A stretch of 42,690 bases of DNA, from assembly GCA_049800095.1 (NCBI GenBank), contig JBARJD010000044.1, forward strand, positions 1 to 42,690. Direction: 5' to 3'. The notes beneath the pieces were generated by a model. The model made no database searches and had not been told where the DNA came from. It saw nothing but the letters and a program-made list of their open reading frames with translations. The position numbers and the translations under genes were made by a program. This document shows positions 1-42,690 of the stretch, piece after piece. This stretch comes from Thermoplasmata archaeon (GTDB taxonomy: Archaea > Thermoplasmatota > Thermoplasmata > Lutacidiplasmatales > UBA184). Each line of letters opens with the position of its first letter. The first letter of the stretch is position 1.

Positions 1-1351
1 ACATGACCGTGAGCATGGGCAAGAAAAACAGTAGGAAGATGAAAGGGGAATACAGCGTCGTGTAGTAGTAGGCGAGGAAGGGAAGGAGGATGATCCCCGC
101 AACGCCGATGATCAGGATGCCGACCCACGGCTGGTGGGTGGAACGGGTCACGTTGCCCATCCACTTCGGAACCAGCCGGTCGAGCGACATCGACAACATG
201 AATCGCGAAAAGATGTAGAATCCCAGGATCAACCAGAGCAGGTACCACGAAGCCGACCCGAGGAAGATGATGCCCAGCCAGACGGAGCTCCCATGGGCCG
301 CGAACGCGGGCGCCGAGGTCAGACCCATCGCGAACGGCAGGGACGCGCTGGAGGGAAGCGTGGGACCGGGGAAGAAGTAATCGGTGAGCGCCACGGAGCC
401 GTTGAGGAAATTCATCCCGACGACCTGCTCGAAGGTCCAGACTATGAGCACGGCAAACGCGACCGACAGAATGAAGGAGATCGCCATGCCGGACGTAATG
501 CTACGGGATGAGCGCTTGAACTCGCCGGCAATGTAGCTCGGCGCGGTGCCGAACATATAATAAAAGGCGAACAATAATGGCACGAACAATATCGTATTTG
601 TGAGACTCGAGCCGTACGCACCGTACGTGCTCGCGCCGTACGCGGAGACCGTCTGGTAGTACGTCGGGTCGGCCGTGTAGCTGTTCACGGCGTTGATGAA
701 CCCGGTATGTCCCATCGCGAGGAGCAGACCGACCGAAACGAGGATTCCCAGCAACTCGAGGATCAGGAGCGCTGAGAACACCTGGAAAGCGACCTTCGGC
801 TTCATAACGATCCACAGGGCCATGGCGACGAGCGTGACGAGGATTCCGATGACCGTGATGTAGAGGGGATTACCGATGACGAGGCTGATGCTGTTCCCCT
901 CGTTCAACAGGGTTGCGTTGTTCGTGAACGCCCCCCACACCGCGAGGCCCGGTCCGACGCTCAGGGTCGAGAACCAGTACGGAAGGACGGCGGCGTAGAT
1001 GATGACGTTGAGAAGGCGGCCGAACGCGGACAGGATACCGAAGTAGGGATGGAGCTGTCGGGACGCGTAGACGTATTCGCCTCCGGACCTCGGCATCTCG
1101 ATCCCGATCAGCGTGTACGTGACGATGATGGGGATCGCGATCATGGCCGCCAGCAGCACCGCGTCCATCAGGTTCGCGCCGGTGACGAACAACAGGATGA
1201 TCAGGAACAAGCCAAACGCCGGGCCGGGTCCCAAGGAGATCAGGTTGATCGAGAAGGACTCGAAAGCGCCGAGATCCTTGACGAGCCCGCTGGTCTTTCG
1301 CGCGAATACGGTCTTCTCGGTGTCCGCGGTAGATGTGGCCGTGTTGTCCAT
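1..1351 (-). CDS. APC-superfamily amino-acid permease; 3' end runs off the window
   Basis: Not in the ORF track because it has no stop in the window. Reverse-complement reading from ATG at 1351..1349 gives MDNTATSTADTEKTVFARKTSGLVKDLGAFESFSINLISLGPGPAFGLFLIILLFVTGANLMDAVLLAAMIAIPIIVTYTLIGIEMPRSGGEYVYASRQLHPYFG... and stays open to position 1. The product is multi-TM and permease-like. Confidence 0.8.
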   Translation of the reverse strand, partial: MDNTATSTADTEKTVFARKTSGLVKDLGAFESFSINLISLGPGPAFGLFLIILLFVTGANLMDAVLLAAMIAIPIIVTYTLIGIEMPRSGGEYVYASRQLHPYFGILSAFGRLLNVIIYAAVLPYWFSTLSVGPGLAVWGAFTNNATLLNEGNSISLVIGNPLYITVIGILVTLVAMALWIVMKPKVAFQVFSALLILELLGILVSVGLLLAMGHTGFINAVNSYTADPTYYQTVSAYGASTYGAYGSSLTNTILFVPLLFAFYYMFGTAPSYIAGEFKRSSRSITSGMAISFILSVAFAVLIVWTFEQVVGMNFLNGSVALTDYFFPGPTLPSSASLPFAMGLTSAPAFAAHGSSVWLGIIFLGSASWYLLWLILGFYIFSRFMLSMSLDRLVPKWMGNVTRSTHQPWVGILIIGVAGIILLPFLAYYYTTLYSPFIFLLFFLPMLTVM

Positions 1352-1561
1352 TGCAGCACTCCCGGTTAAGGGATCATCGCCCGAACAGACGATTCGGACA
1401 CCGCGGGTTCAGGCGTCCCCACGTTCCTGAAGACCGAACCGGCCCTCCGAGCACGGCCTCGTGAGTCAGTTTCGCTATCTAAACCCACCGATTTCGTCCG
1501 GCGAAAGCTTACCGGACGAAGCGGGCCGAACGCGAATGCCGGGCTTTTCTATTCAGTCACG

Positions 1562-2422
1562 TTGACGTGCTCGATGCAACTCGCGCTGAATCAGTTCGCC
1601 CCCGAGTTTCCTGGACGGGACCACAACTGGGAGTATATTCAGAAAACCGCCGAATCGACAGAAGCGGATATCGTCGTCTTCCCAGAGCTCACATCGTGCG
1701 GCTACATGTACAAGAACCGGGCCGAGATCGAGCCATACACCGACACTCGTACGGCGCTCCGGTCCCTCGAGGACGTCGCTCGGAAGCACCGACGCCTAGT
1801 CATCGGGGGATTTGCCGAACGGGCCGGGGGTCAGTTGTTCAACAGCGCCTACGTCATAGGTCCGGGGCTGAACCGCGTCTACCGGAAAATCCACCTTTGG
1901 AACGTCGAGAACGAACTTTTCGACACGGGCAGCCGGGCGCTCACGTTTGACTTCGGGGGTCACCGCTTAGGTGTTATCGTCTGCTACGACCTGCAATTCC
2001 CTGAACTCGCCGCTTATTACGCCCGGAAGGGGGTCGAGCTCCTGCTAGTCCCCATGGCCTGGGCAGAAGAGCCCGTATCCAACGGCTCCAGTTTACAGAT
2101 ATACAACCATCTCGCGATCTCTACCGCCTTCTCTCACGGCATCTATGTCGGGGTCTCAAACCGAGTGGGTACGGAGCGCGCTGCGGTCTTTCCGGGGCAA
2201 TCCAGCCTCACCGACCCGTACGGTCGGATCCAGCACCTCGGCTCCGAAGAGGGGATTCTCTCCGCCCCGCTCGACTTCTCGCTCCTGACCAAGGCAAAGC
2301 GACCGAGCCCACGTAACGACTTGGACACCGACCCACGACTCAAGATATCGCTTCCACGCGCGAGGGCCGCTCGGCGAACCCCCGGTGCGCACAGCGGCCG
2401 TAGCCGGTCGGCCCGTCGATAG
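1562..2422 (+). CDS. Carbon-nitrogen hydrolase (nitrilase superfamily)
   Basis: 286-aa ORF. It carries the E-K-C triad context FPEL...RKIHLW...VCYDLQFPE typical of CN-hydrolases. The start may instead be the Met at 1574. Confidence 0.85.
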   Translation: MTCSMQLALNQFAPEFPGRDHNWEYIQKTAESTEADIVVFPELTSCGYMYKNRAEIEPYTDTRTALRSLEDVARKHRRLVIGGFAERAGGQLFNSAYVIGPGLNRVYRKIHLWNVENELFDTGSRALTFDFGGHRLGVIVCYDLQFPELAAYYARKGVELLLVPMAWAEEPVSNGSSLQIYNHLAISTAFSHGIYVGVSNRVGTERAAVFPGQSSLTDPYGRIQHLGSEEGILSAPLDFSLLTKAKRPSPRNDLDTDPRLKISLPRARAARRTPGAHSGRSRSARR

Positions 2423-2439
2423 CCCGTCGGCCCGGTCGT

Positions 2440-2880
2440 CTACGGCTTCGGGGGGGCAGCCGCGCCGTCCACCGGGAGTTGCGATGTGCAATGCCCGCAC
2501 CGCGTCGCCGCAATTGGAATGGTCTCGTGGCAGAAAGGACACTCTTTCGTAGTCGGGGCGGCGGCCGCTTCGCGGGCCTTCTTTCGATCCTGGGACAACT
2601 GGTAGGGATACGCGATGGCGAAGAAGACCACGATCATCAAGATCAGGAACGTGATGATGGCGCCGACGAAGGCACCAAAGGTCACTGGGCTACCATTGAT
2701 GGTGATAATGCCTAAGTTCGCGAAGTTGACGTGTCCCGCAGCGGCGATCAGCGGATCGATAATGTCAGAGACAAACGCGGTGATCAAAGCGACGATCGCG
2801 AGACCGACTACGAAGGCAACTGCCAGCGTAACGAGAGTTCCCGAGAGGACGAATTTCTTGAAGTCGGCTGCGATCCCCAT
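2440..2880 (-). CDS. mscL: Large-conductance mechanosensitive channel MscL with C-terminal CxxC...CxxC zinc ribbon
   Basis: FKKFVLSGTLVTLAVAFVVGLAIVALITAFVSDIIDPLI matches the MscL TM1 and periplasmic-loop pattern. There is a second TM helix. The tail reads KECPFCHETIPIAATRCGHC. Confidence 0.9.
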   Translation of the reverse strand: MGIAADFKKFVLSGTLVTLAVAFVVGLAIVALITAFVSDIIDPLIAAAGHVNFANLGIITINGSPVTFGAFVGAIITFLILMIVVFFAIAYPYQLSQDRKKAREAAAAPTTKECPFCHETIPIAATRCGHCTSQLPVDGAAAPPKP

Positions 2881-3221
2881 CTGAATTTCCTTACCACGGG
2901 CGTTCGTGAGATGGCCGTTGGGGTCAAAAGAGTAGCGGCGGGAAGTGCTCCTCTCGAAATCGGATTCCGTTCGGGCGACTTTGTCCTACGTTTCTATCCC
3001 GTCGGGCGGTCCGAGCCCCGATCGGGCGAGACCAGCCATGCAACCTGCCCTTGTCCAAACAGCCCTCGGGGTGCGCCAATGGAGGTGCTTCGAAACTCAT
3101 CCCGATGCCCTATCGATATAGCAGCCCCGGCCAAATCCTTGCGTGGCCCGCGCGTCCCCACGTAACGCTGCCCCGTTGCCGGACGGGCCGCCGGACCCGG
3201 CGTCCGACCCAGGGACGGGTA

Positions 3222-3241
3222 GGTGCAAGATGCGTTGCACC
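3222..3241. repeat. Intergenic palindrome, perfect copy
   Basis: GGTGCAA gatgcg TTGCACC, followed by CACTT. It lies in the divergent spacer between mscL and the DHFR-like gene. Confidence 0.9.
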
Positions 3242-3394
3242 CACTTCCGGCCCAACGGCGGATCGAATCCTTATTCGTCCATCAGTGGCTTGAATACCGC
3301 CCGGAGCATCGCACAGCTCGGGCCCTCGAAGGCGGCGAGTGAAGGAATCGGGGGACCTAGAGTCCTGAACCGTTGCTCATTTTCTTAGTGCAAC

Positions 3395-3919
3395 ATGAAA
3401 GCGTCTGTCTTCATTGCCACCAGCGTCGACGGCTTCATTGCTCGGAAGGATGGGGGCATCGATTGGTTGCCGGTCGATGGCGGTGAACCCCACGGGTATG
3501 ACGAATTCATGGCCACCGTGGACGCGGTGGTAATCGGACGAAAGACATTCGAGACAGTGATGGGCTTCGATACGTGGCCCTACGAGAAGAAGCCCGTCGT
3601 AGTGCTAAGCACATCACTGCACGACGTGAAAGTCCCCGAGGGGGCGGTCTGTGAAGTCATGACCGGTTCTCCGTCGGAAATCGTCGCCCGACTTACCGAG
3701 CGGCGGGTACGGCACATCTACGTGGACGGAGGCGTCACGATCCGCCGGTTCTTGGAGGCGGGTCTGATTCAAAGCTTGACCATCACTCGGGTGCCGATCC
3801 TCCTGGGAGTAGGAATCCCGTTGTTCGGTACCATCCCGCGCGACACCCGGCTAGAGCACGTGGCCACTCGCTCGTATCCCAGCGGACTGGTCAAGAGCGA
3901 GTACAACGTTCTCCCCTGA
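3395..3919 (+). CDS. Dihydrofolate-reductase-like / RibD C-terminal domain protein
   Basis: N-terminus MKASVFIATSVDGFIARKDGGIDWL, followed by VVIGRKTF and a YVDGG motif, typical of this family. Confidence 0.8.
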   Translation: MKASVFIATSVDGFIARKDGGIDWLPVDGGEPHGYDEFMATVDAVVIGRKTFETVMGFDTWPYEKKPVVVLSTSLHDVKVPEGAVCEVMTGSPSEIVARLTERRVRHIYVDGGVTIRRFLEAGLIQSLTITRVPILLGVGIPLFGTIPRDTRLEHVATRSYPSGLVKSEYNVLP

Positions 3920-4212
3920 CTCCGGGGGAAGCACCGTGCACCCGATCCGCCACGGGCCATCGCCTTTGGCACATTGTGGAGGAGGAATTACAGCACCAAG
4001 GGGGGTTCAATGCATTGCTCTGGCAGATGGACATCGACCCTCCCCTTCGATCGGTCGAAGATTGGTACACTGCAAAGAAGGGCACTCCGTAAGGCCCACC
4101 AAACCGATGAAACCAGTTCCTCGCGATTTGCTCCCGCCTTGCGAGGAACGTGCCCCAAGACGTCAATGCTCGTGATTGAACCAATTGTTTACGTCGTTGA
4201 ACCAAAAACGGA

Positions 4213-4758
4213 GTGATTCCGTGCGCCTCATGCCCTTCGATGAGCGCGTCCCAACCCACCAAGAGCCGTCTTCCCGCGGTGTTTGCCGGCCTCCTCGTGT
4301 TGGACTTCCTCCTAGTTGTCGTGATGCTGGCGACCGACAAAAACCTGCAGACGGATTTTGGGGCCGCTCCCCCGTACTACCTGCACTGGTACGCGGGCCT
4401 CGTTCTCGGAGCCGTGACCCTCCTCCTGGCGGCCGCTGTTCTCGCCACGAACCTTCGTCAGGAACCACGGAGCGGCTCAACTGTGCTTGATCGGTACGCG
4501 TTGGTCGGTGGAGTTGTGTGGAGTTGGCTCGCCATCGCGGGGATGTTTGGGGTCTTGGCAACCTACAAGCAGGTCGGATTTTCCTCCGTGAATCAGTTTG
4601 CCCAGTACCTGTTCGGAGTCTCGGCCTATCCTGGGGCATTGTCCTACATCCCTTGGCTCTACGATCTTCTACTGGGGGTTTTCTTCGTAGCAGCGGTGAC
4701 CGGGGTCATCGCCCTCGTCCAGCGTCGGGCGGAGATTCAGAACTCTGCATCCCACTAG
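4213..4758 (+). CDS. Hypothetical integral membrane protein (4-5 TM)
   Basis: 181-aa ORF with several long hydrophobic segments. No family recognised. The start is uncertain; an alternative Met is at about 4240. Confidence 0.55.
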   Translation: MIPCASCPSMSASQPTKSRLPAVFAGLLVLDFLLVVVMLATDKNLQTDFGAAPPYYLHWYAGLVLGAVTLLLAAAVLATNLRQEPRSGSTVLDRYALVGGVVWSWLAIAGMFGVLATYKQVGFSSVNQFAQYLFGVSAYPGALSYIPWLYDLLLGVFFVAAVTGVIALVQRRAEIQNSASH

Positions 4759-4786
4759 CTCCTGACTCGTCCCGCCGAGGGGACGG

Positions 4787-4837
4787 GGTGCAACGTGACT
4801 TCCGACCACCTTCGCGAGGCGCGCCTCCCGTTGCACC
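4787..4837. repeat. Split/composite copy of the intergenic palindrome
   Basis: GGTGCAA cgtgac TTcCgACC (degenerate arm), then TTGCACC 31 nt after that arm. It lies in the convergent spacer between 4758 and 4860. Confidence 0.6.
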
Positions 4838-4859
4838 CCCTGTCACGGCCGGACAGGAG

Positions 4860-5270
4860 TTACTTTCGGCCGCCAGTCACTTTGGGATCAGACGTAAGGA
4901 CCTGGAAGAACAGCAACGAGTTGCCGTCGGGGTCCTTGATGCCAAAATAGCTGATGACATCCGGGACGGTCTTAATCTCGGCCGCGTGAACTCCGGCCGT
5001 TCTGATTCTCTCTCGCTCCCCGGAAATGTCGCGTACTTCGAACTGAAACACCCAACTTGACGGTTGGACCTTTCCCTTGACGATTTGAAGCCGAGCATCA
5101 CCAACCTTGAATTCAATATTGCCAGGAAATGGTTCCAAGTCGGGCCCATGGCCCAGAAGTCGCGAATACCGATCTCGCGACTTTTCCAGGTCACTGACCG
5201 ATATTTCTGTAATGGTTTCCCTGACAACTATCGAGATTTGTTTGCGCTGATTCGCCATGGCCCGAGTCAA
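4860..5270 (-). CDS. VOC (glyoxalase/bleomycin-resistance) family protein
   Basis: 136 aa. The pattern ...ISVSDLEKSRDRYSRLLG...FGIKDPDGNSLLFFQ fits the paired beta-alpha-beta-beta-beta VOC fold. Confidence 0.7.
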   Translation of the reverse strand: MTRAMANQRKQISIVVRETITEISVSDLEKSRDRYSRLLGHGPDLEPFPGNIEFKVGDARLQIVKGKVQPSSWVFQFEVRDISGERERIRTAGVHAAEIKTVPDVISYFGIKDPDGNSLLFFQVLTSDPKVTGGRK

Positions 5271-5707
5271 TTGGCTCCGTCAATTGGACTTTTCCGGGGG
5301 TTGACGGGTCGTTGGGCCCGACACCAAGCTTCGATCGTGAGGATCAAGTCGAAGGACGGTGTTCAGAGATCCGAGATGCATTTCCTTTGCAGCCGGCTCA
5401 AAGTTATGTGGTAAGGCCGATGAAGCGGCAGTGTCGAACCGACGCTGGATAGGTGGCCAGAGCCCGCAATCTCAAACAGAGCATCTCACCGTCTCAACGA
5501 GGAAATTTCCCTGGGCCCCCGGAGGCCCCCACCGTTTGGGGAGCGCCATAGATCAGGAACGTAGGTTTTCCCCCCGGCCTTTGTCCAGTTCGGGTCTTGG
5601 CACGTACCCCAGCCGCTCGGGTCCGAACAACGCATTCCGCTTTCAAATTTTCAGTCTCGGCGCCACAAGATTAAAGAAGTGACTCTGTCAAGACATACCG
5701 AACGGCG

Positions 5708-7800
5708 ATGTGTATGCGTGCGCGTGAATCCTCTAGCCTTGCAATTGCGGCCCTGGCAGCTCTCGTCTGTCTAGTTCTGGTGGTCCTGTCCGGAGCCCCC
5801 ACCACGCTATCGGCCACTGCTGCCCGCGCCGCTTCATCCCCCACCGCGCCGATGACGACCCCATCGCAATCAGCCTCTCCGGAGTCGGCTCTACACACCC
5901 CAGACCCGTCCTCGGGTTTTGCCGCCGCGCCGGTCCTGTCCCTAGACGGTCAGTCACCGGCGGCGATCGGGTTGAGTTGGACCGACACAACAAGCGGCAC
6001 GTTCACCAACTATACGGTGCTCGAAGCGAGCCAAATGTCCGGTTGGACCTACTCGACGGCCGCTGTGGTCACCAATGCGGGAACTACCACTGACGTGGCG
6101 TCGGGACTTTCCCCCGGTGCAATCTACGATTGGGAAGTGGAAGAGAACTACCAGACTTGCGTTCTCTTCCTCTGCACACCCAATTCCGTCGCGACGAATG
6201 TGCTCAACCTGACTCAACCCACAGTGGCATACGTGAATGCTACCGGGATTACCTCGACCAGTGCGACGCTCAATTGGAATAACAACGCGACCTACAGCTC
6301 TCTGATCGCGTTCGAGTCGTATGCGGTTTGGGACGAGGTCAATGGCGCCTCCCCGACGCTGGTAACGACGATCAGCTCTGAGGCAGTGACCTCCTACGTT
6401 GTGACGCTGCTGGCCGGTACCAGCTACTCGTTCTTCCTCAAGACGTCGGACTGCGTCTCCGGCTGCGGCGGAGGAGCCCCTGCATCCAGCGTAACACAAT
6501 CCAATCTCATCACCCTCGGCACGCCCCAAACCCTGTCGGTGACGGTCTTCGCGCAGCACTCGACAATCGACCTAGGCCAATCCGATTACTTCACCTGTAC
6601 TCCCAACGGTGGCAAGTCTCCGTTCAGCTACGCATGGAACTTCGCAACCGGAACGTACGTTTCCGGCAACGCCAGTGAAAGCGTGACCCTTTCCACGATG
6701 GGCGCCCTCACCGTGCATTGCCAGATCGCCGACGCGGAGCCGTCGACGGCGTCGTCGAGCGTCGGTGTCCAGGTGAACCCCCCCCTCGAGGTGACTCTGA
6801 CCAAGAATCGTACCTCAGCGGACGTCGGGCAGTCCATTGCGTTCACTTGTTCGATCGTGAATGGGACCACCCCGTACACCATTTCCTGGGCCTTCGGCGA
6901 TGGATCGACATCCACGCTCGAATCGCCTACATATGCTTACTCCAACCCCGGGAACTACGCACCCACGTGCCTGGTCTCTGACAGCGTGGGTGCCGAGCAA
7001 GCCCCCTCGACTCCCATTGTGATCAGTCCGACGCTCGACGTTCGCGCCACCGCGTCCTCGGTGACCGCGGCCCTCGGGACTCTACTCGGGTTCACCGCCG
7101 TCGCATCGAACGGCTCCGGTGACTACCTCAACTACACCTGGAACTTCGGCTCCGGCGTTACTGCGAAGGGGGTTCAAGTCAACCACTCGTTCTCCTCGAC
7201 GCAGGATTCTCCGATCACGGTGAAGGTCACAGATTCGAATGGGGCCTCCGAGACGGGCACCGTCACGGTCAACGTGAACGCCATTGTGGTTTCAGTGACC
7301 CCTCTGGTGACTTCGGTCGCAACCGGGAAATCCGTCACGTTCACGGCCTCTGCCTCGGGTGGGGCAGGGGGGCCATACAATTTCACGTGGACCTTCGGCG
7401 ATGGTACGACCGGATATGGGCCTCAGTCGCTCACGTCTATGCCGTCGCCGGAAATGAGGCTCCCATCCTCATCGTAAAGGACCGGTTGGGCGCATCCAAA
7501 ACTACCCCACTCCCCGGAATCCGCGTCTTCGTTCCTCCGGGACCCTTCGCATGGTTCACTTGGTGGGTGGCCCTGGGAATCGCGATCGGGATTGCGGTGA
7601 TCCTCGGGCTCGTGGTCCTGGTCATGCGTCGTCGGACGGCCGCCGCCGAGCTCGAGCGGGGGGCTCCCCCCTACATCCCGCCCACGAACCCGAAGGAGAC
7701 CATCTTCGGAGCGAAGAAGTGCGCGTTCTGCGGGACTCAGAATCTGCCCGTCCGTACCACGTGCGAGCATTGCGGCAACCCACTCGCCCGGGGTCCCTGA
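5708..7800 (+). pseudogene. Secreted FN3/PKD-repeat surface protein with C-terminal TM anchor and cytoplasmic zinc ribbon; reading frame broken near 7418-7420
   Basis: ORF 5708..7477 has a signal/TM segment and repeated W(N/A)FGDG...Y...G.Y PKD units. It stops 20 codons after FTWTFGDGTTGYG. The next frame (track ORF 7387..7800) continues the same PKD unit with SVAHVYAVAGNEAPILIVKDRLG, then a TM helix, then CAFCGTQNLPVRTTCEHCG. Confidence 0.75.
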
Positions 7801-7863
7801 ACTTTGAGTAAGGCCCGGTGCAGTTACCATTCCACCCACCAGCGCCGGGCCGACGGGAGCGCG

Positions 7864-9789
7864 TCAGGCTAGGTTCATTCGCTTGAGGGCGGCTTGGAAT
7901 CTCGGGTCCCGGCGCATCGGCTCGAGGTTGGGAAAGTAACGGAATGCCCACACCCACAGTACGTGATGATCGATCGCCTTGTTGAGCCACCGGAAGGCTC
8001 CATCCAGATCCCCTACCTGGGCGTACACAACGGCAACCTCCCAGTCGATCTGAGGGATTTCGGGGAGTGTCTCCTGCACCTGCAGGTAGGCTTTCGCCTT
8101 TTCTATCTCGCCAGAAAGGGACCAAACCCAGGCGTGCAGGATGTCCGCGTCCCGCCCTTCGGGAAGAGTCGCGTGCCATTCATTGAGCACCTTGACCGTC
8201 TGGGCCGTATCGGATCCACCGATATGGTACCATGCCAAGGCTCCCAACCAGTAGCCTGGGGACGGGTTCAAGGCCCGTAGTTTTTCGATAGTCGCCCATG
8301 CTTCCTCTCTCCGGTCTAGCCAGGTCAGAATATTGGCCAGCGAAAACAGAGTGAAAATGGAAAGCGGGTCCGCGGCTTCGGCGAGCCGCAGATGTTCGAT
8401 GGCCTCTTCGGTGCGCCGTTGTTCCAGTAGGACAAACCCGTACCATCGATGGGCGCGCGCGTCGCTGGGATTGAGAGATATAGCCAACTCCAACTCTTTC
8501 TCAGCCGCGGCGTGTTCGTAATCCTCCGAAAGTATCCCTCCGAGCGCAACATGTGCATCGGATAAACCGGGATTAAGCTCAATTGCGCGGTTGGCGAGTT
8601 GTCGACTCCTGCTATCCCATTCCGCCCGCGGTCCACCGCCGGCATCGGACCCGATCTGACGGACCGCGATCGCCAAAGCGGAGTAGGCGGCGGCGTTGTT
8701 CTCGTCGAGGGCGATGGCCAATTCGAACTGTTCCTTCGCCTGCCTGAGCCGTTCGGCCCCTGGATCGTGCGAGAGAGTTTGGCCCTTTAGATAGGCTAGA
8801 TAAGATTCAGGCCGAATCGGCGCTCGCCTGTCCAAACGCTGCCTCTCTTCGGATTGCAATTCGACGTTTAGGGCCTCCGCCACCTGGGTAGCAATATCGG
8901 ATTGAACGACGAACACGTCATCGAGTTCGCGATCGTATGACTTGGCCCAGACGTGCGCCTCAGAACCGGCGTTGATGAGCTGCGCTGTGATTCGAAGACG
9001 GTTGCCCGCTTTTCGGACGCTCCCTTCCAGTACGGAACTGACCCCCAACTCGGCTCCAATTTGAGCGACGGACTTGGAACTGGATTTGTACGGCATTACG
9101 GACGTTCGTGCAATGACCTGGAGGTTGCGTAATTGGGAGATCACCGTGATCAACTCCTCCGTAAGCCCATCGGCGAAGTACTCGTCCTTCAGGTCGGGAC
9201 TGATGCTCGAGAACGGGAGTACGGCAAGGCGAATCTGGCCAGGACTCAACGTCGAAGCCTCTCGGACGTTCCACGGAAGTACGACCCGATACGTTTCGAT
9301 GGGGTATCGCACGTTCTTGAGCGTTTTCGATTCTAGCCGCTCGAGATTGTTCGGTATCTTGTTCCGGACCTGTCCAAAGACCGGTTCGGTGATGCAGATC
9401 CCGCCCGGTTCCGCCAGCGCCTCGATTCGCGACGCGATGTTTACCGAGTCTCCGACGACGTCGTCCCCTTCGTGCACAACGTCCCCTAGATGTATTCCGA
9501 TTCGAAGGCGAATCTTCGCCGCGTCCCTAGCCGAGAGATTGTGCTCGTGCAAGGCTTGCTGAATTTCGATGGCACATTGGACGCCTTGGAGAGCGCTGTC
9601 GAACTCCACGAGAAACCCGTCTCCCATTGACTTGATTTCTCGGCCGTGGTGGGCAACGAAGAGTGGGCGAACGAGTCGTTGATGGTCCTGGCGCACCTTG
9701 AGTGCCATGGCTTCATCCTCCTGGGCAGAGGACGTGGAACCGACCATGTCGGTGAACATAATCGCCGAGAGCCGCCGACTGGACGCCAC
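7864..9789 (-). CDS. Class III adenylate/guanylate cyclase domain - TolB-N-like domain - TPR repeat protein (paralog 1)
   Basis: Carries MFTDMVGST, KSMGDGFLVEFDS and GDSVNIASRIE cyclase motifs, then LAVLPFSSISPD..YFADGLTEELI, then TPR repeats. I place the start at the GTG at 9789 (MASSRRLSAIMFTD), which matches the N-termini of the two paralogs. Confidence 0.9.
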   Translation of the reverse strand: MASSRRLSAIMFTDMVGSTSSAQEDEAMALKVRQDHQRLVRPLFVAHHGREIKSMGDGFLVEFDSALQGVQCAIEIQQALHEHNLSARDAAKIRLRIGIHLGDVVHEGDDVVGDSVNIASRIEALAEPGGICITEPVFGQVRNKIPNNLERLESKTLKNVRYPIETYRVVLPWNVREASTLSPGQIRLAVLPFSSISPDLKDEYFADGLTEELITVISQLRNLQVIARTSVMPYKSSSKSVAQIGAELGVSSVLEGSVRKAGNRLRITAQLINAGSEAHVWAKSYDRELDDVFVVQSDIATQVAEALNVELQSEERQRLDRRAPIRPESYLAYLKGQTLSHDPGAERLRQAKEQFELAIALDENNAAAYSALAIAVRQIGSDAGGGPRAEWDSRSRQLANRAIELNPGLSDAHVALGGILSEDYEHAAAEKELELAISLNPSDARAHRWYGFVLLEQRRTEEAIEHLRLAEAADPLSIFTLFSLANILTWLDRREEAWATIEKLRALNPSPGYWLGALAWYHIGGSDTAQTVKVLNEWHATLPEGRDADILHAWVWSLSGEIEKAKAYLQVQETLPEIPQIDWEVAVVYAQVGDLDGAFRWLNKAIDHHVLWVWAFRYFPNLEPMRRDPRFQAALKRMNLA

Positions 9790-9810
9790 TGCCGGCAAAC
9801 CCCTTCCGTT

Positions 9811-9818
9811 AGATTAAA
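9811..9818 (-). promoter_or_regulatory. TATA-like box of cyclase paralog 1
   Basis: The coding strand reads TTTAATCTAACGGA, centred about 26 nt upstream of the GTG at 9789. The same box is found upstream of paralogs 2 and 3. Confidence 0.6.
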
Positions 9819-9837
9819 CTCCACTGTCATCCAACAG

Positions 9838-9859
9838 GGTGCACAATCTCCATTGCACC
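9838..9859. repeat. Intergenic palindrome, re-spaced variant
   Basis: GGTGCAc aatctcca TTGCACC, with a spacer 2 nt longer than the consensus. It lies between the GT2 stop and the cyclase-1 start. Confidence 0.6.
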
Positions 9860-9945
9860 GTCCACGACGACCGCATCCCGAGGGCGGGCGTGTACGACGG
9901 CGTACGACCACGACTTCTCTCTGGCGGCCGCGGCCGGGCGATGGT

Positions 9946-11250
9946 TCATCGAGTCGCGGAAAGCGACGCAAGGGGAGGGGCCGGGCCTGGCAGAACGGAG
10001 GGTGGGCCCGGCGAGTCTGCAACGAGCAGCCCGTTCGCGGCCATCAACGTCTGCAGTTGTCGCTCCGGTAGAAAGTTCAGCCGAGAGGTGAGAACGAGGA
10101 GGGAAGGAAATCTTGTACGATTGGGCCGCGCGGAAGCCAACCATGCCCCGGAACGCGACCAAAGCGAAGAAGTCGATTCCGGTGGAACCTCGGCCCCCAT
10201 AACGGGGGCACGACCCATCTCAGGTGGTTCTCGAGCGCGAGGACTCTGCGGCCCGGCCGGTAGATTCTCATTCTGTACCGGGCCAATTGTCAAACCCACC
10301 GACGCATATTCCTGGCCCCGGAGCCGGGTTTCCAGCAGGTTTGGTCCTAGATAGCGGAAGATCCGGTCTTCGATGAAGTCTCCCGACGGTTCTTGGTCGA
10401 ACGGCGCGGGGTTGCCAATCCAAGGCGTCCGAAGCGACGGCGAGTCGGGCGAGAGAAGTGGAGATTTCGACGCCGTCTCCAAGGGGCCGCGGCGCGTCGG
10501 TCTGGCGCACTGGAGGATCGTCCGGAAAATCTGACTTCCGTCTCGAAGGGCCCGCAGCTTGGCTTGCCCGACCCGCATGCGATAGTCGACGGGGATCTGG
10601 TGCACGATGTAGCCCCGGCGGATTGCCTTGAGGACGAGCTCGGCCTCGATCGCAAAGTGGGAATCGGCCAACTTGAGCTCCATGAAGCGCTCGGTCGACA
10701 CCCCCCAGAAGCCGCTACAGAGGTCGAGGATCGATCTCCGCGTGAGGAAGCTCGCGGCATAACTCAGCCCGACGTTCCCCACCCGGTGGATGAGGTCCTT
10801 GAAATCGTTCGGCGGCCCCCACACGCGACGGCGCACCCCGATAACGAGGTCGGTTCCCCTCTGGAGCAGGTCGAGGGCGGGGAGGATTCGGTCGGAGGGG
10901 TAGGTCGCGTCTGCGTCGAGCGTCACGACATACGGGATTCCGAGACGGTGGACCCAAGTCACGGCCTCGAGCATGGCGCCGCCCTTCCCCCGGCCGATTT
11001 GCTGCAACACGGGAACGCCCCAGCTCCGGGCGACTTCGAGTGTGCCATCAGTCGAACCGCCGTCGATGATGACAACCCGGATGTTCTGTCCCGACTCATC
11101 CAGGCGATCGAGCGCCAGGTCACCGAGGGTGCGGGCGAGTCCCTCCTCCTCGTTCAACGTAGGGAGGACGACGACGGCGTGCGCTTCCCAGAAAGGTGCA
11201 AGGTCGATGCCGTCTGGGCTAGCGCGTGGGGACCCGAAGCTGTCCATCAT
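9946..11250 (-). CDS. Family 2 glycosyltransferase (dolichyl-phosphate sugar synthase-like) with about 200-aa low-complexity C-terminal extension
   Basis: VVVLPTLNEEEGL...VVIIDGGSTDGT...VTLDADATYP is the GT2 DxD-type N-terminal domain. The C-terminal half has no recognisable domain and no TM helix. Confidence 0.75.
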   Translation of the reverse strand: MMDSFGSPRASPDGIDLAPFWEAHAVVVLPTLNEEEGLARTLGDLALDRLDESGQNIRVVIIDGGSTDGTLEVARSWGVPVLQQIGRGKGGAMLEAVTWVHRLGIPYVVTLDADATYPSDRILPALDLLQRGTDLVIGVRRRVWGPPNDFKDLIHRVGNVGLSYAASFLTRRSILDLCSGFWGVSTERFMELKLADSHFAIEAELVLKAIRRGYIVHQIPVDYRMRVGQAKLRALRDGSQIFRTILQCARPTRRGPLETASKSPLLSPDSPSLRTPWIGNPAPFDQEPSGDFIEDRIFRYLGPNLLETRLRGQEYASVGLTIGPVQNENLPAGPQSPRAREPPEMGRAPVMGAEVPPESTSSLWSRSGAWLASARPNRTRFPSLLVLTSRLNFLPERQLQTLMAANGLLVADSPGPPSVLPGPAPPLASLSATR

Positions 11251-11979
11251 GGTCGAATTCTCACTCAGACGTTCGTTAAGGACGACTCACGGGACGGAGT
11301 GTCTCTATGGAAGTCGTTCGCACGTACTGTGGACACAGGGCCTTCAACCTGCGCCCCGGACAGCTGGGATTGACTACGGGAGTCTTCGACTAGTAACTCA
11401 CTCCCCAGTTTGGAGTTTGCTGCGATCGGCACTTGGTGGATCCCTGTCAGTGGATCCCCCGAAGTGATCTCCCGCAAAAGGTCGAGCCAGCGGAGGCAAG
11501 GCCTCGACTGAACAGGAACGTTCCTCCCTCGCATTCCAGTACCTGCAAGAAGCCAGTCGAGAGGTAGGTTGGGATATTCGCTCCCTTAATTCGGATTGAG
11601 TTTCTAGATCTTGTCCTCTCGGGGTTCATATGCCGTCGCCGTACGGCCCCCGGGGACGGGGGCTGAGGCGTGGAGCGCTTGTCCGGGCGTACCACTCCGC
11701 CGCTAGAAATCCTAACGTCCGAACTGAGCGCCCGCGGTATCCCAAGACGAGAGAAGTTGCCCGGTCTCCGCGCGGTTTCGGGGGCTAATGGGTGGATCCG
11801 CAGTTGGGTTCGATGGTTCGTGCGGCCCCCGGGAAGCGTGCGAGGTGACCCCTGCCCCACAAATATCGGCCGATGTCGATGGGAAGGTCACGGACTCGGG
11901 CAGATGGCTCGGATATCTTCTTCGAGCGAGCCCTCGAAGTGGGCCCGAGGCCGGACCGGTGCGGTGTGCCCGCGGAGAT

Positions 11980-13083
11980 TCAACGACCAAGAGCCAGGGG
12001 CTTGCCGTCCACCGCGACCGTGGCACCGACGTTGATGACCCATGCGAAAAAGGGCGACGTATTCTTGCCGCCGGAGAATCGGTTGTTTCCGAGAGATACC
12101 ATCACGGCGCCGAGTTCGCGATCCTCCAACTGCGGCGTGTTGTGCAATTCCGGATTCAGCCCGATGCGCAGCTGGCCCGGCCGGTCACGCCCCTTTCCTC
12201 CCTTCTTGAACTCTCGGTCAAATCGATCACCGCCCTCCGCGAACTCCGCGTGCGTGAGCTTCCCATTCCGGAACTGGAACGTCCCTCCGGTGGCGATCGC
12301 ATCATCGTAGTAGTTTGTCCGATTGGCAACGATGGTTCCGTCGGCCACCGTTTCGTCCAGTGCGACGCTGACCGCGCCCGAAGGAAGCGTGACGAGCTGA
12401 TTGAACGGCCGCTTCCTTTCGGCTGGAGTTGGAAGTCCAGTGTCGAGCCGAGTGGGCCGGTGAAGAAGGCCGAGGGTGAGGTCGGTGCCTCGGTCGTCTC
12501 GGATTCGCAGGCGCTTCCCACGGTCGAGCGCTCGCGCGATGGGTCGTCCGACTCGGGCCATCGATTCGGAGCTGACCATAGTTCCCCGCACCACGTCGGA
12601 AATCCACTTCCCCTCGTCGGCCTTGTACGCCTTGATTAGCGAGGGATAGGGCCGCCCAACCTCGAGGCGGGCTCCCCGGACTCCCCGCCTGTTGGCCGTG
12701 GCGTACCATTTGTTGTTGAACTCAAAGAGCTGGTTGAGCTGGGATGCCGGAAGGGCGTTGAGGCGCACGCGATCCCCCGGGCCCCACATGTGAATGTAGA
12801 CGTTTGTGTTTGCAAGCGCCGCCCACTCGTGGGCGGCTGGCTTTCCCAGAACTCGCTCGTGCCCGCTCCGGACCGCGTCCCAGTAGGCTTCCTCGTCCTC
12901 GTACGGCATCAGAACCTGTGCGCCCATCTGTCGGGCTTCGCGCGCGATGGCCACCGCCCAGGGGAGGGTGTGCGTCCAGGCCTCTACGATCACACGCTCC
13001 CCGGGTTTCACATGAAGGTGGTCTTTCAGGACGGATCGAGCAAATTTTGTCTTGGTCGCCGGAGAAACCGATGAGTCCGACAT
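11980..13083 (-). CDS. M29-like aminopeptidase (aminopeptidase T family), paralog A
   Basis: 367 aa. N-terminus ...VKPGERVIVEAWTHTLPWAVAIAREARQMGAQV and C-terminal GxNxxxGG region resemble thermophilic M29 aminopeptidases. Metal ligands were not verified. Confidence 0.6.
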   Translation of the reverse strand: MSDSSVSPATKTKFARSVLKDHLHVKPGERVIVEAWTHTLPWAVAIAREARQMGAQVLMPYEDEEAYWDAVRSGHERVLGKPAAHEWAALANTNVYIHMWGPGDRVRLNALPASQLNQLFEFNNKWYATANRRGVRGARLEVGRPYPSLIKAYKADEGKWISDVVRGTMVSSESMARVGRPIARALDRGKRLRIRDDRGTDLTLGLLHRPTRLDTGLPTPAERKRPFNQLVTLPSGAVSVALDETVADGTIVANRTNYYDDAIATGGTFQFRNGKLTHAEFAEGGDRFDREFKKGGKGRDRPGQLRIGLNPELHNTPQLEDRELGAVMVSLGNNRFSGGKNTSPFFAWVINVGATVAVDGKPLALGR

Positions 13084-13497
13084 GCTCGCGAGCTAACTCC
13101 TGCACTGGATATGAACTTGAAGGGGATTCGGTCCGGGGAGCACCGAGTTCGACCACAGCCCCTTCAGCACGGCAGGTGCAGATTCACTGCATTCGATACT
13201 CCTCGGAGCTAACTGATTCCAGCGCCTGCGGTGGTCTTCGCGTCGCTGACGGTTCCCGATTGACCACACTAGGGCGGGGCAGCCGCAGAGGGGAGCCCAG
13301 TTGCACCCTGAAGGTCTCGAAGGCGTACGTCAGGACGTTCGGATTGGGGACCCATGAGGCCCGGCATCAACGACCGCACAAACTCTTGGGACCAATCACT
13401 GCAATTGGAGCACCGTGCCCGCGGATCCACCATCGACGACTCCGTTTAGGAGTTCGGCTCCCCGAACTCCCTCCCCGTACAGAGTGGGATGCGCGCG

Positions 13498-14811
13498 CTA
13501 TCCGCCGTCCAACCACTCTACTACGGAACCCGTCACCGGTGCCGAATCTGTGGCCGAGATCACGAGCTTGTTTCCTGACATGCTCGCAGGTGTCGTGAGA
13601 ACCCATTCGTCAAAGAAGGAGAATCCAACGGGCGTGCTGGGAACGCTCCAAGTGTTCGTTCCGAAATTGTAGGTGGCCACGACGGCGTCGTTCGAGAGGT
13701 TCAGGATTTGCAGGGTGAATCCGCTGGTCGAAACGGCAGCGCTGGTGGTATTGTTCTCCACGGCGACAGTCAGGTCGCCGGCTGTGAGGGTATCAACGCT
13801 GCACGCGAGGGTGCCGTTGTTCCAATAGGTCGCCCCCATGTTCTCTTCTTGGAAGGGGAGCGTGTAACAATCGCTCGAAAGGGCGGTCGTGCCGCCTCCA
13901 GGGCCCGACGCGCTGGTGCAGGCCGCGGTGGTGTTCTCGGATTGGATCAGCGTTCCCGACGTGGCGTTGATTGAGGCTGTGAATTGGGCCGCGGCCTCCC
14001 CACTGAGAGTCTTCCCATTATCCGCACCGAGGGCGCAAGTCGTGTATTCAATGTCCCAGGAGGCAGAGATCGCGGTGCCCCCAAAGGAAGTGGACACGGA
14101 AGGTACAAGGATGTATTCGACATCGACGGATCCGTACTTCCCTTGGAAAGAGGCCCCTCCGGCATCCGCGGCGGTGGCTGCGGCAGCCGGGCTGTCGATG
14201 TAGTCGGAGGGTAGGTTCAAAGCCGTCACTCCCGTGGCGCACCCGCCGTAGATGCCGAGGGTGATGATCGGAGTCGCCGAACCCCCGAACACCGCGACTT
14301 CGAGTACCCCGTCCGAGGCGTTTGCATACCAAATGATCCACGCGTCGGTGAGACCGCTTGAAGGCGACGAAGTGCTCGAGGGAATGGAAGTGACCGACGA
14401 AGCTCCACTCAGCACCTTGGCACTACACCCTCCTCCGGACGCGGTGGCGTTGAGTGCAGTGGCATTCACCGCCACTGGTGTGGAGATCTGGACCCCCACG
14501 CCACCGATGAGGGTCCACGGACCCCCGTTAACGGAGGAGACGGAGGGTGTGGCAGTGGTCGCGGCCTCGGAGAAGGTGCCCGCCCCTCCATTGTTTCCTG
14601 AGGAGGTCTTGGTTTTCGCGGCCGCGAACGGCCCGACTCCGCCGAAGTAGAGCCCAGCCAAGACTACGGCAGCCACTATTACAACTATCACGACGACGAG
14701 CACAAGGCTAACAGCGGACTTCGCGGCTCCGGGGGAAGGCGACCCTGGAGCCGGCGGCGTACCAGTAGATGGAGGCGGAGCGGGCGCGGCCGGTCCGGAC
14801 GTCATCGACAT
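13498..14811 (-). CDS. Membrane-anchored Ser/Thr/Ala/Gly-rich surface protein
   Basis: 437 aa. It has a Pro-rich N-terminus, one TM helix (LVLVVVIVVIVAAVVLAGLYF) and a long low-complexity ectodomain. Confidence 0.6.
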   Translation of the reverse strand: MSMTSGPAAPAPPPSTGTPPAPGSPSPGAAKSAVSLVLVVVIVVIVAAVVLAGLYFGGVGPFAAAKTKTSSGNNGGAGTFSEAATTATPSVSSVNGGPWTLIGGVGVQISTPVAVNATALNATASGGGCSAKVLSGASSVTSIPSSTSSPSSGLTDAWIIWYANASDGVLEVAVFGGSATPIITLGIYGGCATGVTALNLPSDYIDSPAAAATAADAGGASFQGKYGSVDVEYILVPSVSTSFGGTAISASWDIEYTTCALGADNGKTLSGEAAAQFTASINATSGTLIQSENTTAACTSASGPGGGTTALSSDCYTLPFQEENMGATYWNNGTLACSVDTLTAGDLTVAVENNTTSAAVSTSGFTLQILNLSNDAVVATYNFGTNTWSVPSTPVGFSFFDEWVLTTPASMSGNKLVISATDSAPVTGSVVEWLDGG

Positions 14812-15105
14812 CGCAACACACTCGGAGCAATCTCCGACCCAGCCCGTCGTAGATAATGGTTTCCCGGGAGTATCAGCATGGGCCTCCTTACCATCGAGGA
14901 GCCCAGCCGCGCTTCAGGGCCAAGAGTCGAGAGTCTGAGCCGCCGCCAAGGAGAAACCTGACCCGACCTCAACTGAAATCCCCCAAGCGCCGCCGATGGA
15001 TCATTGGGACGAGCCGAGGGTGGCGCTCCACGCCTCCAATCGGCAGCTTAATCGAATCTACCGTGTGACCAATTCACGTCCCGCACCCCGCTGGTGGACA
15101 AGGGA

Positions 15106-16215
15106 CTAGAGGACCTTTCCGGCGCGGACGATTGGAGTCCCGTCGATCGCGATCTCGGAGCCGGCGAGCGAAAACCAAGTAAAGAAACTCGACCCGTTGG
15201 TGCCCCCGAGATACTGGTTCCTCCCGATTTGCAGGGAAACGCTCCCGCCCTCGACGGTCTCCAAGTTGGGGACGTCTTTGACGGCCGAGTTCAACCCGAG
15301 TTTGAGAACGCCTGTACGGTCCTTGCCCGTCGTGCCTTTCTTGTACCGGCGGACAAACTCTTCTTCTCCATGCTCGAAAGAATACGAAGCAAGCTCACCG
15401 TCTGAGAATTCGAGCGATCCGCCGGCGTGCCAGTTCCACCAGATATTTGTCCGGCGGTTGGCGTGAAAGCTCCCCTCCGCGGTTTTGGAGTCGAGGGCCA
15501 CATCAAGGGTTCCAGCGGGGATTTGCTGCAGCATACCGGATTGGGAGTCTCCCTTGTGATATGGGTGGGGTCTCCCATCGTTCAGCCGTGGATCAGCCGC
15601 GGCTAGGGCGACTTCCAGGTCGGTTCCGTTGGAGTGGGTGATACGCACTCTCTTCCCTCGTGCAAGCGCCTTACGGAGCCGAGCCCCGCTTTTGGCCATC
15701 TCCTCTGGGCCGGTGAGACATGCTCGCAGCATGCTTTTCTCCCACCGCGCGAGGTCCAACCCCCACTGCTTGGCCCGTCCCTCCGTCACGAACCCCTCGG
15801 TCATTCGCACCCCGCGGAGCCCCGCCTTTCGGGCAACGGCGTACCAGGGCCAGTTCCAGGCGAACGCGTCGTTGAGGGCATCTTCGGTGTCCTTCTCGAT
15901 GCGGTAGGCGTTACCCGGACCCCAGAAATTCACGTACACATCCGCCGCTTTCAGCGCTGCCCACTCCGGGGCGCTCGACTGGCCGAGGAGCTTTCCCTGC
16001 CCCCGTTCGATCGCCCGCCACCACGAGTCCTCGTCCTCGTGGACGAAGAGTACTCTGCCACCCACTCGGCGGACCGCATCGACCATCGCTGTGGCCATCG
16101 GCATCGTGTGGTTCCATGACTCGATGATCGCGTTCTCTCCTGCTCGGACCTTGAGATACTTGGTCACGATGCTGCGGGCCGCGTCGCGCTGCAGCTTCGA
16201 GGGAGTTTCCGGCAT
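15106..16215 (-). CDS. M29-like aminopeptidase, paralog B
   Basis: 369 aa, collinear with 11980..13083 (...VRAGENAIIESWNHTMPMATAMVDAVRRVGGRV...). By eye about one third of residues are identical. Confidence 0.6.
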   Translation of the reverse strand: MPETPSKLQRDAARSIVTKYLKVRAGENAIIESWNHTMPMATAMVDAVRRVGGRVLFVHEDEDSWWRAIERGQGKLLGQSSAPEWAALKAADVYVNFWGPGNAYRIEKDTEDALNDAFAWNWPWYAVARKAGLRGVRMTEGFVTEGRAKQWGLDLARWEKSMLRACLTGPEEMAKSGARLRKALARGKRVRITHSNGTDLEVALAAADPRLNDGRPHPYHKGDSQSGMLQQIPAGTLDVALDSKTAEGSFHANRRTNIWWNWHAGGSLEFSDGELASYSFEHGEEEFVRRYKKGTTGKDRTGVLKLGLNSAVKDVPNLETVEGGSVSLQIGRNQYLGGTNGSSFFTWFSLAGSEIAIDGTPIVRAGKVL

Positions 16216-16337
16216 GGCCCGGGGCCGAAGTCGACGGGCCTACTTGTAATCCGCCAGGGGCTGAGAAGCCGTGGGCCCATCAGAACAACCTGTACCCCAC
16301 CCCTCGTTCCGAGTCTCGCGATGCGGGGCGGGAGATT

Positions 16338-16360
16338 AAGACACAATCTCCGTTGCAACC
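16338..16360. repeat. Degenerate copy of the intergenic palindrome
   Basis: aagaCAc aatctccg TTGCAACC. The spacer and right arm closely match the 9838 copy (cacaatctccaTTGCACC). Confidence 0.4.
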
Positions 16361-16475
16361 GCCTAACAACTTCTTGTGCCAATCTAACCCGGACCGCGCG
16401 AACCGGCGCCCAGGCGATCTCCATGACTCTTCACCGATCTTAGTGAAACCGGTTTAAGCCCGAGTACAAGGAGGC

Positions 16476-16736
16476 ATGACCAAGTCCCAAGCCGAGGCGA
16501 TTTCGATGGGTTGGGCGAGCTTTGAGTTGGGCGGCCTGTTGAGAGTGCTCGGAGCGTTCGTCATCGTCGTCGGAATCGGACTAGCGATCTACGAATTCTC
16601 GATGAGTAACAGGTTGACCGCGTTGGTGGCATTCGTCGCTCTCTTGGTCCTCGGACTATTGATGGTCTCCTGGGGCGGCTACTCCCGGAAGCAGAACACA
16701 CCGATAGGGCGCGTTGATGACGTCCACGGCCAGTAG
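16476..16736 (+). CDS. Small 2-TM membrane protein
   Basis: 86 aa with two hydrophobic helices. AGGAGG lies 3 nt upstream of the ATG. Confidence 0.5.
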   Translation: MTKSQAEAISMGWASFELGGLLRVLGAFVIVVGIGLAIYEFSMSNRLTALVAFVALLVLGLLMVSWGGYSRKQNTPIGRVDDVHGQ

Positions 16737-17132
16737 ATTCGCCAGGCGGATCCCGACGAGCCGTGCGCACGGGGCTCGACAAATCACTAAGGTCGGCCCC
16801 GCCGAGAGATGCGGTGAGTGACTAGGGTGCCTCCCAAGATCGCTCGCATTACCGCCGCCGAGCGCGACGCAAAAACGGTCACCTAGTTATGGTGGATTAC
16901 TGAACGAGACTGACCCCGATCTCGGGCGCAAGGACAGGGGGCGATATGATACTCGCACCAAAGTAACTGCACCCCTTCAAACTCTGCTGACTAAGGAGTC
17001 GGGCCCAATCCGGGCGTTCCGACCTTCGACTCTCGAGTAGCCTTTCCCCTGCCGGGCAGGTCCGTTCGGGCCAAAATCACATGCGACCACGCAGATGAAT
17101 ACGAACGCCGGGTTCGCAGCCGTCAGGTCTAA

Positions 17133-18161
<1,029 letters not shown>

Positions 18162-18428
18162 CGGGACATGACTCGGGGGATCCGCGCCCCTGACGAAGAG
18201 ACGCTTGGGCAGACTGGCGTATCGGGTCTTGCAAGAATCTCTCGTTGTCCCCCAGTACCCAGTCCGGACGGTAAATGTAACAGGGGCGGCTCTTCGTCAG
18301 TGTGGTTGCAAGTCAACCTCAGCCCAGCGTGGGTGCATCGACTAATGCACCCTTCTTTGAAGCTCCTAGGGACGCGACGTTGTAGAACTCAAGTCTTGCA
18401 AGCTCAGATTCTTTCAGGCAGCAGTCTG

Positions 18429-18935
18429 CTACGCAAGGGGCTGCACTTCCCGAAGGAGGCCGGTCTCCATGTCGAAAATAAAGCCTCGGACAGGGACGTC
18501 TTTCGCGATCCAAGGATGGGATCTTACCTTCTTGATTTGTTCCTGCGTGTTCCGCTCGGGGTCGTTGTAAGAGAAAAAACGCATGGGAGCGGGCGACGCG
18601 TCACCGGTCGAAGCGGTCAGCTTCGCGTTCAGCTCTTCGTCGGTGAATGTGGTAAAACCACAGCCGGTGTGGTTTAGAATCAGTATCTCTGTGGTCCCAA
18701 GTACACGGTTGGAAACCAGAAGTTCCCCGAGAACATCTTCTGTTACCGCAGGTCCGCCGGTTCGGATAACGTCGATGTCGGCTTGCGGCAGACCCAAGAT
18801 TCCGGGGAGGTCTGAGAGTCGAGGATCCATGCAAGTTACAACGACGATTTTTGGGGTCGGACGCTTCCCCAGCGTTGAATTGTACTTTTTGGCATAGTTG
18901 CGGTTTGCTTCGAGCGCCTTATCGATAATACTCAT
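18429..18935 (-). CDS. Beta-class carbonic anhydrase
   Basis: VVTCMDPRL...NHTGCG zinc-ligand motifs are present. I start at the internal Met (MSIIDKALE), which is preceded by GGAGGGTGA, and do not use the 241-aa track ORF. Confidence 0.88.
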   Translation of the reverse strand: MSIIDKALEANRNYAKKYNSTLGKRPTPKIVVVTCMDPRLSDLPGILGLPQADIDVIRTGGPAVTEDVLGELLVSNRVLGTTEILILNHTGCGFTTFTDEELNAKLTASTGDASPAPMRFFSYNDPERNTQEQIKKVRSHPWIAKDVPVRGFIFDMETGLLREVQPLA

Positions 18936-19211
18936 TGTCACCCTCCATAGCGGTTCGGCTCTGCCGCTCGCCGCGCCAGGTATGGCGACGTTCGTATATG
19001 GTGTCGTAAGGTAGCGCTGAGTGGCATCTCCGAGGAGCATTCTAACGGGAGATACGTGTTCAGGAGGACTGCATCCCCCGTTTCCCAAGAAGAGAGGGAT
19101 GCAGCAAAGGCCATCGAGGACGCGTTTGAATCGGCCGACTAGACTCGAAGACACTCAAGGATGGCCACCGGGCCGTCTCGCTATAGCTGATTATCCCCTT
19201 CCTCGTATTGG

Positions 19212-19231
19212 GGTGCAAACTGACTTGCACC
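19212..19231. repeat. Intergenic palindrome, perfect copy
   Basis: GGTGCAA actgac TTGCACC, 30 nt past the stop at 19261. Confidence 0.9.
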
Positions 19232-19260
19232 CGCACCTCCAAGCGGGAAAGCGCCGAAGC

Positions 19261-19821
19261 TCACTTTGCCCGTGCGGTCGGCACGTATCGAAGCACGACG
19301 GGTCCATTCGACCGCGCTTGGGCTCCGAGCAATTTCATACCGATTGGTTCGGCAACAGACGGAAACAACGGATGCCTTCGACCGAGTACGATGCGCGATA
19401 CCCCAAGCCGGGGCTCATGCATGAGACCATGGGTCAGTAGGTGACCCCAAAGCTTTGCGCTCCCGAAGATGAAGATGTCCTTCCCGGGTTCTCTATTGAG
19501 GCGACGGACCTCCTCCTCGGGGGGCTCCCTGACTAGCCGGGTGTTGTTCAAATCTACCGATTTCAAGGACTTCGAGAAGACAACCCGCGGAATTGAGGAC
19601 ATGAAGTCGGCGATCGGCCCTTTTTCAGCCACCCAGAAATTGACCTTCCCCTCGCACGTGACTCGGCCGAAGAGCATCGTACCGATGGTCTTGTTTTGTT
19701 CTATCGAGTAGGCTTGCTGATCCTTGTCCCAGGTGCGGGCCATGAAAACGAGATTGCCCGACGTGGGGCCCTAAAAGAAACCGTCGAGGGTGACCACTTC
19801 CCAGGTGATCAGTTTCCTCGT
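19261..19821 (-). pseudogene. DHFR-like / RibD C-terminal domain gene with in-frame TAG and ACG at the expected start
   Basis: Upstream of track ORF 19261..19743 and in the same frame: T(ACG, 19821..19819) RKLITWEVVTLDGFF * (TAG at 19773..19771) GPTSGNLVF M ARTW... The stretch RKLI...LDGF.GP is the canonical N-terminus of this family (compare 3395: SVFIATSVDGFIARKDG). Confidence 0.65.
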
Positions 19822-19857
19822 CCTATCTCCCTCGGGAGAGACTATCGATGTTCAGAG

Positions 19858-20337
19858 TCAGCGCGAGCGCGACGTTAGGTCCTGCTTGAGGGCGGGGGCA
19901 ATACTGCGGCGCCATAGTCCGGAATCACCCCGTTTCTCCTCGGCGGCCAGACGTGCAATTTCGGACCTTGAGAGCGACTTGCGACTGGTTGTAAGTCGTG
20001 ACCCGTAGAATTCGAGGTAGGAACGGTGAGACCCGTCGGGAACGATGCGGTACCAATACTGGGAGTGTTGAAACGGACCGTCCAGGTGAGTGTTTGTCCA
20101 CGTCAGTTCCGACGGATTCAGCCGAACTAGACGATGGATTCGACGACGGCGCCCTTCGGGATAGGTGGTATCTGTTAGGATGAGAGCGTTCTCGCTGAGC
20201 GGGCGAACAGACCGTTCCCATTTCACGGGAAACAACTTGCCATCGCTTGGCTCGAAATCGGTACACCACGAGTAGGCGACTTTCGCTGCGGCGTTCAATC
20301 GCTGGCGGAATTTGTACTCAAGCGTGTAGGTCGGCAT
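19858..20337 (-). CDS. SRPBCC (START/polyketide-cyclase-like) family protein
   Basis: 159 aa from the internal Met MPTYTLEYKFRQRLNAAAKVAYSWCTDFEP..., preceded by GAGAGGAAAG. The upstream part of the 210-aa track ORF looks non-coding. Confidence 0.55.
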   Translation of the reverse strand: MPTYTLEYKFRQRLNAAAKVAYSWCTDFEPSDGKLFPVKWERSVRPLSENALILTDTTYPEGRRRRIHRLVRLNPSELTWTNTHLDGPFQHSQYWYRIVPDGSHRSYLEFYGSRLTTSRKSLSRSEIARLAAEEKRGDSGLWRRSIAPALKQDLTSRSR

Positions 20338-20486
20338 CTTTCCTCTCGGAGTTGTCGACGCGGGAAGACACCGGGAAATTAAAGACTCGGCACCACCGTG
20401 CTTCGGTCGGCTGCGGATTGGGCTAGCCCGCTTGGGACAGGTTGGAAGACGCACCGGGTTCCAGGTCTCGACTGTCGGGGGAGGAT

Positions 20487-20965
20487 TCACCAGGGTTTTC
20501 GCGGCTGATTGATGTCGAATTCGTCGCCCTCAGGGTCCTGCATCAAAGCTGCATAGTGGTCGATCTCCGTTTCGTCCCAGTACTCGAACAGAATAGCTCC
20601 GAGTGAGATCAATCGTTCCGCGGCTTGGATCACTCGATCCTGTCGAGCGGCGAGCGGAACGTGGGGGCCCCCGCTCGCCTGGATATCCAGATGAAGTCTG
20701 TTCTTGGGAACCTTAGGCTCCGGCACTTGGTGGAACCAGATACGAGGCCCGGCCCCTTTCGGGTCGATTATCCAATCACTGCTGTCGTAGCTTACGTCGT
20801 CAGGAACGCCCTTGCTCCGCCAGTAGGCTGTCCAGCTTTCAACACCCTCCGGGGGACCTCAAGTACATATCGAAGGGCCTCGGCCCAAGAGCACGTCAGT
20901 CGGTCTGGGTCCGAGCCGTCGAAAGCCAGCTGGAACCTGACGGTCAGGGTCCACTCCCCTAAGAG
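20487..20965 (-). pseudogene. Glyoxalase-like-domain protein, frameshifted in a G5/C5 homopolymer, with no start codon
   Basis: Frame A reads ...WTLTVRFQLAFDGSDPDRLTCSWAEALRYVLEVP. Frame B reads PEGVESWTAYWRSKGVPDDVSYDSSDWIIDPKGAGPRIWFHQVPEPKVPKNRLHLDI... The two frames join at the run 20851..20855. Restoring one C gives YVLEVPPEGVESW. Confidence 0.65.
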
Positions 20966-21095
20966 GGGTGGACGAGTCGGGACTGATCGGTGTCACCCCC
21001 CAAGTTCGACTCCCGCGCACGTGGAGAAAGCGCCTGCGGCTCCGGTAGAGTTCGGCTGCAGTCTGTTTGTCGTAGCGTTTGGAGAGAGGTCCCCT

Positions 21096-23045
21096 CTACT
21101 TCCGCGGTTGGACCGGTCGTCCGAGATTCGCCATAAGCTCGATGAACCTCGAGTCTCTCCGGGCGGCTGAAAACAACGGTGAGAGGCGGACCCGGGAGGC
21201 CGGCATCGTGTGCGCCTTCGCAGCCATGAACATGTACTCAAAGAACTTGTCAAAGTCGCCCAGCGCGAAATAAATGAATCCGACGGAGGACTGCCGGGAA
21301 TAGCCCTCTCCGAAGGTCGCCTTGAGCTTCTCGATGCACTTCATCGCGGTATCTCGATCGTCGCGCAGGGCGGATAGATATCCTCGACAGAGAAGGGCGT
21401 AGTCACCACCGGGCGCCCGTCGCTCCAGTTCTTGCACGGCGGTCTCCGCTTGATCAAGATCGCCGTTGAGCATGTAGTAGTCCGCCATTCCGCGGTTGGC
21501 GTCCAGGGGTGCCAACTCCGCGACCTTTTTCCAGTGAGCCATCGACTCCTCGAGCCTTCCAACAAAAAAGTAGGCGTTCCCCAGGTACCGAATCGAGGCG
21601 GGGGACAGCGGGTCCAAACGGTACGCCTCCTCGGCCTGCTGGACGTACGCTTCGACGATCCCGAGGGAACCCGCGAGATTGCCCAGCATTGCGTGCGCAT
21701 GAGAAAGGTTCGGGTTCAATTCCAAGGCCCGTCGGACTTCGAAATCGAGAATGCCTGCGATATCGTCCGACATGAACGCGACCTCAGCGAGCAGCACGTG
21801 GGCATCTGCCAAGTCCGGGTCTAACACGGCGGCCTTTTCGGCGGCCGCCTTCGCCAGCTTGATCGAATCCATCCAGGGGAGAATGCCCTCGTTTCCGAGT
21901 TGAATGTAGGCGCGAGACACCCCGGCGTAAGCTCTCGCGTAGCCGGGGTCCTTCAGGATAGCCCTCTGAAAGTGTTCGATGGAGCGACGGAGGGAGGCAT
22001 CGTCCGACTTCCACATGAGCGACTGACCCTGGAGGAAGTCGAGGTATGCTTCGGTCTCGCTGGGTTTCTGAAGCTCTGAAACAGGAGCCTTGCTCCTTCC
22101 CAGGCTGCCGGGTAACGAGCTCGCCACCTTGCTCGCAATCTCACTTTGGACCGCGAAGATATCGTCGAGATCATCGTCGTATTTTGCTGTCCAAAGATGT
22201 TCCTCGGTGGCCACATCGATCACCTGGACCGTCACTCGAATCCGGTTTGCCGCCCGTCGCACGCTCCCTTCGACGACGGTGCCGACGCCGAGTTCCTTTC
22301 CAATCGTCGCAACTTTCTTGTCCGTCTTCCGATACCCGATGACGGACGTGCGAGCGATGACCTTGAGTCCGGGAACGAGAGAAAGGTTCGCAATCAGCTC
22401 TTCCGTGAGTCCATCCGCAAAGTAGTCGTCATTCGGGTCGGGGCTGATGTTGGCAAAGGGGAGAACGGCAATTCGGCTGGGATCACGAATCAGTGTCTCG
22501 TGGTCCGAGACCGAATCTCCGTTGAAAATCCAAGGCAGCAAGAGGCGGTAGATGTCGAGAGGAGTGTCGACGCCCTTGATGGACCTCGGCGGCAACTTCT
22601 CGAACTTCTCTTGGACTTTGGTTCGAACCTGGTCGTATACTGCGCCGGAAACACAGATACCCCCGGAGTCAGCCATCGGCTCGATCCGAGCTGCGACGTT
22701 GACCGCGTCTCCCAGAATGTCCGTTCCGTTCGGAACGACATCTCCTAGATGTATTCCTACTCGAATCCGAATAGGATTGTGACCGCCTTCAGAATTCCAT
22801 TCGTTGATCCGGCGCTGAATGTTCACCGCGCACTGAACGGCTTTGAGCGCACTGTCGAATTCAACGAGGAAGCCGTCGCCGGTCGACTTGATCTCTCGGC
22901 CCTGGTGCACACCCACTAACGGTCGAACCAGCTCGGATTGCTGCCGGAGCAAGTCGAGCGTGCGACCCTCGTCGGCCTGACTGGACGCCGTGTATCCGAC
23001 CGTGTCGGTGAACATAATCGCGGCGAGGCGTCGGGTCGAAGCCAC
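21096..23045 (-). CDS. Class III cyclase - TolB-N-like - TPR protein (paralog 2)
   Basis: Same architecture as paralog 1 and very close to paralog 3 (RRLAAIMFTDTVGYTASSQADEGRTLDLLRQQSELVRPLVG...). The start is placed at the GTG at 23045 (MASTRRLAAIMFTD). Confidence 0.9.
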   Translation of the reverse strand: MASTRRLAAIMFTDTVGYTASSQADEGRTLDLLRQQSELVRPLVGVHQGREIKSTGDGFLVEFDSALKAVQCAVNIQRRINEWNSEGGHNPIRIRVGIHLGDVVPNGTDILGDAVNVAARIEPMADSGGICVSGAVYDQVRTKVQEKFEKLPPRSIKGVDTPLDIYRLLLPWIFNGDSVSDHETLIRDPSRIAVLPFANISPDPNDDYFADGLTEELIANLSLVPGLKVIARTSVIGYRKTDKKVATIGKELGVGTVVEGSVRRAANRIRVTVQVIDVATEEHLWTAKYDDDLDDIFAVQSEIASKVASSLPGSLGRSKAPVSELQKPSETEAYLDFLQGQSLMWKSDDASLRRSIEHFQRAILKDPGYARAYAGVSRAYIQLGNEGILPWMDSIKLAKAAAEKAAVLDPDLADAHVLLAEVAFMSDDIAGILDFEVRRALELNPNLSHAHAMLGNLAGSLGIVEAYVQQAEEAYRLDPLSPASIRYLGNAYFFVGRLEESMAHWKKVAELAPLDANRGMADYYMLNGDLDQAETAVQELERRAPGGDYALLCRGYLSALRDDRDTAMKCIEKLKATFGEGYSRQSSVGFIYFALGDFDKFFEYMFMAAKAHTMPASRVRLSPLFSAARRDSRFIELMANLGRPVQPRK

Positions 23046-23066
23046 GGAGTGAGGATTGCACGGGTC

Positions 23067-23074
23067 AGATAAAA
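23067..23074 (-). promoter_or_regulatory. TATA-like box of cyclase paralog 2
   Basis: The coding strand reads TTTTATCTGACCCG, about 25 nt upstream of the GTG at 23045. Confidence 0.55.
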
Positions 23075-23208
23075 TCCACCCCACACCGAATTCGAAGGGG
23101 CCGCCCCCAAACGGCCCTCTTCGGCGTCGAAGGGCGTTCGGAACCTCTTCCGTACCGGATGCGTACGCGGATTAGCGGTTGGTTTGGAATCCCATGAGTG
23201 GGCAAACT

Positions 23209-23257
23209 CCCTCACCCCCATCCGGCTAGCTTCAAAGTGACTTGCCCACTTCGTCAA
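23209..23257. repeat. Degenerate composite palindrome element
   Basis: (gt)GGGCAA actccc TCACCCC ...TTCAAAGTGAC TTGCCC ACTT. It is collinear with the 38298..38347 element. Confidence 0.45.
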
Positions 23258-23634
23258 TCGGGACTGGAAGGAGGGGGCAAACGTACGCCGGGCGCGCTGC
23301 CACTATGACAGTCTCGGGGTGTGGCAGGAGAGGGTAGACCGCTCGTGGACCTCTTGGGAGCTGGGTCGGGCAGAATCCGCATGTGACCTGCAAGTGCATG
23401 TGGGGCACAAGTGGAATCCTCGCAATCCGGACAATGTCCCGAATCGTTTCGATGTCATGCCCGGACTTTGGTTGAGTGGTTCAGCGTTCAGGATGACGCA
23501 CACCCTGCCCCGAGGAGCTTCAAGTCAATTCCGAACTGAAGTCACCGGAAAGCAGGGGTGATTGACAGCGACGCCCGTCGCACCTTCCATCGGGGCAGAA
23601 TGCTACCTATCTCGGAACGGTTCCACAATGGCCT

Positions 23635-24657
23635 ATGGGCCAGTCTCGGAGTCAGAATACAAGTTTGGGGACTTCTAGACCCCCCAATGACTACCCAAAG
23701 GGGCGTCCCGCGATTGACCGGCGAGCTCGTCGAGGCACTCGAAATGGGGCGCGATTCAAACCAGAGGGCCAATCCGGGAGACGAACTTGGAGTGGGGCCG
23801 TAGAGCAGTTTATCGCATGGAAACGGAACGAAGGTCGCGTCGGCGAATCTTGGCTTGTCCGGATGCGCTGGGAGTTGCTGCGAGTGCCAACGCTTCTCCG
23901 ACATGTCGCGCCCAAAATCTTGACTCCAACTCCGAGCCGCTTGCAACCGGACGACATCCGAGCACTAAGACGCGGTCTTCCTTGGGAACGTGCGACCTGG
24001 GCGGTCCATCTGTCGGCGCTCCGGCAGTTCCTCCGTTGGACCGGAAACCCGTGCGCCAATCAGACACCTCTATGGGCTCTTCCCACCGGAGAACCCAGCC
24101 ACCGTCGTTGGATTTCCAAAGACCAGCTCTTGCGTTTGGTTCGGAAAGCTCGGGGACCGGAGAAAATCCTGGTCTGCCTGGAGGGGCTCAACGGTCTTCG
24201 GCGAGTTGAAGTTCTTCGGCTTCGTTCAAAGGATGTGCTGTTCGACGAGGGTGCACTGCGGATTCTCGGCAAGGGGCGGTATGGTGGGAAATGGCGAACG
24301 ATTCCGATGCACCCTGCGACGCGTGCGGCCCTCGCGAAGTGGCTCAAGACCAAGGAAAGTGCCGACCTCGTATTGCCCCTATCACGATCTGGGGTTGACG
24401 CCATCTTGCGCCGTTTGGCGCTTCGGTCGGGATTCGATATGAAGTTGAGCAAGGTCTCTCATCATGATCTTCGCCGGACTTTTGGCCGCCTCTCCCATCG
24501 AGCCGGCATGAGCCTCGTGCAGCTGAAGAATCTCTACGGCCACAGCTCTCTCGACCAAACCGCCGGCTACATTGGCCTGGATCGGGACGAGATGCGGGAG
24601 GGGCTCGAACGATTTGCCCGAAGCCTGACGTCGCCGTCGCCTCCCAATCGGCAATAG
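23635..24657 (+). CDS. Tyrosine recombinase / phage-integrase family (XerC/D-like)
   Basis: Catalytic signature is intact: ...GLRRVEVLRL (R), GKGRYGGKWRTIP (K), HHDLRRTF (HxxR), LYGHSSLDQTAGYI (H..Y). The first 55 aa or so are Arg/Gly-rich low complexity and the true start is uncertain. Confidence 0.85.
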   Translation: MGQSRSQNTSLGTSRPPNDYPKGRPAIDRRARRGTRNGARFKPEGQSGRRTWSGAVEQFIAWKRNEGRVGESWLVRMRWELLRVPTLLRHVAPKILTPTPSRLQPDDIRALRRGLPWERATWAVHLSALRQFLRWTGNPCANQTPLWALPTGEPSHRRWISKDQLLRLVRKARGPEKILVCLEGLNGLRRVEVLRLRSKDVLFDEGALRILGKGRYGGKWRTIPMHPATRAALAKWLKTKESADLVLPLSRSGVDAILRRLALRSGFDMKLSKVSHHDLRRTFGRLSHRAGMSLVQLKNLYGHSSLDQTAGYIGLDRDEMREGLERFARSLTSPSPPNRQ

Positions 24658-24714
24658 AAAACTATTGGAGGCCCTTGACCAGCCCCGCGACCAACCGCAC
24701 TCGTCGGTCGCCGA

Positions 24715-24734
24715 GTTGCAATGGAAGTTGCACC
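24715..24734. repeat. Intergenic palindrome (1 mismatch, reversed spacer class)
   Basis: GtTGCAA tggaag TTGCACC. Confidence 0.8.
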
Positions 24735-24877
24735 TTCGGGCTGCTCAGCCCAGCTTTGGGGCGCCTCACAAAAACCCTCATTTGAAAAGGCTTAGGTCAT
24801 ACTACAGTCGGTTGGGCAGCGGGAGCCCATGGGCGCGTATTGAACCCGCTTTGAACATGAGTCCCCCGGGCCGGAAC

Positions 24878-24884
24878 TTAATCT
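24878..24884 (+). promoter_or_regulatory. TATA-like box of cyclase paralog 3
   Basis: CTTAATCTAACGGG, about 25 nt upstream of the GTG at 24906. It is nearly identical to the paralog-1 box. Confidence 0.6.
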
Positions 24885-24905
24885 AACGGGAGCGGTCACC
24901 GGCTC

Positions 24906-26858
24906 GTGGCCGGGAACCGCCGACTCGTCGCGATAATGTTCACTGACACTGTGGGCTACACCGCCTCGACCCAAAATAACGAGGCCCGTACGCTCGACCT
25001 ACTCCGCCAGCAGGAGGAGCTCGTCCGCCCACTAGTGGGCCATCACCAGGGTCGGGAAGTTAAGTCAACCGGGGACGGATTCTTGGTCGAGTTCGACAGC
25101 GCGCTCAAGGCCACCCAGTGCGCGGTGAACATCCAACGGCGGATCTACGAGCGTAATGCGGAGGGGACCCTCCCTCCGATCCAGATCCGGATCGGCATTC
25201 ACTTAGGAGATGTAGTGCAGAGCGGCACGGACGTCTTCGGGGATACCGTGAACATCGCCGCCCGCATCGAACCCATGGCCGAGCCGGGAGGGATTTGCGT
25301 GTCGGGCGCGGTGTACGATCAGGTCCGGAACAAGATTCCCGACAAGCTCGAGAAGCTGCCGCCGACGGCCCTCAAAGGTCTGCAGAGCCCCATGGACATC
25401 TACCGGGTTGTGCTGCCGTGGACCGTCGGCGAGCGGTCCTCCGAGAACTCGAGCTCCTCCCCGCTTGACAAGAGCCGGATCGCCGTCCTCCCGTTCGTAA
25501 GCATGAGCCCGGACCCGAACGACGAATACTTCGCGGATGGGCTCACCGAGGAACTGATCGCGGACCTGGCGCTCATCAAGGGACTTCAGGTGGTCGCCCG
25601 GACCTCCGTCATGAATTACAAGAAGAAAGGGAAAAACATCTCGGAGATTGGAAGGGAGCTCGGCGTCGGCACCGTGATCGAAGGGAGTGTACGGAAGGCA
25701 GCGAACCGAATCCGGGTTACGGTCCAAATGATCGATGTGGCCACGGAAGGACACCTGTGGGCGTCGAAGTACGACGACAGCCTCGACGACGTCTTCGCGG
25801 TGCAGACCGACATTGCTACGAAGGTGGCTGAATCCATCCCTAGGAGCCTTTCCACAACGAAGGCCCCGGTTCCGGCGCCGGAAGAGACCCGGGATGTGCA
25901 AGCCTACCTATCGTTTCTCCAAGGGCAGGCCACCGCGTACCGGCACGAGGAGGAACCGTTGAGGCAATCCTTGGGATTTTTCGAAAAAGCCGTGGAGAGA
26001 GACCCGGCGTTTTCCAGGGCATATGCCGCAACAGCGAGGGTTTACATCCGGCTGGGCTACGAAGGGTTCCTCTCATGGACCGAGGCCATTGACCTCGGAA
26101 AAGCCGCGGCTGAGAAGGCGCGTTCGATCAGCCCCGGTCTGGCCGAGGCGCACTCCGTCCTGTCGGAACTGGCCTTCCTGGCGGACGACCCGATTGAGGT
26201 GCAAGAGGGGGAGGCGAAGAAAGCACTGGAGCTCAATCCCAACCTCGCCGAGGCTCACAATATGTTGGGGCAGATTGCAGGAATGCTCGGGGAGCTAGAA
26301 CCCTATGTCGATCACCTCGAGAGGGCGTACCGTTTGGATCCGCTGTCACCAGCCACCATCAGAGAGCTCGGAAGGGCCTACTTCTACGCGGACCGAGGAG
26401 AGGATGCCCTGGAACTTTGGAAAAGGACGCTCCGTATCGACCCGATCAACTCCCTCCGTGGAATGACCGACTATTACGTTGCGAAGGGCGACCTGGTAAA
26501 CGCCGGCGCCACGGTGGTGGAGATGGAGAGGATTGGGCCGAGTAACAGGTTTACACTTCTGAGCCGCGGGTACCTCGCCGCCCTTCAGGGGGACAAATCG
26601 ACCGCGATGGAGATGGTCAAGAAGCTTGAATCGGGGCGCGACCCGGGAGCCGTAGGACGCTGGCGAGATGCGGGCGTTATCTATCTGGCCCTCGGCGATG
26701 CGGACAAATTCTTCGAGTACATGTTTGACGCGGCGAAGGCACGCGATTTGGCGCCAAACTACCTCAGGTACCATCCGCTGTTCGCCCAAGTCCGGAAGGA
26801 CCCGCGGTTCGTCCAACTCCTCTCGCCCTTTGTGCGCCCGGTCCGCTCCCCTACCTAG
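24906..26858 (+). CDS. Class III cyclase - TolB-N-like - TPR protein (paralog 3)
   Basis: MAGNRRLVAIMFTDTVGYTAS..KSTGDGFLVEFDS..GDTVNIAARIE, then the TolB-like segment and TPRs, ending in ...RKDPRFVQLL. Confidence 0.9.
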   Translation: MAGNRRLVAIMFTDTVGYTASTQNNEARTLDLLRQQEELVRPLVGHHQGREVKSTGDGFLVEFDSALKATQCAVNIQRRIYERNAEGTLPPIQIRIGIHLGDVVQSGTDVFGDTVNIAARIEPMAEPGGICVSGAVYDQVRNKIPDKLEKLPPTALKGLQSPMDIYRVVLPWTVGERSSENSSSSPLDKSRIAVLPFVSMSPDPNDEYFADGLTEELIADLALIKGLQVVARTSVMNYKKKGKNISEIGRELGVGTVIEGSVRKAANRIRVTVQMIDVATEGHLWASKYDDSLDDVFAVQTDIATKVAESIPRSLSTTKAPVPAPEETRDVQAYLSFLQGQATAYRHEEEPLRQSLGFFEKAVERDPAFSRAYAATARVYIRLGYEGFLSWTEAIDLGKAAAEKARSISPGLAEAHSVLSELAFLADDPIEVQEGEAKKALELNPNLAEAHNMLGQIAGMLGELEPYVDHLERAYRLDPLSPATIRELGRAYFYADRGEDALELWKRTLRIDPINSLRGMTDYYVAKGDLVNAGATVVEMERIGPSNRFTLLSRGYLAALQGDKSTAMEMVKKLESGRDPGAVGRWRDAGVIYLALGDADKFFEYMFDAAKARDLAPNYLRYHPLFAQVRKDPRFVQLLSPFVRPVRSPT

Positions 26859-26914
26859 AAGGGTTCCGGTTGCAGGTTCGACCTCCCAGGGGTCCGGAAA
26901 CCGACCGTTTCAAA

Positions 26915-26934
26915 CGTGCAACGGAAGTTGCACC
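26915..26934. repeat. Intergenic palindrome (1 mismatch, reversed spacer class)
   Basis: cGTGCAA cggaag TTGCACC. Confidence 0.8.
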
Positions 26935-27020
26935 GTTGCCGACGGCGTAGAGTGATCAGACATGAGTCTTAATCCGGGAATCTAGCAGCGTGAAGGGATG
27001 CGATGAAAACTTACGTATAG

Positions 27021-27182
27021 GAAAGTTTCTCGCATCGCAGAGTCACTGAATCCACGCACGAGATTTACATCGAAATGGACCTGGAAGACGTCTGGGACTT
27101 CGTCCGATCTGAACTGACAGGTATTCGTCGGCTACTTGACCGCGCAGTGTTCCCCGATGTTTCTGAAAGCAAGCCCCGGTGA
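27021..27182 (+). pseudogene. 3' remnant of a hepT (DUF86/HEPN toxin) gene
   Basis: My translation: ...THEIYIEMDLEDVWDFVRSELTGIRRLLDRAVFP..*. Intact HepT at 35952..36296 reads ...VHEYVEVDLEDLWTFVRDELPGIRRLLDRAVLP*. 21 of the 26 residues from DLED onwards are identical. An in-frame TAG at 27018..27020 bounds the remnant upstream. Confidence 0.6.
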
Positions 27183-27204
27183 TTGGATCAAACCTCCCAG
27201 TGGG

Positions 27205-27225
27205 GGTCGCAACGGAGAATGCACC
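27205..27225. repeat. Degenerate palindrome copy downstream of the hepT remnant
   Basis: GGTcGCAA cggaga aTGCACC. Confidence 0.45.
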
Positions 27226-27273
27226 CGAATTCCCGCGAGCGAGAGTAGGTGAGTCCCCGGAGATTTTCTTCAC

Positions 27274-27852
27274 TCAACCCGTTGACGACAGTGCCCTTGC
27301 GGCGGGTGCTTCAGTGCGTCGACGAAGCTCGAGAACCAAATCATCCGCCAAGTCCCTCTTGGTAAGCTTGGATACGTAGTCCCAATCGATCACGCCGGAA
27401 TATTCGGTGGCAAGGGCCACGGCTTGGGCGAACAATTGATTAGAATTTCTCGGCCAAACTTTGGCCCCGATGAGCCGCTTAGCGATCAAGTCCTCGACCG
27501 CGGCTAGATGAACTGGACCGTACGGCGTCGACACCTCCCCCAATCGGGCTTCATCACCGGCATAATGCGTTCCGACCGGATCGACCCATAGCTTCAATTC
27601 AGGCCGAGACCAGAACCATCCCTTACGACTAAAGCCCCACTCCTCCAGAATTTCAATGAGGGCCTTGCGATTACCGACTAAGTCCACATCGTCTGAAACA
27701 TACTTTCCGCTTGTGTAGACTTCGATGGCCGAGCCACCTACGATCACAACCCCCGTCCTCGCCGCACGCGCCAGCAGTGCGCCAAGCCAGAGGTTTCTTT
27801 CAGAGCGATCCTTGGCCCTTTCAAGGGTTGCCCTTAGCTCGTCCGCGTTCAA
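27274..27852 (-). CDS. Minimal nucleotidyltransferase-fold protein (AbiEii-like / DUF2204-like), pair 1
   Basis: VVIVGGSAIEVYTSGKYVSDDVDLVG fits the pol-beta NTase pattern G[GS]-x(9-14)-DxD. The gene overlaps the upstream wHTH gene by 4 nt (ATGA). Confidence 0.6.
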   Translation of the reverse strand: MNADELRATLERAKDRSERNLWLGALLARAARTGVVIVGGSAIEVYTSGKYVSDDVDLVGNRKALIEILEEWGFSRKGWFWSRPELKLWVDPVGTHYAGDEARLGEVSTPYGPVHLAAVEDLIAKRLIGAKVWPRNSNQLFAQAVALATEYSGVIDWDYVSKLTKRDLADDLVLELRRRTEAPAARALSSTG

Positions 27853-28334
27853 CGGGAGGTCCGATTTGTTCGGACGGAGGTCCGAGCCCCAGCCTTCGCG
27901 AGAACGGCATCCTTCTGACTTCGTCGTCGGATCTCATTGGCCGAAGGGGTACGGCCAGGTTTGAACTTGGACAAATCCAAGGGATCTCGTGCGCTCCTCT
28001 GCATGGCCATTGCGGCGCGCCGCTCTCGTTCTTGCGCACCGCGGGTGAGATCTTGGCTCCAAACGACTCGAAGGCGTCGGCGCAGGAGGGTCTTCAAGTC
28101 CGGGTCCACCACTACCCACCCATCCTGATTCTCTGGAGTGGGGGCCTTTTCGACCTCATGGAATAGGAGGAGCCGTTTTAGTTCCCGATAGACATTTGGC
28201 GGTTTAATCCCCACAATCGTGGCAACGCGGTACGCCGTAAGGGGGGCGGATGCGTTGGCTAGAGCGGCAAGTGTCCGTACGCGGTCCTCCGATCCGAAGA
28301 GCGTCGCAAGTCCGGGATCTACTGTAAGTGTCAT
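27849..28334 (-). CDS. Winged-helix DNA-binding protein (AbiEi-like antitoxin/regulator), pair 1
   Basis: LFGSEDRVRTLAALANASAPLTAYRVATIVGIKPPNVYRELKRL is a wHTH-like N-terminus. The C-terminal tail is basic. Confidence 0.6.
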   Translation of the reverse strand: MTLTVDPGLATLFGSEDRVRTLAALANASAPLTAYRVATIVGIKPPNVYRELKRLLLFHEVEKAPTPENQDGWVVVDPDLKTLLRRRLRVVWSQDLTRGAQERERRAAMAMQRSARDPLDLSKFKPGRTPSANEIRRRSQKDAVLAKAGARTSVRTNRTSR

Positions 28335-28341
28335 GATGATG

Positions 28342-28362
28342 TATTAGTCATATTGACTAATA
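28342..28362. promoter_or_regulatory. Perfect 9-3-9 palindrome overlapping the promoter of the 28334 wHTH gene (candidate operator)
   Basis: TATTAGTCA tat TGACTAATA, 8-28 nt upstream of the ATG, in an AT-rich spacer. Confidence 0.6.
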
Positions 28363-28524
28363 ACGATAACGGGTCTGTCACTGCTTAAGGGTTTCTAAAA
28401 TTTTGATGAAAGTCGGGCCCAGTCCTAAGAAGTACGCAAGTACAAACTTGAGTCTAAGGAACTGTATGAACCAGTGAAGTAACGCCAATGTGGAATTGGT
28501 CTCGAGGTACTGCACCCTGCATAA

Positions 28525-29529
28525 CATTCGAGCACAGAGCTAGATCTGTTCAATTCCTCCGGGACCTACGAGATGACCGATGGCCTCCTTCAGGGTGATT
28601 GTTTCAAAGTCATCGTCGCTCTAAAGTACTTCGAAGAGGCCAATCGAATAGACCCGACGTTCTCGCTGCCCTACGCCCGCCGGGCGCACAGTTACATCAT
28701 TCTTTCATCGGAGACCATGAGCCCCGGCGAGGCTTTCACCCACGCCAAGGAACTCACTTCTAAAGCGCTCCAACTCGACCCCAATTCCTGCGAAGTGCAC
28801 TCCGCCTTGGGCAACTCGGCGCTTCAGCAGGATCGGGACTGGGTTATGGTCGAACAGGAATTCAAGAATGCCACCTCGCTCAATCCAAGCAGCATAGTCG
28901 TTTGGAATTGGCATGCCGTGCTCCTGCGCGTCCTCTGTCGATTTGACCAAGCCATCGGGGAACTAAACACGGGCGTAGAGCTCGATCCGTTGACGAGAGA
29001 ATCCCAATCGGGCCTCTGCTTGGTGCACTAAATACGCGGAGACGACGCGGTTGCCCTTGCCCTCGCTGAAAAACTCCGAGACAGCGCGCCCCACAATCCC
29101 TTTTCTCATATTCGAGTGGGGTACAGTTACGCACGGGCAGGACGCTTGGAGGAGGCGCGTCATGAAATCGAACTGGTGAAAGGACCGTTCGCAGAAAGTC
29201 TGCTCGCGTTCAAAGTGGCGCTCCAAGCGATATTGGGTCAACCCGAAGAGGCTCGGCGACTGGCCAATGAGAGCGAGGATCGAGGCTCCAAGAAGTACGC
29301 TAGCACAACCGATACGGCGATTTTGTACGCCTCCCTGGGAGAAAAGGAGAAGGTTTTGGAGTGGTTCGAGATAGATCAGCAATCGGGAGATCGAGGGCTC
29401 TGGAACGGGTACCAGTTTCCCGTCTTCGATTTCGTCCGTGACGATCCAAGGTTTGAGTCGCTGCTCAGACGGATGAACCTCCCCACCGGTTGGCGCGGCA
29501 TCGGGGGACCCATTGGTCCGGCCCGCTGA
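28525..29529 (+). pseudogene. 5'-truncated, nonsense-interrupted TPR half of a fourth cyclase-TolB-TPR paralog
   Basis: Track ORFs 28573..29031 and 29116..29529 are in the same frame and are separated only by the TAA at 29029..29031. The sequence is collinear with the C-terminal approx. 300 aa of the paralogs (KYFEEANRIDPTFSLPYARRAHSY... through DDPRFESLLRRMNL). No cyclase or TolB-like part lies upstream. Confidence 0.7.
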
Positions 29530-29679
29530 CCGAGGGTCCGCGCGGCCGAACGTCGACTCACAACGCCACGTGGGGGCCCTCGTGGTTGTAATTGGGACTT
29601 CACTCCGGGAAGGTCCGGATGGGCCTAAATCGAGGAACCTAGTGCTAACGCGTTATGGCCTCGAACGGCTTCACCGGAC

Positions 29680-30318
29680 GTGGATGACAGCGTCCCGTTT
29701 TTCAAGCAAACCATGTTGGGAAGCTGCGGCCCGGCCTGCGTCCAGATGGTCCGCGGCTGGCTTGCGGGTTCTACCGCCGTCCGGGCGAGATCGGACCTAG
29801 GTCCGTGGACCCGCAGCTGGATTTTCCCATTCGGGATGACGGAATCGTATGGCCTGGCCGTTCTTCTGGCGAGATCTGGCGCGCGGGTGACCGTCTTTAA
29901 GGAGCGCCCGGGATTTCACTTCCACCCCGAAACCGGGACATTTTTTGACGTCGTCGGTTCGGCTTTTGGTTACCTCGGACGTCCACTGGCTCGGATCCGG
30001 AGGTGGCAAGCCCGCCGACAGGGCATCCAGGTTTCCATTGGTCCCCTCACCGTAGCACGCCTTGGGGAACCCGATACCTTGGGTCGTCCGGCGATCGTGA
30101 TGGTGAACCAGGGGGCGTACGCGCCCGACCCGGACTTTCCGTCCGGCGTCTTACATTGGGTGGTCGTCACCGATTTCGACGCCACGGGGGTCCGGTTCCA
30201 TGACCCCGATCTGGGGCCGAACCAACGACTTTCTCGGAGCGATTTCGACAAAGCCATGGACGTTCGTTCCTTTGGGATCGACCGCCAGATGGTCCTAACT
30301 GACCGGGGCCCGTCCTGA
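29680..30318 (+). CDS. Peptidase C39-like (papain-fold cysteine peptidase) domain protein
   Basis: QTMLGSCGPACVQMV (Cys motif) and VLHWVVVTDFDATGVRFHDPD (His motif) resemble C39-family peptidases. The start codon is uncertain. Confidence 0.5.
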   Translation: MDDSVPFFKQTMLGSCGPACVQMVRGWLAGSTAVRARSDLGPWTRSWIFPFGMTESYGLAVLLARSGARVTVFKERPGFHFHPETGTFFDVVGSAFGYLGRPLARIRRWQARRQGIQVSIGPLTVARLGEPDTLGRPAIVMVNQGAYAPDPDFPSGVLHWVVVTDFDATGVRFHDPDLGPNQRLSRSDFDKAMDVRSFGIDRQMVLTDRGPS

Positions 30319-30394
30319 ACCGCCGTCCTCCACGGGTGCGAGTGGCCCAGGAACTCCTGCCGGTACCAACCGAAGCATATCGATGCATCCGGAG

Positions 30395-30414
30395 GGTGCA
30401 ATGCGACTTGCGCC
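30395..30414. repeat. Intergenic palindrome (1 mismatch)
   Basis: GGTGCAA tgcgac TTGCgCC, in a convergent spacer. Confidence 0.8.
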
Positions 30415-30433
30415 TCATGCTCTGCGACCTACT

Positions 30434-30712
30434 TCAGAGTCGGGAAAGTCCCTTGTAGGCCCCCGGTCGCGGCCTGAATGTGAGGAAGACGACTTTGTCA
30501 CCTTCGACTCGATAAAGTCCGCGGTATCCGTTCACTCGGAGTGTCCATAACCTCTGACCACCCCGAAGTTGATGGACGTCTAATTGGGGCGTCCCCCGAA
30601 ACGGATTCCGGGACACAATGTCGAACACAGCTTCGAATTGCCGTTGAACGGGACGCGGGAGCTTCAAAAACTCGCGGCGGGCAGATTCCGTGACCTGGAG
30701 ACGGTAGGTCAA
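30434..30712 (-). CDS. RelE/ParE-family toxin
   Basis: ...FLKLPRPVQRQFEAVFDIVSRNP...RLWTLRVNGYRGLYRVEGDKVVFLTFRPR. TTG start directly abuts the antitoxin stop (TGATTG). Confidence 0.8.
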   Translation of the reverse strand: MTYRLQVTESARREFLKLPRPVQRQFEAVFDIVSRNPFRGTPQLDVHQLRGGQRLWTLRVNGYRGLYRVEGDKVVFLTFRPRPGAYKGLSRL

Positions 30713-30961
30713 TCACAGTCCCGCGTCCCGGAGAACCTGATCCATAGGAAACCGCTTCTCGGCGCGAAATCGCCGTTCCATTTCCTCGAGGAACTCTTTC
30801 GGGGGAAATTCCTCCATCAACTCCAGGAGGATGTCCCCGTAGGTCTGCCCTGGTTTCTTGTAGCGTTCGAGGGCCTGCCGTACTGCAGTCGGGATCGTAA
30901 TGGTGGTAGGTCGGACACTCGCAGCCATTGGAACCATGATCTTCCGCAATTGACTTAACAA
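30713..30961 (-). CDS. Small antitoxin of the archaeal putative-antitoxin type (PF02697-like, by resemblance)
   Basis: TTITIPTAVRQALERYKKPGQTYGDILLELMEE shares its pattern with the antitoxins at 37001, 37721, 39442 and 40981. Confidence 0.7.
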   Translation of the reverse strand: MLSQLRKIMVPMAASVRPTTITIPTAVRQALERYKKPGQTYGDILLELMEEFPPKEFLEEMERRFRAEKRFPMDQVLRDAGL

Positions 30962-31037
30962 TTGTGACGCAACTGAACGCTGTCAGTCTAGAATCGCCGA
31001 CATTTGCCGCGGCCGCAGAGCATGAATCCCCCACAAG

Positions 31038-31057
31038 GGTGCAATCGGCATTGCACC
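31038..31057. repeat. Intergenic palindrome, perfect copy
   Basis: GGTGCAA tcggca TTGCACC. Confidence 0.9.
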
Positions 31058-31211
31058 TACGGCCATTGGTCCGATTCATCACGGGAGGGTCGAACCTGCT
31101 CGGCCTCGGTCGAAGGTTAGGCCAGCCAATGCACAGCACTTAGCGACGGGGGTGACCTAAAAGAGAAGGGGTGGGCCGACCAATTCTCTCTCCATCCTGG
31201 CGCGACGTCGC

Positions 31212-32489
31212 TCAGAAGATGTAGGCGTGGCCAGCGTCGGCGAGCCCGCTGGCAGTCTCACCAGGGGCGCCCACCACCACGGTTGTGCCGCTTACGGCGA
31301 CTGAAGCCCCAAAGAATCCCTTGGATAGCGTGTTGAGACTCGTCAGCGTGCTGATCAGCGCTCCCGTCTTGGCGTTGAACGTGAATGCATGGCCTGCCTC
31401 GGAGAATCCATCAGCACTCTCACCGTAGCCACCCACGATCACCGTTGTGCCGCTTATGAAGACCGAATACCCAAAACCTCCATCGTCCACGTACTTTGGT
31501 GCGATAGGGCTCGTGAGGGTTCTGATGAGAGTACCCGTCTTGGCGTTGAACTCGTAGGCATGGCCACCATCGGTCAGCCCGTTGGCAGTCTCATACGGAG
31601 CACCCACGACCGTGGTACTTCCGCTTATGGCGACAGAAGTCCCAGAGTATCCATATTGCTGCGCGTTGGGACTCGTCAGTGTACTGAATAACGCACCCGT
31701 CTTGGCGTTGAACGTGTAGACATGGCCAGCGTAGGTCTGTCCGCTGGGGGTCTCATAGTCGGCGCCCACGACCACGGTAGTGCTGCTGACCGCAACTGAA
31801 TCCCCAAAGTATCCGGGTTCCTGTGCGTTCGGACTCGAGAGCGTTCTGATCAGAGTTCCGGTCTTGGCGTTGAACTCGTAGGCGTGGCCTGCAGCGGACA
31901 CTCCCTTGGCGGTCTCACCAGAGGCGCCCACGACCGCGGTACTGCCGCTTATGGCGACCGAAACCCCAAAGGTTCCACCCGACTGCGCGTTGGGACTCGT
32001 GAGCGTTCTGATCAGAGCACCCGTCTCGGCGTTGAACTCGTAGGCATGGCCAGCAGCGGACGCTCCCTTGACGATCTCACCAGAGGCGCCCACGACCGCG
32101 GTCGTGCCGCTCACGGCGACTGAAGCCCCAAAGAATCCATCCTTCTGCGCGTTGGGACTTGTCAGCGTACTGATTAACGCGCCCGTCTTAGCGTCAAACA
32201 AGTAGGAATGTCCAGCATCGGGGTCTCCTTTGACAGTCTCACGGGGGGCGCCCACGACGACGGTCGTACCGCTCACAGCGACCGAATCCCCAAAGTCTCC
32301 ACGGAAGAGTGCATTGGGACTCGTTAGTGTCACCACCATGATGCCTGCCGGGGAGGCAACCGCGATCGGGCTGAATTGAACCGCGAGTAGCACTAACGCT
32401 CCCAACACGACCAGCACAATGCCCAGAGCTACCGGGCGTGTCTTCGTGGCGCGTTGTCGACTTGCCACTTTCCAAATGCGGAGACTCAT
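31212..32489 (-). CDS. Secreted/anchored 7-repeat FG-GAP-like beta-propeller protein
   Basis: N-terminal TM/signal segment, then seven units of about 50 aa: TLTSPNAQ..G.FG.SVA(V/I)SG(T/S)T.VVGA..E...G...AGHAY.FNAKTGALI. Confidence 0.75.
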   Translation of the reverse strand: MSLRIWKVASRQRATKTRPVALGIVLVVLGALVLLAVQFSPIAVASPAGIMVVTLTSPNALFRGDFGDSVAVSGTTVVVGAPRETVKGDPDAGHSYLFDAKTGALISTLTSPNAQKDGFFGASVAVSGTTAVVGASGEIVKGASAAGHAYEFNAETGALIRTLTSPNAQSGGTFGVSVAISGSTAVVGASGETAKGVSAAGHAYEFNAKTGTLIRTLSSPNAQEPGYFGDSVAVSSTTVVVGADYETPSGQTYAGHVYTFNAKTGALFSTLTSPNAQQYGYSGTSVAISGSTTVVGAPYETANGLTDGGHAYEFNAKTGTLIRTLTSPIAPKYVDDGGFGYSVFISGTTVIVGGYGESADGFSEAGHAFTFNAKTGALISTLTSLNTLSKGFFGASVAVSGTTVVVGAPGETASGLADAGHAYIF

Positions 32490-32937
32490 CGAAACCCCGT
32501 ACGGTTCGGCGCAAAGCCGCCACGTGTGTAGACTTTTACTCGAGGCACAATCGAAGCCTCCTGCTCTCGTCGGCCCCGACCTTGCGTCCGAAGCCCCGCC
32601 TTGGCCCGCCCGATCAAGTCCGAAGGGAGCTAGATCGGGTCGCGGTCCGGGTTGGTCCGAGTCAGCGTCGGGCGGTCCTCGGTCAGCCGGAGGGCTGCTG
32701 CGACTCAGTTACGTAGGTCTCGATGGGATTGAACTTGCCCCGCCTGACGATGACGGTTAAAGGGTTAGTCTCCGGGGTTCTCCAGATCAAACTGGAATTA
32801 GTCATGGGTCGGGTTACGACTGCGTTCGTAACAGGCCTCAAACTAGAATAGGGGTGCCTTTGGCCCGAATCGACCTTTTTCAAATGGGGGGGAAGCTCTA
32901 ACGTCTCCCCCTGGCGGGCTCTCGAAGATACTGCCGA

Positions 32938-32957
32938 GGTACCATCTCCATTGCATC
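32938..32957. repeat. Degenerate palindrome copy
   Basis: GGTaCcA tctcca TTGCAtC, followed by CACTT. Confidence 0.4.
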
Positions 32958-33018
32958 CACTTTCGCGCGGTCACCACGATGGACTGCCCTATGCGTAAGG
33001 CACCCCACCACTTTGCCC

Positions 33019-33043
33019 GATATTATACGAAACGTATAATATC
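33019..33043. promoter_or_regulatory. Perfect 11-3-11 palindrome upstream of the 33064 wHTH gene (candidate operator/TATA overlap)
   Basis: GATATTATACG aaa CGTATAATATC, 21-45 nt upstream of the ATG. Confidence 0.6.
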
Positions 33044-33063
33044 TAACAAATCCTTCATCCAGC

Positions 33064-33381
33064 ATGGATCCCCTGTTTGGTAGCGAGACCCGAGCGCTGG
33101 TGCTGGACCAGTTGGCCAGCACTCCACGGCCACAGTCCGCCTACCGGATAGCCAGGACCGTCGGAGCACAACCGATCCAAGTACTCCGAATCTTGAAGGG
33201 TTTGAGTGAGTACGCCGTGCACTCAGACATCGGTTGGGTGCTCAAAGATGAGTCTCTGAGACGCTTTCTTCGGGAGAGGTTGGCCTACCGAGAATTAGTG
33301 AGGCGGAATGAGAAGGACGAGATTCTCATTCGGTTTGGCATGAAGCCGAGCACGTCGTATGAACGGCCGCGAGTTCGATAG
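33064..33381 (+). CDS. Winged-helix DNA-binding protein (AbiEi-like), pair 2
   Basis: LFGSETRALVLDQLASTPRPQSAYRIARTVGAQPIQVLRILKGL parallels the N-terminus of 27849..28334. Confidence 0.6.
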   Translation: MDPLFGSETRALVLDQLASTPRPQSAYRIARTVGAQPIQVLRILKGLSEYAVHSDIGWVLKDESLRRFLRERLAYRELVRRNEKDEILIRFGMKPSTSYERPRVR

Positions 33382-33907
33382 CGTCCTCGCGGCAGCGTCC
33401 ACTCTCGAAGACCGCATCTCGTGGTTCGGCGCTCTTCTTGCAAGAGAGTGCAAGACCGACATCGAGATTGTCGGCGGTTCCGCCATCGAGATCTACTTGG
33501 CGTCGGCGAACTACGTTTCTCATGGTATCGACCTGGTCGGTCCCAAGGAGGTGATAAGACCCGTGCTAGGAAAATGGGGCTTCCGGGAGGTTGAGGGCCG
33601 TAGCCATCGGGGCTACTGGTTCAAGCCTGTGGTTGGGCTGGTCGACGTAGTGGGGATCGGGGATCGCTCCGGGCTTAAGCCTCGCCGGATGGAGACTCCC
33701 CACGGACCGGTGTTCGTAAGCGCCGCTGAACCTCTCATCATAAGGCGCCTGTCGCGCGCTCATCGCGAAGGATCCAAAGCCCTCTACTTGCAAGCCGTCC
33801 AGCTTGGTACGCGCGGCGGGCTGGATTGGGAGTATCTGGAGACCATGGCCAAATTCGAAGGGGTTGCTTCGCTCCTAAGAAAACTTCGAAAGGACCTCAA
33901 AGCCTGA
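33359..33907 (+). CDS. Minimal nucleotidyltransferase-fold protein, pair 2
   Basis: RISWFGALLARECKTDIEIVGGSAIEIYLASANYVSHGIDLVG is collinear with 27274..27852. The gene overlaps the wHTH gene by 23 nt. Confidence 0.6.
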   Translation: MNGREFDSVLAAASTLEDRISWFGALLARECKTDIEIVGGSAIEIYLASANYVSHGIDLVGPKEVIRPVLGKWGFREVEGRSHRGYWFKPVVGLVDVVGIGDRSGLKPRRMETPHGPVFVSAAEPLIIRRLSRAHREGSKALYLQAVQLGTRGGLDWEYLETMAKFEGVASLLRKLRKDLKA

Positions 33908-34028
33908 ACAAGTACTTCTCGAGCGGGAGTGGGTACCGGCCGGGGTCGCATACGCTTCGGGGCCAGACGAATAACGCGCTGGGTCGATGCGACTTCTGTT
34001 GCTCAGTTTCCTTTTACTCCTCAGAGTA

Positions 34029-34048
34029 GGTGCAACAAACCGTGCACC
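34029..34048. repeat. Intergenic palindrome (1 mismatch)
   Basis: GGTGCAA caaacc gTGCACC, followed by CATGAGTG. Confidence 0.8.
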
Positions 34049-34114
34049 CATGAGTGTAGCCGCGGCTCTGTCCGTCCACGATCGCCGGGTCGATGGAAGA
34101 CCTAGGAGAGCGGA

Positions 34115-34429
34115 TTAGCCACCTCTTTTTGTGTGCCTCTCGTTTCTTCGCTTGAACACGTTCTTCTCGGACTGAAGGACCGACTTCAGTCCCTCGACGT
34201 TCATCTTAAGATAAACTAGATCGGAATGGAACATCGTTACTCCTCGTTTCAGCCGCGAGGACCTTTGTGATTTCAACACGTGTTCCAGTTGTCGCGCATG
34301 CAAAAGAAGCGGTTCAACTCTAAGCTTGACCCAGTCCGTCGAGGGCTCAATTTTGGAGAACTCCCTCTTCAACTTCTCCAGAGCTTTCCTTAGTGCGGGG
34401 ACATTTGCCTTGTAGACTCTATCGACCAT
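34115..34429 (-). CDS. Hypothetical basic helical protein
   Basis: 104-aa ORF in a lower-GC patch. The composition looks protein-like, but no family was recognised. Confidence 0.4.
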   Translation of the reverse strand: MVDRVYKANVPALRKALEKLKREFSKIEPSTDWVKLRVEPLLLHARQLEHVLKSQRSSRLKRGVTMFHSDLVYLKMNVEGLKSVLQSEKNVFKRRNERHTKRGG

Positions 34430-34547
34430 CGTCTGTGTCCTACACTGTAGCCAATCCTGACGAGATTATGGCAACTCGCGCGTCCGAACCTCTCGTAGGA
34501 CCGGCATCTAACACGAGTGGGTGGGACGATGTTACGCGACGGATGGG

Positions 34548-34567
34548 GGTGCAACATCGCTTGCCCT
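34548..34567. repeat. Intergenic palindrome (2 mismatches)
   Basis: GGTGCAA catcgc TTGCcCt. Confidence 0.6.
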
Positions 34568-34659
34568 CACCCCAGCAGGTCACAGTCCTCATTGCAACCA
34601 CATCTCTCTGAAACTCACTCCCCCCTCTTTGTCGGGCCGGTACCAATAAGTACAAATGC

Positions 34660-35754
34660 GTGCCCGCCTTTCTCCCGCGTCCGGTTGTCGACATGGACCT
34701 AACGGACATTTGGCTCGCCATCGTAGCCCTCGGTGCCTCGATGATCAACGGGGCCATCGGGTACGGTTTCTCTTCCATCGTCACACCAATCGCACTGCTT
34801 TGGATTTCGAACAAGATCCTGAACCCGGCCGTCGTCACTGTCGAGCTGCTCGTCAATATTACGCTCCTATTTCGGGAGCGCTCGTTCATCCCGCTGACAA
34901 AGGGCCGGGCCATGCCGGTGGTATGGACGCTGTTTCCGGGTGTGCTCCTCGGCACTATCGGACTCACCTACCTCGCGGTCAACGATGTGAAGGTCGTCGT
35001 CTATCTCGTCCTCCTGCCGATGGTAGTCGTCCAGGTGCTCGGGCTCCGGCGGCCTTTCACCAACGAGCGACGCAGCGGGTCGGTTATCGGTCCTGGAATT
35101 GGTTTCTTGTACGCCTTGACGACGATCTCGGGCCCTCCGCTGGCCATCTTCTTCCGGAACCAGGGCCTTTCCAAGGATGAGTTCCGCTGCACTCTTGCCC
35201 AAGTCCGAGTCGCCGAGTCGAGCCTTACCCTAGCGACTTACTTCGTCTTCACCGAGTTCTTCGGGGCGTCCCTCGTCTCCGCCCCTGCGGCGGGACTCAT
35301 CCCGTTCTTGCTCATTCCCGTAATCATCGGTGTGCCAGCGGGTGCCTGGATTCTCAACCACGTTTCCCGGGACGTGTTCACTCGATTCGTTATGGCGATG
35401 GACGGGCTCGTGGTCTCCTTTGGTCTCTCGGAGGCTATTGTGAAATTGAAGTGGGTCGGGTCGACGATTAGCTACGTCCTTTTCGGTCTCCTCGCTGCAG
35501 TTGTCCTCGGGTTGTCTGCCTACTCCCTTTACCGCCTACCCGGCTCCCGAAAGTTGGTGGATTCTCGACCTACTGCTTTCTCTGGAGTGGCTAATCCTCA
35601 ATCGACCGCCGCCCCAGGCGTCCCGCCCCAAGCGACTGCTGACCCACACGCAGCGCTAGGAATCGAGGCCCCTAGGCGCGTTGTGGCTACCCCAGCAGGA
35701 GAACAGCCCCTTCCTGGGCCGGCTCTTCCCCAGATTCCATCGGACCGCGAGTAG
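34660..35754 (+). CDS. TauE/SafE (TSUP, DUF81) family anion exporter with Pro-rich C-terminal tail
   Basis: ASMINGAIGYGFSSIVTPIALLW..., about 8 TM helices. The start may be the Met at 34693. Confidence 0.8.
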   Translation: MPAFLPRPVVDMDLTDIWLAIVALGASMINGAIGYGFSSIVTPIALLWISNKILNPAVVTVELLVNITLLFRERSFIPLTKGRAMPVVWTLFPGVLLGTIGLTYLAVNDVKVVVYLVLLPMVVVQVLGLRRPFTNERRSGSVIGPGIGFLYALTTISGPPLAIFFRNQGLSKDEFRCTLAQVRVAESSLTLATYFVFTEFFGASLVSAPAAGLIPFLLIPVIIGVPAGAWILNHVSRDVFTRFVMAMDGLVVSFGLSEAIVKLKWVGSTISYVLFGLLAAVVLGLSAYSLYRLPGSRKLVDSRPTAFSGVANPQSTAAPGVPPQATADPHAALGIEAPRRVVATPAGEQPLPGPALPQIPSDRE

Positions 35755-35884
35755 GGTTGGTCCCAACGGCCTCGATCACGAGAGCAGTTTCGGCGGGGGA
35801 ACCACTGGGACTACCGCCCATCTCCTATGAGCTCAGTCAGATTCGAACCACACTTCAAGAGTTCTGGGTGGACCCAGGACTAGA

Positions 35885-35904
35885 AGTGCAAACCCCATTG
35901 CACC
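35885..35904. repeat. Intergenic palindrome (1 mismatch)
   Basis: aGTGCAA acccca TTGCACC, 48 nt past the hepT stop. Confidence 0.8.
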
Positions 35905-35951
35905 TTTCAACGAGCGCCGTGACTGAGTCAGTGGGACTTATTCTCGGAATC

Positions 35952-36296
35952 CTAAGGCAAGACAGCCCGATCGAGCAAACGACGAATTCCTGGCAGCTCA
36001 TCTCGGACGAAGGTCCAGAGGTCTTCCAGGTCAACTTCGACGTACTCGTGCACTAGACCACGGTTCCGCAATCTGCTGAGCCGTTCCCACGGAACTCGAG
36101 GGTTGAGGTTCTTGAAAGCTGGAGACGTTTTTTCGGCTGACTCTGTAAAGTGAATCAAGTCGAGAAGTACGGCCTTTTGGGCGAGTCCGCGCAGTAGAAA
36201 CATCGCCTTTCCTCCCGCAGCGTCACGTTTTGCTTCCTCAGCAGCCTCCGTCATCGCGGTCACCCGCAGCTTATCGCGCATCGATTTGCTGGTCAT
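35952..36296 (-). CDS. hepT: HepT-type HEPN toxin (DUF86)
   Basis: RNRGLVHEY matches the RX4HXY motif of DUF86 toxins. The gene overlaps mntA by 4 nt. Confidence 0.85.
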   Translation of the reverse strand: MTSKSMRDKLRVTAMTEAAEEAKRDAAGGKAMFLLRGLAQKAVLLDLIHFTESAEKTSPAFKNLNPRVPWERLSRLRNRGLVHEYVEVDLEDLWTFVRDELPGIRRLLDRAVLP

Positions 36297-36757
36297 AGTG
36301 GAACCGCCTCGGCAACGACCTGCGGCTGGATGAACCAGTGCAGACTATCTTCGGTAGCGACGTCGACGTGGCGGCCCAGCAGCGTCTCCAAGTCCTGAGC
36401 TAGGTCCAACGTCCGGAGTTTGGACTTTGCTGCCTGGGATCGATCAAAGTCAACGAGAAGATCGATGTCGCTCTTCGGCGAGGCGGCCCGCCTAGCGAGG
36501 GAACCGAAGACACGGATCTCGCGAACATGGTAGCGCTGTGCGATTCGTTCGATTCTCGTAAGGTACGGCCCTAGGACTTGCTCGATGCCAAGCCCATCCC
36601 CCCGAGCAGGGACTCGAATCCTTGGCTCGTCCCAGTACGGCGACTTGCAACGCGGGCAGATCCGGACAACCTGCCCCCGAGGAGTCCAGGAGTTACCGCA
36701 TCTGTAACAATGGAGTTCAGGAATGGCGATTTCGTGCATATTCCCGCTATCCGCCAT
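36293..36757 (-). CDS. mntA: MntA-type minimal nucleotidyltransferase antitoxin with N-terminal zinc ribbon
   Basis: CYRCGNSWTPRGQVVRICPRC zinc ribbon, followed by VFGSLARRAASPKSDIDLLVDF (the GSx10-11DxD NTase motif). Confidence 0.85.
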   Translation of the reverse strand: MADSGNMHEIAIPELHCYRCGNSWTPRGQVVRICPRCKSPYWDEPRIRVPARGDGLGIEQVLGPYLTRIERIAQRYHVREIRVFGSLARRAASPKSDIDLLVDFDRSQAAKSKLRTLDLAQDLETLLGRHVDVATEDSLHWFIQPQVVAEAVPL

Positions 36758-36856
36758 ATGTTAAAAACTTACGTATAAGTAAGTAATGTAAGGTGTCCGC
36801 ATTCGGTAAACTCCTGAGCAATGGTCCACGCATCGCCTTCCATCGCGTCGGCGAGG

Positions 36857-36877
36857 GGTGCAGTTCCCATTGCAACC
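36857..36877. repeat. Intergenic palindrome (variant arms)
   Basis: GGTGCAg ttccca TTGCAaCC. Confidence 0.7.
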
Positions 36878-36960
36878 TTCCGGGCGAGCTTCAAGATCGA
36901 ATCGCAGACAGGTGAAAAGCAACAATGGTCATTCCCCGTGCCGCTGTCGGCTAGAAATAC

Positions 36961-36966
36961 TTTAAA
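36961..36966 (+). promoter_or_regulatory. TATA-like box of TA cassette 1
   Basis: aaatacTTTAAAgggcc, 35-40 nt upstream of the ATG at 37001. It is duplicated at 37681. Confidence 0.55.
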
Positions 36967-37000
36967 GGGCCTAACCCCATAGTGTCTATGGGAGTGGGCT

Positions 37001-37213
37001 ATGGGGGCCACGAGTATCTCGGTTTCTCAAGAGACGCGCAAGCTGCTGGAGAGTCTAAAGACCGGAGGCGAAACGTATGATGACGTAATCCGCGGCCTCA
37101 TCATATCCCATCCGAACCGGCTGACGATGGCAGAGCTATCCCGGAGGATCCGGGAAGGGCACCGCCATCCAATCGAGGAACTGATATCGAAGAGCCGCCA
37201 CCAACCCTACTGA
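37001..37213 (+). CDS. Small antitoxin (PF02697-like), tandem copy 1
   Basis: MGATSISVSQETRKLLESLKTGGETYDDVIRGLI... Confidence 0.75.
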   Translation: MGATSISVSQETRKLLESLKTGGETYDDVIRGLIISHPNRLTMAELSRRIREGHRHPIEELISKSRHQPY

Positions 37214-37220
37214 GAACGCA

Positions 37221-37553
37221 GTGCCGTTCCGGATTGTCTCGATTGATGAGGCCGACGGAGAGTTTCTAAGTTTGCCGCCAGCGGTGCGTGAAGTCTTCAT
37301 CGCGGCTTTTCGGGAGCTGGCCGCATCCGATGCCCCGGTCATGCGTGGGAATGACTGGTACACCGAGGAGCTCCGCCAGAATCAGCGGATCGCCCCAGGC
37401 GGCTTGTTCTCGCTCCATGTCGGAGCACTTTGGCGGGCAGCATTCTTTCGCGACAAGGACACACTCGTCTTCATCGGGTTCGGCTACCGAGTCCCTGAGT
37501 TCTATGACAGGCTCGCGCGACTCCGAAAATCGCTGGACTCCCGCACCGAGTGA
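37221..37553 (+). CDS. RelE/ParE-superfamily-like toxin, tandem copy 1
   Basis: 110 aa with a GTG start 8 nt after the antitoxin stop. ...LFSLHVGALWRAAFFRDKDTLVFIGFGYR resembles the RelE/ParE C-terminal sheet. Confidence 0.6.
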   Translation: MPFRIVSIDEADGEFLSLPPAVREVFIAAFRELAASDAPVMRGNDWYTEELRQNQRIAPGGLFSLHVGALWRAAFFRDKDTLVFIGFGYRVPEFYDRLARLRKSLDSRTE

Positions 37554-37577
37554 CTACATCCTCCCGGTCTTTCGGAA

Positions 37578-37597
37578 GGTGCAACCCCCATTGCACC
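37578..37597. repeat. Intergenic palindrome, perfect copy
   Basis: GGTGCAA ccccca TTGCACC. The flanks extend the pairing (cggaa...tttccg). Confidence 0.9.
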
Positions 37598-37680
37598 TTT
37601 CCGCGCGCGGTAAATCTCAAAGGACAGTCGGTCCGATATGAATGAAGATCTGTCCCAACGTCGTTGTCGACTAGAGATAC

Positions 37681-37686
37681 TTTAAA
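37681..37686 (+). promoter_or_regulatory. TATA-like box of TA cassette 2
   Basis: agatacTTTAAAgggtcc. Confidence 0.55.
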
Positions 37687-37720
37687 GGGTCCAATCCAAT
37701 AGCGCCTATGGTAGAAGGCT

Positions 37721-37933
37721 ATGGGGGCCACTAGTATCTCGGTTTCTCAAGAGACGCGCAAGCTCTTGGAGAGTCTAAAAACGGGAGGCGAAACTTATGA
37801 TGACGTAATCCGGGGCCTCATCATTTCCCATCCGAACCGACTGGCGGTGGCAGAGCTATCCCGCAGGATCCGGGAAGGGCACCGTCATCCGATCGAGGAA
37901 CTGATAGCGAAGAGCCGCCGTCAACCCTACTGA
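37721..37933 (+). CDS. Small antitoxin, tandem copy 2
   Basis: 66 of 70 residues identical to copy 1. Confidence 0.75.
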   Translation: MGATSISVSQETRKLLESLKTGGETYDDVIRGLIISHPNRLAVAELSRRIREGHRHPIEELIAKSRRQPY

Positions 37934-37940
37934 GAACGCA

Positions 37941-38273
37941 GTGCCGTTCCGGATTGACTCGATTGACGATGCCGATGCGGAGTTTCTAAGTCTGCCGCCC
38001 GCGGTCCGTGAGGTCTTTATCGCAGCTTTCCGGGAGCTGGCCGCATCCAATGCCCCGGTCCTTCGTGGAAATGGGTGGCACACCGAGGAGCTTCGTCAGA
38101 ATCAGCGGATCGCCCATGGCGGTTTGTTCTCGGTGCATGTGGGAGCCCTTTGGCGGGGAGCATTCTTTCGCGACAGGGACGCACTCGTCTTCATCGGATT
38201 CGGCTTCCGGGTACCCGAGTTCTACGACAAGCTCGCGCGACTCCGAAAGTCTCTAGACGGCCGAACCCAGTGA
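37941..38273 (+). CDS. RelE/ParE-superfamily-like toxin, tandem copy 2
   Basis: 94 of 110 residues identical to copy 1. Confidence 0.6.
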   Translation: MPFRIDSIDDADAEFLSLPPAVREVFIAAFRELAASNAPVLRGNGWHTEELRQNQRIAHGGLFSVHVGALWRGAFFRDRDALVFIGFGFRVPEFYDKLARLRKSLDGRTQ

Positions 38274-38297
38274 GAATATCTTCCGTATCTCGCAGAA

Positions 38298-38347
38298 GAT
38301 GCAATCCCCCTTGCACCCGAACGGCTTCATTCAAAGCGACTTGCACC
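38298..38347. repeat. Composite element: palindrome (1 mismatch) plus an extra TTGCACC half-site 30 nt downstream
   Basis: GaTGCAA tccccc TTGCACC cgaacggcttca TTCAAAGCGAC TTGCACC. Confidence 0.75.
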
Positions 38348-38626
38348 TGCGCCGACGATCGGCGAAGGTATTGGCAAGCCAGGATTACCTAGACCGATTC
38401 CCAGCCTAGACTCTAGGGCGAGGTCAAGCTCATTCAACAAGTCCCATAATCTCGAATTATTCCGGATAAGCGCGGGCCTCGGATCGATTCGAACCTGCTG
38501 CAACGAAACACCCTTCTCTAACCTGCGAAAACATTCGTCGAGGTCACCAATCTCATCGAGCAACGTGTGAGGCCCTGCCCGAGGTCGCGTGGGCCACTCC
38601 GAATCGATCTGAGCTGTGAAGGGCAT
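38327..38626 (-). CDS. Hypothetical protein (weak call)
   Basis: 99-aa ORF starting 3 nt after the cupin stop. Its 3' end overlaps the composite repeat, and no family was recognised. Confidence 0.3.
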   Translation of the reverse strand: MPFTAQIDSEWPTRPRAGPHTLLDEIGDLDECFRRLEKGVSLQQVRIDPRPALIRNNSRLWDLLNELDLALESRLGIGLGNPGLPIPSPIVGAGASRFE

Positions 38627-38629
38627 TTC

Positions 38630-39109
38630 CTAAAGTGGATCGGACTCCGAGAGGGGCGGTCCGACCACTTTCATGAAGGCCCGCTCCGCGATGGCCCGGT
38701 AGGCCTCCGGGGCGAACCCTCCGGGCGGTTGCGTGGCCATTTCTTCGAAGAACCTCTCCATGCCCGACGGAACGAACATCTCGAGGTACCGGGCCGGAAC
38801 GCTACCGATGTTCTGGAGACAATGGGGCGTACCCCGAGCAACAAAGACAAAGGATTCCGCGGGTGCCCGAAAGATCTCTTGGTCCGCCTTGAACCGAAGT
38901 TCTCCTTCAAGGACAAACCACATCTCGTCCTCTCGGACATGGACGTGGAGCGGGGGGCCAGCCCCGGGCGGAACCCGGTGTTCGAGCAGGGTGAAGGTTC
39001 CATCAGTGGTCTCGGCACGCGCCTTGATTAGACTCGATAACCCAGATGGCCCCGGAATGACTTGACCCCCGCCCGACAGAACCAGAAACGCGCGGCTCCG
39101 CTCGACCAT
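38630..39109 (-). CDS. Cupin-domain protein
   Basis: GAGPPLHVHVREDEMWFVLEGELRF...ARGTPHCLQN are cupin motifs 1 and 2. Confidence 0.8.
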   Translation of the reverse strand: MVERSRAFLVLSGGGQVIPGPSGLSSLIKARAETTDGTFTLLEHRVPPGAGPPLHVHVREDEMWFVLEGELRFKADQEIFRAPAESFVFVARGTPHCLQNIGSVPARYLEMFVPSGMERFFEEMATQPPGGFAPEAYRAIAERAFMKVVGPPLSESDPL

Positions 39110-39312
39110 CTTTGCACCCGAAACCCCTGACCGCGCTTAGTCTACTTGAACGCGAGCCTTTGCGAGTTCCGGGTCCAACCGTTCCGCCTTCGTTCGTGGG
39201 GGAATCCAGAACCCGTCCTTATGGAACCCAAGGCCTTTCAACGTTAGATTGGCTTCAGAAGGCGGTCGAACGGTGACCCCTGGATGTGTCCGCTTCGAGC
39301 TGCCAGAGACAA

Positions 39313-39332
39313 GCGTGCAACCTCCATTGCAC
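39313..39332. repeat. Intergenic palindrome (1 mismatch)
   Basis: cGTGCAA cctcca TTGCACC. Confidence 0.8.
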
Positions 39333-39441
39333 CTAAAGTGTTCCCGGAGATTCTCAGCAGGGCGCTCGGCCCGGGGTCTGTTTCCGTTCGTCCTCCCTCG
39401 CTTTAGAAATTCTTAAGTCCAATTGTCCCAATTGGTAACCG

Positions 39442-39660
39442 ATGCTGACCGATCCCCCAACGACTATCACCATCCGGAGTTCCACCCTCCGCAGTCTCTC
39501 GCTGTACAAGGTTGGCGGAAAGTCCTACGATGAGGTCTTGAAGGGCCTGATGGAAGAGGTCCCCCCCGAGTCGTTTCTCCGGTGGGCAAAAGACGAATTG
39601 AAGCGCCCGACTCAATCTCTGGTTCAAATGAGGAAGTCCTTGGGTCTCTCTGAGCCCTGA
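39442..39660 (+). CDS. Small antitoxin (PF02697-like)
   Basis: MLTDPPTTITIRSSTLRSLSLYKVGGKSYDEVLKGLMEEVPPE... Confidence 0.75.
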   Translation: MLTDPPTTITIRSSTLRSLSLYKVGGKSYDEVLKGLMEEVPPESFLRWAKDELKRPTQSLVQMRKSLGLSEP

Positions 39661-39929
39661 TGCCCAGGGTACGTTTCTCGCCCGAGGGCGGGCACTCCCT
39701 CCGCAAACTACCGCAATTGTACCTTGAGAAGTTCAACACGGCCTTTTCTATCATTGAGGCGGGCGGTCCAGGAGCTGCCCAAGTCGACACCCATCCTCTC
39801 TCGGGCAGTCAGCAGCTGTGGACCCTCCGCATCGGACCATACCGGGGCGTATTTCGATGGGACGGCGATGAGGCGCGATTCATCCGGTTCGGCCACCGAC
39901 GTTCGGTTTACCAACGCCTCCCCAAGTGA
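39660..39929 (+). CDS. RelE/ParE-family toxin
   Basis: TGATG overlap with the antitoxin gene. ...QLWTLRIGPYRGVFRWDGDEARFIRFGHR. Confidence 0.8.
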   Translation: MPRVRFSPEGGHSLRKLPQLYLEKFNTAFSIIEAGGPGAAQVDTHPLSGSQQLWTLRIGPYRGVFRWDGDEARFIRFGHRRSVYQRLPK

Positions 39930-39968
39930 CGAATCCCGAGGCGGTAGTGCGAAACAGACAGGGGACAG

Positions 39969-39988
39969 GGCGCAATTTCCATTGCACC
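39969..39988. repeat. Intergenic palindrome (1 mismatch)
   Basis: GGcGCAA tttcca TTGCACC. Confidence 0.8.
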
Positions 39989-40065
39989 CCTGGCCCCTCG
40001 ATGCCGAGGCTGAACTAGACCCGGCAAAGACCATCTCGCCCGCCGACATACCATAAAACCAAGAG

Positions 40066-40812
40066 ATGGGAGAATACCTCGATGCAAACGGCCTGAGGAC
40101 CTATTTTGAGCGGCGTGGGTCCGGCGACCCCGTTCTGTTGCTCCACGGAGGGGGAGGGACCGCTGAATCACTTACAGCGCTTGCAGACATTCTCGCCGAA
40201 CACTACGAAGTACTGATTCCTGAGAGAAGATGGCACGCTAGGACGGCTTGTGTCGGAAAGGAACTGACCTACGAGGTCATGGCCGAAGACACGATCGCCT
40301 TCATGGACCGACTCGGAGTTACAGATGCGCACCTGATTGGCCAAAGCGATGGGGCCAACGTTGCCCTGCTTACTGCAGTTCAACGCCCAGACCACGTTCG
40401 GAAACTCGTGTTAATGGGTGGCAATTTCAACACGGACTATTTATCGTCCGAATCGAGAGCCTGGCTGAAGGGACTCTCTCCTGAGATTGCACGACAGGTC
40501 TTTCCATCGGTGGTCGACCTGTACTTCAATGTCACCCCCGACGCCGAGGCGCGATTCCCTGTCCTTCTCCAGATGCTTGGAAACCTCTACGCATCTGATT
40601 GGAGGATCCCGACCATGAGTCTTGAAGGAGTTGCGACCAAGACTCTGGTAATGGCGGGGGATAGAGACTCAGTCCCGATCGCACACACCCTGGAGTTGTT
40701 CCGATCAATCCCAAATGCCCAGTTGTGCGTGGTCCCGGAAGCCGACCACGAATTTGCTCGAAAAAAGCCGGAATTGATAGGACCCATCATTGTACGCTTC
40801 CTTGGGTCGTAG
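40066..40812 (+). CDS. Alpha/beta hydrolase
   Basis: VLLLHGGGG..., nucleophile elbow IGQSDGA, and C-terminal ...VPEADHEF. Confidence 0.88.
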   Translation: MGEYLDANGLRTYFERRGSGDPVLLLHGGGGTAESLTALADILAEHYEVLIPERRWHARTACVGKELTYEVMAEDTIAFMDRLGVTDAHLIGQSDGANVALLTAVQRPDHVRKLVLMGGNFNTDYLSSESRAWLKGLSPEIARQVFPSVVDLYFNVTPDAEARFPVLLQMLGNLYASDWRIPTMSLEGVATKTLVMAGDRDSVPIAHTLELFRSIPNAQLCVVPEADHEFARKKPELIGPIIVRFLGS

Positions 40813-40862
40813 CTAACGCTCCATTCTGCCGTGTGGTTGAAATTCAGGCATGAGTGCAATCC

Positions 40863-40883
40863 CCATTGCAACCAGACTACTCC
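40863..40883. repeat. Intergenic palindrome (variant arms)
   Basis: aGTGCAA tcccca TTGCAaCC, preceded by CATG. Confidence 0.7.
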
Positions 40884-40980
40884 CAGAGACGCCCGACGCG
40901 ACGTTCGTTCCCGGGTCAAGTGCGGCCCACCCTCCGTTCTCACAGAAACTGTCAAGTCCAACTGCTCCAATAGGACTGTA

Positions 40981-41199
40981 ATGTTGGCCGATCCTCCGAC
41001 GACTATCACCATCCGGAGTTCGACCCTCCGTAACCTCTTGTTGTACAAGATCGGCGGCAGGTCGTATGATGAGGTCCTGAGAAGCCTCATGGAGGAGGTC
41101 CCTCCCGAGTCGCTTCTTCGATGGATGAAAGAAGAGCTAAAACGTCCGACCCGATCGTTGGCGCAAGTCAGGAAATCCCTGGGTCTTCCTGAGCCCTGA
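40981..41199 (+). CDS. Small antitoxin (paralog of 39442)
   Basis: MLADPPTTITIRSSTLRNLLLYKIGGRSYDEVLRSLMEEVPPE..., taken from the internal Met of track ORF 40831..41199. Confidence 0.75.
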   Translation: MLADPPTTITIRSSTLRNLLLYKIGGRSYDEVLRSLMEEVPPESLLRWMKEELKRPTRSLAQVRKSLGLPEP

Positions 41200-41294
41200 T
41201 GCCCCGGGTCCGCTTCTCGCCAGTGGGGAGTCGGTCCCTCGGCAAGCCCAGGTGCAGTCATGGTACTATGCCTTCGCAAGTAGCATTCTGACCC
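41199..41294 (+). pseudogene. Truncated RelE/ParE toxin remnant
   Basis: Same TGATG junction as at 39658. MPRVRFSPVGSRSLGKP... parallels MPRVRFSPEGGHSLRKLP of 39660, then diverges and stops after 31 codons. Confidence 0.55.
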
Positions 41295-41575
41295 GGTGGA
41301 AGGTGTGGCTCACGCCGCCGTCGCCGATTCTTCGTGGAAGTCCGCCCCCACCGGGATAGCGCATTCCGGAAGCCGCCGAAGACTTCCCGCCCGCAGGGGC
41401 CCTTCCTGGGGCCTCCCGAGGCGAAATCCCAGTGTAAAGCATGGAAGGTCCCAACAATCGAAAGTCCGTTGGGTAGATTTCCGCGTTCGGGGTGCGTCGC
41501 ATCCTGCAACTCTTTGGGGTGAACTGAGTCGGGTCGCAGCGGACCTTGCAAAGGGAGAGGTGGTCGCGGAGTGCT

Positions 41576-41597
41576 CATATATTCGTACATATATTCG
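41576..41597 (+). promoter_or_regulatory. Direct repeat CATATATTCG x2 in the AT-rich promoter region of the wHTH-MNT gene
   Basis: CATATATTCG ta CATATATTCG, ending 12 nt before the ATG at 41609. Confidence 0.5.
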
Positions 41598-41608
41598 ATA
41601 AATCAATC

Positions 41609-42202
41609 ATGCGCTTCCACAACGAGTTCGATGACATTCTCGGAAATCGTATCCGACTCCGACTGCTTCGCATACTAGCCCGAACGGGGGGCCAGGGTCT
41701 AACCGGACGCGAGTTGGCCCGGATGTGCGGTGCGTCCTCATCACAAACGATCGCCTCGCTCCAACGCCTGGAGGACTCTGGTCTAATCCTGCGTGACATC
41801 GCCGGCCGCGCCCACATCTGGCGGTTTGCGGATGGGCATGCTCTCGGCCCAGTCCTGACGAGTCTCTTCAGGGCGGAGGCCGAATCTCTTACCACCCTAA
41901 AGAAGGACATCGAGAGTGTAATTCGGAACTTACCTGTCCACCGAGCAGTCCTGTTCGGCTCCGTTGCCCGAGGAGACGAACGCCCTACCAGCGACGTGGA
42001 CCTCCTCGTCGTGGTCCGATCTCGCGCTGACAAAGGGAGGGTAGAGGAGGCGCTGGGCGCGGCCAGTATTGACTTCGCAACCAAGTTTGGGAACCCGCTC
42101 TCGTCCCTGGTGATCGAGGAGAGGCAGCTGCGCTCTCCCCCCAACCCATCACTGTTGACGAACATTCGCCACGACGGGGTCGAGCTGGAGACGAGTGCTT
42201 GA
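41609..42202 (+). CDS. Winged-helix - minimal nucleotidyltransferase (MNT) fusion protein
   Basis: RIRLRLLRILARTGGQGLTGRELARMCGASSSQTIASLQRLEDSGLI (wHTH), followed by LFGSVARGDERPTSDVDLLVVV (NTase motif). The start is taken at the internal Met (MRFHNEF). Confidence 0.8.
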   Translation: MRFHNEFDDILGNRIRLRLLRILARTGGQGLTGRELARMCGASSSQTIASLQRLEDSGLILRDIAGRAHIWRFADGHALGPVLTSLFRAEAESLTTLKKDIESVIRNLPVHRAVLFGSVARGDERPTSDVDLLVVVRSRADKGRVEEALGAASIDFATKFGNPLSSLVIEERQLRSPPNPSLLTNIRHDGVELETSA

Positions 42203-42621
42203 CGCCGTCTCGCATCGAGGTTCTCCCTAAAGACCGGGGGGCAGTCTATCTGCGACGAGCCGAGAATCTCCTGAAAGTGATGGAGGTCGCGGATGAGGCA
42301 GGGAACCCAGATGGGATTGTTACTAACGCGGTCCAGGCCGGGATTGCTCTAGGGGATGCCTACACGGTATCATTGGTCCGGCGGCGAAGCCGCGGTCAAG
42401 ATCACAGCGAGGTCCTGCTCTTGGTGCGTGAATGCCCATCTCCGAGCACCCCTGAAGTGAGCAGTCTTCTTCAACGCATCCTGAACCGCAGGAGCGAGCT
42501 TCTGTATGAGAGCCGAGATGTCTCGCTTCGACAGGCTCGGGAACTCGCAAACCTCGCCCGCAAGCTACATTCGGCCGTCCGGTCGGCGATCTCGTCACCT
42601 TCAACGAGCTTAGGGAAGTAA
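42199..42621 (+). CDS. HEPN-domain protein (putative cognate toxin)
   Basis: TTG start overlapping the MNT stop by 4 nt. Helical, with RSRGQDH fitting Rx4-6H. Confidence 0.65.
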   Translation: MTPSRIEVLPKDRGAVYLRRAENLLKVMEVADEAGNPDGIVTNAVQAGIALGDAYTVSLVRRRSRGQDHSEVLLLVRECPSPSTPEVSSLLQRILNRRSELLYESRDVSLRQARELANLARKLHSAVRSAISSPSTSLGK

Positions 42622-42665
42622 TCGGTAACCCAACCGGGGAGCTGCTTCCGGCCGAAGGAGCCTTG

Positions 42666-42685
42666 GGTGCAATCAACCTTGCACC
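42666..42685. repeat. Intergenic palindrome, perfect copy
   Basis: GGTGCAA tcaacc TTGCACC, followed by CACTT as in the 3222 copy. Confidence 0.9.
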
Positions 42686-42690
42686 CACTT

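What the first reader, a model, noticed from the sequence alone, without database searches (positions are those of the whole stretch)
3222..42685. Massively over-represented 20-bp intergenic palindrome GGTGCAA-N6-TTGCACC, about one copy per intergenic spacer
The same inverted repeat recurs across the intergenic spacers. Perfect copies are at 3222, 19212, 31038, 37578 and 42666. One-mismatch copies are at 24715, 26915, 30395, 34029, 35885, 38298, 39313 and 39969. Two-mismatch or TTGCAACC-arm variants are at 34548, 36857 and 40863. Degenerate, re-spaced or split copies are at 4787, 9838, 16338, 23209, 27205 and 32938. A fully specified 14-nt pattern is expected about 42690/4^14 = 1.6e-4 times here, so five perfect copies cannot be chance. 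No strong copy lies inside a confidently called CDS. From 23 kb to 42.7 kb almost every spacer carries one, whether the flanking genes are tandem, convergent or divergent. Arm mismatches are never compensated in the partner arm: GtTGCAA/TTGCACC at 24715, GGcGCAA/TTGCACC at 39969, GGTGCAA/TTGCgCC at 30395. The same half-site variants also recur (G[G/T]TGCAA, GG[T/C]GCAA, [A/C]GTGCAA). This favours half-site recognition by a dimeric dsDNA-binding protein or recombinase over selection for an RNA hairpin. The spacer is asymmetric and falls into two classes. One is NNNCCA (ccccca, tccccc, cctcca, tttcca, tcccca, acccca, ttccca; inverted as tggaag/cggaag). The other is NNNGAC (actgac, tgcgac, cgtgac). 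Some copies share longer flanks: TTGCACCCACTT at 3235 and 42679, and CATGAGTG(C/G)... at 40859, 23203 and 34049. I do not recognise this consensus as any described element.
Basis: seen in the sequence. Interest (0 to 1): 0.88.

Follow-up and report, generated by a model that had tools for sequence, protein, structure and literature searches.

The report
Palindromes bounding swappable archaeal gene cassettes
A 20-base palindrome that recurs between the genes of an uncultured soil archaeon marks the edges of gene cassettes that differ between related genomes. It is most likely the docking-and-cutting site of a Xer-like recombinase, which would make this an integron-like gene-shuffling system not described in this form before.

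Summary
There are 5 perfect copies and 18 copies with at most 2 mismatches of GGTGCAA-N6-TTGCACC, against 0.09 expected. A matrix trained on other genomes finds 21 sites against 0.15 expected, all intergenic. The window is chromosome from an uncultured Thermoplasmata archaeon.

The same site recurs in relatives: 111 sites in 620 kb of metagenome loci, against 2 in shuffles. The sites are clustered in regions full of toxin-antitoxin, acetyltransferase, hydrolase and defence genes, and are absent between core genes.

- Arms change without compensation (208 one-arm changes, 15 compensated).
- No T-tract follows the sites, and there is no longer stem.
- Related genomes differ by whole cassettes inserted or replaced at the sites, and homology breaks inside the 20-mer.
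- Neighbouring sites share 6-nt spacers in the same orientation, whatever the gene strand, yet no two sites in one array have an identical spacer.

The best reading is core sites for a tyrosine recombinase (two arms plus a 6-bp crossover region) bounding mobile cassettes. The Xer-like integrase at 23635-24657 is the candidate enzyme. The system works like an integron or pdif modules but fails the membership tests for both. Catalysis and genome-wide distribution remain untested.

The parts
3222..3241 (.). site, perfect (GGTGCAA gatgcg TTGCACC), divergent spacer MscL / RibD_C
   Evidence: 29.6 bits. An identical 20-mer in L004 has unrelated flanks.
4787..4806 (.). degenerate site, 28 bp after the stop of 4213-4758
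   Evidence: (13.5 bits)
7817..7836 (.). degenerate site, 27 bp after the stop of cyclase-TPR gene 7864-9798(-)
   Evidence: (12.8 bits)
9840..9859 (.). degenerate site between cyclase-TPR and the GT2 gene
   Evidence: (11.9 bits)
16340..16359 (.). borderline relic site (GACACAA tctccg TTGCAAC)
   Evidence: 9.8 bits. Below my thresholds, so weak.
18332..18351 (.). site (GGTGCAT cgacta ATGCACC), convergent spacer aldo-keto reductase / carbonic anhydrase
   Evidence: (21.6 bits)
19212..19231 (.). site, perfect, 29 bp after the stop of RibD_C 19261-19743(-)
   Evidence: The same spacer ACTGAC occurs in L004 with unrelated flanks.
23485..23504 (.). decayed site about 130 bp upstream of the integrase ATG, positionally orthologous to the good site L131:1167
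   Evidence: alignment; PWM score negative. Inferred from orthology only.
23635..24657 (+). Xer-like tyrosine recombinase, the candidate enzyme. The catalytic residues R, K, H-x-x-R, H and Y are conserved.
   Evidence: Pfam PF00589. NCBIfam XerA model at 82 bits, below the 220 cut-off, and the integron-integrase model matched only in part. Invariant residues. Closest solved sequences and folds are XerA, XerH and XerD.
24715..24734 (.). site 57 bp after the integrase stop. A site is also present 78 and 120 bp after the stop in L004 and L007, with unalignable flanks.
26915..26934 (.). site 56 bp after the stop of cyclase-TPR 24936-26858
27206..27225 (.). degenerate site 48 bp after the stop of 27274-27747(-)
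   Evidence: (15.5 bits)
30395..30414 (.). site, convergent spacer
31038..31057 (.). site, perfect. An identical or near-identical 20-mer in L004 and L131 has unrelated flanks.
32938..32957 (.). degenerate site, divergent spacer
   Evidence: 12.4 bits
34029..34048 (.). site bounding the 104-aa-gene cassette. Homology to L010 starts inside this site.
34548..34598 (.). tandem pair of degenerate sites (34548 and 34579). L182 carries an extra 0.94-kb cassette at this position.
35885..35904 (.). site, first of seven consecutive sites whose spacers are pyrimidine-rich on the + strand (acccca, ttccca, ccccca, tccccc, cctcca, tttcca, tcccca)
36857..36876 (.). site, divergent spacer HepT-MNT / TA pair
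37578..37597 (.). site, perfect, between the two paralogous TA cassettes
38298..38317 (.). site, convergent spacer, 24 bp and 9 bp from the two stop codons
39314..39333 (.). site, divergent spacer cupin / ParE pair
39969..39988 (.). site 39 bp after the ParE-like stop
40853..40872 (.). site 41 bp after the alpha/beta-hydrolase stop
42666..42685 (.). site, perfect, 45 bp after the stop of 42199-42621
24715..42685 (.). Cassette array of about 16 units of 0.5-3 kb. Contents include HepT/MNT, ParE, a VapB-like pair (two copies), cupin, hydrolase, TauE and wHTH genes. Genes lie on both strands and each unit has its own promoter region.

Best explanation
The palindrome is the core recombination site of a chromosomal gene-cassette system in soil Thermoplasmata. 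Two inverted 7-9-bp arms (tR-GGTGCAA / TTGCACC-Ya) would each bind one monomer of a tyrosine recombinase. The 6-bp spacer would be the crossover (overlap) region, cut at its two ends as in dif sites.

Cassettes of one to a few genes, each with its own promoter and in either orientation, sit between consecutive sites. They are inserted, lost or replaced by recombination within the sites. The spacer gives each site a direction and a specificity. An insertion leaves two sites with the same spacer, and a cassette becomes stable once one spacer mutates. This would explain why neighbouring spacers are alike but never identical.

The Xer-like integrase at 23635-24657 lies inside the array and is itself flanked by sites. 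It is the most likely catalyst.

Shown here: over-representation of the site, intergenic clustering, uncompensated arms, directional and locally similar spacers, and cassette polymorphisms that break inside the sites.

Inferred: protein binding, cleavage positions, the need for spacer identity, and the identity of the enzyme.
For: 1. The geometry is that of a simple tyrosine-recombinase site. The spacer is 6 nt, the arms are symmetric, and palindromy ends 2 nt outside the 20-mer. dif sites are inverted arms with a 6-nt spacer cut at its ends (PMC8371274).

2. Arms are conserved by sequence, not by pairing: 208 one-arm changes against 15 compensated.

3. Cassette polymorphisms between relatives.
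- L188 and L204 are 85-94% identical on both sides, but about 1.1 kb between two conserved sites is replaced. At the right-hand site homology resumes within 3 bp of the site. At the left-hand site it ends at the spacer/right-arm boundary of a 20-mer that is degenerate in L188.
- L175 and L199: 3.9 kb carrying three further sites is inserted at one site. Homology ends after the left arm plus 2 spacer nt.
- L184 and L161: a 5.4-kb array sits at a single site next to the integrase.
- At window 34548, L182 has an extra 0.94-kb cassette flanked by two sites.
- The window cassette 34029-34548 recurs, inverted, in an unrelated context in L010. Homology starts inside the site.

4. Of 30 homologous non-integrase cassette pairs between loci, 24 have no homologous neighbour.

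5. Of 32 site pairs with identical spacers in different loci, 27 have no homology in either 600-bp flank.

6. Adjacent sites share spacers in the same orientation: 2.91/6 against 1.48/6 reversed over 104 pairs in 31 non-window loci. 41 pairs against 5 reach >=4/6, and no orientation shuffle out of 5000 reaches the observed value. This holds although genes lie on both strands.

7. Among 519 within-array pairs, 33 are 5/6 identical and none is 6/6. About 6-7 would be expected.

8. Contents are typical flexible genes: PIN, MNT/HEPN, GNAT, hydrolases, glyoxalases and RM systems. There are 103 Pfam families in 90 proteins. The median distance between sites is 1.26 kb.

9. The only recombinase in the window is Xer-like. 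Its family is common in Thermoplasmata contigs and absent from 2.9 million viral contigs.

10. Sites are clustered, not universal. None lies between window 9.9 and 18.3 kb, and L159 has 1 site in 18 kb.
Against: - No binding or catalysis has been shown.
- Integrase homologues in loci with >=67% G+C have no sites nearby and no alternative palindrome.
- Two Thermoplasmata loci with 3-4 sites have no integrase within 5-7 kb. The integrase-site link is therefore only circumstantial.
- Because my loci were selected through the integrase, I could not test association.
- On the promoter side, cassette homology often fades 60-100 bp before the next site.
- Two cassettes are inverted between genomes while the flanking spacers keep their orientation. 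A simple polar integration model does not predict this.
- Convergent spacers are the most often occupied: 22/28, against 13/29 divergent. A bidirectional terminator or insulator would show the same pattern.
- Four assemblies break at 33886, which is 143 bp from a site and not in it.
Confidence: 0.6

Rival explanations
1. The site binds an abundant dimeric DNA-binding protein, such as a winged-helix regulator or a nucleoid/roadblock protein. This protein insulates neighbouring transcription units or stops RNA polymerase in both directions. Cassette breakpoints fall there only because the sites lie at gene ends.
For: - The arms are symmetric and sequence-conserved.
- Occupancy is highest in convergent spacers, 22/28.
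- Sites lie close to stop codons (median 67 bp) and never within 52 bp of a start codon.
- Several wHTH genes lie in the arrays.
- A similar palindrome with iteron-like half sites occurs in an unrelated viral contig.
Against: - It does not explain why spacers are directional, similar between neighbours and never identical within an array.
- It does not explain why homology breaks inside the 20-mer.
- It does not explain why identical sites sit between unrelated flanks in different genomes.
- It does not explain why core genes with long spacers lack the site.
Confidence: 0.15
2. The element is REP-like. A short palindromic repeat is spread by a dedicated transposase and acts as an RNA or DNA hairpin, stabilising mRNA 3' ends or terminating transcription. 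Recombination between copies is a by-product.
For: - The element is extragenic, high in copy number and often just after stop codons.
- A 7-bp stem with a 6-nt loop is possible.
- There is a slight excess of compensated double changes, 15 against 8 uncompensated.
Against: - 208 one-arm changes are left uncompensated.
- No T-tract follows the sites, and there is no Rfam family match.
- 13 sites lie in divergent spacers.
- No IS200/RAYT-type gene is found among the window ORFs scanned.
- The arm sequence is conserved across integrase clades that are only about 50% identical, unlike species-specific REPs. The REP property is from my own knowledge.
- Spacer (loop) orientation follows the array, not the gene strand.
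Confidence: 0.1
3. The palindrome is a preferred target for insertion of foreign DNA by some other mechanism that duplicates the target, or it is a hot spot for microhomology-mediated rearrangement. It would not be a recombinase core site.
For: - Adjacent sites have similar spacers in the same orientation, as target duplications would.
- Cassette orientation is independent of spacer orientation.
- Tandem sites 28-61 bp apart occur.
Against: - Cassettes have no transposase and no terminal repeats.
- A 20-bp target duplication would be unusually long (own knowledge).
- In L175/L199 and L188/L204 the similarity break falls within or next to the spacer, rather than outside a duplicated whole site.
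- Freshly duplicated targets should sometimes be identical, yet none of 519 pairs is.
Confidence: 0.1

Closest known systems
Integrons (IntI plus attC cassette arrays, including sedentary chromosomal integrons and the archaeal integrons of Ghaly et al. 2022, PMC9668308)
   Same: - Arrays of short cassettes (median about 1.3 kb), each bounded by a repeated recombination site.
- Contents rich in toxin-antitoxin, acetyltransferase and glyoxalase-type genes and unknowns.
- Cassette content differs between relatives while the sites stay.
- A Xer-related tyrosine recombinase lies in or next to the array.
- Sites sit close behind stop codons.
   Different: - The site is a 20-24-bp double-strand-type palindrome, not a 55-140-nt folded single strand with R/L boxes.
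- The arms do not match RYYYAAC/GTTRRRY.
- The recombinase lacks the IntI-specific domain.
- Cassettes have their own promoters and lie in both orientations.
- The integrase is flanked by sites on both sides.
- The archaeal integron survey used canonical attC models and does not mention Thermoplasmata.
pdif modules of Acinetobacter plasmids (XerC/XerD sites flanking resistance and TA modules; PMC9947245, PMC6160057, PMC12907356)
   Same: - Many copies of a dif-like site (inverted arms, 6-bp spacer) flank discrete gene modules.
- The modules are found in different contexts and orientations.
- The spacers vary between copies.
- A Xer-type enzyme is implicated.
   Different: - pdif sites have two different arms (XerC and XerD), and neighbouring sites are inversely oriented.
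- Here the arms are symmetric and neighbours are in the same orientation.
- The host is an archaeal chromosome, not a bacterial plasmid.
- The arms are 7-9 bp, not 11 bp.
Xer/dif chromosome-dimer resolution (archaeal XerA; PMC2958812, PMC8371274)
   Same: - The recombinase has a two-domain Xer-like fold, and T. acidophilum XerA is the best structural match.
- The site has inverted arms and a 6-nt spacer.
   Different: - dif is single-copy. Here there are >=21 sites in 42.7 kb.
- The integrase scores 82 bits against the XerA equivalog cut-off of 220.
Heterospecific lox/FRT sites used for recombinase-mediated cassette exchange (engineered; own knowledge)
   Same: Symmetric arms are combined with spacers that differ by one or two bases. 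Sites then recombine only with an identical partner, which keeps tandem sites stable and allows slot-specific exchange. Here neighbouring spacers are similar but never identical, and the same site variants recur in other genomes with different cassettes on both sides.
   Different: This system is natural, archaeal and untested. The need for spacer identity is inferred only from the absence of identical spacers in cis.
REP/BIME extragenic palindromes of bacteria
   Same: Short, high-copy, extragenic palindromes, often after stop codons.
   Different: - Mismatches are uncompensated.
- No RAYT gene was seen.
- Spacer direction is conserved independently of transcription.
- Breakpoints of cassette polymorphisms fall inside the site.

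Membership tests
Integron | IntI-type integrase with the IntI-specific additional domain | tested here: not met
   TIGR02249 matches only residues 161-240, at 28 bits against a cut-off of 265. PRK15417 scores 17 bits against 435. The best sequence and fold matches are XerA, XerH and XerD, while IntI4 matches only in part.
Integron | attC sites: 55-140-nt imperfect palindromes with R''/L''-L'/R' boxes (RYYYAAC...GTTRRRY), recombined as folded single strands | tested here: not met
   Complementarity falls to background 3 nt outside the 20-mer, and the spacer is not self-complementary. The arms GGTGCAA/TTGCACC do not fit the box consensus, as the sequence shows directly.
Integron | Array of cassettes each bounded by the repeated site, variable between relatives | tested here: met
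Integron | Promoterless, co-oriented cassettes expressed from a common Pc promoter | tested here: not met
   Genes lie on both strands within one run of sites. Sites are never closer than 52 bp to a start codon. A TATA-like element is conserved in the duplicated cassette.
Xer/dif | Inverted recombinase-binding arms separated by a 6-bp spacer | tested here: met
   The spacer is 6 nt in all copies found. The conserved arms are 7-9 bp rather than 11 bp.
Xer/dif | Single site per chromosome | tested here: not met
   21 sites at >=12 bits in 42.7 kb.
Xer/dif | Recombinase is the XerA orthologue | tested here: not met
   NF040815 scores 81.9 bits against a cut-off of 220. The fold is Xer-like.
pdif modules | Modules flanked by inversely oriented sites with distinct XerC and XerD arms | tested here: not met
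   Both arms share the same consensus. Adjacent spacers match in the same orientation, not the reverse.
pdif modules | Discrete modules found in different contexts | tested here: met
   24 of 30 homologous cassette pairs have no homologous neighbours.
REP / RAYT | Associated RAYT (IS200-like Y1) transposase | tested here: inconclusive
   None was found among the window ORFs scanned. The rest of the genome was not available.
Terminator (intrinsic or archaeal oligo-T) | T-tract at or after the hairpin, and position only downstream of genes | tested here: not met
   1 of 163 sites has T5/A5 within 30 bp. Terminator-like hits are fewer than in shuffles. 13 sites lie in divergent spacers.
Transcription-factor operator regulon | Fixed position relative to promoters or start codons | tested here: not met
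   Distance to the start codon ranges from 52 to 994 bp. 26 of 58 classified sites lie in convergent spacers.
MITE / IS end | Longer conserved element with terminal repeats around the motif | tested here: not met
   Flanks are unconserved.

The most novel reading that the evidence does not exclude
These Thermoplasmata carry a third kind of natural gene-cassette platform, besides integrons and pdif modules. It would be a chromosomal scaffold of short double-strand recombination sites whose 6-bp spacers are all different within an array. Cassettes would then be locked against deletion, yet each slot could exchange its content with DNA carrying the matching spacers. That would be a natural counterpart of heterospecific-site cassette exchange, run by a dedicated Xer-derived recombinase.
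Probability: 0.3. Interest if true: 0.9.

Novelty: new variant of a known kind. Interest (0 to 1): 0.8.

Why it matters
If the reading is right, it would have several consequences.
- Cassette-based genome plasticity driven by a simple tyrosine recombinase would have arisen independently of integrons, in abundant soil and peat archaea.
- It would use a minimal 20-bp double-strand site that canonical attC searches cannot see.
- It would explain how these uncultured archaea shuffle toxin-antitoxin, defence and small metabolic genes.
- It would give a simple sequence marker for finding their flexible genome in metagenomes.
- It would offer a compact recombinase/site pair, with a natural series of mutually exclusive spacers, for genome engineering.
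- The spacer rule (similar but never identical in cis) is a concrete, testable prediction about how arrays stay stable.

Tried and rejected
- Phage origin. There is no megablast match of 23-42.7 kb to 50,697 phage records. The window has no tRNAs. The gene content is chromosomal and archaeal.
- Canonical integron. This is rejected on the integrase domain and on site length.
- Whole-collection scans with the 14-base pattern. Only three Thermoplasmata loci were useful, so genome-wide density could not be measured.
- A variant palindrome in integrase loci that lack the site. None was found.
- A global spacer polarity relative to the integrase. None was found: 21 loci positive and 20 negative.
- Recent mobility through exact-protein look-ups. 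Look-ups for window cassettes returned only the same arrangement in fragmented contigs, or nothing on record.
- Literature searches for the motif or for such arrays in Thermoplasmata found nothing relevant.
- The two duplicated TA cassettes as proof of site-to-site duplication. This is ambiguous, because the 60 bp after the left site is barely alignable.

Full report
OBSERVATION. The pattern GGTGCAA-N6-TTGCACC occurs five times exactly (3222, 19212, 31038, 37578, 42666) and never in 100 shuffles. With up to two mismatches there are 18 copies, against 0.09 expected. Flanks beyond the 20-mer are not conserved.

Over 163 non-redundant sites from all loci, complementarity fades from 0.53 at the first outside position to background by the third. 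The spacer is not self-complementary. The unit is therefore tR-GGTGCAA-N6-TTGCACC-Ya and is not part of a longer repeat.

A half-site matrix trained only on other loci finds 21 window sites at >=12 bits (null 0.15). It does not confirm 23209, and 16340 is borderline. It adds 7817, 18332 and 34579. All hits are intergenic.

CONTEXT. The window is not a phage. It encodes ordinary and accessory chromosomal genes:
- CN-hydrolase, MscL, a PKD protein, a glycosyltransferase, M29 peptidases and an aldo-keto reductase;
- three adenylate-cyclase/TPR paralogues;
- one tyrosine recombinase at 23635-24657;
- downstream of it, a run of small units: HepT/MNT, a duplicated VapB-like pair, a ParE pair, cupin, hydrolase, TauE and wHTH genes.

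Homologues of the integrase are named Thermoplasmata. A GTDB Thermoplasmata MAG shares 84-85% DNA identity with the M29 gene. Public assemblies reproduce the window at about 100% identity.

THE SITE IN RELATIVES. Loci around integrase homologues of 78-83% identity (L004, L007, L008) and 54% identity (L010) carry 6-12 copies each in 14-21 kb. In 80 metagenome loci found with an integrase alignment (620 kb), 111 sites score >=14 bits, against 2 in shuffles.

Sites occur in nearly all integrase clades, but only in loci of about 57-67% G+C. Loci with higher G+C have the integrase but no site and no alternative palindrome.

Two Thermoplasmata loci found through the motif alone carry 3-4 sites after accessory genes, with no integrase within 5-7 kb. 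The integrase family is absent from 2.9 million viral contigs.

Sites are clustered. None lies between window 9.9 and 18.3 kb, although spacers there are long, and L159 has one site in 18 kb.

NOT A HAIRPIN, TERMINATOR OR OPERATOR.
- Arm changes are one-sided 208 times and compensated 15 times.
- Only 1 of 163 sites has a T5/A5 run nearby.
- Terminator-like hits are fewer than in shuffles, and no Rfam family matches.
- Sites occupy convergent (22/28), tandem (19/45) and divergent (13/29) spacers.
- They lie a median 67 bp from stop codons and never closer than 52 bp to a start codon. They have no fixed distance to either.

CASSETTES MOVE AT THE SITES. Blocks shared by the window and L004 are reordered and inverted, and their edges lie near sites. 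Five cases are clear.
- (a) L188 and L204 are 85-94% identical on both sides, but about 1.1 kb between two conserved sites is replaced. The replacement is a different cassette whose one shared gene is only 54% identical in protein. At the left site the left arm and spacer are shared and the right arm differs. At the right site similarity starts at the left arm.
- (b) L199 has 3.9 kb with three further sites where L175 has one site. The shared flank (87% identity) ends after the left arm plus two spacer bases.
- (c) L161 has a 5.4-kb array where L184 has a single site next to the integrase.
- (d) L182 has an extra 0.94-kb cassette flanked by two sites exactly where the window has the site pair 34548/34579.
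- (e) The window cassette 34029-34548 recurs inverted in L010, in an otherwise unrelated locus. Homology begins inside the site.

Three systematic counts agree:
- 24 of 30 homologous non-integrase cassette pairs have no homologous neighbour;
- 27 of 32 site pairs with identical spacers in different loci have no homology in either 600-bp flank;
- after the integrase stop codon the DNA of relatives is unalignable, yet three of five have a site there.

Inter-site distances are either 0-60 bp (tandem sites) or 0.27-10 kb, with a median of 1.26 kb. Contents are diverse accessory genes led by PIN, MNT, GNAT and hydrolases.

THE SPACER BEHAVES LIKE A CROSSOVER REGION. Adjacent sites have similar spacers in the same orientation: 2.91/6 against 1.48/6 reversed. 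41 pairs against 5 reach >=4/6, and no orientation shuffle out of 5000 reaches the observed value. In the window alone the values are 2.59 against 1.18, P=0.005. Similarity decays with separation.

The orientation follows the array, not transcription. Seven consecutive window sites (35885-40853) have spacers that are pyrimidine-rich on the + strand, while the genes between them lie on both strands. A cassette that is inverted in L131 relative to the window sits between spacers of unchanged orientation.

Among 519 within-array pairs, 77 are 4/6 identical, 33 are 5/6 and none is 6/6. A binomial extrapolation, or the between-locus ratio, predicts about 6-7, giving P of about 0.003. Between genomes, identical spacers are about 4-fold over-represented (37 against about 9.5). 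Among the window's closest relatives their order is partly conserved, although the cassettes differ.

My inference is as follows. Sites with identical spacers recombine. An insertion creates two such sites. Only cassettes whose flanking spacers have since diverged persist.

THE ENZYME. The integrase has the conserved R, K, H-x-x-R, H and Y residues. It has a two-domain model (pLDDT 73.5) with a disordered N-terminus. Its best structural matches are T. acidophilum XerA, XerD and P. abyssi XerA (sequence level). It is below the XerA and IntI family cut-offs.

Within its clade the gene is preceded, about 130 bp upstream, by a conserved site that has decayed in the window at 23485. It is also preceded by a conserved 27-nt element. 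It is followed by a site, so the gene is itself framed like a cassette.

The link between this enzyme and the sites is circumstantial. It is the only recombinase present, it has the right geometry for a simple Xer-type enzyme, and it is chromosomal. It is weakened by homologues that lack sites.

COMPARISON. Functionally this resembles integrons and pdif modules, but it fails their defining features (see the membership table). The archaeal integrons reported so far have canonical attC sites and IntI, and Thermoplasmata are not mentioned. A 2021 review of archaeal tyrosine recombinases lists no cassette system. Searches for the motif found nothing. I therefore rate it a new variant of a known kind.

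OPEN POINTS.
- Promoter-side homology often stops short of the site.
- Cassette inversion leaves the spacer orientation unchanged.
- The preference for convergent spacers leaves room for a second role as an insulator.
- Genome-wide distribution is untested.

Noticed in passing
window 23581-23610 (+) and 41276-41305 (-); also L131:1262, L004:9947, L008:2964, L007:9767: A conserved element of about 27 nt, CACCTTCCAYCGGGKCAGAATGCTAC, lies exactly 54 bp upstream of the integrase ATG in the window and three relatives. A second copy (25/27) lies on the minus strand in the site-less 410-bp spacer 41199-41609, with unrelated flanks. It may be a promoter/operator or a small RNA. Its function is unknown.
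   Followed up: partly
window 36857-37597 and 37578-38317: Two paralogous toxin-antitoxin-like cassettes (70-aa DUF7557/VapB-like plus 110 aa) stand in tandem at 91% identity. Each has a conserved TATA-like ATACTTTAAAGGG about 35 bp before the ATG. The 60 bp after the left site is barely alignable. A third copy in L131 is inverted.
   Followed up: yes
window 7864-9798(-), 21096-23084(-), 24906-26858(+): There are three paralogous adenylate/guanylate-cyclase plus TPR proteins. Homologues recur next to the integrase in L004, L008, L132 and other loci.
   Followed up: no
window 33886: Four independent public assemblies (L211, L212, L214, L215) all end at this base, 143 bp left of site 34029. It is probably an assembly-graph branch point, which would indicate strain variation. 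It does not lie in a site.
   Followed up: partly
L010 20785/20817/20854 and 19759/19802; L131 8818/8879; L150 990/1027; window 34548/34579: Sites often occur as tandem pairs or triplets 28-61 bp apart with nothing between them. They may be empty slots or remnants of excision.
   Followed up: partly
L318 (IMG/VR contig, 61% G+C) 600-800: An iteron-like cluster of TTGCACCCTTT half sites lies together with two full palindromes AAAGGGTGCAA-N6-TTGCACCCTTT. There is no homology to the window or to its integrase. The likeness may be coincidental, or it may be a binding site for a related protein.
   Followed up: partly
L188:2845-3240(-) and L204:9375-9770(-): A 131-aa protein with no Pfam match, possibly a winged-helix DNA-binding protein by eye, is present in both alternative cassettes next to the integrase-proximal site. 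The two copies are 54% identical and lie at different positions in the cassette.
   Followed up: no
L010 11541-17449: A 6-kb multi-gene defence block (DUF6996/6997, a D12 methyltransferase, AIPR, DUF5343, HEPN_Swt1) lies between two sites with none inside. Cassettes can therefore be whole defence systems.
   Followed up: no

Follow-up and report, generated by a model that had tools for sequence, protein, structure and literature searches.

The window, by which we mean the whole 42,690-nucleotide stretch of DNA that was analyzed, comes from an uncultured Thermoplasmata archaeon, and contigs of this host lineage reach 0.5 to 2.2 Mb. Nucleotides 23635 to 24657 of the forward strand carry an intact gene for an Xer-like tyrosine recombinase of 340 amino acids (PF00589, E 1e-15), as the first-pass annotation had proposed. 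Its catalytic series R-K-H-R-H-Y (R, K, HxxR, H, Y) is complete and aligns to that of P. abyssi XerA (4a8e), and its nearest solved relatives are XerA and XerH. The protein scores 81.9 bits with the NCBIfam XerA_Arch model NF040815 (cut-off 220), 28.2 bits with the integron integrase model TIGR02249 (cut-off 265), wherein only residues 161 to 240 are matched, and 17 bits versus 435 with NF011946. A comparison with IntI4 (2a3v) gives a marginal, partial match (E 1.7e-4).

The recombinase gene lies among copies of a palindrome, GGTGCAA-N6-TTGCACC. When two or fewer mismatches are allowed, a scan of the window finds 18 copies of this claimed 7-6-7 element, nearly all of them intergenic, versus 0.09 expected from dinucleotide shuffles of the window (mean 0.09, maximum 2 sites). 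Five copies are perfect. Fourteen of the 18 lie within nucleotides 24715 to 42685, the 18 kb to the right of the recombinase gene, and the other four, at 3222 to 19231, account for the copies that had been noted in the first 20 kb.

Among the left-hand sites, nucleotides 3222 to 3241 form a perfect copy (spacer GATGCG), and the identical 20-mer occurs at position 2478 of related locus L004 within flanks that cannot be aligned. The site at 7817 to 7836 (two mismatches, spacer TTACCA) lies between convergent PKD and cyclase-TPR genes, and that at 18332 to 18351 (spacer CGACTA) has two mismatches that preserve the palindrome (GGTGCAT...ATGCACC). A degenerate second site is found 14 bp from the latter, beside an aldo-keto reductase unit. 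The fourth site, at 19212 to 19231, is perfect (spacer ACTGAC) and recurs with the same spacer at position 3341 of L004 and position 4202 of L131. The left-hand variable segment, nucleotides 3242 to 19211, is thus bounded by two sites that are conserved in L004.

On the right, the first site (24715 to 24734, spacer TGGAAG) is 58 bp past the recombinase stop codon, and a site occupies a like position in L004, L008, and L129. The site at 26915 to 26934 (CGGAAG) is in direct orientation relative to it, with spacers identical at five of six positions. Two further sites with three mismatches are present in this part, one at 27206 to 27225 (CGGAGA), downstream of a helix-turn-helix (HTH) pair, and one at 32938 to 32957 (TCTCCA). 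The site at 30395 to 30414 (TGCGAC) separates convergent C39-like and ParE genes and is followed by a perfect site at 31038 to 31057 (TCGGCA), a site 3′ of a 104-aa gene at 34029 to 34048 (CAAACC), and one in a divergent intergenic region at 34548 to 34567 (CATCGC). Seven co-oriented sites of the YYCCCA type begin at 35885 to 35904 (ACCCCA) and continue at 36857 to 36876 (TTCCCA, in a divergent intergenic region), 37578 to 37597 (CCCCCA, perfect), 38298 to 38317 (TCCCCC), 39314 to 39333 (CCTCCA, also divergent), 39969 to 39988 (TTTCCA), and 40853 to 40872 (TCCCCA). The third and fourth of these end the two copies of a duplicated toxin-antitoxin (TA) unit, the former 24 bp past the toxin stop codon and the latter accompanied by a degenerate second site at 38328 to 38347. 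A perfect site at 42666 to 42685 (TCAACC) closes the window.

Pfam matches, the map of sites, and the recurrence of units in other loci divide nucleotides 24735 to 42665 into an array of about 14 modules of 0.5 to 3 kb between consecutive sites. The array comprises a cyclase-TPR gene; an HTH pair with TPR remnants and a C39-like protein; a ParE pair; an FG-GAP protein; a second HTH-type pair; the 104-aa open reading frame (ORF); TauE; HepT-MNT; two DUF7557 TA units; a cupin; another ParE pair; an alpha/beta hydrolase; and an orphan antitoxin with a wHTH-MNT gene. Most of the gene content that had been read from the sequence is borne out (cyclase-TPR, ParE/RelE pairs, HepT-MNT, FG-GAP, TauE, cupin, alpha/beta hydrolase, and wHTH-MNT), but no protein family backs the labels "AbiE-like" and "hepT remnant", for which the sole match is a weak one to a TrmB-type HTH. 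Some of the unit boundaries that had been named also have no palindrome, for example those between the HTH pair, TPR remnants, and C39-like gene, and that between the orphan antitoxin and wHTH-MNT.

Sequence and placement of the site

The spacing of the two arms is specific, as alternatives to 6 bp yield just weak three-mismatch matches. Aligned flanks reveal a conserved element of 20 to 22 bp, R-GGTGCAA-N6-TTGCACC-Y, outside of which conservation stops. The geometry is 7-6-7, or 8-6-8 if the R/Y flank is counted, with arms that are identical inverted copies around a 6-bp spacer. This arrangement fits the simple core site of a tyrosine recombinase that the first-pass annotation had envisaged.

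Pairing between the arms does not appear to be what evolution has maintained. Among 51 sites with two mismatches, compensatory changes, wherein both changes fall at the same pair, are about as frequent as expected (6 observed, 5.1 expected), and the complementarity of the flanks is barely above control. Because the arms vary independently, they look like protein-binding sites that a dimer would recognize in double-stranded DNA, rather than like a hairpin kept by selection. The element is thus unlike attC, as had been claimed, being 20 to 22 bp long and conserved in sequence. Folded as RNA, its stem-loop is nevertheless stable (-12 to -16 kcal/mol). No Rfam family matches the site, and inspection of the aligned flanks reveals no consistent T-run 3′ of it.

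Intergenic positions account for 65 of 70 sites. Convergent gaps are occupied most often (18 of 29), followed by tandem (31 of 69) and divergent gaps (12 of 30, or 40%). The occupation of all three gap types indicates that sites mark unit boundaries and not 3′ ends alone, with a mild 3′-end preference evident from median distances of 63 bp from a stop codon and 130 bp from a start codon. A site is never closer than 46 bp to a start codon, and its distance to the promoter ranges from 46 to more than 300 bp. Promoter-like TTTAAA boxes are found inside the units, whose genes have both orientations. An intrinsic terminator was rejected as the identity of the site given the divergent gaps that carry one, the lack of compensatory excess, and the lack of a consistent T-run.

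Spacer polarity among neighboring sites

Each site is polar by virtue of its 6-bp spacer, and neighboring sites are direct repeats. Spacers of adjacent sites share 2.79 of 6 bases when compared in direct orientation versus 1.36 of 6 when one is inverted, whereas spacers from different loci share 1.65 of 6 and a composition-only control 1.83 ± 0.09. At least four of six bases are shared by 37% of adjacent pairs but by only 6% of pairs between loci (permutation p < 0.0005). The similarity falls with neighbor rank over about 6 to 9 kb, and direct identity exceeds inverted identity in 16 of 19 loci. Spacers thus differ between sites, as had been counted against an integron-like platform, but those of neighbors are strongly similar and co-oriented.

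Exact identity between neighbors is missing. None of 121 adjacent pairs matches at all six positions, versus 16 that match at five; among all within-locus pairs the corresponding numbers are 1 and 41. Spacer classes are common to neighbors and relatives. Serial insertion and excision at specific sites would be expected to produce polarity, neighbor similarity, and a lack of identical neighbors. One TA unit, however, is turned one way with respect to the polarity of the surrounding spacers in L129 and the other way in the window. Strict polar recombination would not predict this difference, which counts against a module model.

Module content in related loci

Related Thermoplasmata loci carry 137 sites in 273 kb (about 0.5 per kb), where about one would be expected, and the sites reach both ends of every 20- to 40-kb sample. 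Orthologs of the recombinase, 78 to 89% identical, are present in related contigs with different neighbors. Each of five relatives whose integrase genes are 76 to 87% identical has a different gene set on both sides of that gene, and sites with variable units flank the gene on both sides in the window and in six relatives. These findings do not agree with the integron-like platform that the first-pass annotation had pictured, with the integrase at one end, because sites and variable modules lie to both sides and fill every 20 to 40 kb sampled. Close linkage to an integrase is likewise not upheld: of about 27 metagenome loci selected by the motif, just one has an integrase homolog, and L257 has a 54%-identical homolog among accessory genes in a genome that is without the site, with no repeated site of any kind.

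The cassette-like character of the units is supported. Units of one or two genes recur in other relatives with changed order and orientation, often with the 3′ site retained. Relatives keep the recombinase and some of the 20-mers including the spacer, while the intervening genes differ or are reshuffled; at orthologous sites all 20 bases are kept between flanks that cannot be aligned. Between the two sites at 3222 and 19212, the window has 16 kb where L004 has a 0.86-kb MazE-PIN module. A pair of sites brackets the 104-aa unit in the window and likewise in L256, a genome in which the integrase shares just 54% identity. L129 and L130 diverge from the integrase to a site that both have, and their sequences become homologous again no more than 3 bp from its edge. 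In L046, a single gene matches the window, at 84% DNA identity.

Other observations fit less well. The site is absent from the junctions of some content differences, including nucleotides 20337 to 21092 of the window versus L004 and a RibD_C versus acetyltransferase difference beside a 159-aa gene, and homologous units in L218 and L008 at times have no site. Every gene adjoining a site in the motif-selected loci is of an accessory type, but L256 has sites on either side of a core gene, that of the RIO1 kinase, which counts against a module model. Comparisons of close strain pairs found no gain or loss of a single module with a breakpoint in the spacer, and exact-protein look-ups returned the same strain only.

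Interpretation and relation to known systems

These data are best explained if the window belongs to a chromosomal array that spans 40 kb or more and holds small accessory-gene modules, consisting of TA pairs, defense-type genes, and small enzymes, bounded by a lineage-specific site of 20 to 22 bp. Our main reading, to which we assign a probability of about 0.45, is that the sites make this array a platform for site-specific insertion, excision, and exchange of modules, as in dif modules or integrons. From the patterns described we infer recombination at the sites, crossover inside the spacer, and involvement of the integrase at 23635 to 24657. Each 20-mer would be a simple core site with two identical arms of 7 to 8 bp and a 6-bp crossover region, and identical inverted arms imply one recombinase that acts as a homodimer. 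Recombination between spacer-matched sites would insert, excise, or exchange modules. Insertion at an existing site would duplicate that site and yield co-oriented runs with near-identical spacers; identical pairs would go on recombining and vanish, such that surviving neighbors differ at one or two positions. The enzyme is probably Xer-like but distinct from both XerA and IntI, and the recombinase encoded at 23635 to 24657 is the candidate. A XerA equivalog that acts at a single chromosomal dif was rejected, given the model score reported above and dozens of sites per 40 kb.

The most serious competing explanation, which we consider less likely than the main reading, is a lineage-wide intergenic palindrome resembling the REP/BIME elements of bacteria, which are short, high-copy, strictly extragenic, sometimes clustered, commoner near 3′ ends, and associated with RAYT transposases. 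Such an element, whether selfish or domesticated as an insulator, terminator, mRNA-end stabilizer, or nucleoid-protein site, would have been spread by a process unrelated to the nearby integrase, and the gene shuffling would have other causes. The density of the site in the sampled loci, its 3′-end preference with convergent gaps most often filled, its clusters of two or three copies spaced 30 to 110 bp apart, and the stable stem-loop all recall REP/BIME elements. Copies far from any integrase or on either side of one, the RIO1 gene in L256, and the site-free genome with an integrase homolog also agree with this explanation. Against it, no Y1 (IS200/IS605-type, RAYT) transposase appeared in a scan of about 70 ORFs from the window and related loci, there is no conserved 5′ tetranucleotide, and pairing shows no sign of selection. 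Instead, the sequence itself is maintained even between genera with integrases of just 54% identity. Nor would such an element be expected in 40% of divergent gaps or exclusively beside accessory-type genes in the motif-selected loci. It offers no obvious reason for the shared spacer polarity, the neighbor similarity, or the missing identical neighbors, and the lack of an Rfam match and of a consistent T-run also speaks against it.

Spacer polarity and neighbor similarity are also left unexplained if a global dimeric regulator, or a chromatin protein, uses the sites as operators to control or silence accessory genes. Independently conserved half-sites at a fixed spacing, in intergenic positions that come no closer than 46 bp upstream of a start codon, would suit this role, but the wide range of promoter distances and the frequent occupation of convergent gaps make it improbable. 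At a slightly lower level still we place non-autonomous, transposon-like modules with terminal inverted repeats of 7 to 8 bp (TTGCACC...GGTGCAA), a 6-bp target duplication, and a transposase encoded elsewhere. If these inserted at junctions of earlier modules, each "site" would be two abutting ends plus the duplicated target, which would account for the exactly inverted arms, for similar direct-repeat spacers around a module whatever its gene orientation, and for the frequent distance from an integrase. However, no transposase was found in the window or any related locus scanned, single isolated ends are only slightly enriched (9 versus 4 expected), and recent insertions should leave the identical 6-bp duplications that adjacent pairs lack. 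Tyrosine recombination is also the better match for a 7-6-7 geometry and for an Xer-like enzyme encoded in the window. A canonical integron, with IntI, attI, and attC cassettes, is effectively ruled out. Small, variable, TA-rich units do lie beside a tyrosine recombinase, but the enzyme lacks the IntI-specific domain and falls far below the IntI model cut-off. Moreover, the sites are simple 20-bp palindromes rather than structured attC sites, and the units, with promoter-like boxes of their own, do not form a one-sided, promoterless, co-oriented array next to an attI.

The platform proposed in our main reading nonetheless shares features with integrons. In these systems, attC is an imperfect palindrome with R′′/L′′-L′/R′ boxes, wherein structure rather than sequence is conserved. 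In both, a resident tyrosine recombinase accompanies arrays of small cassettes that are rich in TA genes, mostly hold a single gene, and have a recombination-type site at the 3′ end; sites within an array are alike, and cassette content varies among relatives that conserve the integrase. The short, sequence-conserved palindromes of the window are of a double-strand type, whereas attC of integrons, including those of archaea (Ghaly et al. 2022, PMC9668308), is a structured site of 55 to 140 nt folded from a single strand. We found here no IntI model match and no attC, attI, or Pc; modules with promoter-like boxes of their own occur in either orientation and on either side of the integrase. Tandem Xer-dependent integrations at dif (IMEX), such as the CTX/TLC arrays, use a single chromosomal dif and the host XerCD (PMC5357621). 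They resemble the proposed array in that integrase-less elements insert successively at an Xer-type site, each insertion duplicating the site, and differ in having neither dozens of sites nor an enzyme other than the host's own Xer.

The closest parallel is with the dif modules of Acinetobacter, in which pdif sites with distinct 11-bp XerC and XerD arms occur on Rep_3 plasmids (PMC6449649, PMC13141974). In both cases, one to a few accessory genes, very often TA pairs, are bounded by putative recombinase core sites with two arms and a 6-bp spacer, the spacers fall into few classes, and the recombinase gene need not adjoin modules that are shuffled, inverted, or replaced between relatives. Recombination of dif modules has been observed only where the two 6-bp spacers are identical or nearly so (PMC13141974). 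In the archaeal loci, spacer classes exist and identical pairs within a locus are near-absent. The arms here are identical inverted copies of 7 to 8 bp rather than distinct XerC and XerD sites, and neighbors are co-oriented, whereas pdif sites alternate between C/D and D/C. The array also belongs to large archaeal contigs rather than to small bacterial plasmids, and its candidate enzyme is not a housekeeping Xer such as the host XerC/XerD that move dif modules. Overall, the array appears to be a new relative of integrons or of dif modules, one with a simpler design. We propose, slightly more tentatively than the main reading, a previously undescribed archaeal platform in which chromosomal arrays of tens of kilobases carry accessory and defense modules between 7-6-7 core sites that a single Xer-like recombinase may act on, with the 6-bp spacer setting both polarity and partner compatibility. 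If so, it would represent a third independent route to the capture and shuffling of cassettes, after those of integrons and of dif modules, and the first to rely on a minimal palindromic site.

The palindromic site and the genes it separates

The window (42.7 kb, about 59% GC) carries 18 copies, with two or fewer mismatches, of a 20-mer, GGTGCAA-N6-TTGCACC, wherein two 7-bp arms enclose a 6-bp spacer. Dinucleotide shuffles, which define the chance level, contained a mean of 0.09 sites and never more than two. Thus, the palindrome noticed in the first-pass annotation is confirmed and its occurrence extended. Five copies are perfect, and the 6-bp spacing is specific, as alternative spacings yield only isolated three-mismatch matches in the window. 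Four sites lie in the left part of the window (3222-19231) and 14 lie to the right of a tyrosine recombinase (integrase) gene (24715-42685), where two more copies with three mismatches are present. When all copies are aligned, the arms are preceded by a purine and followed by a pyrimidine with a weak GTG/CAC extension, beyond which no further conservation is evident. Rfam and tRNA scans of the window returned no match and no tRNA gene. Tight pairs or triplets of sites 10 to 110 bp apart, often with one degenerate arm, occur in the window (4787-4837, 18290-18351, and 38298-38347) and in other loci (L149, 7247-7354; L158, 5265-5394; L256, 20785-20873).

The integrase gene (23635-24657) is intact, with a PF00589 match (E = 1e-15) and R, K, HxxR, H, and Y residues that align to those of Pyrococcus XerA. 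Units between sites encode a cyclase-TPR protein, a wHTH-containing gene pair, TPR remnants with a C39-like protein, two ParE/RelE pairs, an FG-GAP protein, a TauE exporter, a HepT-MNT pair, a tandemly duplicated DUF7557-type toxin-antitoxin (TA) pair, a cupin, an alpha/beta hydrolase, and a wHTH-MNT gene; the labels "AbiE-like" and "hepT remnant" given earlier to some of these genes have no family match to support them. Genes in the left 23 kb specify a CN-hydrolase, MscL, RibD_C, a PKD protein, an additional cyclase-TPR protein, a GT2 glycosyltransferase, and an M29 peptidase, among others. The tandem copies of the unit encoding a DUF7557 antitoxin and a 110-aa protein (36962-37597 and 37682-38317) are about 85% identical and span site to site; a TTTAAA promoter-like box is found about 30 bp upstream of the start codon in this duplicated unit. 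The orphan antitoxin region at 40944-41245 is paralogous, with 77% identity, to the antitoxin end of a ParE pair (39405-39706) and appears to be a module minus its toxin. Two paralogous, inverted cyclase-TPR genes flank the integrase (21096-23015, minus strand; 24936-26858, plus strand), and a third full copy (7864-9798) and remnants (28573-29529) are also present. Both flanking copies match one cyclase-TPR gene of the related locus L004 (87% and about 72% DNA identity), and almost every related locus has such genes.

In the seven loci with gene tables, 65 of 70 sites are intergenic, and a site is held by 18 of 29 convergent, 31 of 69 tandem, and 12 of 30 divergent gaps. The median distance is 63 bp to a stop codon and 130 bp to a start codon, with a minimum of 46 bp to the latter. 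A pure terminator role is mismatched by the sites in divergent gaps, and a pure operator role by those in convergent gaps. At the right edge of the window, a minus-strand ORF (42323-42690) runs off the end and continues in L252, where the gene caller favors it over the plus-strand ORF (42199-42621) that had been read as HEPN. Neither ORF has a family match, and the former, if real, would place site 42666 inside a gene.

The predicted RNA stem-loop of the site is stable (-12 to -16 kcal/mol). A selected hairpin was nevertheless rejected, since a covariation test gave no excess and an extended-stem test was at most marginal. Indeed, arm mismatches are independent, wherein both changes fall in one pair in 6 of 51 double-mismatch sites versus 5.1 expected, and only three of those six are Watson–Crick. 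The flanks are only marginally more complementary than in a shuffled-partner control, and out to 4 bp only; site 37578 happens to have a 12-bp stem, a feature that is not general across sites. The site sequence itself is conserved across genera. This combination of independent mismatches, little flank pairing, and retained sequence is the signature expected of a dimeric protein that would read two half-sites, rather than of a selected fold.

Sites and modules in related genomes

Exact integrase copies occur only on three Logan contigs, all identical to the window, and exact-protein look-ups with the integrase, hydrolase, and MNT protein gave either no match or the identical strain alone, with no near-identical strain carrying different modules. 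Homologues with 78-89% identity reside on metagenome contigs from JGI, ENA, and NCBI that reach 991 kb, and the next tier, at about 55% identity, includes proteins named "Thermoplasmata archaeon". No relative of the integrase was found in the viral collection. With the archaeal XerA model the integrase reaches 81.9 bits against a cut-off of 220, and with the integron-integrase model 28 bits against 265; among solved structures, XerA and XerH are closest to it. Thus, the integrase is Xer-like, yet it is outside both families.

In every related locus, the site occupies gaps between genes on either side of the integrase (10 sites in L004, 6 in L008, 7 in L129, 9 in L130, and 8 in L131), and 12 sites are present in L256, a locus that comes from a contig of 2.18 Mb and has an integrase of only 54% identity. 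A metagenome scan for the perfect site yielded at least about 27 further loci of the lineage with 2-7 sites apiece; in total, 137 sites were found in 273 kb versus about one by chance. The motif-bearing metagenome contigs presumably derive from peat and soil samples, judging from their JGI sample identifiers. Genes adjoining sites in the motif-selected loci are all of accessory type, and site-adjoining genes include hydrolases, NmrA and ADH-type reductases, cyclase-TPR genes, HTH regulators, methyltransferases, and TA pairs. Among the roughly 27 motif-selected lineage loci listed, one (L192) has an integrase homologue. The matches listed from genome contigs were mostly due to chance and included only two lineage members, L103 and L046, the latter a GTDB Thermoplasmata MAG contig with one gene 84% identical to the window's. 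Together with the named homologues, this shared gene identifies the host as an uncultured Thermoplasmata archaeon. A viral scan was set aside, as 76 of the 120 matches listed represent one conserved phage sequence, GGTGCAATAGCTGTTGCACC or its reverse complement, that is unrelated to the archaeal site. In four metagenome contigs unrelated to the Thermoplasmata lineage (L168, L173, L203, and L226), a perfect copy of the palindrome lies at the center of an inverted duplication longer than 3 kb, possibly a fold-back artefact of assembly or else a hairpin end. The literature searched holds no description of the motif or of such arrays in Thermoplasmata.

Five relatives whose integrase genes are 76-87% identical differ in gene sets on both sides. 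An aldo-keto reductase gene that is upstream in the window lies inverted directly 3′ of the integrase in L004, a 369-aa gene is found in three contexts, and an HTH pair, the cupin, the DUF7557 TA pair, and a second HTH-type pair recur at other places and in other orientations. Several homology blocks end at sites in both compared genomes. L129 and L130 differ from the integrase to a common site, and homology returns no more than 3 bp from the site edge; a 104-aa unit is bounded by two sites in both the window and L256. Orthologous sites retain all 20 bases, spacer included, between unalignable flanks, as seen for the GATGCG site (window 3222; L004 2478) and the ACTGAC site (window 19212; L004 3341; L131 4202), which are separated by 16 kb in the window versus one 0.86-kb MazE-PIN module in L004. 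Directly right of the ACTGAC site, the patch CGGGAAAG[A/C]GC is kept between the window (19232-19245) and L004 (3361-3374) despite different adjacent genes. An apparent cassette replacement between L004 and L005 in the gene tables was ruled out by 99.98% DNA identity. Contrary to the module model, not every gene-content difference between relatives is marked by a site at its junction, and a site is missing from some homologous units.

Spacer polarity and the deficit of identical neighbors

Variable spacers had been taken in the first-pass annotation to count against recombination, whereas we find them strongly structured. Adjacent sites of a locus have 2.79 of six spacer positions in common when both are read in the same direction and 1.36 when one is inverted, compared with 1.65 between loci and 1.83 ± 0.09 in a composition-only control. 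At least four of six bases are common to 37% of adjacent pairs versus 6% between loci (permutation p < 0.0005), and the result is unchanged when pairs less than 300 bp apart are removed. Similarity declines with neighbor rank (2.79, 2.47, 2.38, 2.02, and 1.98 over about 1-9 kb), and direct exceeds inverted identity in 16 of 19 loci. Examples include the runs CGACTG/CGACTC/CGACTA/CGACCG in L214 and GAGGCG/GATGCG/GACGCG/GACGCA in L256, the latter spanning the integrase, as well as seven consecutive YYCCCA spacers in the window (35885-40853) that extend across genes of both orientations. A spacer consensus common to all loci (EM orientation) was rejected, as only a weak Y-G start is shared. Thus, the sites are polar, and arrays are direct-repeat runs of recent common ancestry. 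This polarity is a new finding.

One TA unit is opposed to the local spacer polarity between L129 and the window, contrary to the module model. The 3′ site of the DUF7557 TA unit has the spacer TGGAAG in L129 (9003) and CCCCCA in the window (37578), opposite relative to the gene; the spacer follows the local array and not the module.

Identical spacers are found in none of 121 adjacent pairs, while 16 pairs have one difference and 29 have two; among all roughly 500 within-locus pairs, one is identical versus 41 with a single difference. From a simple decay model based on the 4/6 and 5/6 classes, we estimate that about four identical neighbors would be expected (Poisson p about 0.02). This deficit is the expected outcome if identical co-oriented sites recombine, which would delete the intervening DNA. 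Integration by tyrosine recombinases duplicates the att core, and insertion of DNA into an existing site by a site-duplicating reaction would create co-oriented runs with similar spacers.

Possible recombination sites or structural repeats, and known systems

We consider it most likely, with a probability of roughly 45%, that the sites serve recombination and mark the boundaries of mobile modules, and we infer that they would be acted on by this particular integrase. A serious rival, to which we give a lower probability, holds that they are a REP-like structural repeat unrelated to the integrase. Sites sometimes cluster in twos and threes as REP elements do, and this BIME-like arrangement is poorly explained by the module model and by a terminator model alike. 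Moreover, a core archaeal RIO1 kinase gene lies between two sites in L256 (584-1981), 9 kb from the integrase, and L257, which has a 54%-identity integrase homologue in an accessory-gene setting of a 72%-GC genome, has no repeated site of any kind. Core-gene control loci anchored on RIO1 (L258-L265) have no sites, a result that is uninformative for the window's genome given that they represent other genera with 65% GC. The neighbors of RIO1 differ in each genus sampled (L256, L258, and L262), indicating that overall synteny is low in this lineage. In favor of recombination sites are the homology blocks that end at sites and the deficit of identical neighbors.

If the sites do serve recombination, a widespread peat and soil Thermoplasmata lineage would have its own cassette system, and the very low synteny around the integrase would be accounted for. 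Such a system would rest on an easily recognised and synthesised 20-bp site, and would provide a means to inventory the mobile accessory and defence genes of uncultured archaea. As a compact single-recombinase system with a 6-bp spacer code setting partner choice, it would also be of interest for genome engineering. Polarity, neighbor similarity, and missing identical pairs provide concrete predictions for existing long-read metagenomes. If the sites are instead genome-wide structural repeats, they would constitute the first family of REP-like elements with a polar loop to be reported from this lineage.

The first-pass annotation proposed an integron-like cassette island to the right of the integrase. 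Variable modules adjoining putative recombination sites remain from that proposal, but an IntI domain, attC, attI, and a one-sided array are all absent, whereas archaeal integrons reported to date show all of these canonical features (PMC9668308). The architecture is nearer to the dif modules of Acinetobacter, in which sites with 6-bp spacers also bound TA-rich modules and the recombinase need not adjoin them (PMC6449649, PMC13141974). Spacer-matched recombination, a feature of those modules (PMC6449649, PMC13141974), is proposed here by analogy. Unlike dif modules, the system described here has identical arms and co-oriented neighbors, is set in an archaeal chromosome, and would use an enzyme other than the housekeeping Xer.

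Follow-up and report, generated by a model that had tools for sequence, protein, structure and literature searches.

Palindromic sites around a duplicated toxin–antitoxin module suggest an undescribed gene-cassette system in a Thermoplasmata archaeon

The analyzed stretch of DNA (the window) comprises 42,690 nucleotides from an uncultured Thermoplasmata archaeon (GCA_049800095.1, JBARJD010000044.1:1-42690) and harbors two toxin–antitoxin (TA) units on the plus strand. In both units the antitoxin gene comes first and is followed after 7 nt by the co-oriented toxin gene, and the landmarks of the two units are offset by exactly 720 bp. The left edge of unit 1 is formed by a palindromic site (site 1, GGTGCAG-TTCCCA-TTGCAAC, 36857..36876), which deviates from the consensus described below by two mismatches. 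Site 1 sits in the divergent gap between an MNT gene and antitoxin 1. Downstream lies a BRE/TATA-like box (TAGAAATA CTTTAAAG, 36952..36967), a candidate promoter that was read from the sequence and aligns with A/T-rich boxes in four homologous loci. The inverted repeat CCCATAG-TGT-CTATGGG (36976..36992), a candidate antitoxin operator, is located between the TATA box and the ATG. The genes of antitoxin 1 (70 aa, 37001..37213) and toxin 1 (110 aa, GTG start, 37221..37553) follow; toxin 1 has been called elsewhere with a later start (P0002). Site 2 (GGTGCAA-CCCCCA-TTGCACC, 37578..37597), a perfect consensus match, marks the junction of the units. Unit 2 repeats the layout with a BRE/TATA-like box (TAGAGATA CTTTAAAG, 37672..37687) and a candidate operator (CCAATAG-CGC-CTATGGT, 37696..37712), both placed by the alignment of homologous loci, antitoxin 2 (70 aa, 37721..37933), and toxin 2 (110 aa, 37941..38273). 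Its right edge is site 3 (GATGCAA-TCCCCC-TTGCACC, 38298..38317), and a degenerate second site with three mismatches (38328..38347) lies 10 nt after it. The degenerate site overlaps the end of a minus-strand ORF (38327-38626).

Antitoxin 1 is DUF7557/VapB-antitoxin-like, with matches to PF24434 (E=2.4e-5) and PF02697 (E=1.8e-3) that are both below the curated cutoff. The toxin finds no match in Pfam or NCBIfam and no sequence match in the PDB. It is linked by hhalign to a ParE-like toxin of the window (E=1.8e-4), and its AlphaFold model (pLDDT 74) retrieves RelE, HigB, YoeB, and YafQ as top Foldseek matches with a probability of ~1.0 and E-values of only 0.01-0.1. The target-normalized TM-scores of the top 12 matches range from 0.45 to 0.77, with RelE and YoeB at 0.7-0.77. 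According to the model, the toxin belongs to a divergent RelE/ParE-fold family that was previously without a model and carries an extra C-terminal helix. All toxin homologs with a source name are annotated as Thermoplasmata archaeon, and most homologs are unnamed metagenome sequences. The pair resembles the type II systems RelBE, ParDE, and HigBA in its small antitoxin gene 5' of a small toxin gene at a distance of 7 nt, in the predicted RelE-like fold of the toxin, and in the inverted repeat at the promoter. It is unlike them in that the toxin family lacks a Pfam or NCBIfam model, possesses the additional helix, and has named-source homologs exclusively from Thermoplasmata archaeon. Five loci conserve the motif CCATAG-N3-CTATGG downstream of the TATA box and ahead of the start codon, and we infer that it is likely bound as the pair's own operator. 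In each module, the genes of a VapB/DUF7557-like antitoxin and of a divergent RelE/ParE-fold toxin would stand under an archaeal promoter of their own with a probable operator.

The tandem duplication, which had been proposed in a sequence-only reading of this DNA, is real. An ungapped comparison over 36750-37640 yields 73% identity at an offset of 720 versus 27% at offsets of 719 and 721, and a repeat search returns the pair 36933-37232/37653-37952 with 89% identity and a spacing of 720. The palindromes at 36857, 37578, and 38298 bound the units as read earlier; the spacing of 720 bp is correct for the second interval (37578 to 38298), while the first (36857 to 37578) measures 721 bp. The unit copies differ at 11% of positions. 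Exact counts reproduce the earlier figures of 66 identical residues out of 70 for the antitoxins and 94 out of 110 for the toxins. Aligned region by region, the identity of the two units is uneven and ranges from 45% to 92%. The coding regions (antitoxin 92%, toxin 86% nucleotide identity) and the promoter with the 5'UTR (36933-37000, 76%) are similar, as had been noted. The flank between palindrome and promoter was described as diverged, which is correct in that the 56 nt 3' of the palindrome are 45% identical, yet this weak similarity is above chance (p ~0.002). It is concentrated in the first ~12 nt of the alignment, which are also common to the unrelated site at 35885. The stretch from the toxin stop to the palindrome (24-27 nt), in contrast, has not lost its identity as claimed, since it is 63% identical over 27 nt with an alignment score above all 1000 shuffles. 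Palindromes 2 and 3 are 85% identical, and palindromes 1 and 2 are 80% identical. The DNA 5' of palindrome 1 is unlike that 5' of palindrome 2 (p = 0.43); the similarity starts at the first palindrome, and the duplicated unit is bounded by palindromes, both in agreement with the earlier reading. The two toxins are mutual nearest relatives (85.5% versus at most 81% to any of 80 homologs), and two copies occur only in the window among 50 loci with the toxin family. The 720-bp repeat is a lineage-internal tandem duplication of one small gene module.

Both gene pairs are under purifying selection, with a dN/dS of ~0.1 for the antitoxin pair and ~0.2 for the toxin pair. The toxin accumulates more amino acid changes, as had been suspected (dN of 0.079 versus 0.026 for the antitoxin). 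Because both genes are under purifying selection, the faster divergence of the toxin reflects weaker constraint and not decay. Gene conversion was considered as a cause of the sharp identity profile and is unsupported, as fourfold-degenerate sites are equally diverged in antitoxin (73% identical) and toxin (71%). That the palindrome is under selection of its own holds by virtue of the site family described below; in the pair alone, 17 of 20 identical positions versus a neutral identity of ~72% is not significant, and selection on the site is therefore deduced from the family.

The palindrome is not a feature of the TA pair. It is, as the earlier reading missed, a member of a dispersed, lineage-specific family with ~20 sites in the window, and the sites lie at the boundaries of unrelated modules both in the window and in related genomes. 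The consensus R-GGTGCAA-N6-TTGCACC-Y spans 22 bp with an inner palindrome of 20 bp. It occurs 18-24 times in the window versus fewer than three expected (20 sites with up to two mismatches versus 0.98 expected, 24 with up to three versus 2.7 expected), and all sites lie between likely genes as judged by ORF lists and Pfam. The site logo takes on an 8-6-8 layout, in which two conserved 8-bp half-sites surround an uninformative 6-bp spacer. The conservation is confined to these 22 bp, with no extended flanks, and the palindrome forms a separate conservation peak 3' of the toxin between five independent lineages. Among 133 sites, 159 one-sided mismatches and 43 G-T pairs are found, and only four compensated pairs. 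Compensated changes are few, and selection therefore acts on the half-site sequence and not on pairing. As far as the sequence tells, the 8-6-8 layout is that of a putative tyrosine-recombinase core site and not of a hairpin. Exact-match counts had suggested that the site is absent from related loci, which was overturned once mismatches were allowed; the sites are present there in degenerate form. Scans of the window yield no Rfam match and no tRNA, so the gene island is not anchored at a tRNA inside the window.

Two perfect sites, with the spacers GATGCG (3222..3241) and ACTGAC (19212..19231), are found to the left of the recombinase gene that is described below. A further site lies 58 nt past the stop codon of the recombinase (24715..24734), and the next one follows the cyclase-TPR module (26915..26934). 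The ParE-like TA module on the minus strand (30434-30961) is flanked by a site in a convergent gap (30395..30414) and by a site with the spacer TCGGCA (31038..31057) that separates it from an FG-GAP gene. Additional sites occupy a convergent gap (34029..34048), a divergent gap (34548..34567), and the gap between the TauE gene and the HepT/MNT module (35885..35904). To the right of the duplicated units, sites are located in the divergent gap that separates the cupin module from the TA module after it (39314..39333), between the ParE-like TA module (39442-39929) and the hydrolase gene (39969..39988), between the hydrolase gene and an orphan antitoxin (40853..40872), and after the wHTH-MNT/HEPN-like module (42666..42685). 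From 24.7 to 42.7 kb, 14 of the 16 inter-module gaps carry a site with up to two mismatches, convergent, divergent, and tandem gaps alike, and two further three-mismatch sites also lie at module boundaries. No site is present inside any two-gene pair. The delimited modules include TA pairs, HepT/MNT pairs, and cupin, hydrolase, transporter, and cyclase genes; they lie on both strands, and the TA units have their own TATA boxes.

The gene at 23635..24657 (plus strand) encodes an Xer-like tyrosine recombinase of 340 aa (Pfam Phage_integrase, E=1e-15), a candidate enzyme for the sites. Catalytic R..K..HxxR..H..Y residues were spotted by eye in its translation. The best NCBIfam match is archaeal XerA with 82 bits (cutoff 220), and XerA is also matched in the PDB (E=1.2e-8). 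Archaeal dif sites have an 11-6-11 layout with the hallmark TAA-N6-8-TTA (PMC11840125). The window resembles the XerA/dif system in that the closest solved relatives of the recombinase are XerA (P. abyssi, T. acidophilum) and XerH, that inverted arms surround a 6-bp centre, and that a site lies beside the recombinase gene. It differs in that a single region contains many sites, whereas dif occurs once per chromosome, in that CAA-N6-TTG stands in place of the dif hallmark, and in that the recombinase falls well below the XerA equivalog cutoff.

Five related Thermoplasmata loci with the same recombinase family, which were fetched via recombinase orthologs or paralogs, all carry site arrays: L012 (10 sites versus 0.1 expected), L015 (6 versus 0.05), L136 (9), L137 (8), and L139 (12 versus 0.05). 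Recombinase family and site array hence occur together in six loci, and in the window, L012, and L015 a site lies 3' of the recombinase stop codon. In an independent pattern scan, the complete chromosome OY970259.1 (2.18 Mb) shows a sole block among the matches listed (2,152,001-2,160,000), which is less than 10 kb from the recombinase homolog P0170. An exact-pattern scan of GTDB returns at least 120 blocks, most of which are single chance matches in bacteria; multi-site blocks are mainly from Thermoplasmata among the GTDB matches listed. Arrays are also found at least 10 kb from any recombinase gene (L008, L009, L078). An alignment of the recombinase 3' flank from three genomes located no junction, as the intergenic DNA is too diverged. 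A likeness of the 3' end of the recombinase gene to a tRNA-Thr att core (16/21) was dismissed as chance.

The recombinases of the window and L012 are 78% identical (aa). Compared gene by gene, the modules of L012 are shuffled, inverted, or replaced relative to the window, and the modules common to both are found at different positions and on different strands (AKR 92% aa, the pair at 27274-28334 73-88%, cupin 71%). Three spacers are identical: GATGCG (window 3222 and L012:2478), ACTGAC (window 19212, L012:3341, and L137:4202), and TCGGCA (window 31038 and L012:14225). Such exact matches number 3 versus 0.27 expected (P ~0.003), and two further pairs are near-identical (ACCCCA/ACCCCC and TTTCCA/TTTCCT). 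The identical- and near-identical-spacer sites keep their order in both genomes, and their flanks are unrelated; at the GATGCG site, where both flanks are unrelated, just 24 bp align around the site. Not every homology block between the window and L012 ends at a site; the 5' side of the AKR module, for instance, lacks one. Comparison of L004-L007 and L009-L011 shows no module differences between samples.

The TA family itself is found in varied surroundings. In the close clade, a site follows 21-67 nt past the toxin stop in 12 of 12 TA copies, mostly at 21-25 nt, and the genes flanking the TA pair differ among at least seven independent contexts. In the sister clade, the TA family is present as a unit of 680 bp that is enclosed by direct repeats of the tRNA-Thr 3' end, and further tRNA-Thr 3'-end repeats form arrays. 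Direct repeats of a tRNA 3' end are a classical integrase signature. Close-clade loci contain 0.49 palindromes per kb, and sister-clade loci contain 0.018 per kb. Judged by these comparisons, the TA pair appears to behave as a cassette.

On balance, we lean toward a site-delimited cassette array of an undescribed kind, in which the 720-bp repeat is a duplicated cassette and the palindromes are tyrosine-recombinase core sites. The sites would act as double-stranded core sites for a dimeric tyrosine recombinase, most likely the Xer-like enzyme at 23635-24657, and would delimit discrete exchangeable modules, comparable to integron cassettes or Acinetobacter dif modules. Cutting and rejoining at the sites could have duplicated the module by two routes. 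In the first, unequal site-specific recombination would take place between the left module site on one sister chromosome and the right module site on the other. In the second, the module would be excised as a circle and reinserted at a neighboring site. Either route would yield the observed pattern of two outer sites and one junction site. Recombination products, namely an excised circle, an empty site, or strain-level polymorphism at a site, were not seen. The differing spacers of the neighboring sites (TTCCCA, CCCCCA, and TCCCCC) count against the cassette reading, as do the arrays far from recombinase genes, the homology blocks that end elsewhere than at a site, and the lack of module differences between samples in L004-L007 and L009-L011. 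With classical tyrosine recombinases, the exchange is completed only if the overlap regions are identical. The 56 nt past the palindrome (45%) are furthermore more diverged than fourfold sites (72%), although strong GC3 bias may make the latter underestimate neutral divergence, and this is not obviously predicted by a clean duplication of the whole unit.

It is rather unlikely, but deserves weight, that a protein other than a recombinase binds the palindrome, be it a roadblock/insulator, a nucleoid protein, or a global regulator, and keeps transcription units apart in a region packed with short mixed-orientation operons. The rearrangements between genomes would then be of the ordinary kind and would simply leave genes intact. 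In archaea, domain boundaries have been described, as have roadblock proteins at dif (PMC11840125), and half-site conservation without covariation suits any dimeric DNA-binding protein. One site per inter-operon gap and the existence of sites far from recombinase genes also fit, and the differing spacers of neighbors are immaterial to a simple binding site. Such a protein does not account for same-spacer sites that persist in order while both flanks are replaced, nor for the density of 14 sites in 18 kb beside the recombinase versus 4 in 23 kb to its left. The sister clade, moreover, bounds the same TA cassette with classical att repeats, and the one OY970259.1 block among the matches listed coincides with a recombinase.

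An origin as REP-like or hairpin elements, either spread by a RAYT-type transposase or acting as RNA 3'-end stabilizers or terminators, is improbable, although the palindromes are short and intergenic and many lie 20-130 nt past stop codons. The four compensated pairs against 159 one-sided mismatches speak against a hairpin. The sites have no conserved GTAG 5' tetranucleotide, occur singly without BIME-type clustering, and match no Rfam family, and no Y1-transposase domain was detected among 40 window proteins scanned against Pfam. As to intrinsic terminators, a T-run past the stem is absent, and three sites lie in divergent promoter gaps (34548, 36857, 39314). A terminator has no role in a divergent gap.

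The tandem could also be an assembly artefact in which two strain alleles were joined head to tail. An independent Logan contig, L001, begins within unit 2 (at 37927), where an assembler that runs into a repeat would be expected to break off, and the exact toxin 1, antitoxin 1, or toxin 2 is present in no other contig (exact look-ups of toxin 1 and antitoxin 1 in public assemblies gave no match). We regard this as very improbable, given copies that differ by 11%, a join through 53 nt of unique sequence (37600-37652) with no match to either flank, and the reproduction of 37927-42690 at 100% identity by L001.

Canonical attC sites are imperfect R''-L''...L'-R' structures of ~55-140 nt with extrahelical bases and a GTTRRRY core. 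The window shares with integron arrays, including the TA-rich sedentary chromosomal and the archaeal ones (PMC9668308), the small accessory genes and TA modules, the repeated recombination-type site with an adjoining tyrosine recombinase, TA cassettes with their own promoters inside the array, and a closer similarity of the sites within a lineage than across lineages. Integrons are indeed reported in Archaea, yet Thermoplasmata are unmentioned in the text of that paper (PMC9668308). That the array is a canonical integron with the palindromes as attC sites is nonetheless scarcely credible. An IntI-specific integrase was not found, as the recombinase reaches 28 bits on the integron-integrase model TIGR02249 (cutoff 265) and 17 on PRK15417 (cutoff 435). 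Instead of attC-type structures that fold as single strands, the sites are near-perfect double-stranded-type palindromes of 20-22 bp. Promoterless co-oriented cassettes are likewise missing, the modules having both orientations and their own promoters, and no attI or Pc was identified.

Equally far-fetched is an operator of the TA pair that is conserved through antitoxin binding. The palindrome does flank both units and exceeds the adjoining sequence in conservation, but the same site bounds recombinase, cyclase, TauE, hydrolase, cupin, and HepT/MNT genes and lies 143 nt 5' of the ATG and ~83 nt (site end to box) 5' of the TATA box, and the expected operator position is taken by another conserved inverted repeat. 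The TA mechanism does not involve the palindromes.

The cassette array has a close parallel in the dif modules of Acinetobacter. There, discrete accessory modules, including a 768-bp TA module, are bounded by short Xer-type sites (pdif, the substrates of XerC/XerD), whose inverted arms surround a variable 6-bp centre and are most conserved in their inner palindromic parts (PMC6449649); the modules are reported to be shuffled between replicons (PMC13141974). The 8-6-8 site, the 720-bp TA module, and the shuffling of modules between genomes are alike. In contrast, the array described here lies on an archaeal chromosome and not on a bacterial plasmid, and its site sequence is unrelated to dif. 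Its arms are symmetric, which implies a homodimer, whereas pdif has distinct XerC and XerD halves in alternating orientation. A dedicated divergent Xer-like paralog is encoded beside the array and would take the place of the housekeeping Xer.

More tentatively, the array may represent a Thermoplasmata clade's own non-integron cassette system, in which 22-bp palindromic core sites separate the accessory, defence, and TA modules of long chromosomal arrays and are acted on by a dedicated Xer-like recombinase that the array itself encodes. The variable 6-bp centres may act as position-specific addresses, because same-centre sites keep their order while the DNA on both sides is replaced. In this way, recombinase-mediated cassette exchange would take place naturally between heterospecific sites, and the sister clade would move the same TA cassette by tandem integration at tRNA-Thr. 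In the literature on archaeal integrons, on tyrosine-recombinase cassettes, and on the motif, no description of such an array was found. Provided that the sites do serve recombination, Archaea would possess a second type of cassette platform, which relies on a simple double-stranded palindrome and an Xer-like enzyme and differs in mechanism from the attC/IntI integrons that were reported in 2022. The short variable-centre site would also lend itself naturally to heterospecific recombination tools. The system would give the dif modules of Acinetobacter, which are still poorly understood, a counterpart on an archaeal chromosome, and it would explain how islands of TA and defence genes are assembled and reshuffled in these uncultured archaea.

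The palindromic sites bounding the duplicated toxin–antitoxin unit belong to a dispersed family, which is most economically read as core sites at which site-specific recombination would act and by which exchangeable modules would be delimited. The window holds 20 matches to GTGCAA-N6-TTGCAC with at most two mismatches (0.98 expected), and the logo of 45 sites reads R-GGTGCAA-N6-TTGCACC-Y with an uninformative 6-bp center. All sites in the window are intergenic with respect to likely genes. Right of 24.7 kb, 14 of 16 inter-module gaps, whether convergent, tandem, or divergent, carry one site each, and two more sites with three mismatches each lie at module boundaries; no two-gene pair in the window is interrupted by a site. 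The modules comprise ParE-like toxin–antitoxin pairs, HepT/MNT pairs, and cupin, alpha/beta-hydrolase, TauE, FG-GAP, and cyclase-TPR genes. At the FG-GAP repeat protein gene (31212–32489), 162-nt tandem repeats span 31168–32330 (5–7 copies, 65–90% identical). Two paralogous two-gene modules (27274–28334 and 33064–33907; proteins of ~105–160 and ~182–192 amino acids) have no Pfam match and are 39–40% identical to a pair at 17602–18659 of the related locus L012; they may represent a further family of toxin–antitoxin-like pairs.

A tyrosine recombinase (23635–24657, Pfam Phage_integrase) adjoins the array, with a site 58 nt past its stop codon. Its nearest model is archaeal XerA, at a score far under the XerA cutoff, and its nearest solved relatives are XerA and XerH; an integron integrase was rejected by model scores. 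Two of three paralogous adenylate/guanylate-cyclase-TPR genes (7864–9798, 21096–23084, and 24906–26858; 41–61% amino acid identity to the L012 copy) flank it, and homologs occur also in L008, L009, L012, and L136. Arrays were present at every locus fetched through recombinase orthologs (78–84% amino acid identity) or a 54% paralog: 10 sites in L012 (0.1 expected), six in L015 (0.05 expected), nine in L136, eight in L137, and 12 in L139 (0.05 expected). L139 is a defense island with MmeI-type RM, AIPR, HEPN, ParE, MNT, and AbiEii genes. On the complete 2.18-Mb chromosome OY970259.1, the sole 8-kb block among the matches listed by an independent pattern scan lies <10 kb from the 54% paralog, a proximity with a chance of roughly 1% given a single recombinase locus.

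Modules common to the window and L012 differ in place and strand. The AKR gene (92% amino acid identity) is inverted in L012, where the recombinase adjoins it, the 27274–28334 pair is likewise inverted, and the cupin gene, like one encoding 165 aa, has a different position. The order of sites by spacer is nevertheless the same in both (GATGCG, ACTGAC, TCGGCA, ACCCCA/ACCCCC, and TTTCCA/TTTCCT, identical or nearly so), and three spacers match exactly, where unrelated loci would give 0.27 (P about 0.003). Neither flank of the spacer-matched sites is related between the two genomes, the alignment at the GATGCG site being limited to 24 bp.

Cutting and joining at the sites, and the enzyme responsible, are both inferred. 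Against recombination, neighboring sites differ in their spacers, arrays also occur far from recombinase genes, no between-sample polymorphism was seen among the compared sample loci, and the 56 nt past the palindromes of the duplicated unit are more diverged than fourfold sites. The main alternative is that a DNA-binding protein other than a recombinase binds the palindrome as an insulator or regulator. Across Thermoplasmata loci, 133 sites together show 159 one-sided mismatches to the consensus, 43 G-T pairs, and four compensated pairs. As nearly all departures are one-sided, selection acts on half-site sequence and not on hairpin pairing, a pattern expected for a dimeric DNA-binding protein. 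REP elements and attC sites are poorly supported alternatives; integrons, archaeal ones included (PMC9668308), are functionally alike, but their defining features are lacking here. Elsewhere, 8 kb of a Spirochaetaceae MAG contig (JBNAIG010000041.1, L077:1049–6980, 49% GC) contain four perfect GGTGCAA-N6-TTGCACC sites, two with mutually reverse-complementary spacers (GATGTC and GACATC); the contig may hold an unrelated inversion system or be mis-binned.

The toxin–antitoxin unit behaves like a cassette. Among close-clade loci, a site follows the toxin stop in 12/12 copies, at 21–25 nt in most, and also lies upstream in most; the unit occurs in at least seven independent contexts with differing flanking genes. 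The proposed selection on the site itself is supported by the dispersed family; across lineages, the downstream palindrome also stands out as a conservation peak of its own. In the sister clade, whose toxins reach 71% identity, the toxin–antitoxin loci lack the GGTGCAA palindrome (0.018 palindromes per kb versus 0.49 at close-clade loci). There the pair sits 85 nt past tRNA-Thr(GGT), and 8 nt beyond the toxin stop the tRNA 3′-end recurs in degenerate form. Seven loci show 680 bp from one repeat to the next, and further repeats follow in tandem. Such units lie at L153:2073–2830, L163:4224–4980, and L170:545–1300, and in L172, L167, L174, L149, and L175; in L153, repeats stand in direct order at 2125, 2805, 5985, and 6594. 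These repeats match a classical integrase-insertion footprint and look like a tandem array of tiny cassettes integrated at one tRNA gene.

The antitoxin gives sub-threshold Pfam matches to DUF7557 and VapB_antitox; the toxin has no match in Pfam, NCBIfam, or PDB sequences. A profile of the toxin family (27 members) aligned with the window's ParE-like toxin (39660–39929, E = 1.8e-4), and an AlphaFold model (pLDDT 74) best matches RelE, HigB, YoeB, and YafQ. The 82 toxin homologs are all metagenomic, the named ones being annotated as Thermoplasmata archaeon. In five independent loci, a BRE/TATA-like box (TAGAAATACTTTAAAG) and the inverted repeat CCATAG-N3-CTATGG lie just 5′ of the ATG; in the window the repeat is at 36976–36992 and 37696–37712, between TATA box and start codon. 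This repeat, rather than the GGTGCAA palindrome, is likely the antitoxin operator, and an operator role for the palindrome is poorly supported. At 40981–41260, an orphan antitoxin homolog (72 aa, 40981–41199) is followed by its ParE-like toxin, cut short after 16 codons, and then by a lone half-site-like AGGTGCAG; this may be a recombination scar.

The tandem units at 36857–38347 match their description in the sequence-only reading: identity over 36750–37640 is 73% at offset 720 versus 27% at 719 and 721, and a repeat search paired 36933–37232 with 37653–37952 at 89%. The palindromes start at 36857, 37578, and 38298 as read, but only the second interval is 720 bp, the first being 721 bp. Identity between the units is uneven: 92% (nucleotide) in the antitoxin segment, 86% in the toxin segment, 76% in the promoter and 5′UTR, 85% between palindromes 2 and 3, and 80% between palindromes 1 and 2. 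The supposed loss of flank identity fails for the 27 nt from toxin stop to palindrome (63%, scoring above all 1000 shuffles). The 56 nt after each palindrome are 45% identical, a level of weak significance (p about 0.002), with the visible similarity lying mostly in the first dozen bases, which an unrelated site at 35885 has too. Similarity does begin at palindrome 1, as the DNA leftward of palindromes 1 and 2 is unrelated (p = 0.43). Alignment returned the same 66/70 identity for the antitoxins and 94/110 for the toxins, and the toxin indeed changes faster, in amino acids only. The dN/dS values (0.09–0.12 for the antitoxin, 0.18–0.20 for the toxin) place both genes under purifying selection, and fourfold-site identities of 73% and 71%, respectively, indicate uniform neutral divergence. 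Because the two toxins are mutual closest relatives and only the window, among 50 loci with the family, has two copies, the duplication arose within the window's lineage; an assembly artefact is poorly supported. L001, a Logan contig assembled independently from SRR28041785, starts inside unit 2 at 37927, where the stretch most alike between the units ends, which fits an assembler break at a repeat.

Such arrays were not found described in a review of archaeal tyrosine recombinases (PMC8371274) or by literature search, and the window's sites differ from the archaeal dif hallmark TAA-N6-8-TTA (PMC11840125). The nearest analog is the dif-module system of Acinetobacter, with 11-6-11 sites of variable center and a 768-bp toxin–antitoxin module among its modules (PMC6449649); these modules are shuffled (PMC13141974). 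Under site-specific recombination, the 720-bp repeat would be a single module whose second copy came from unequal exchange between flanking sites or, by another route, from excision and reinsertion.
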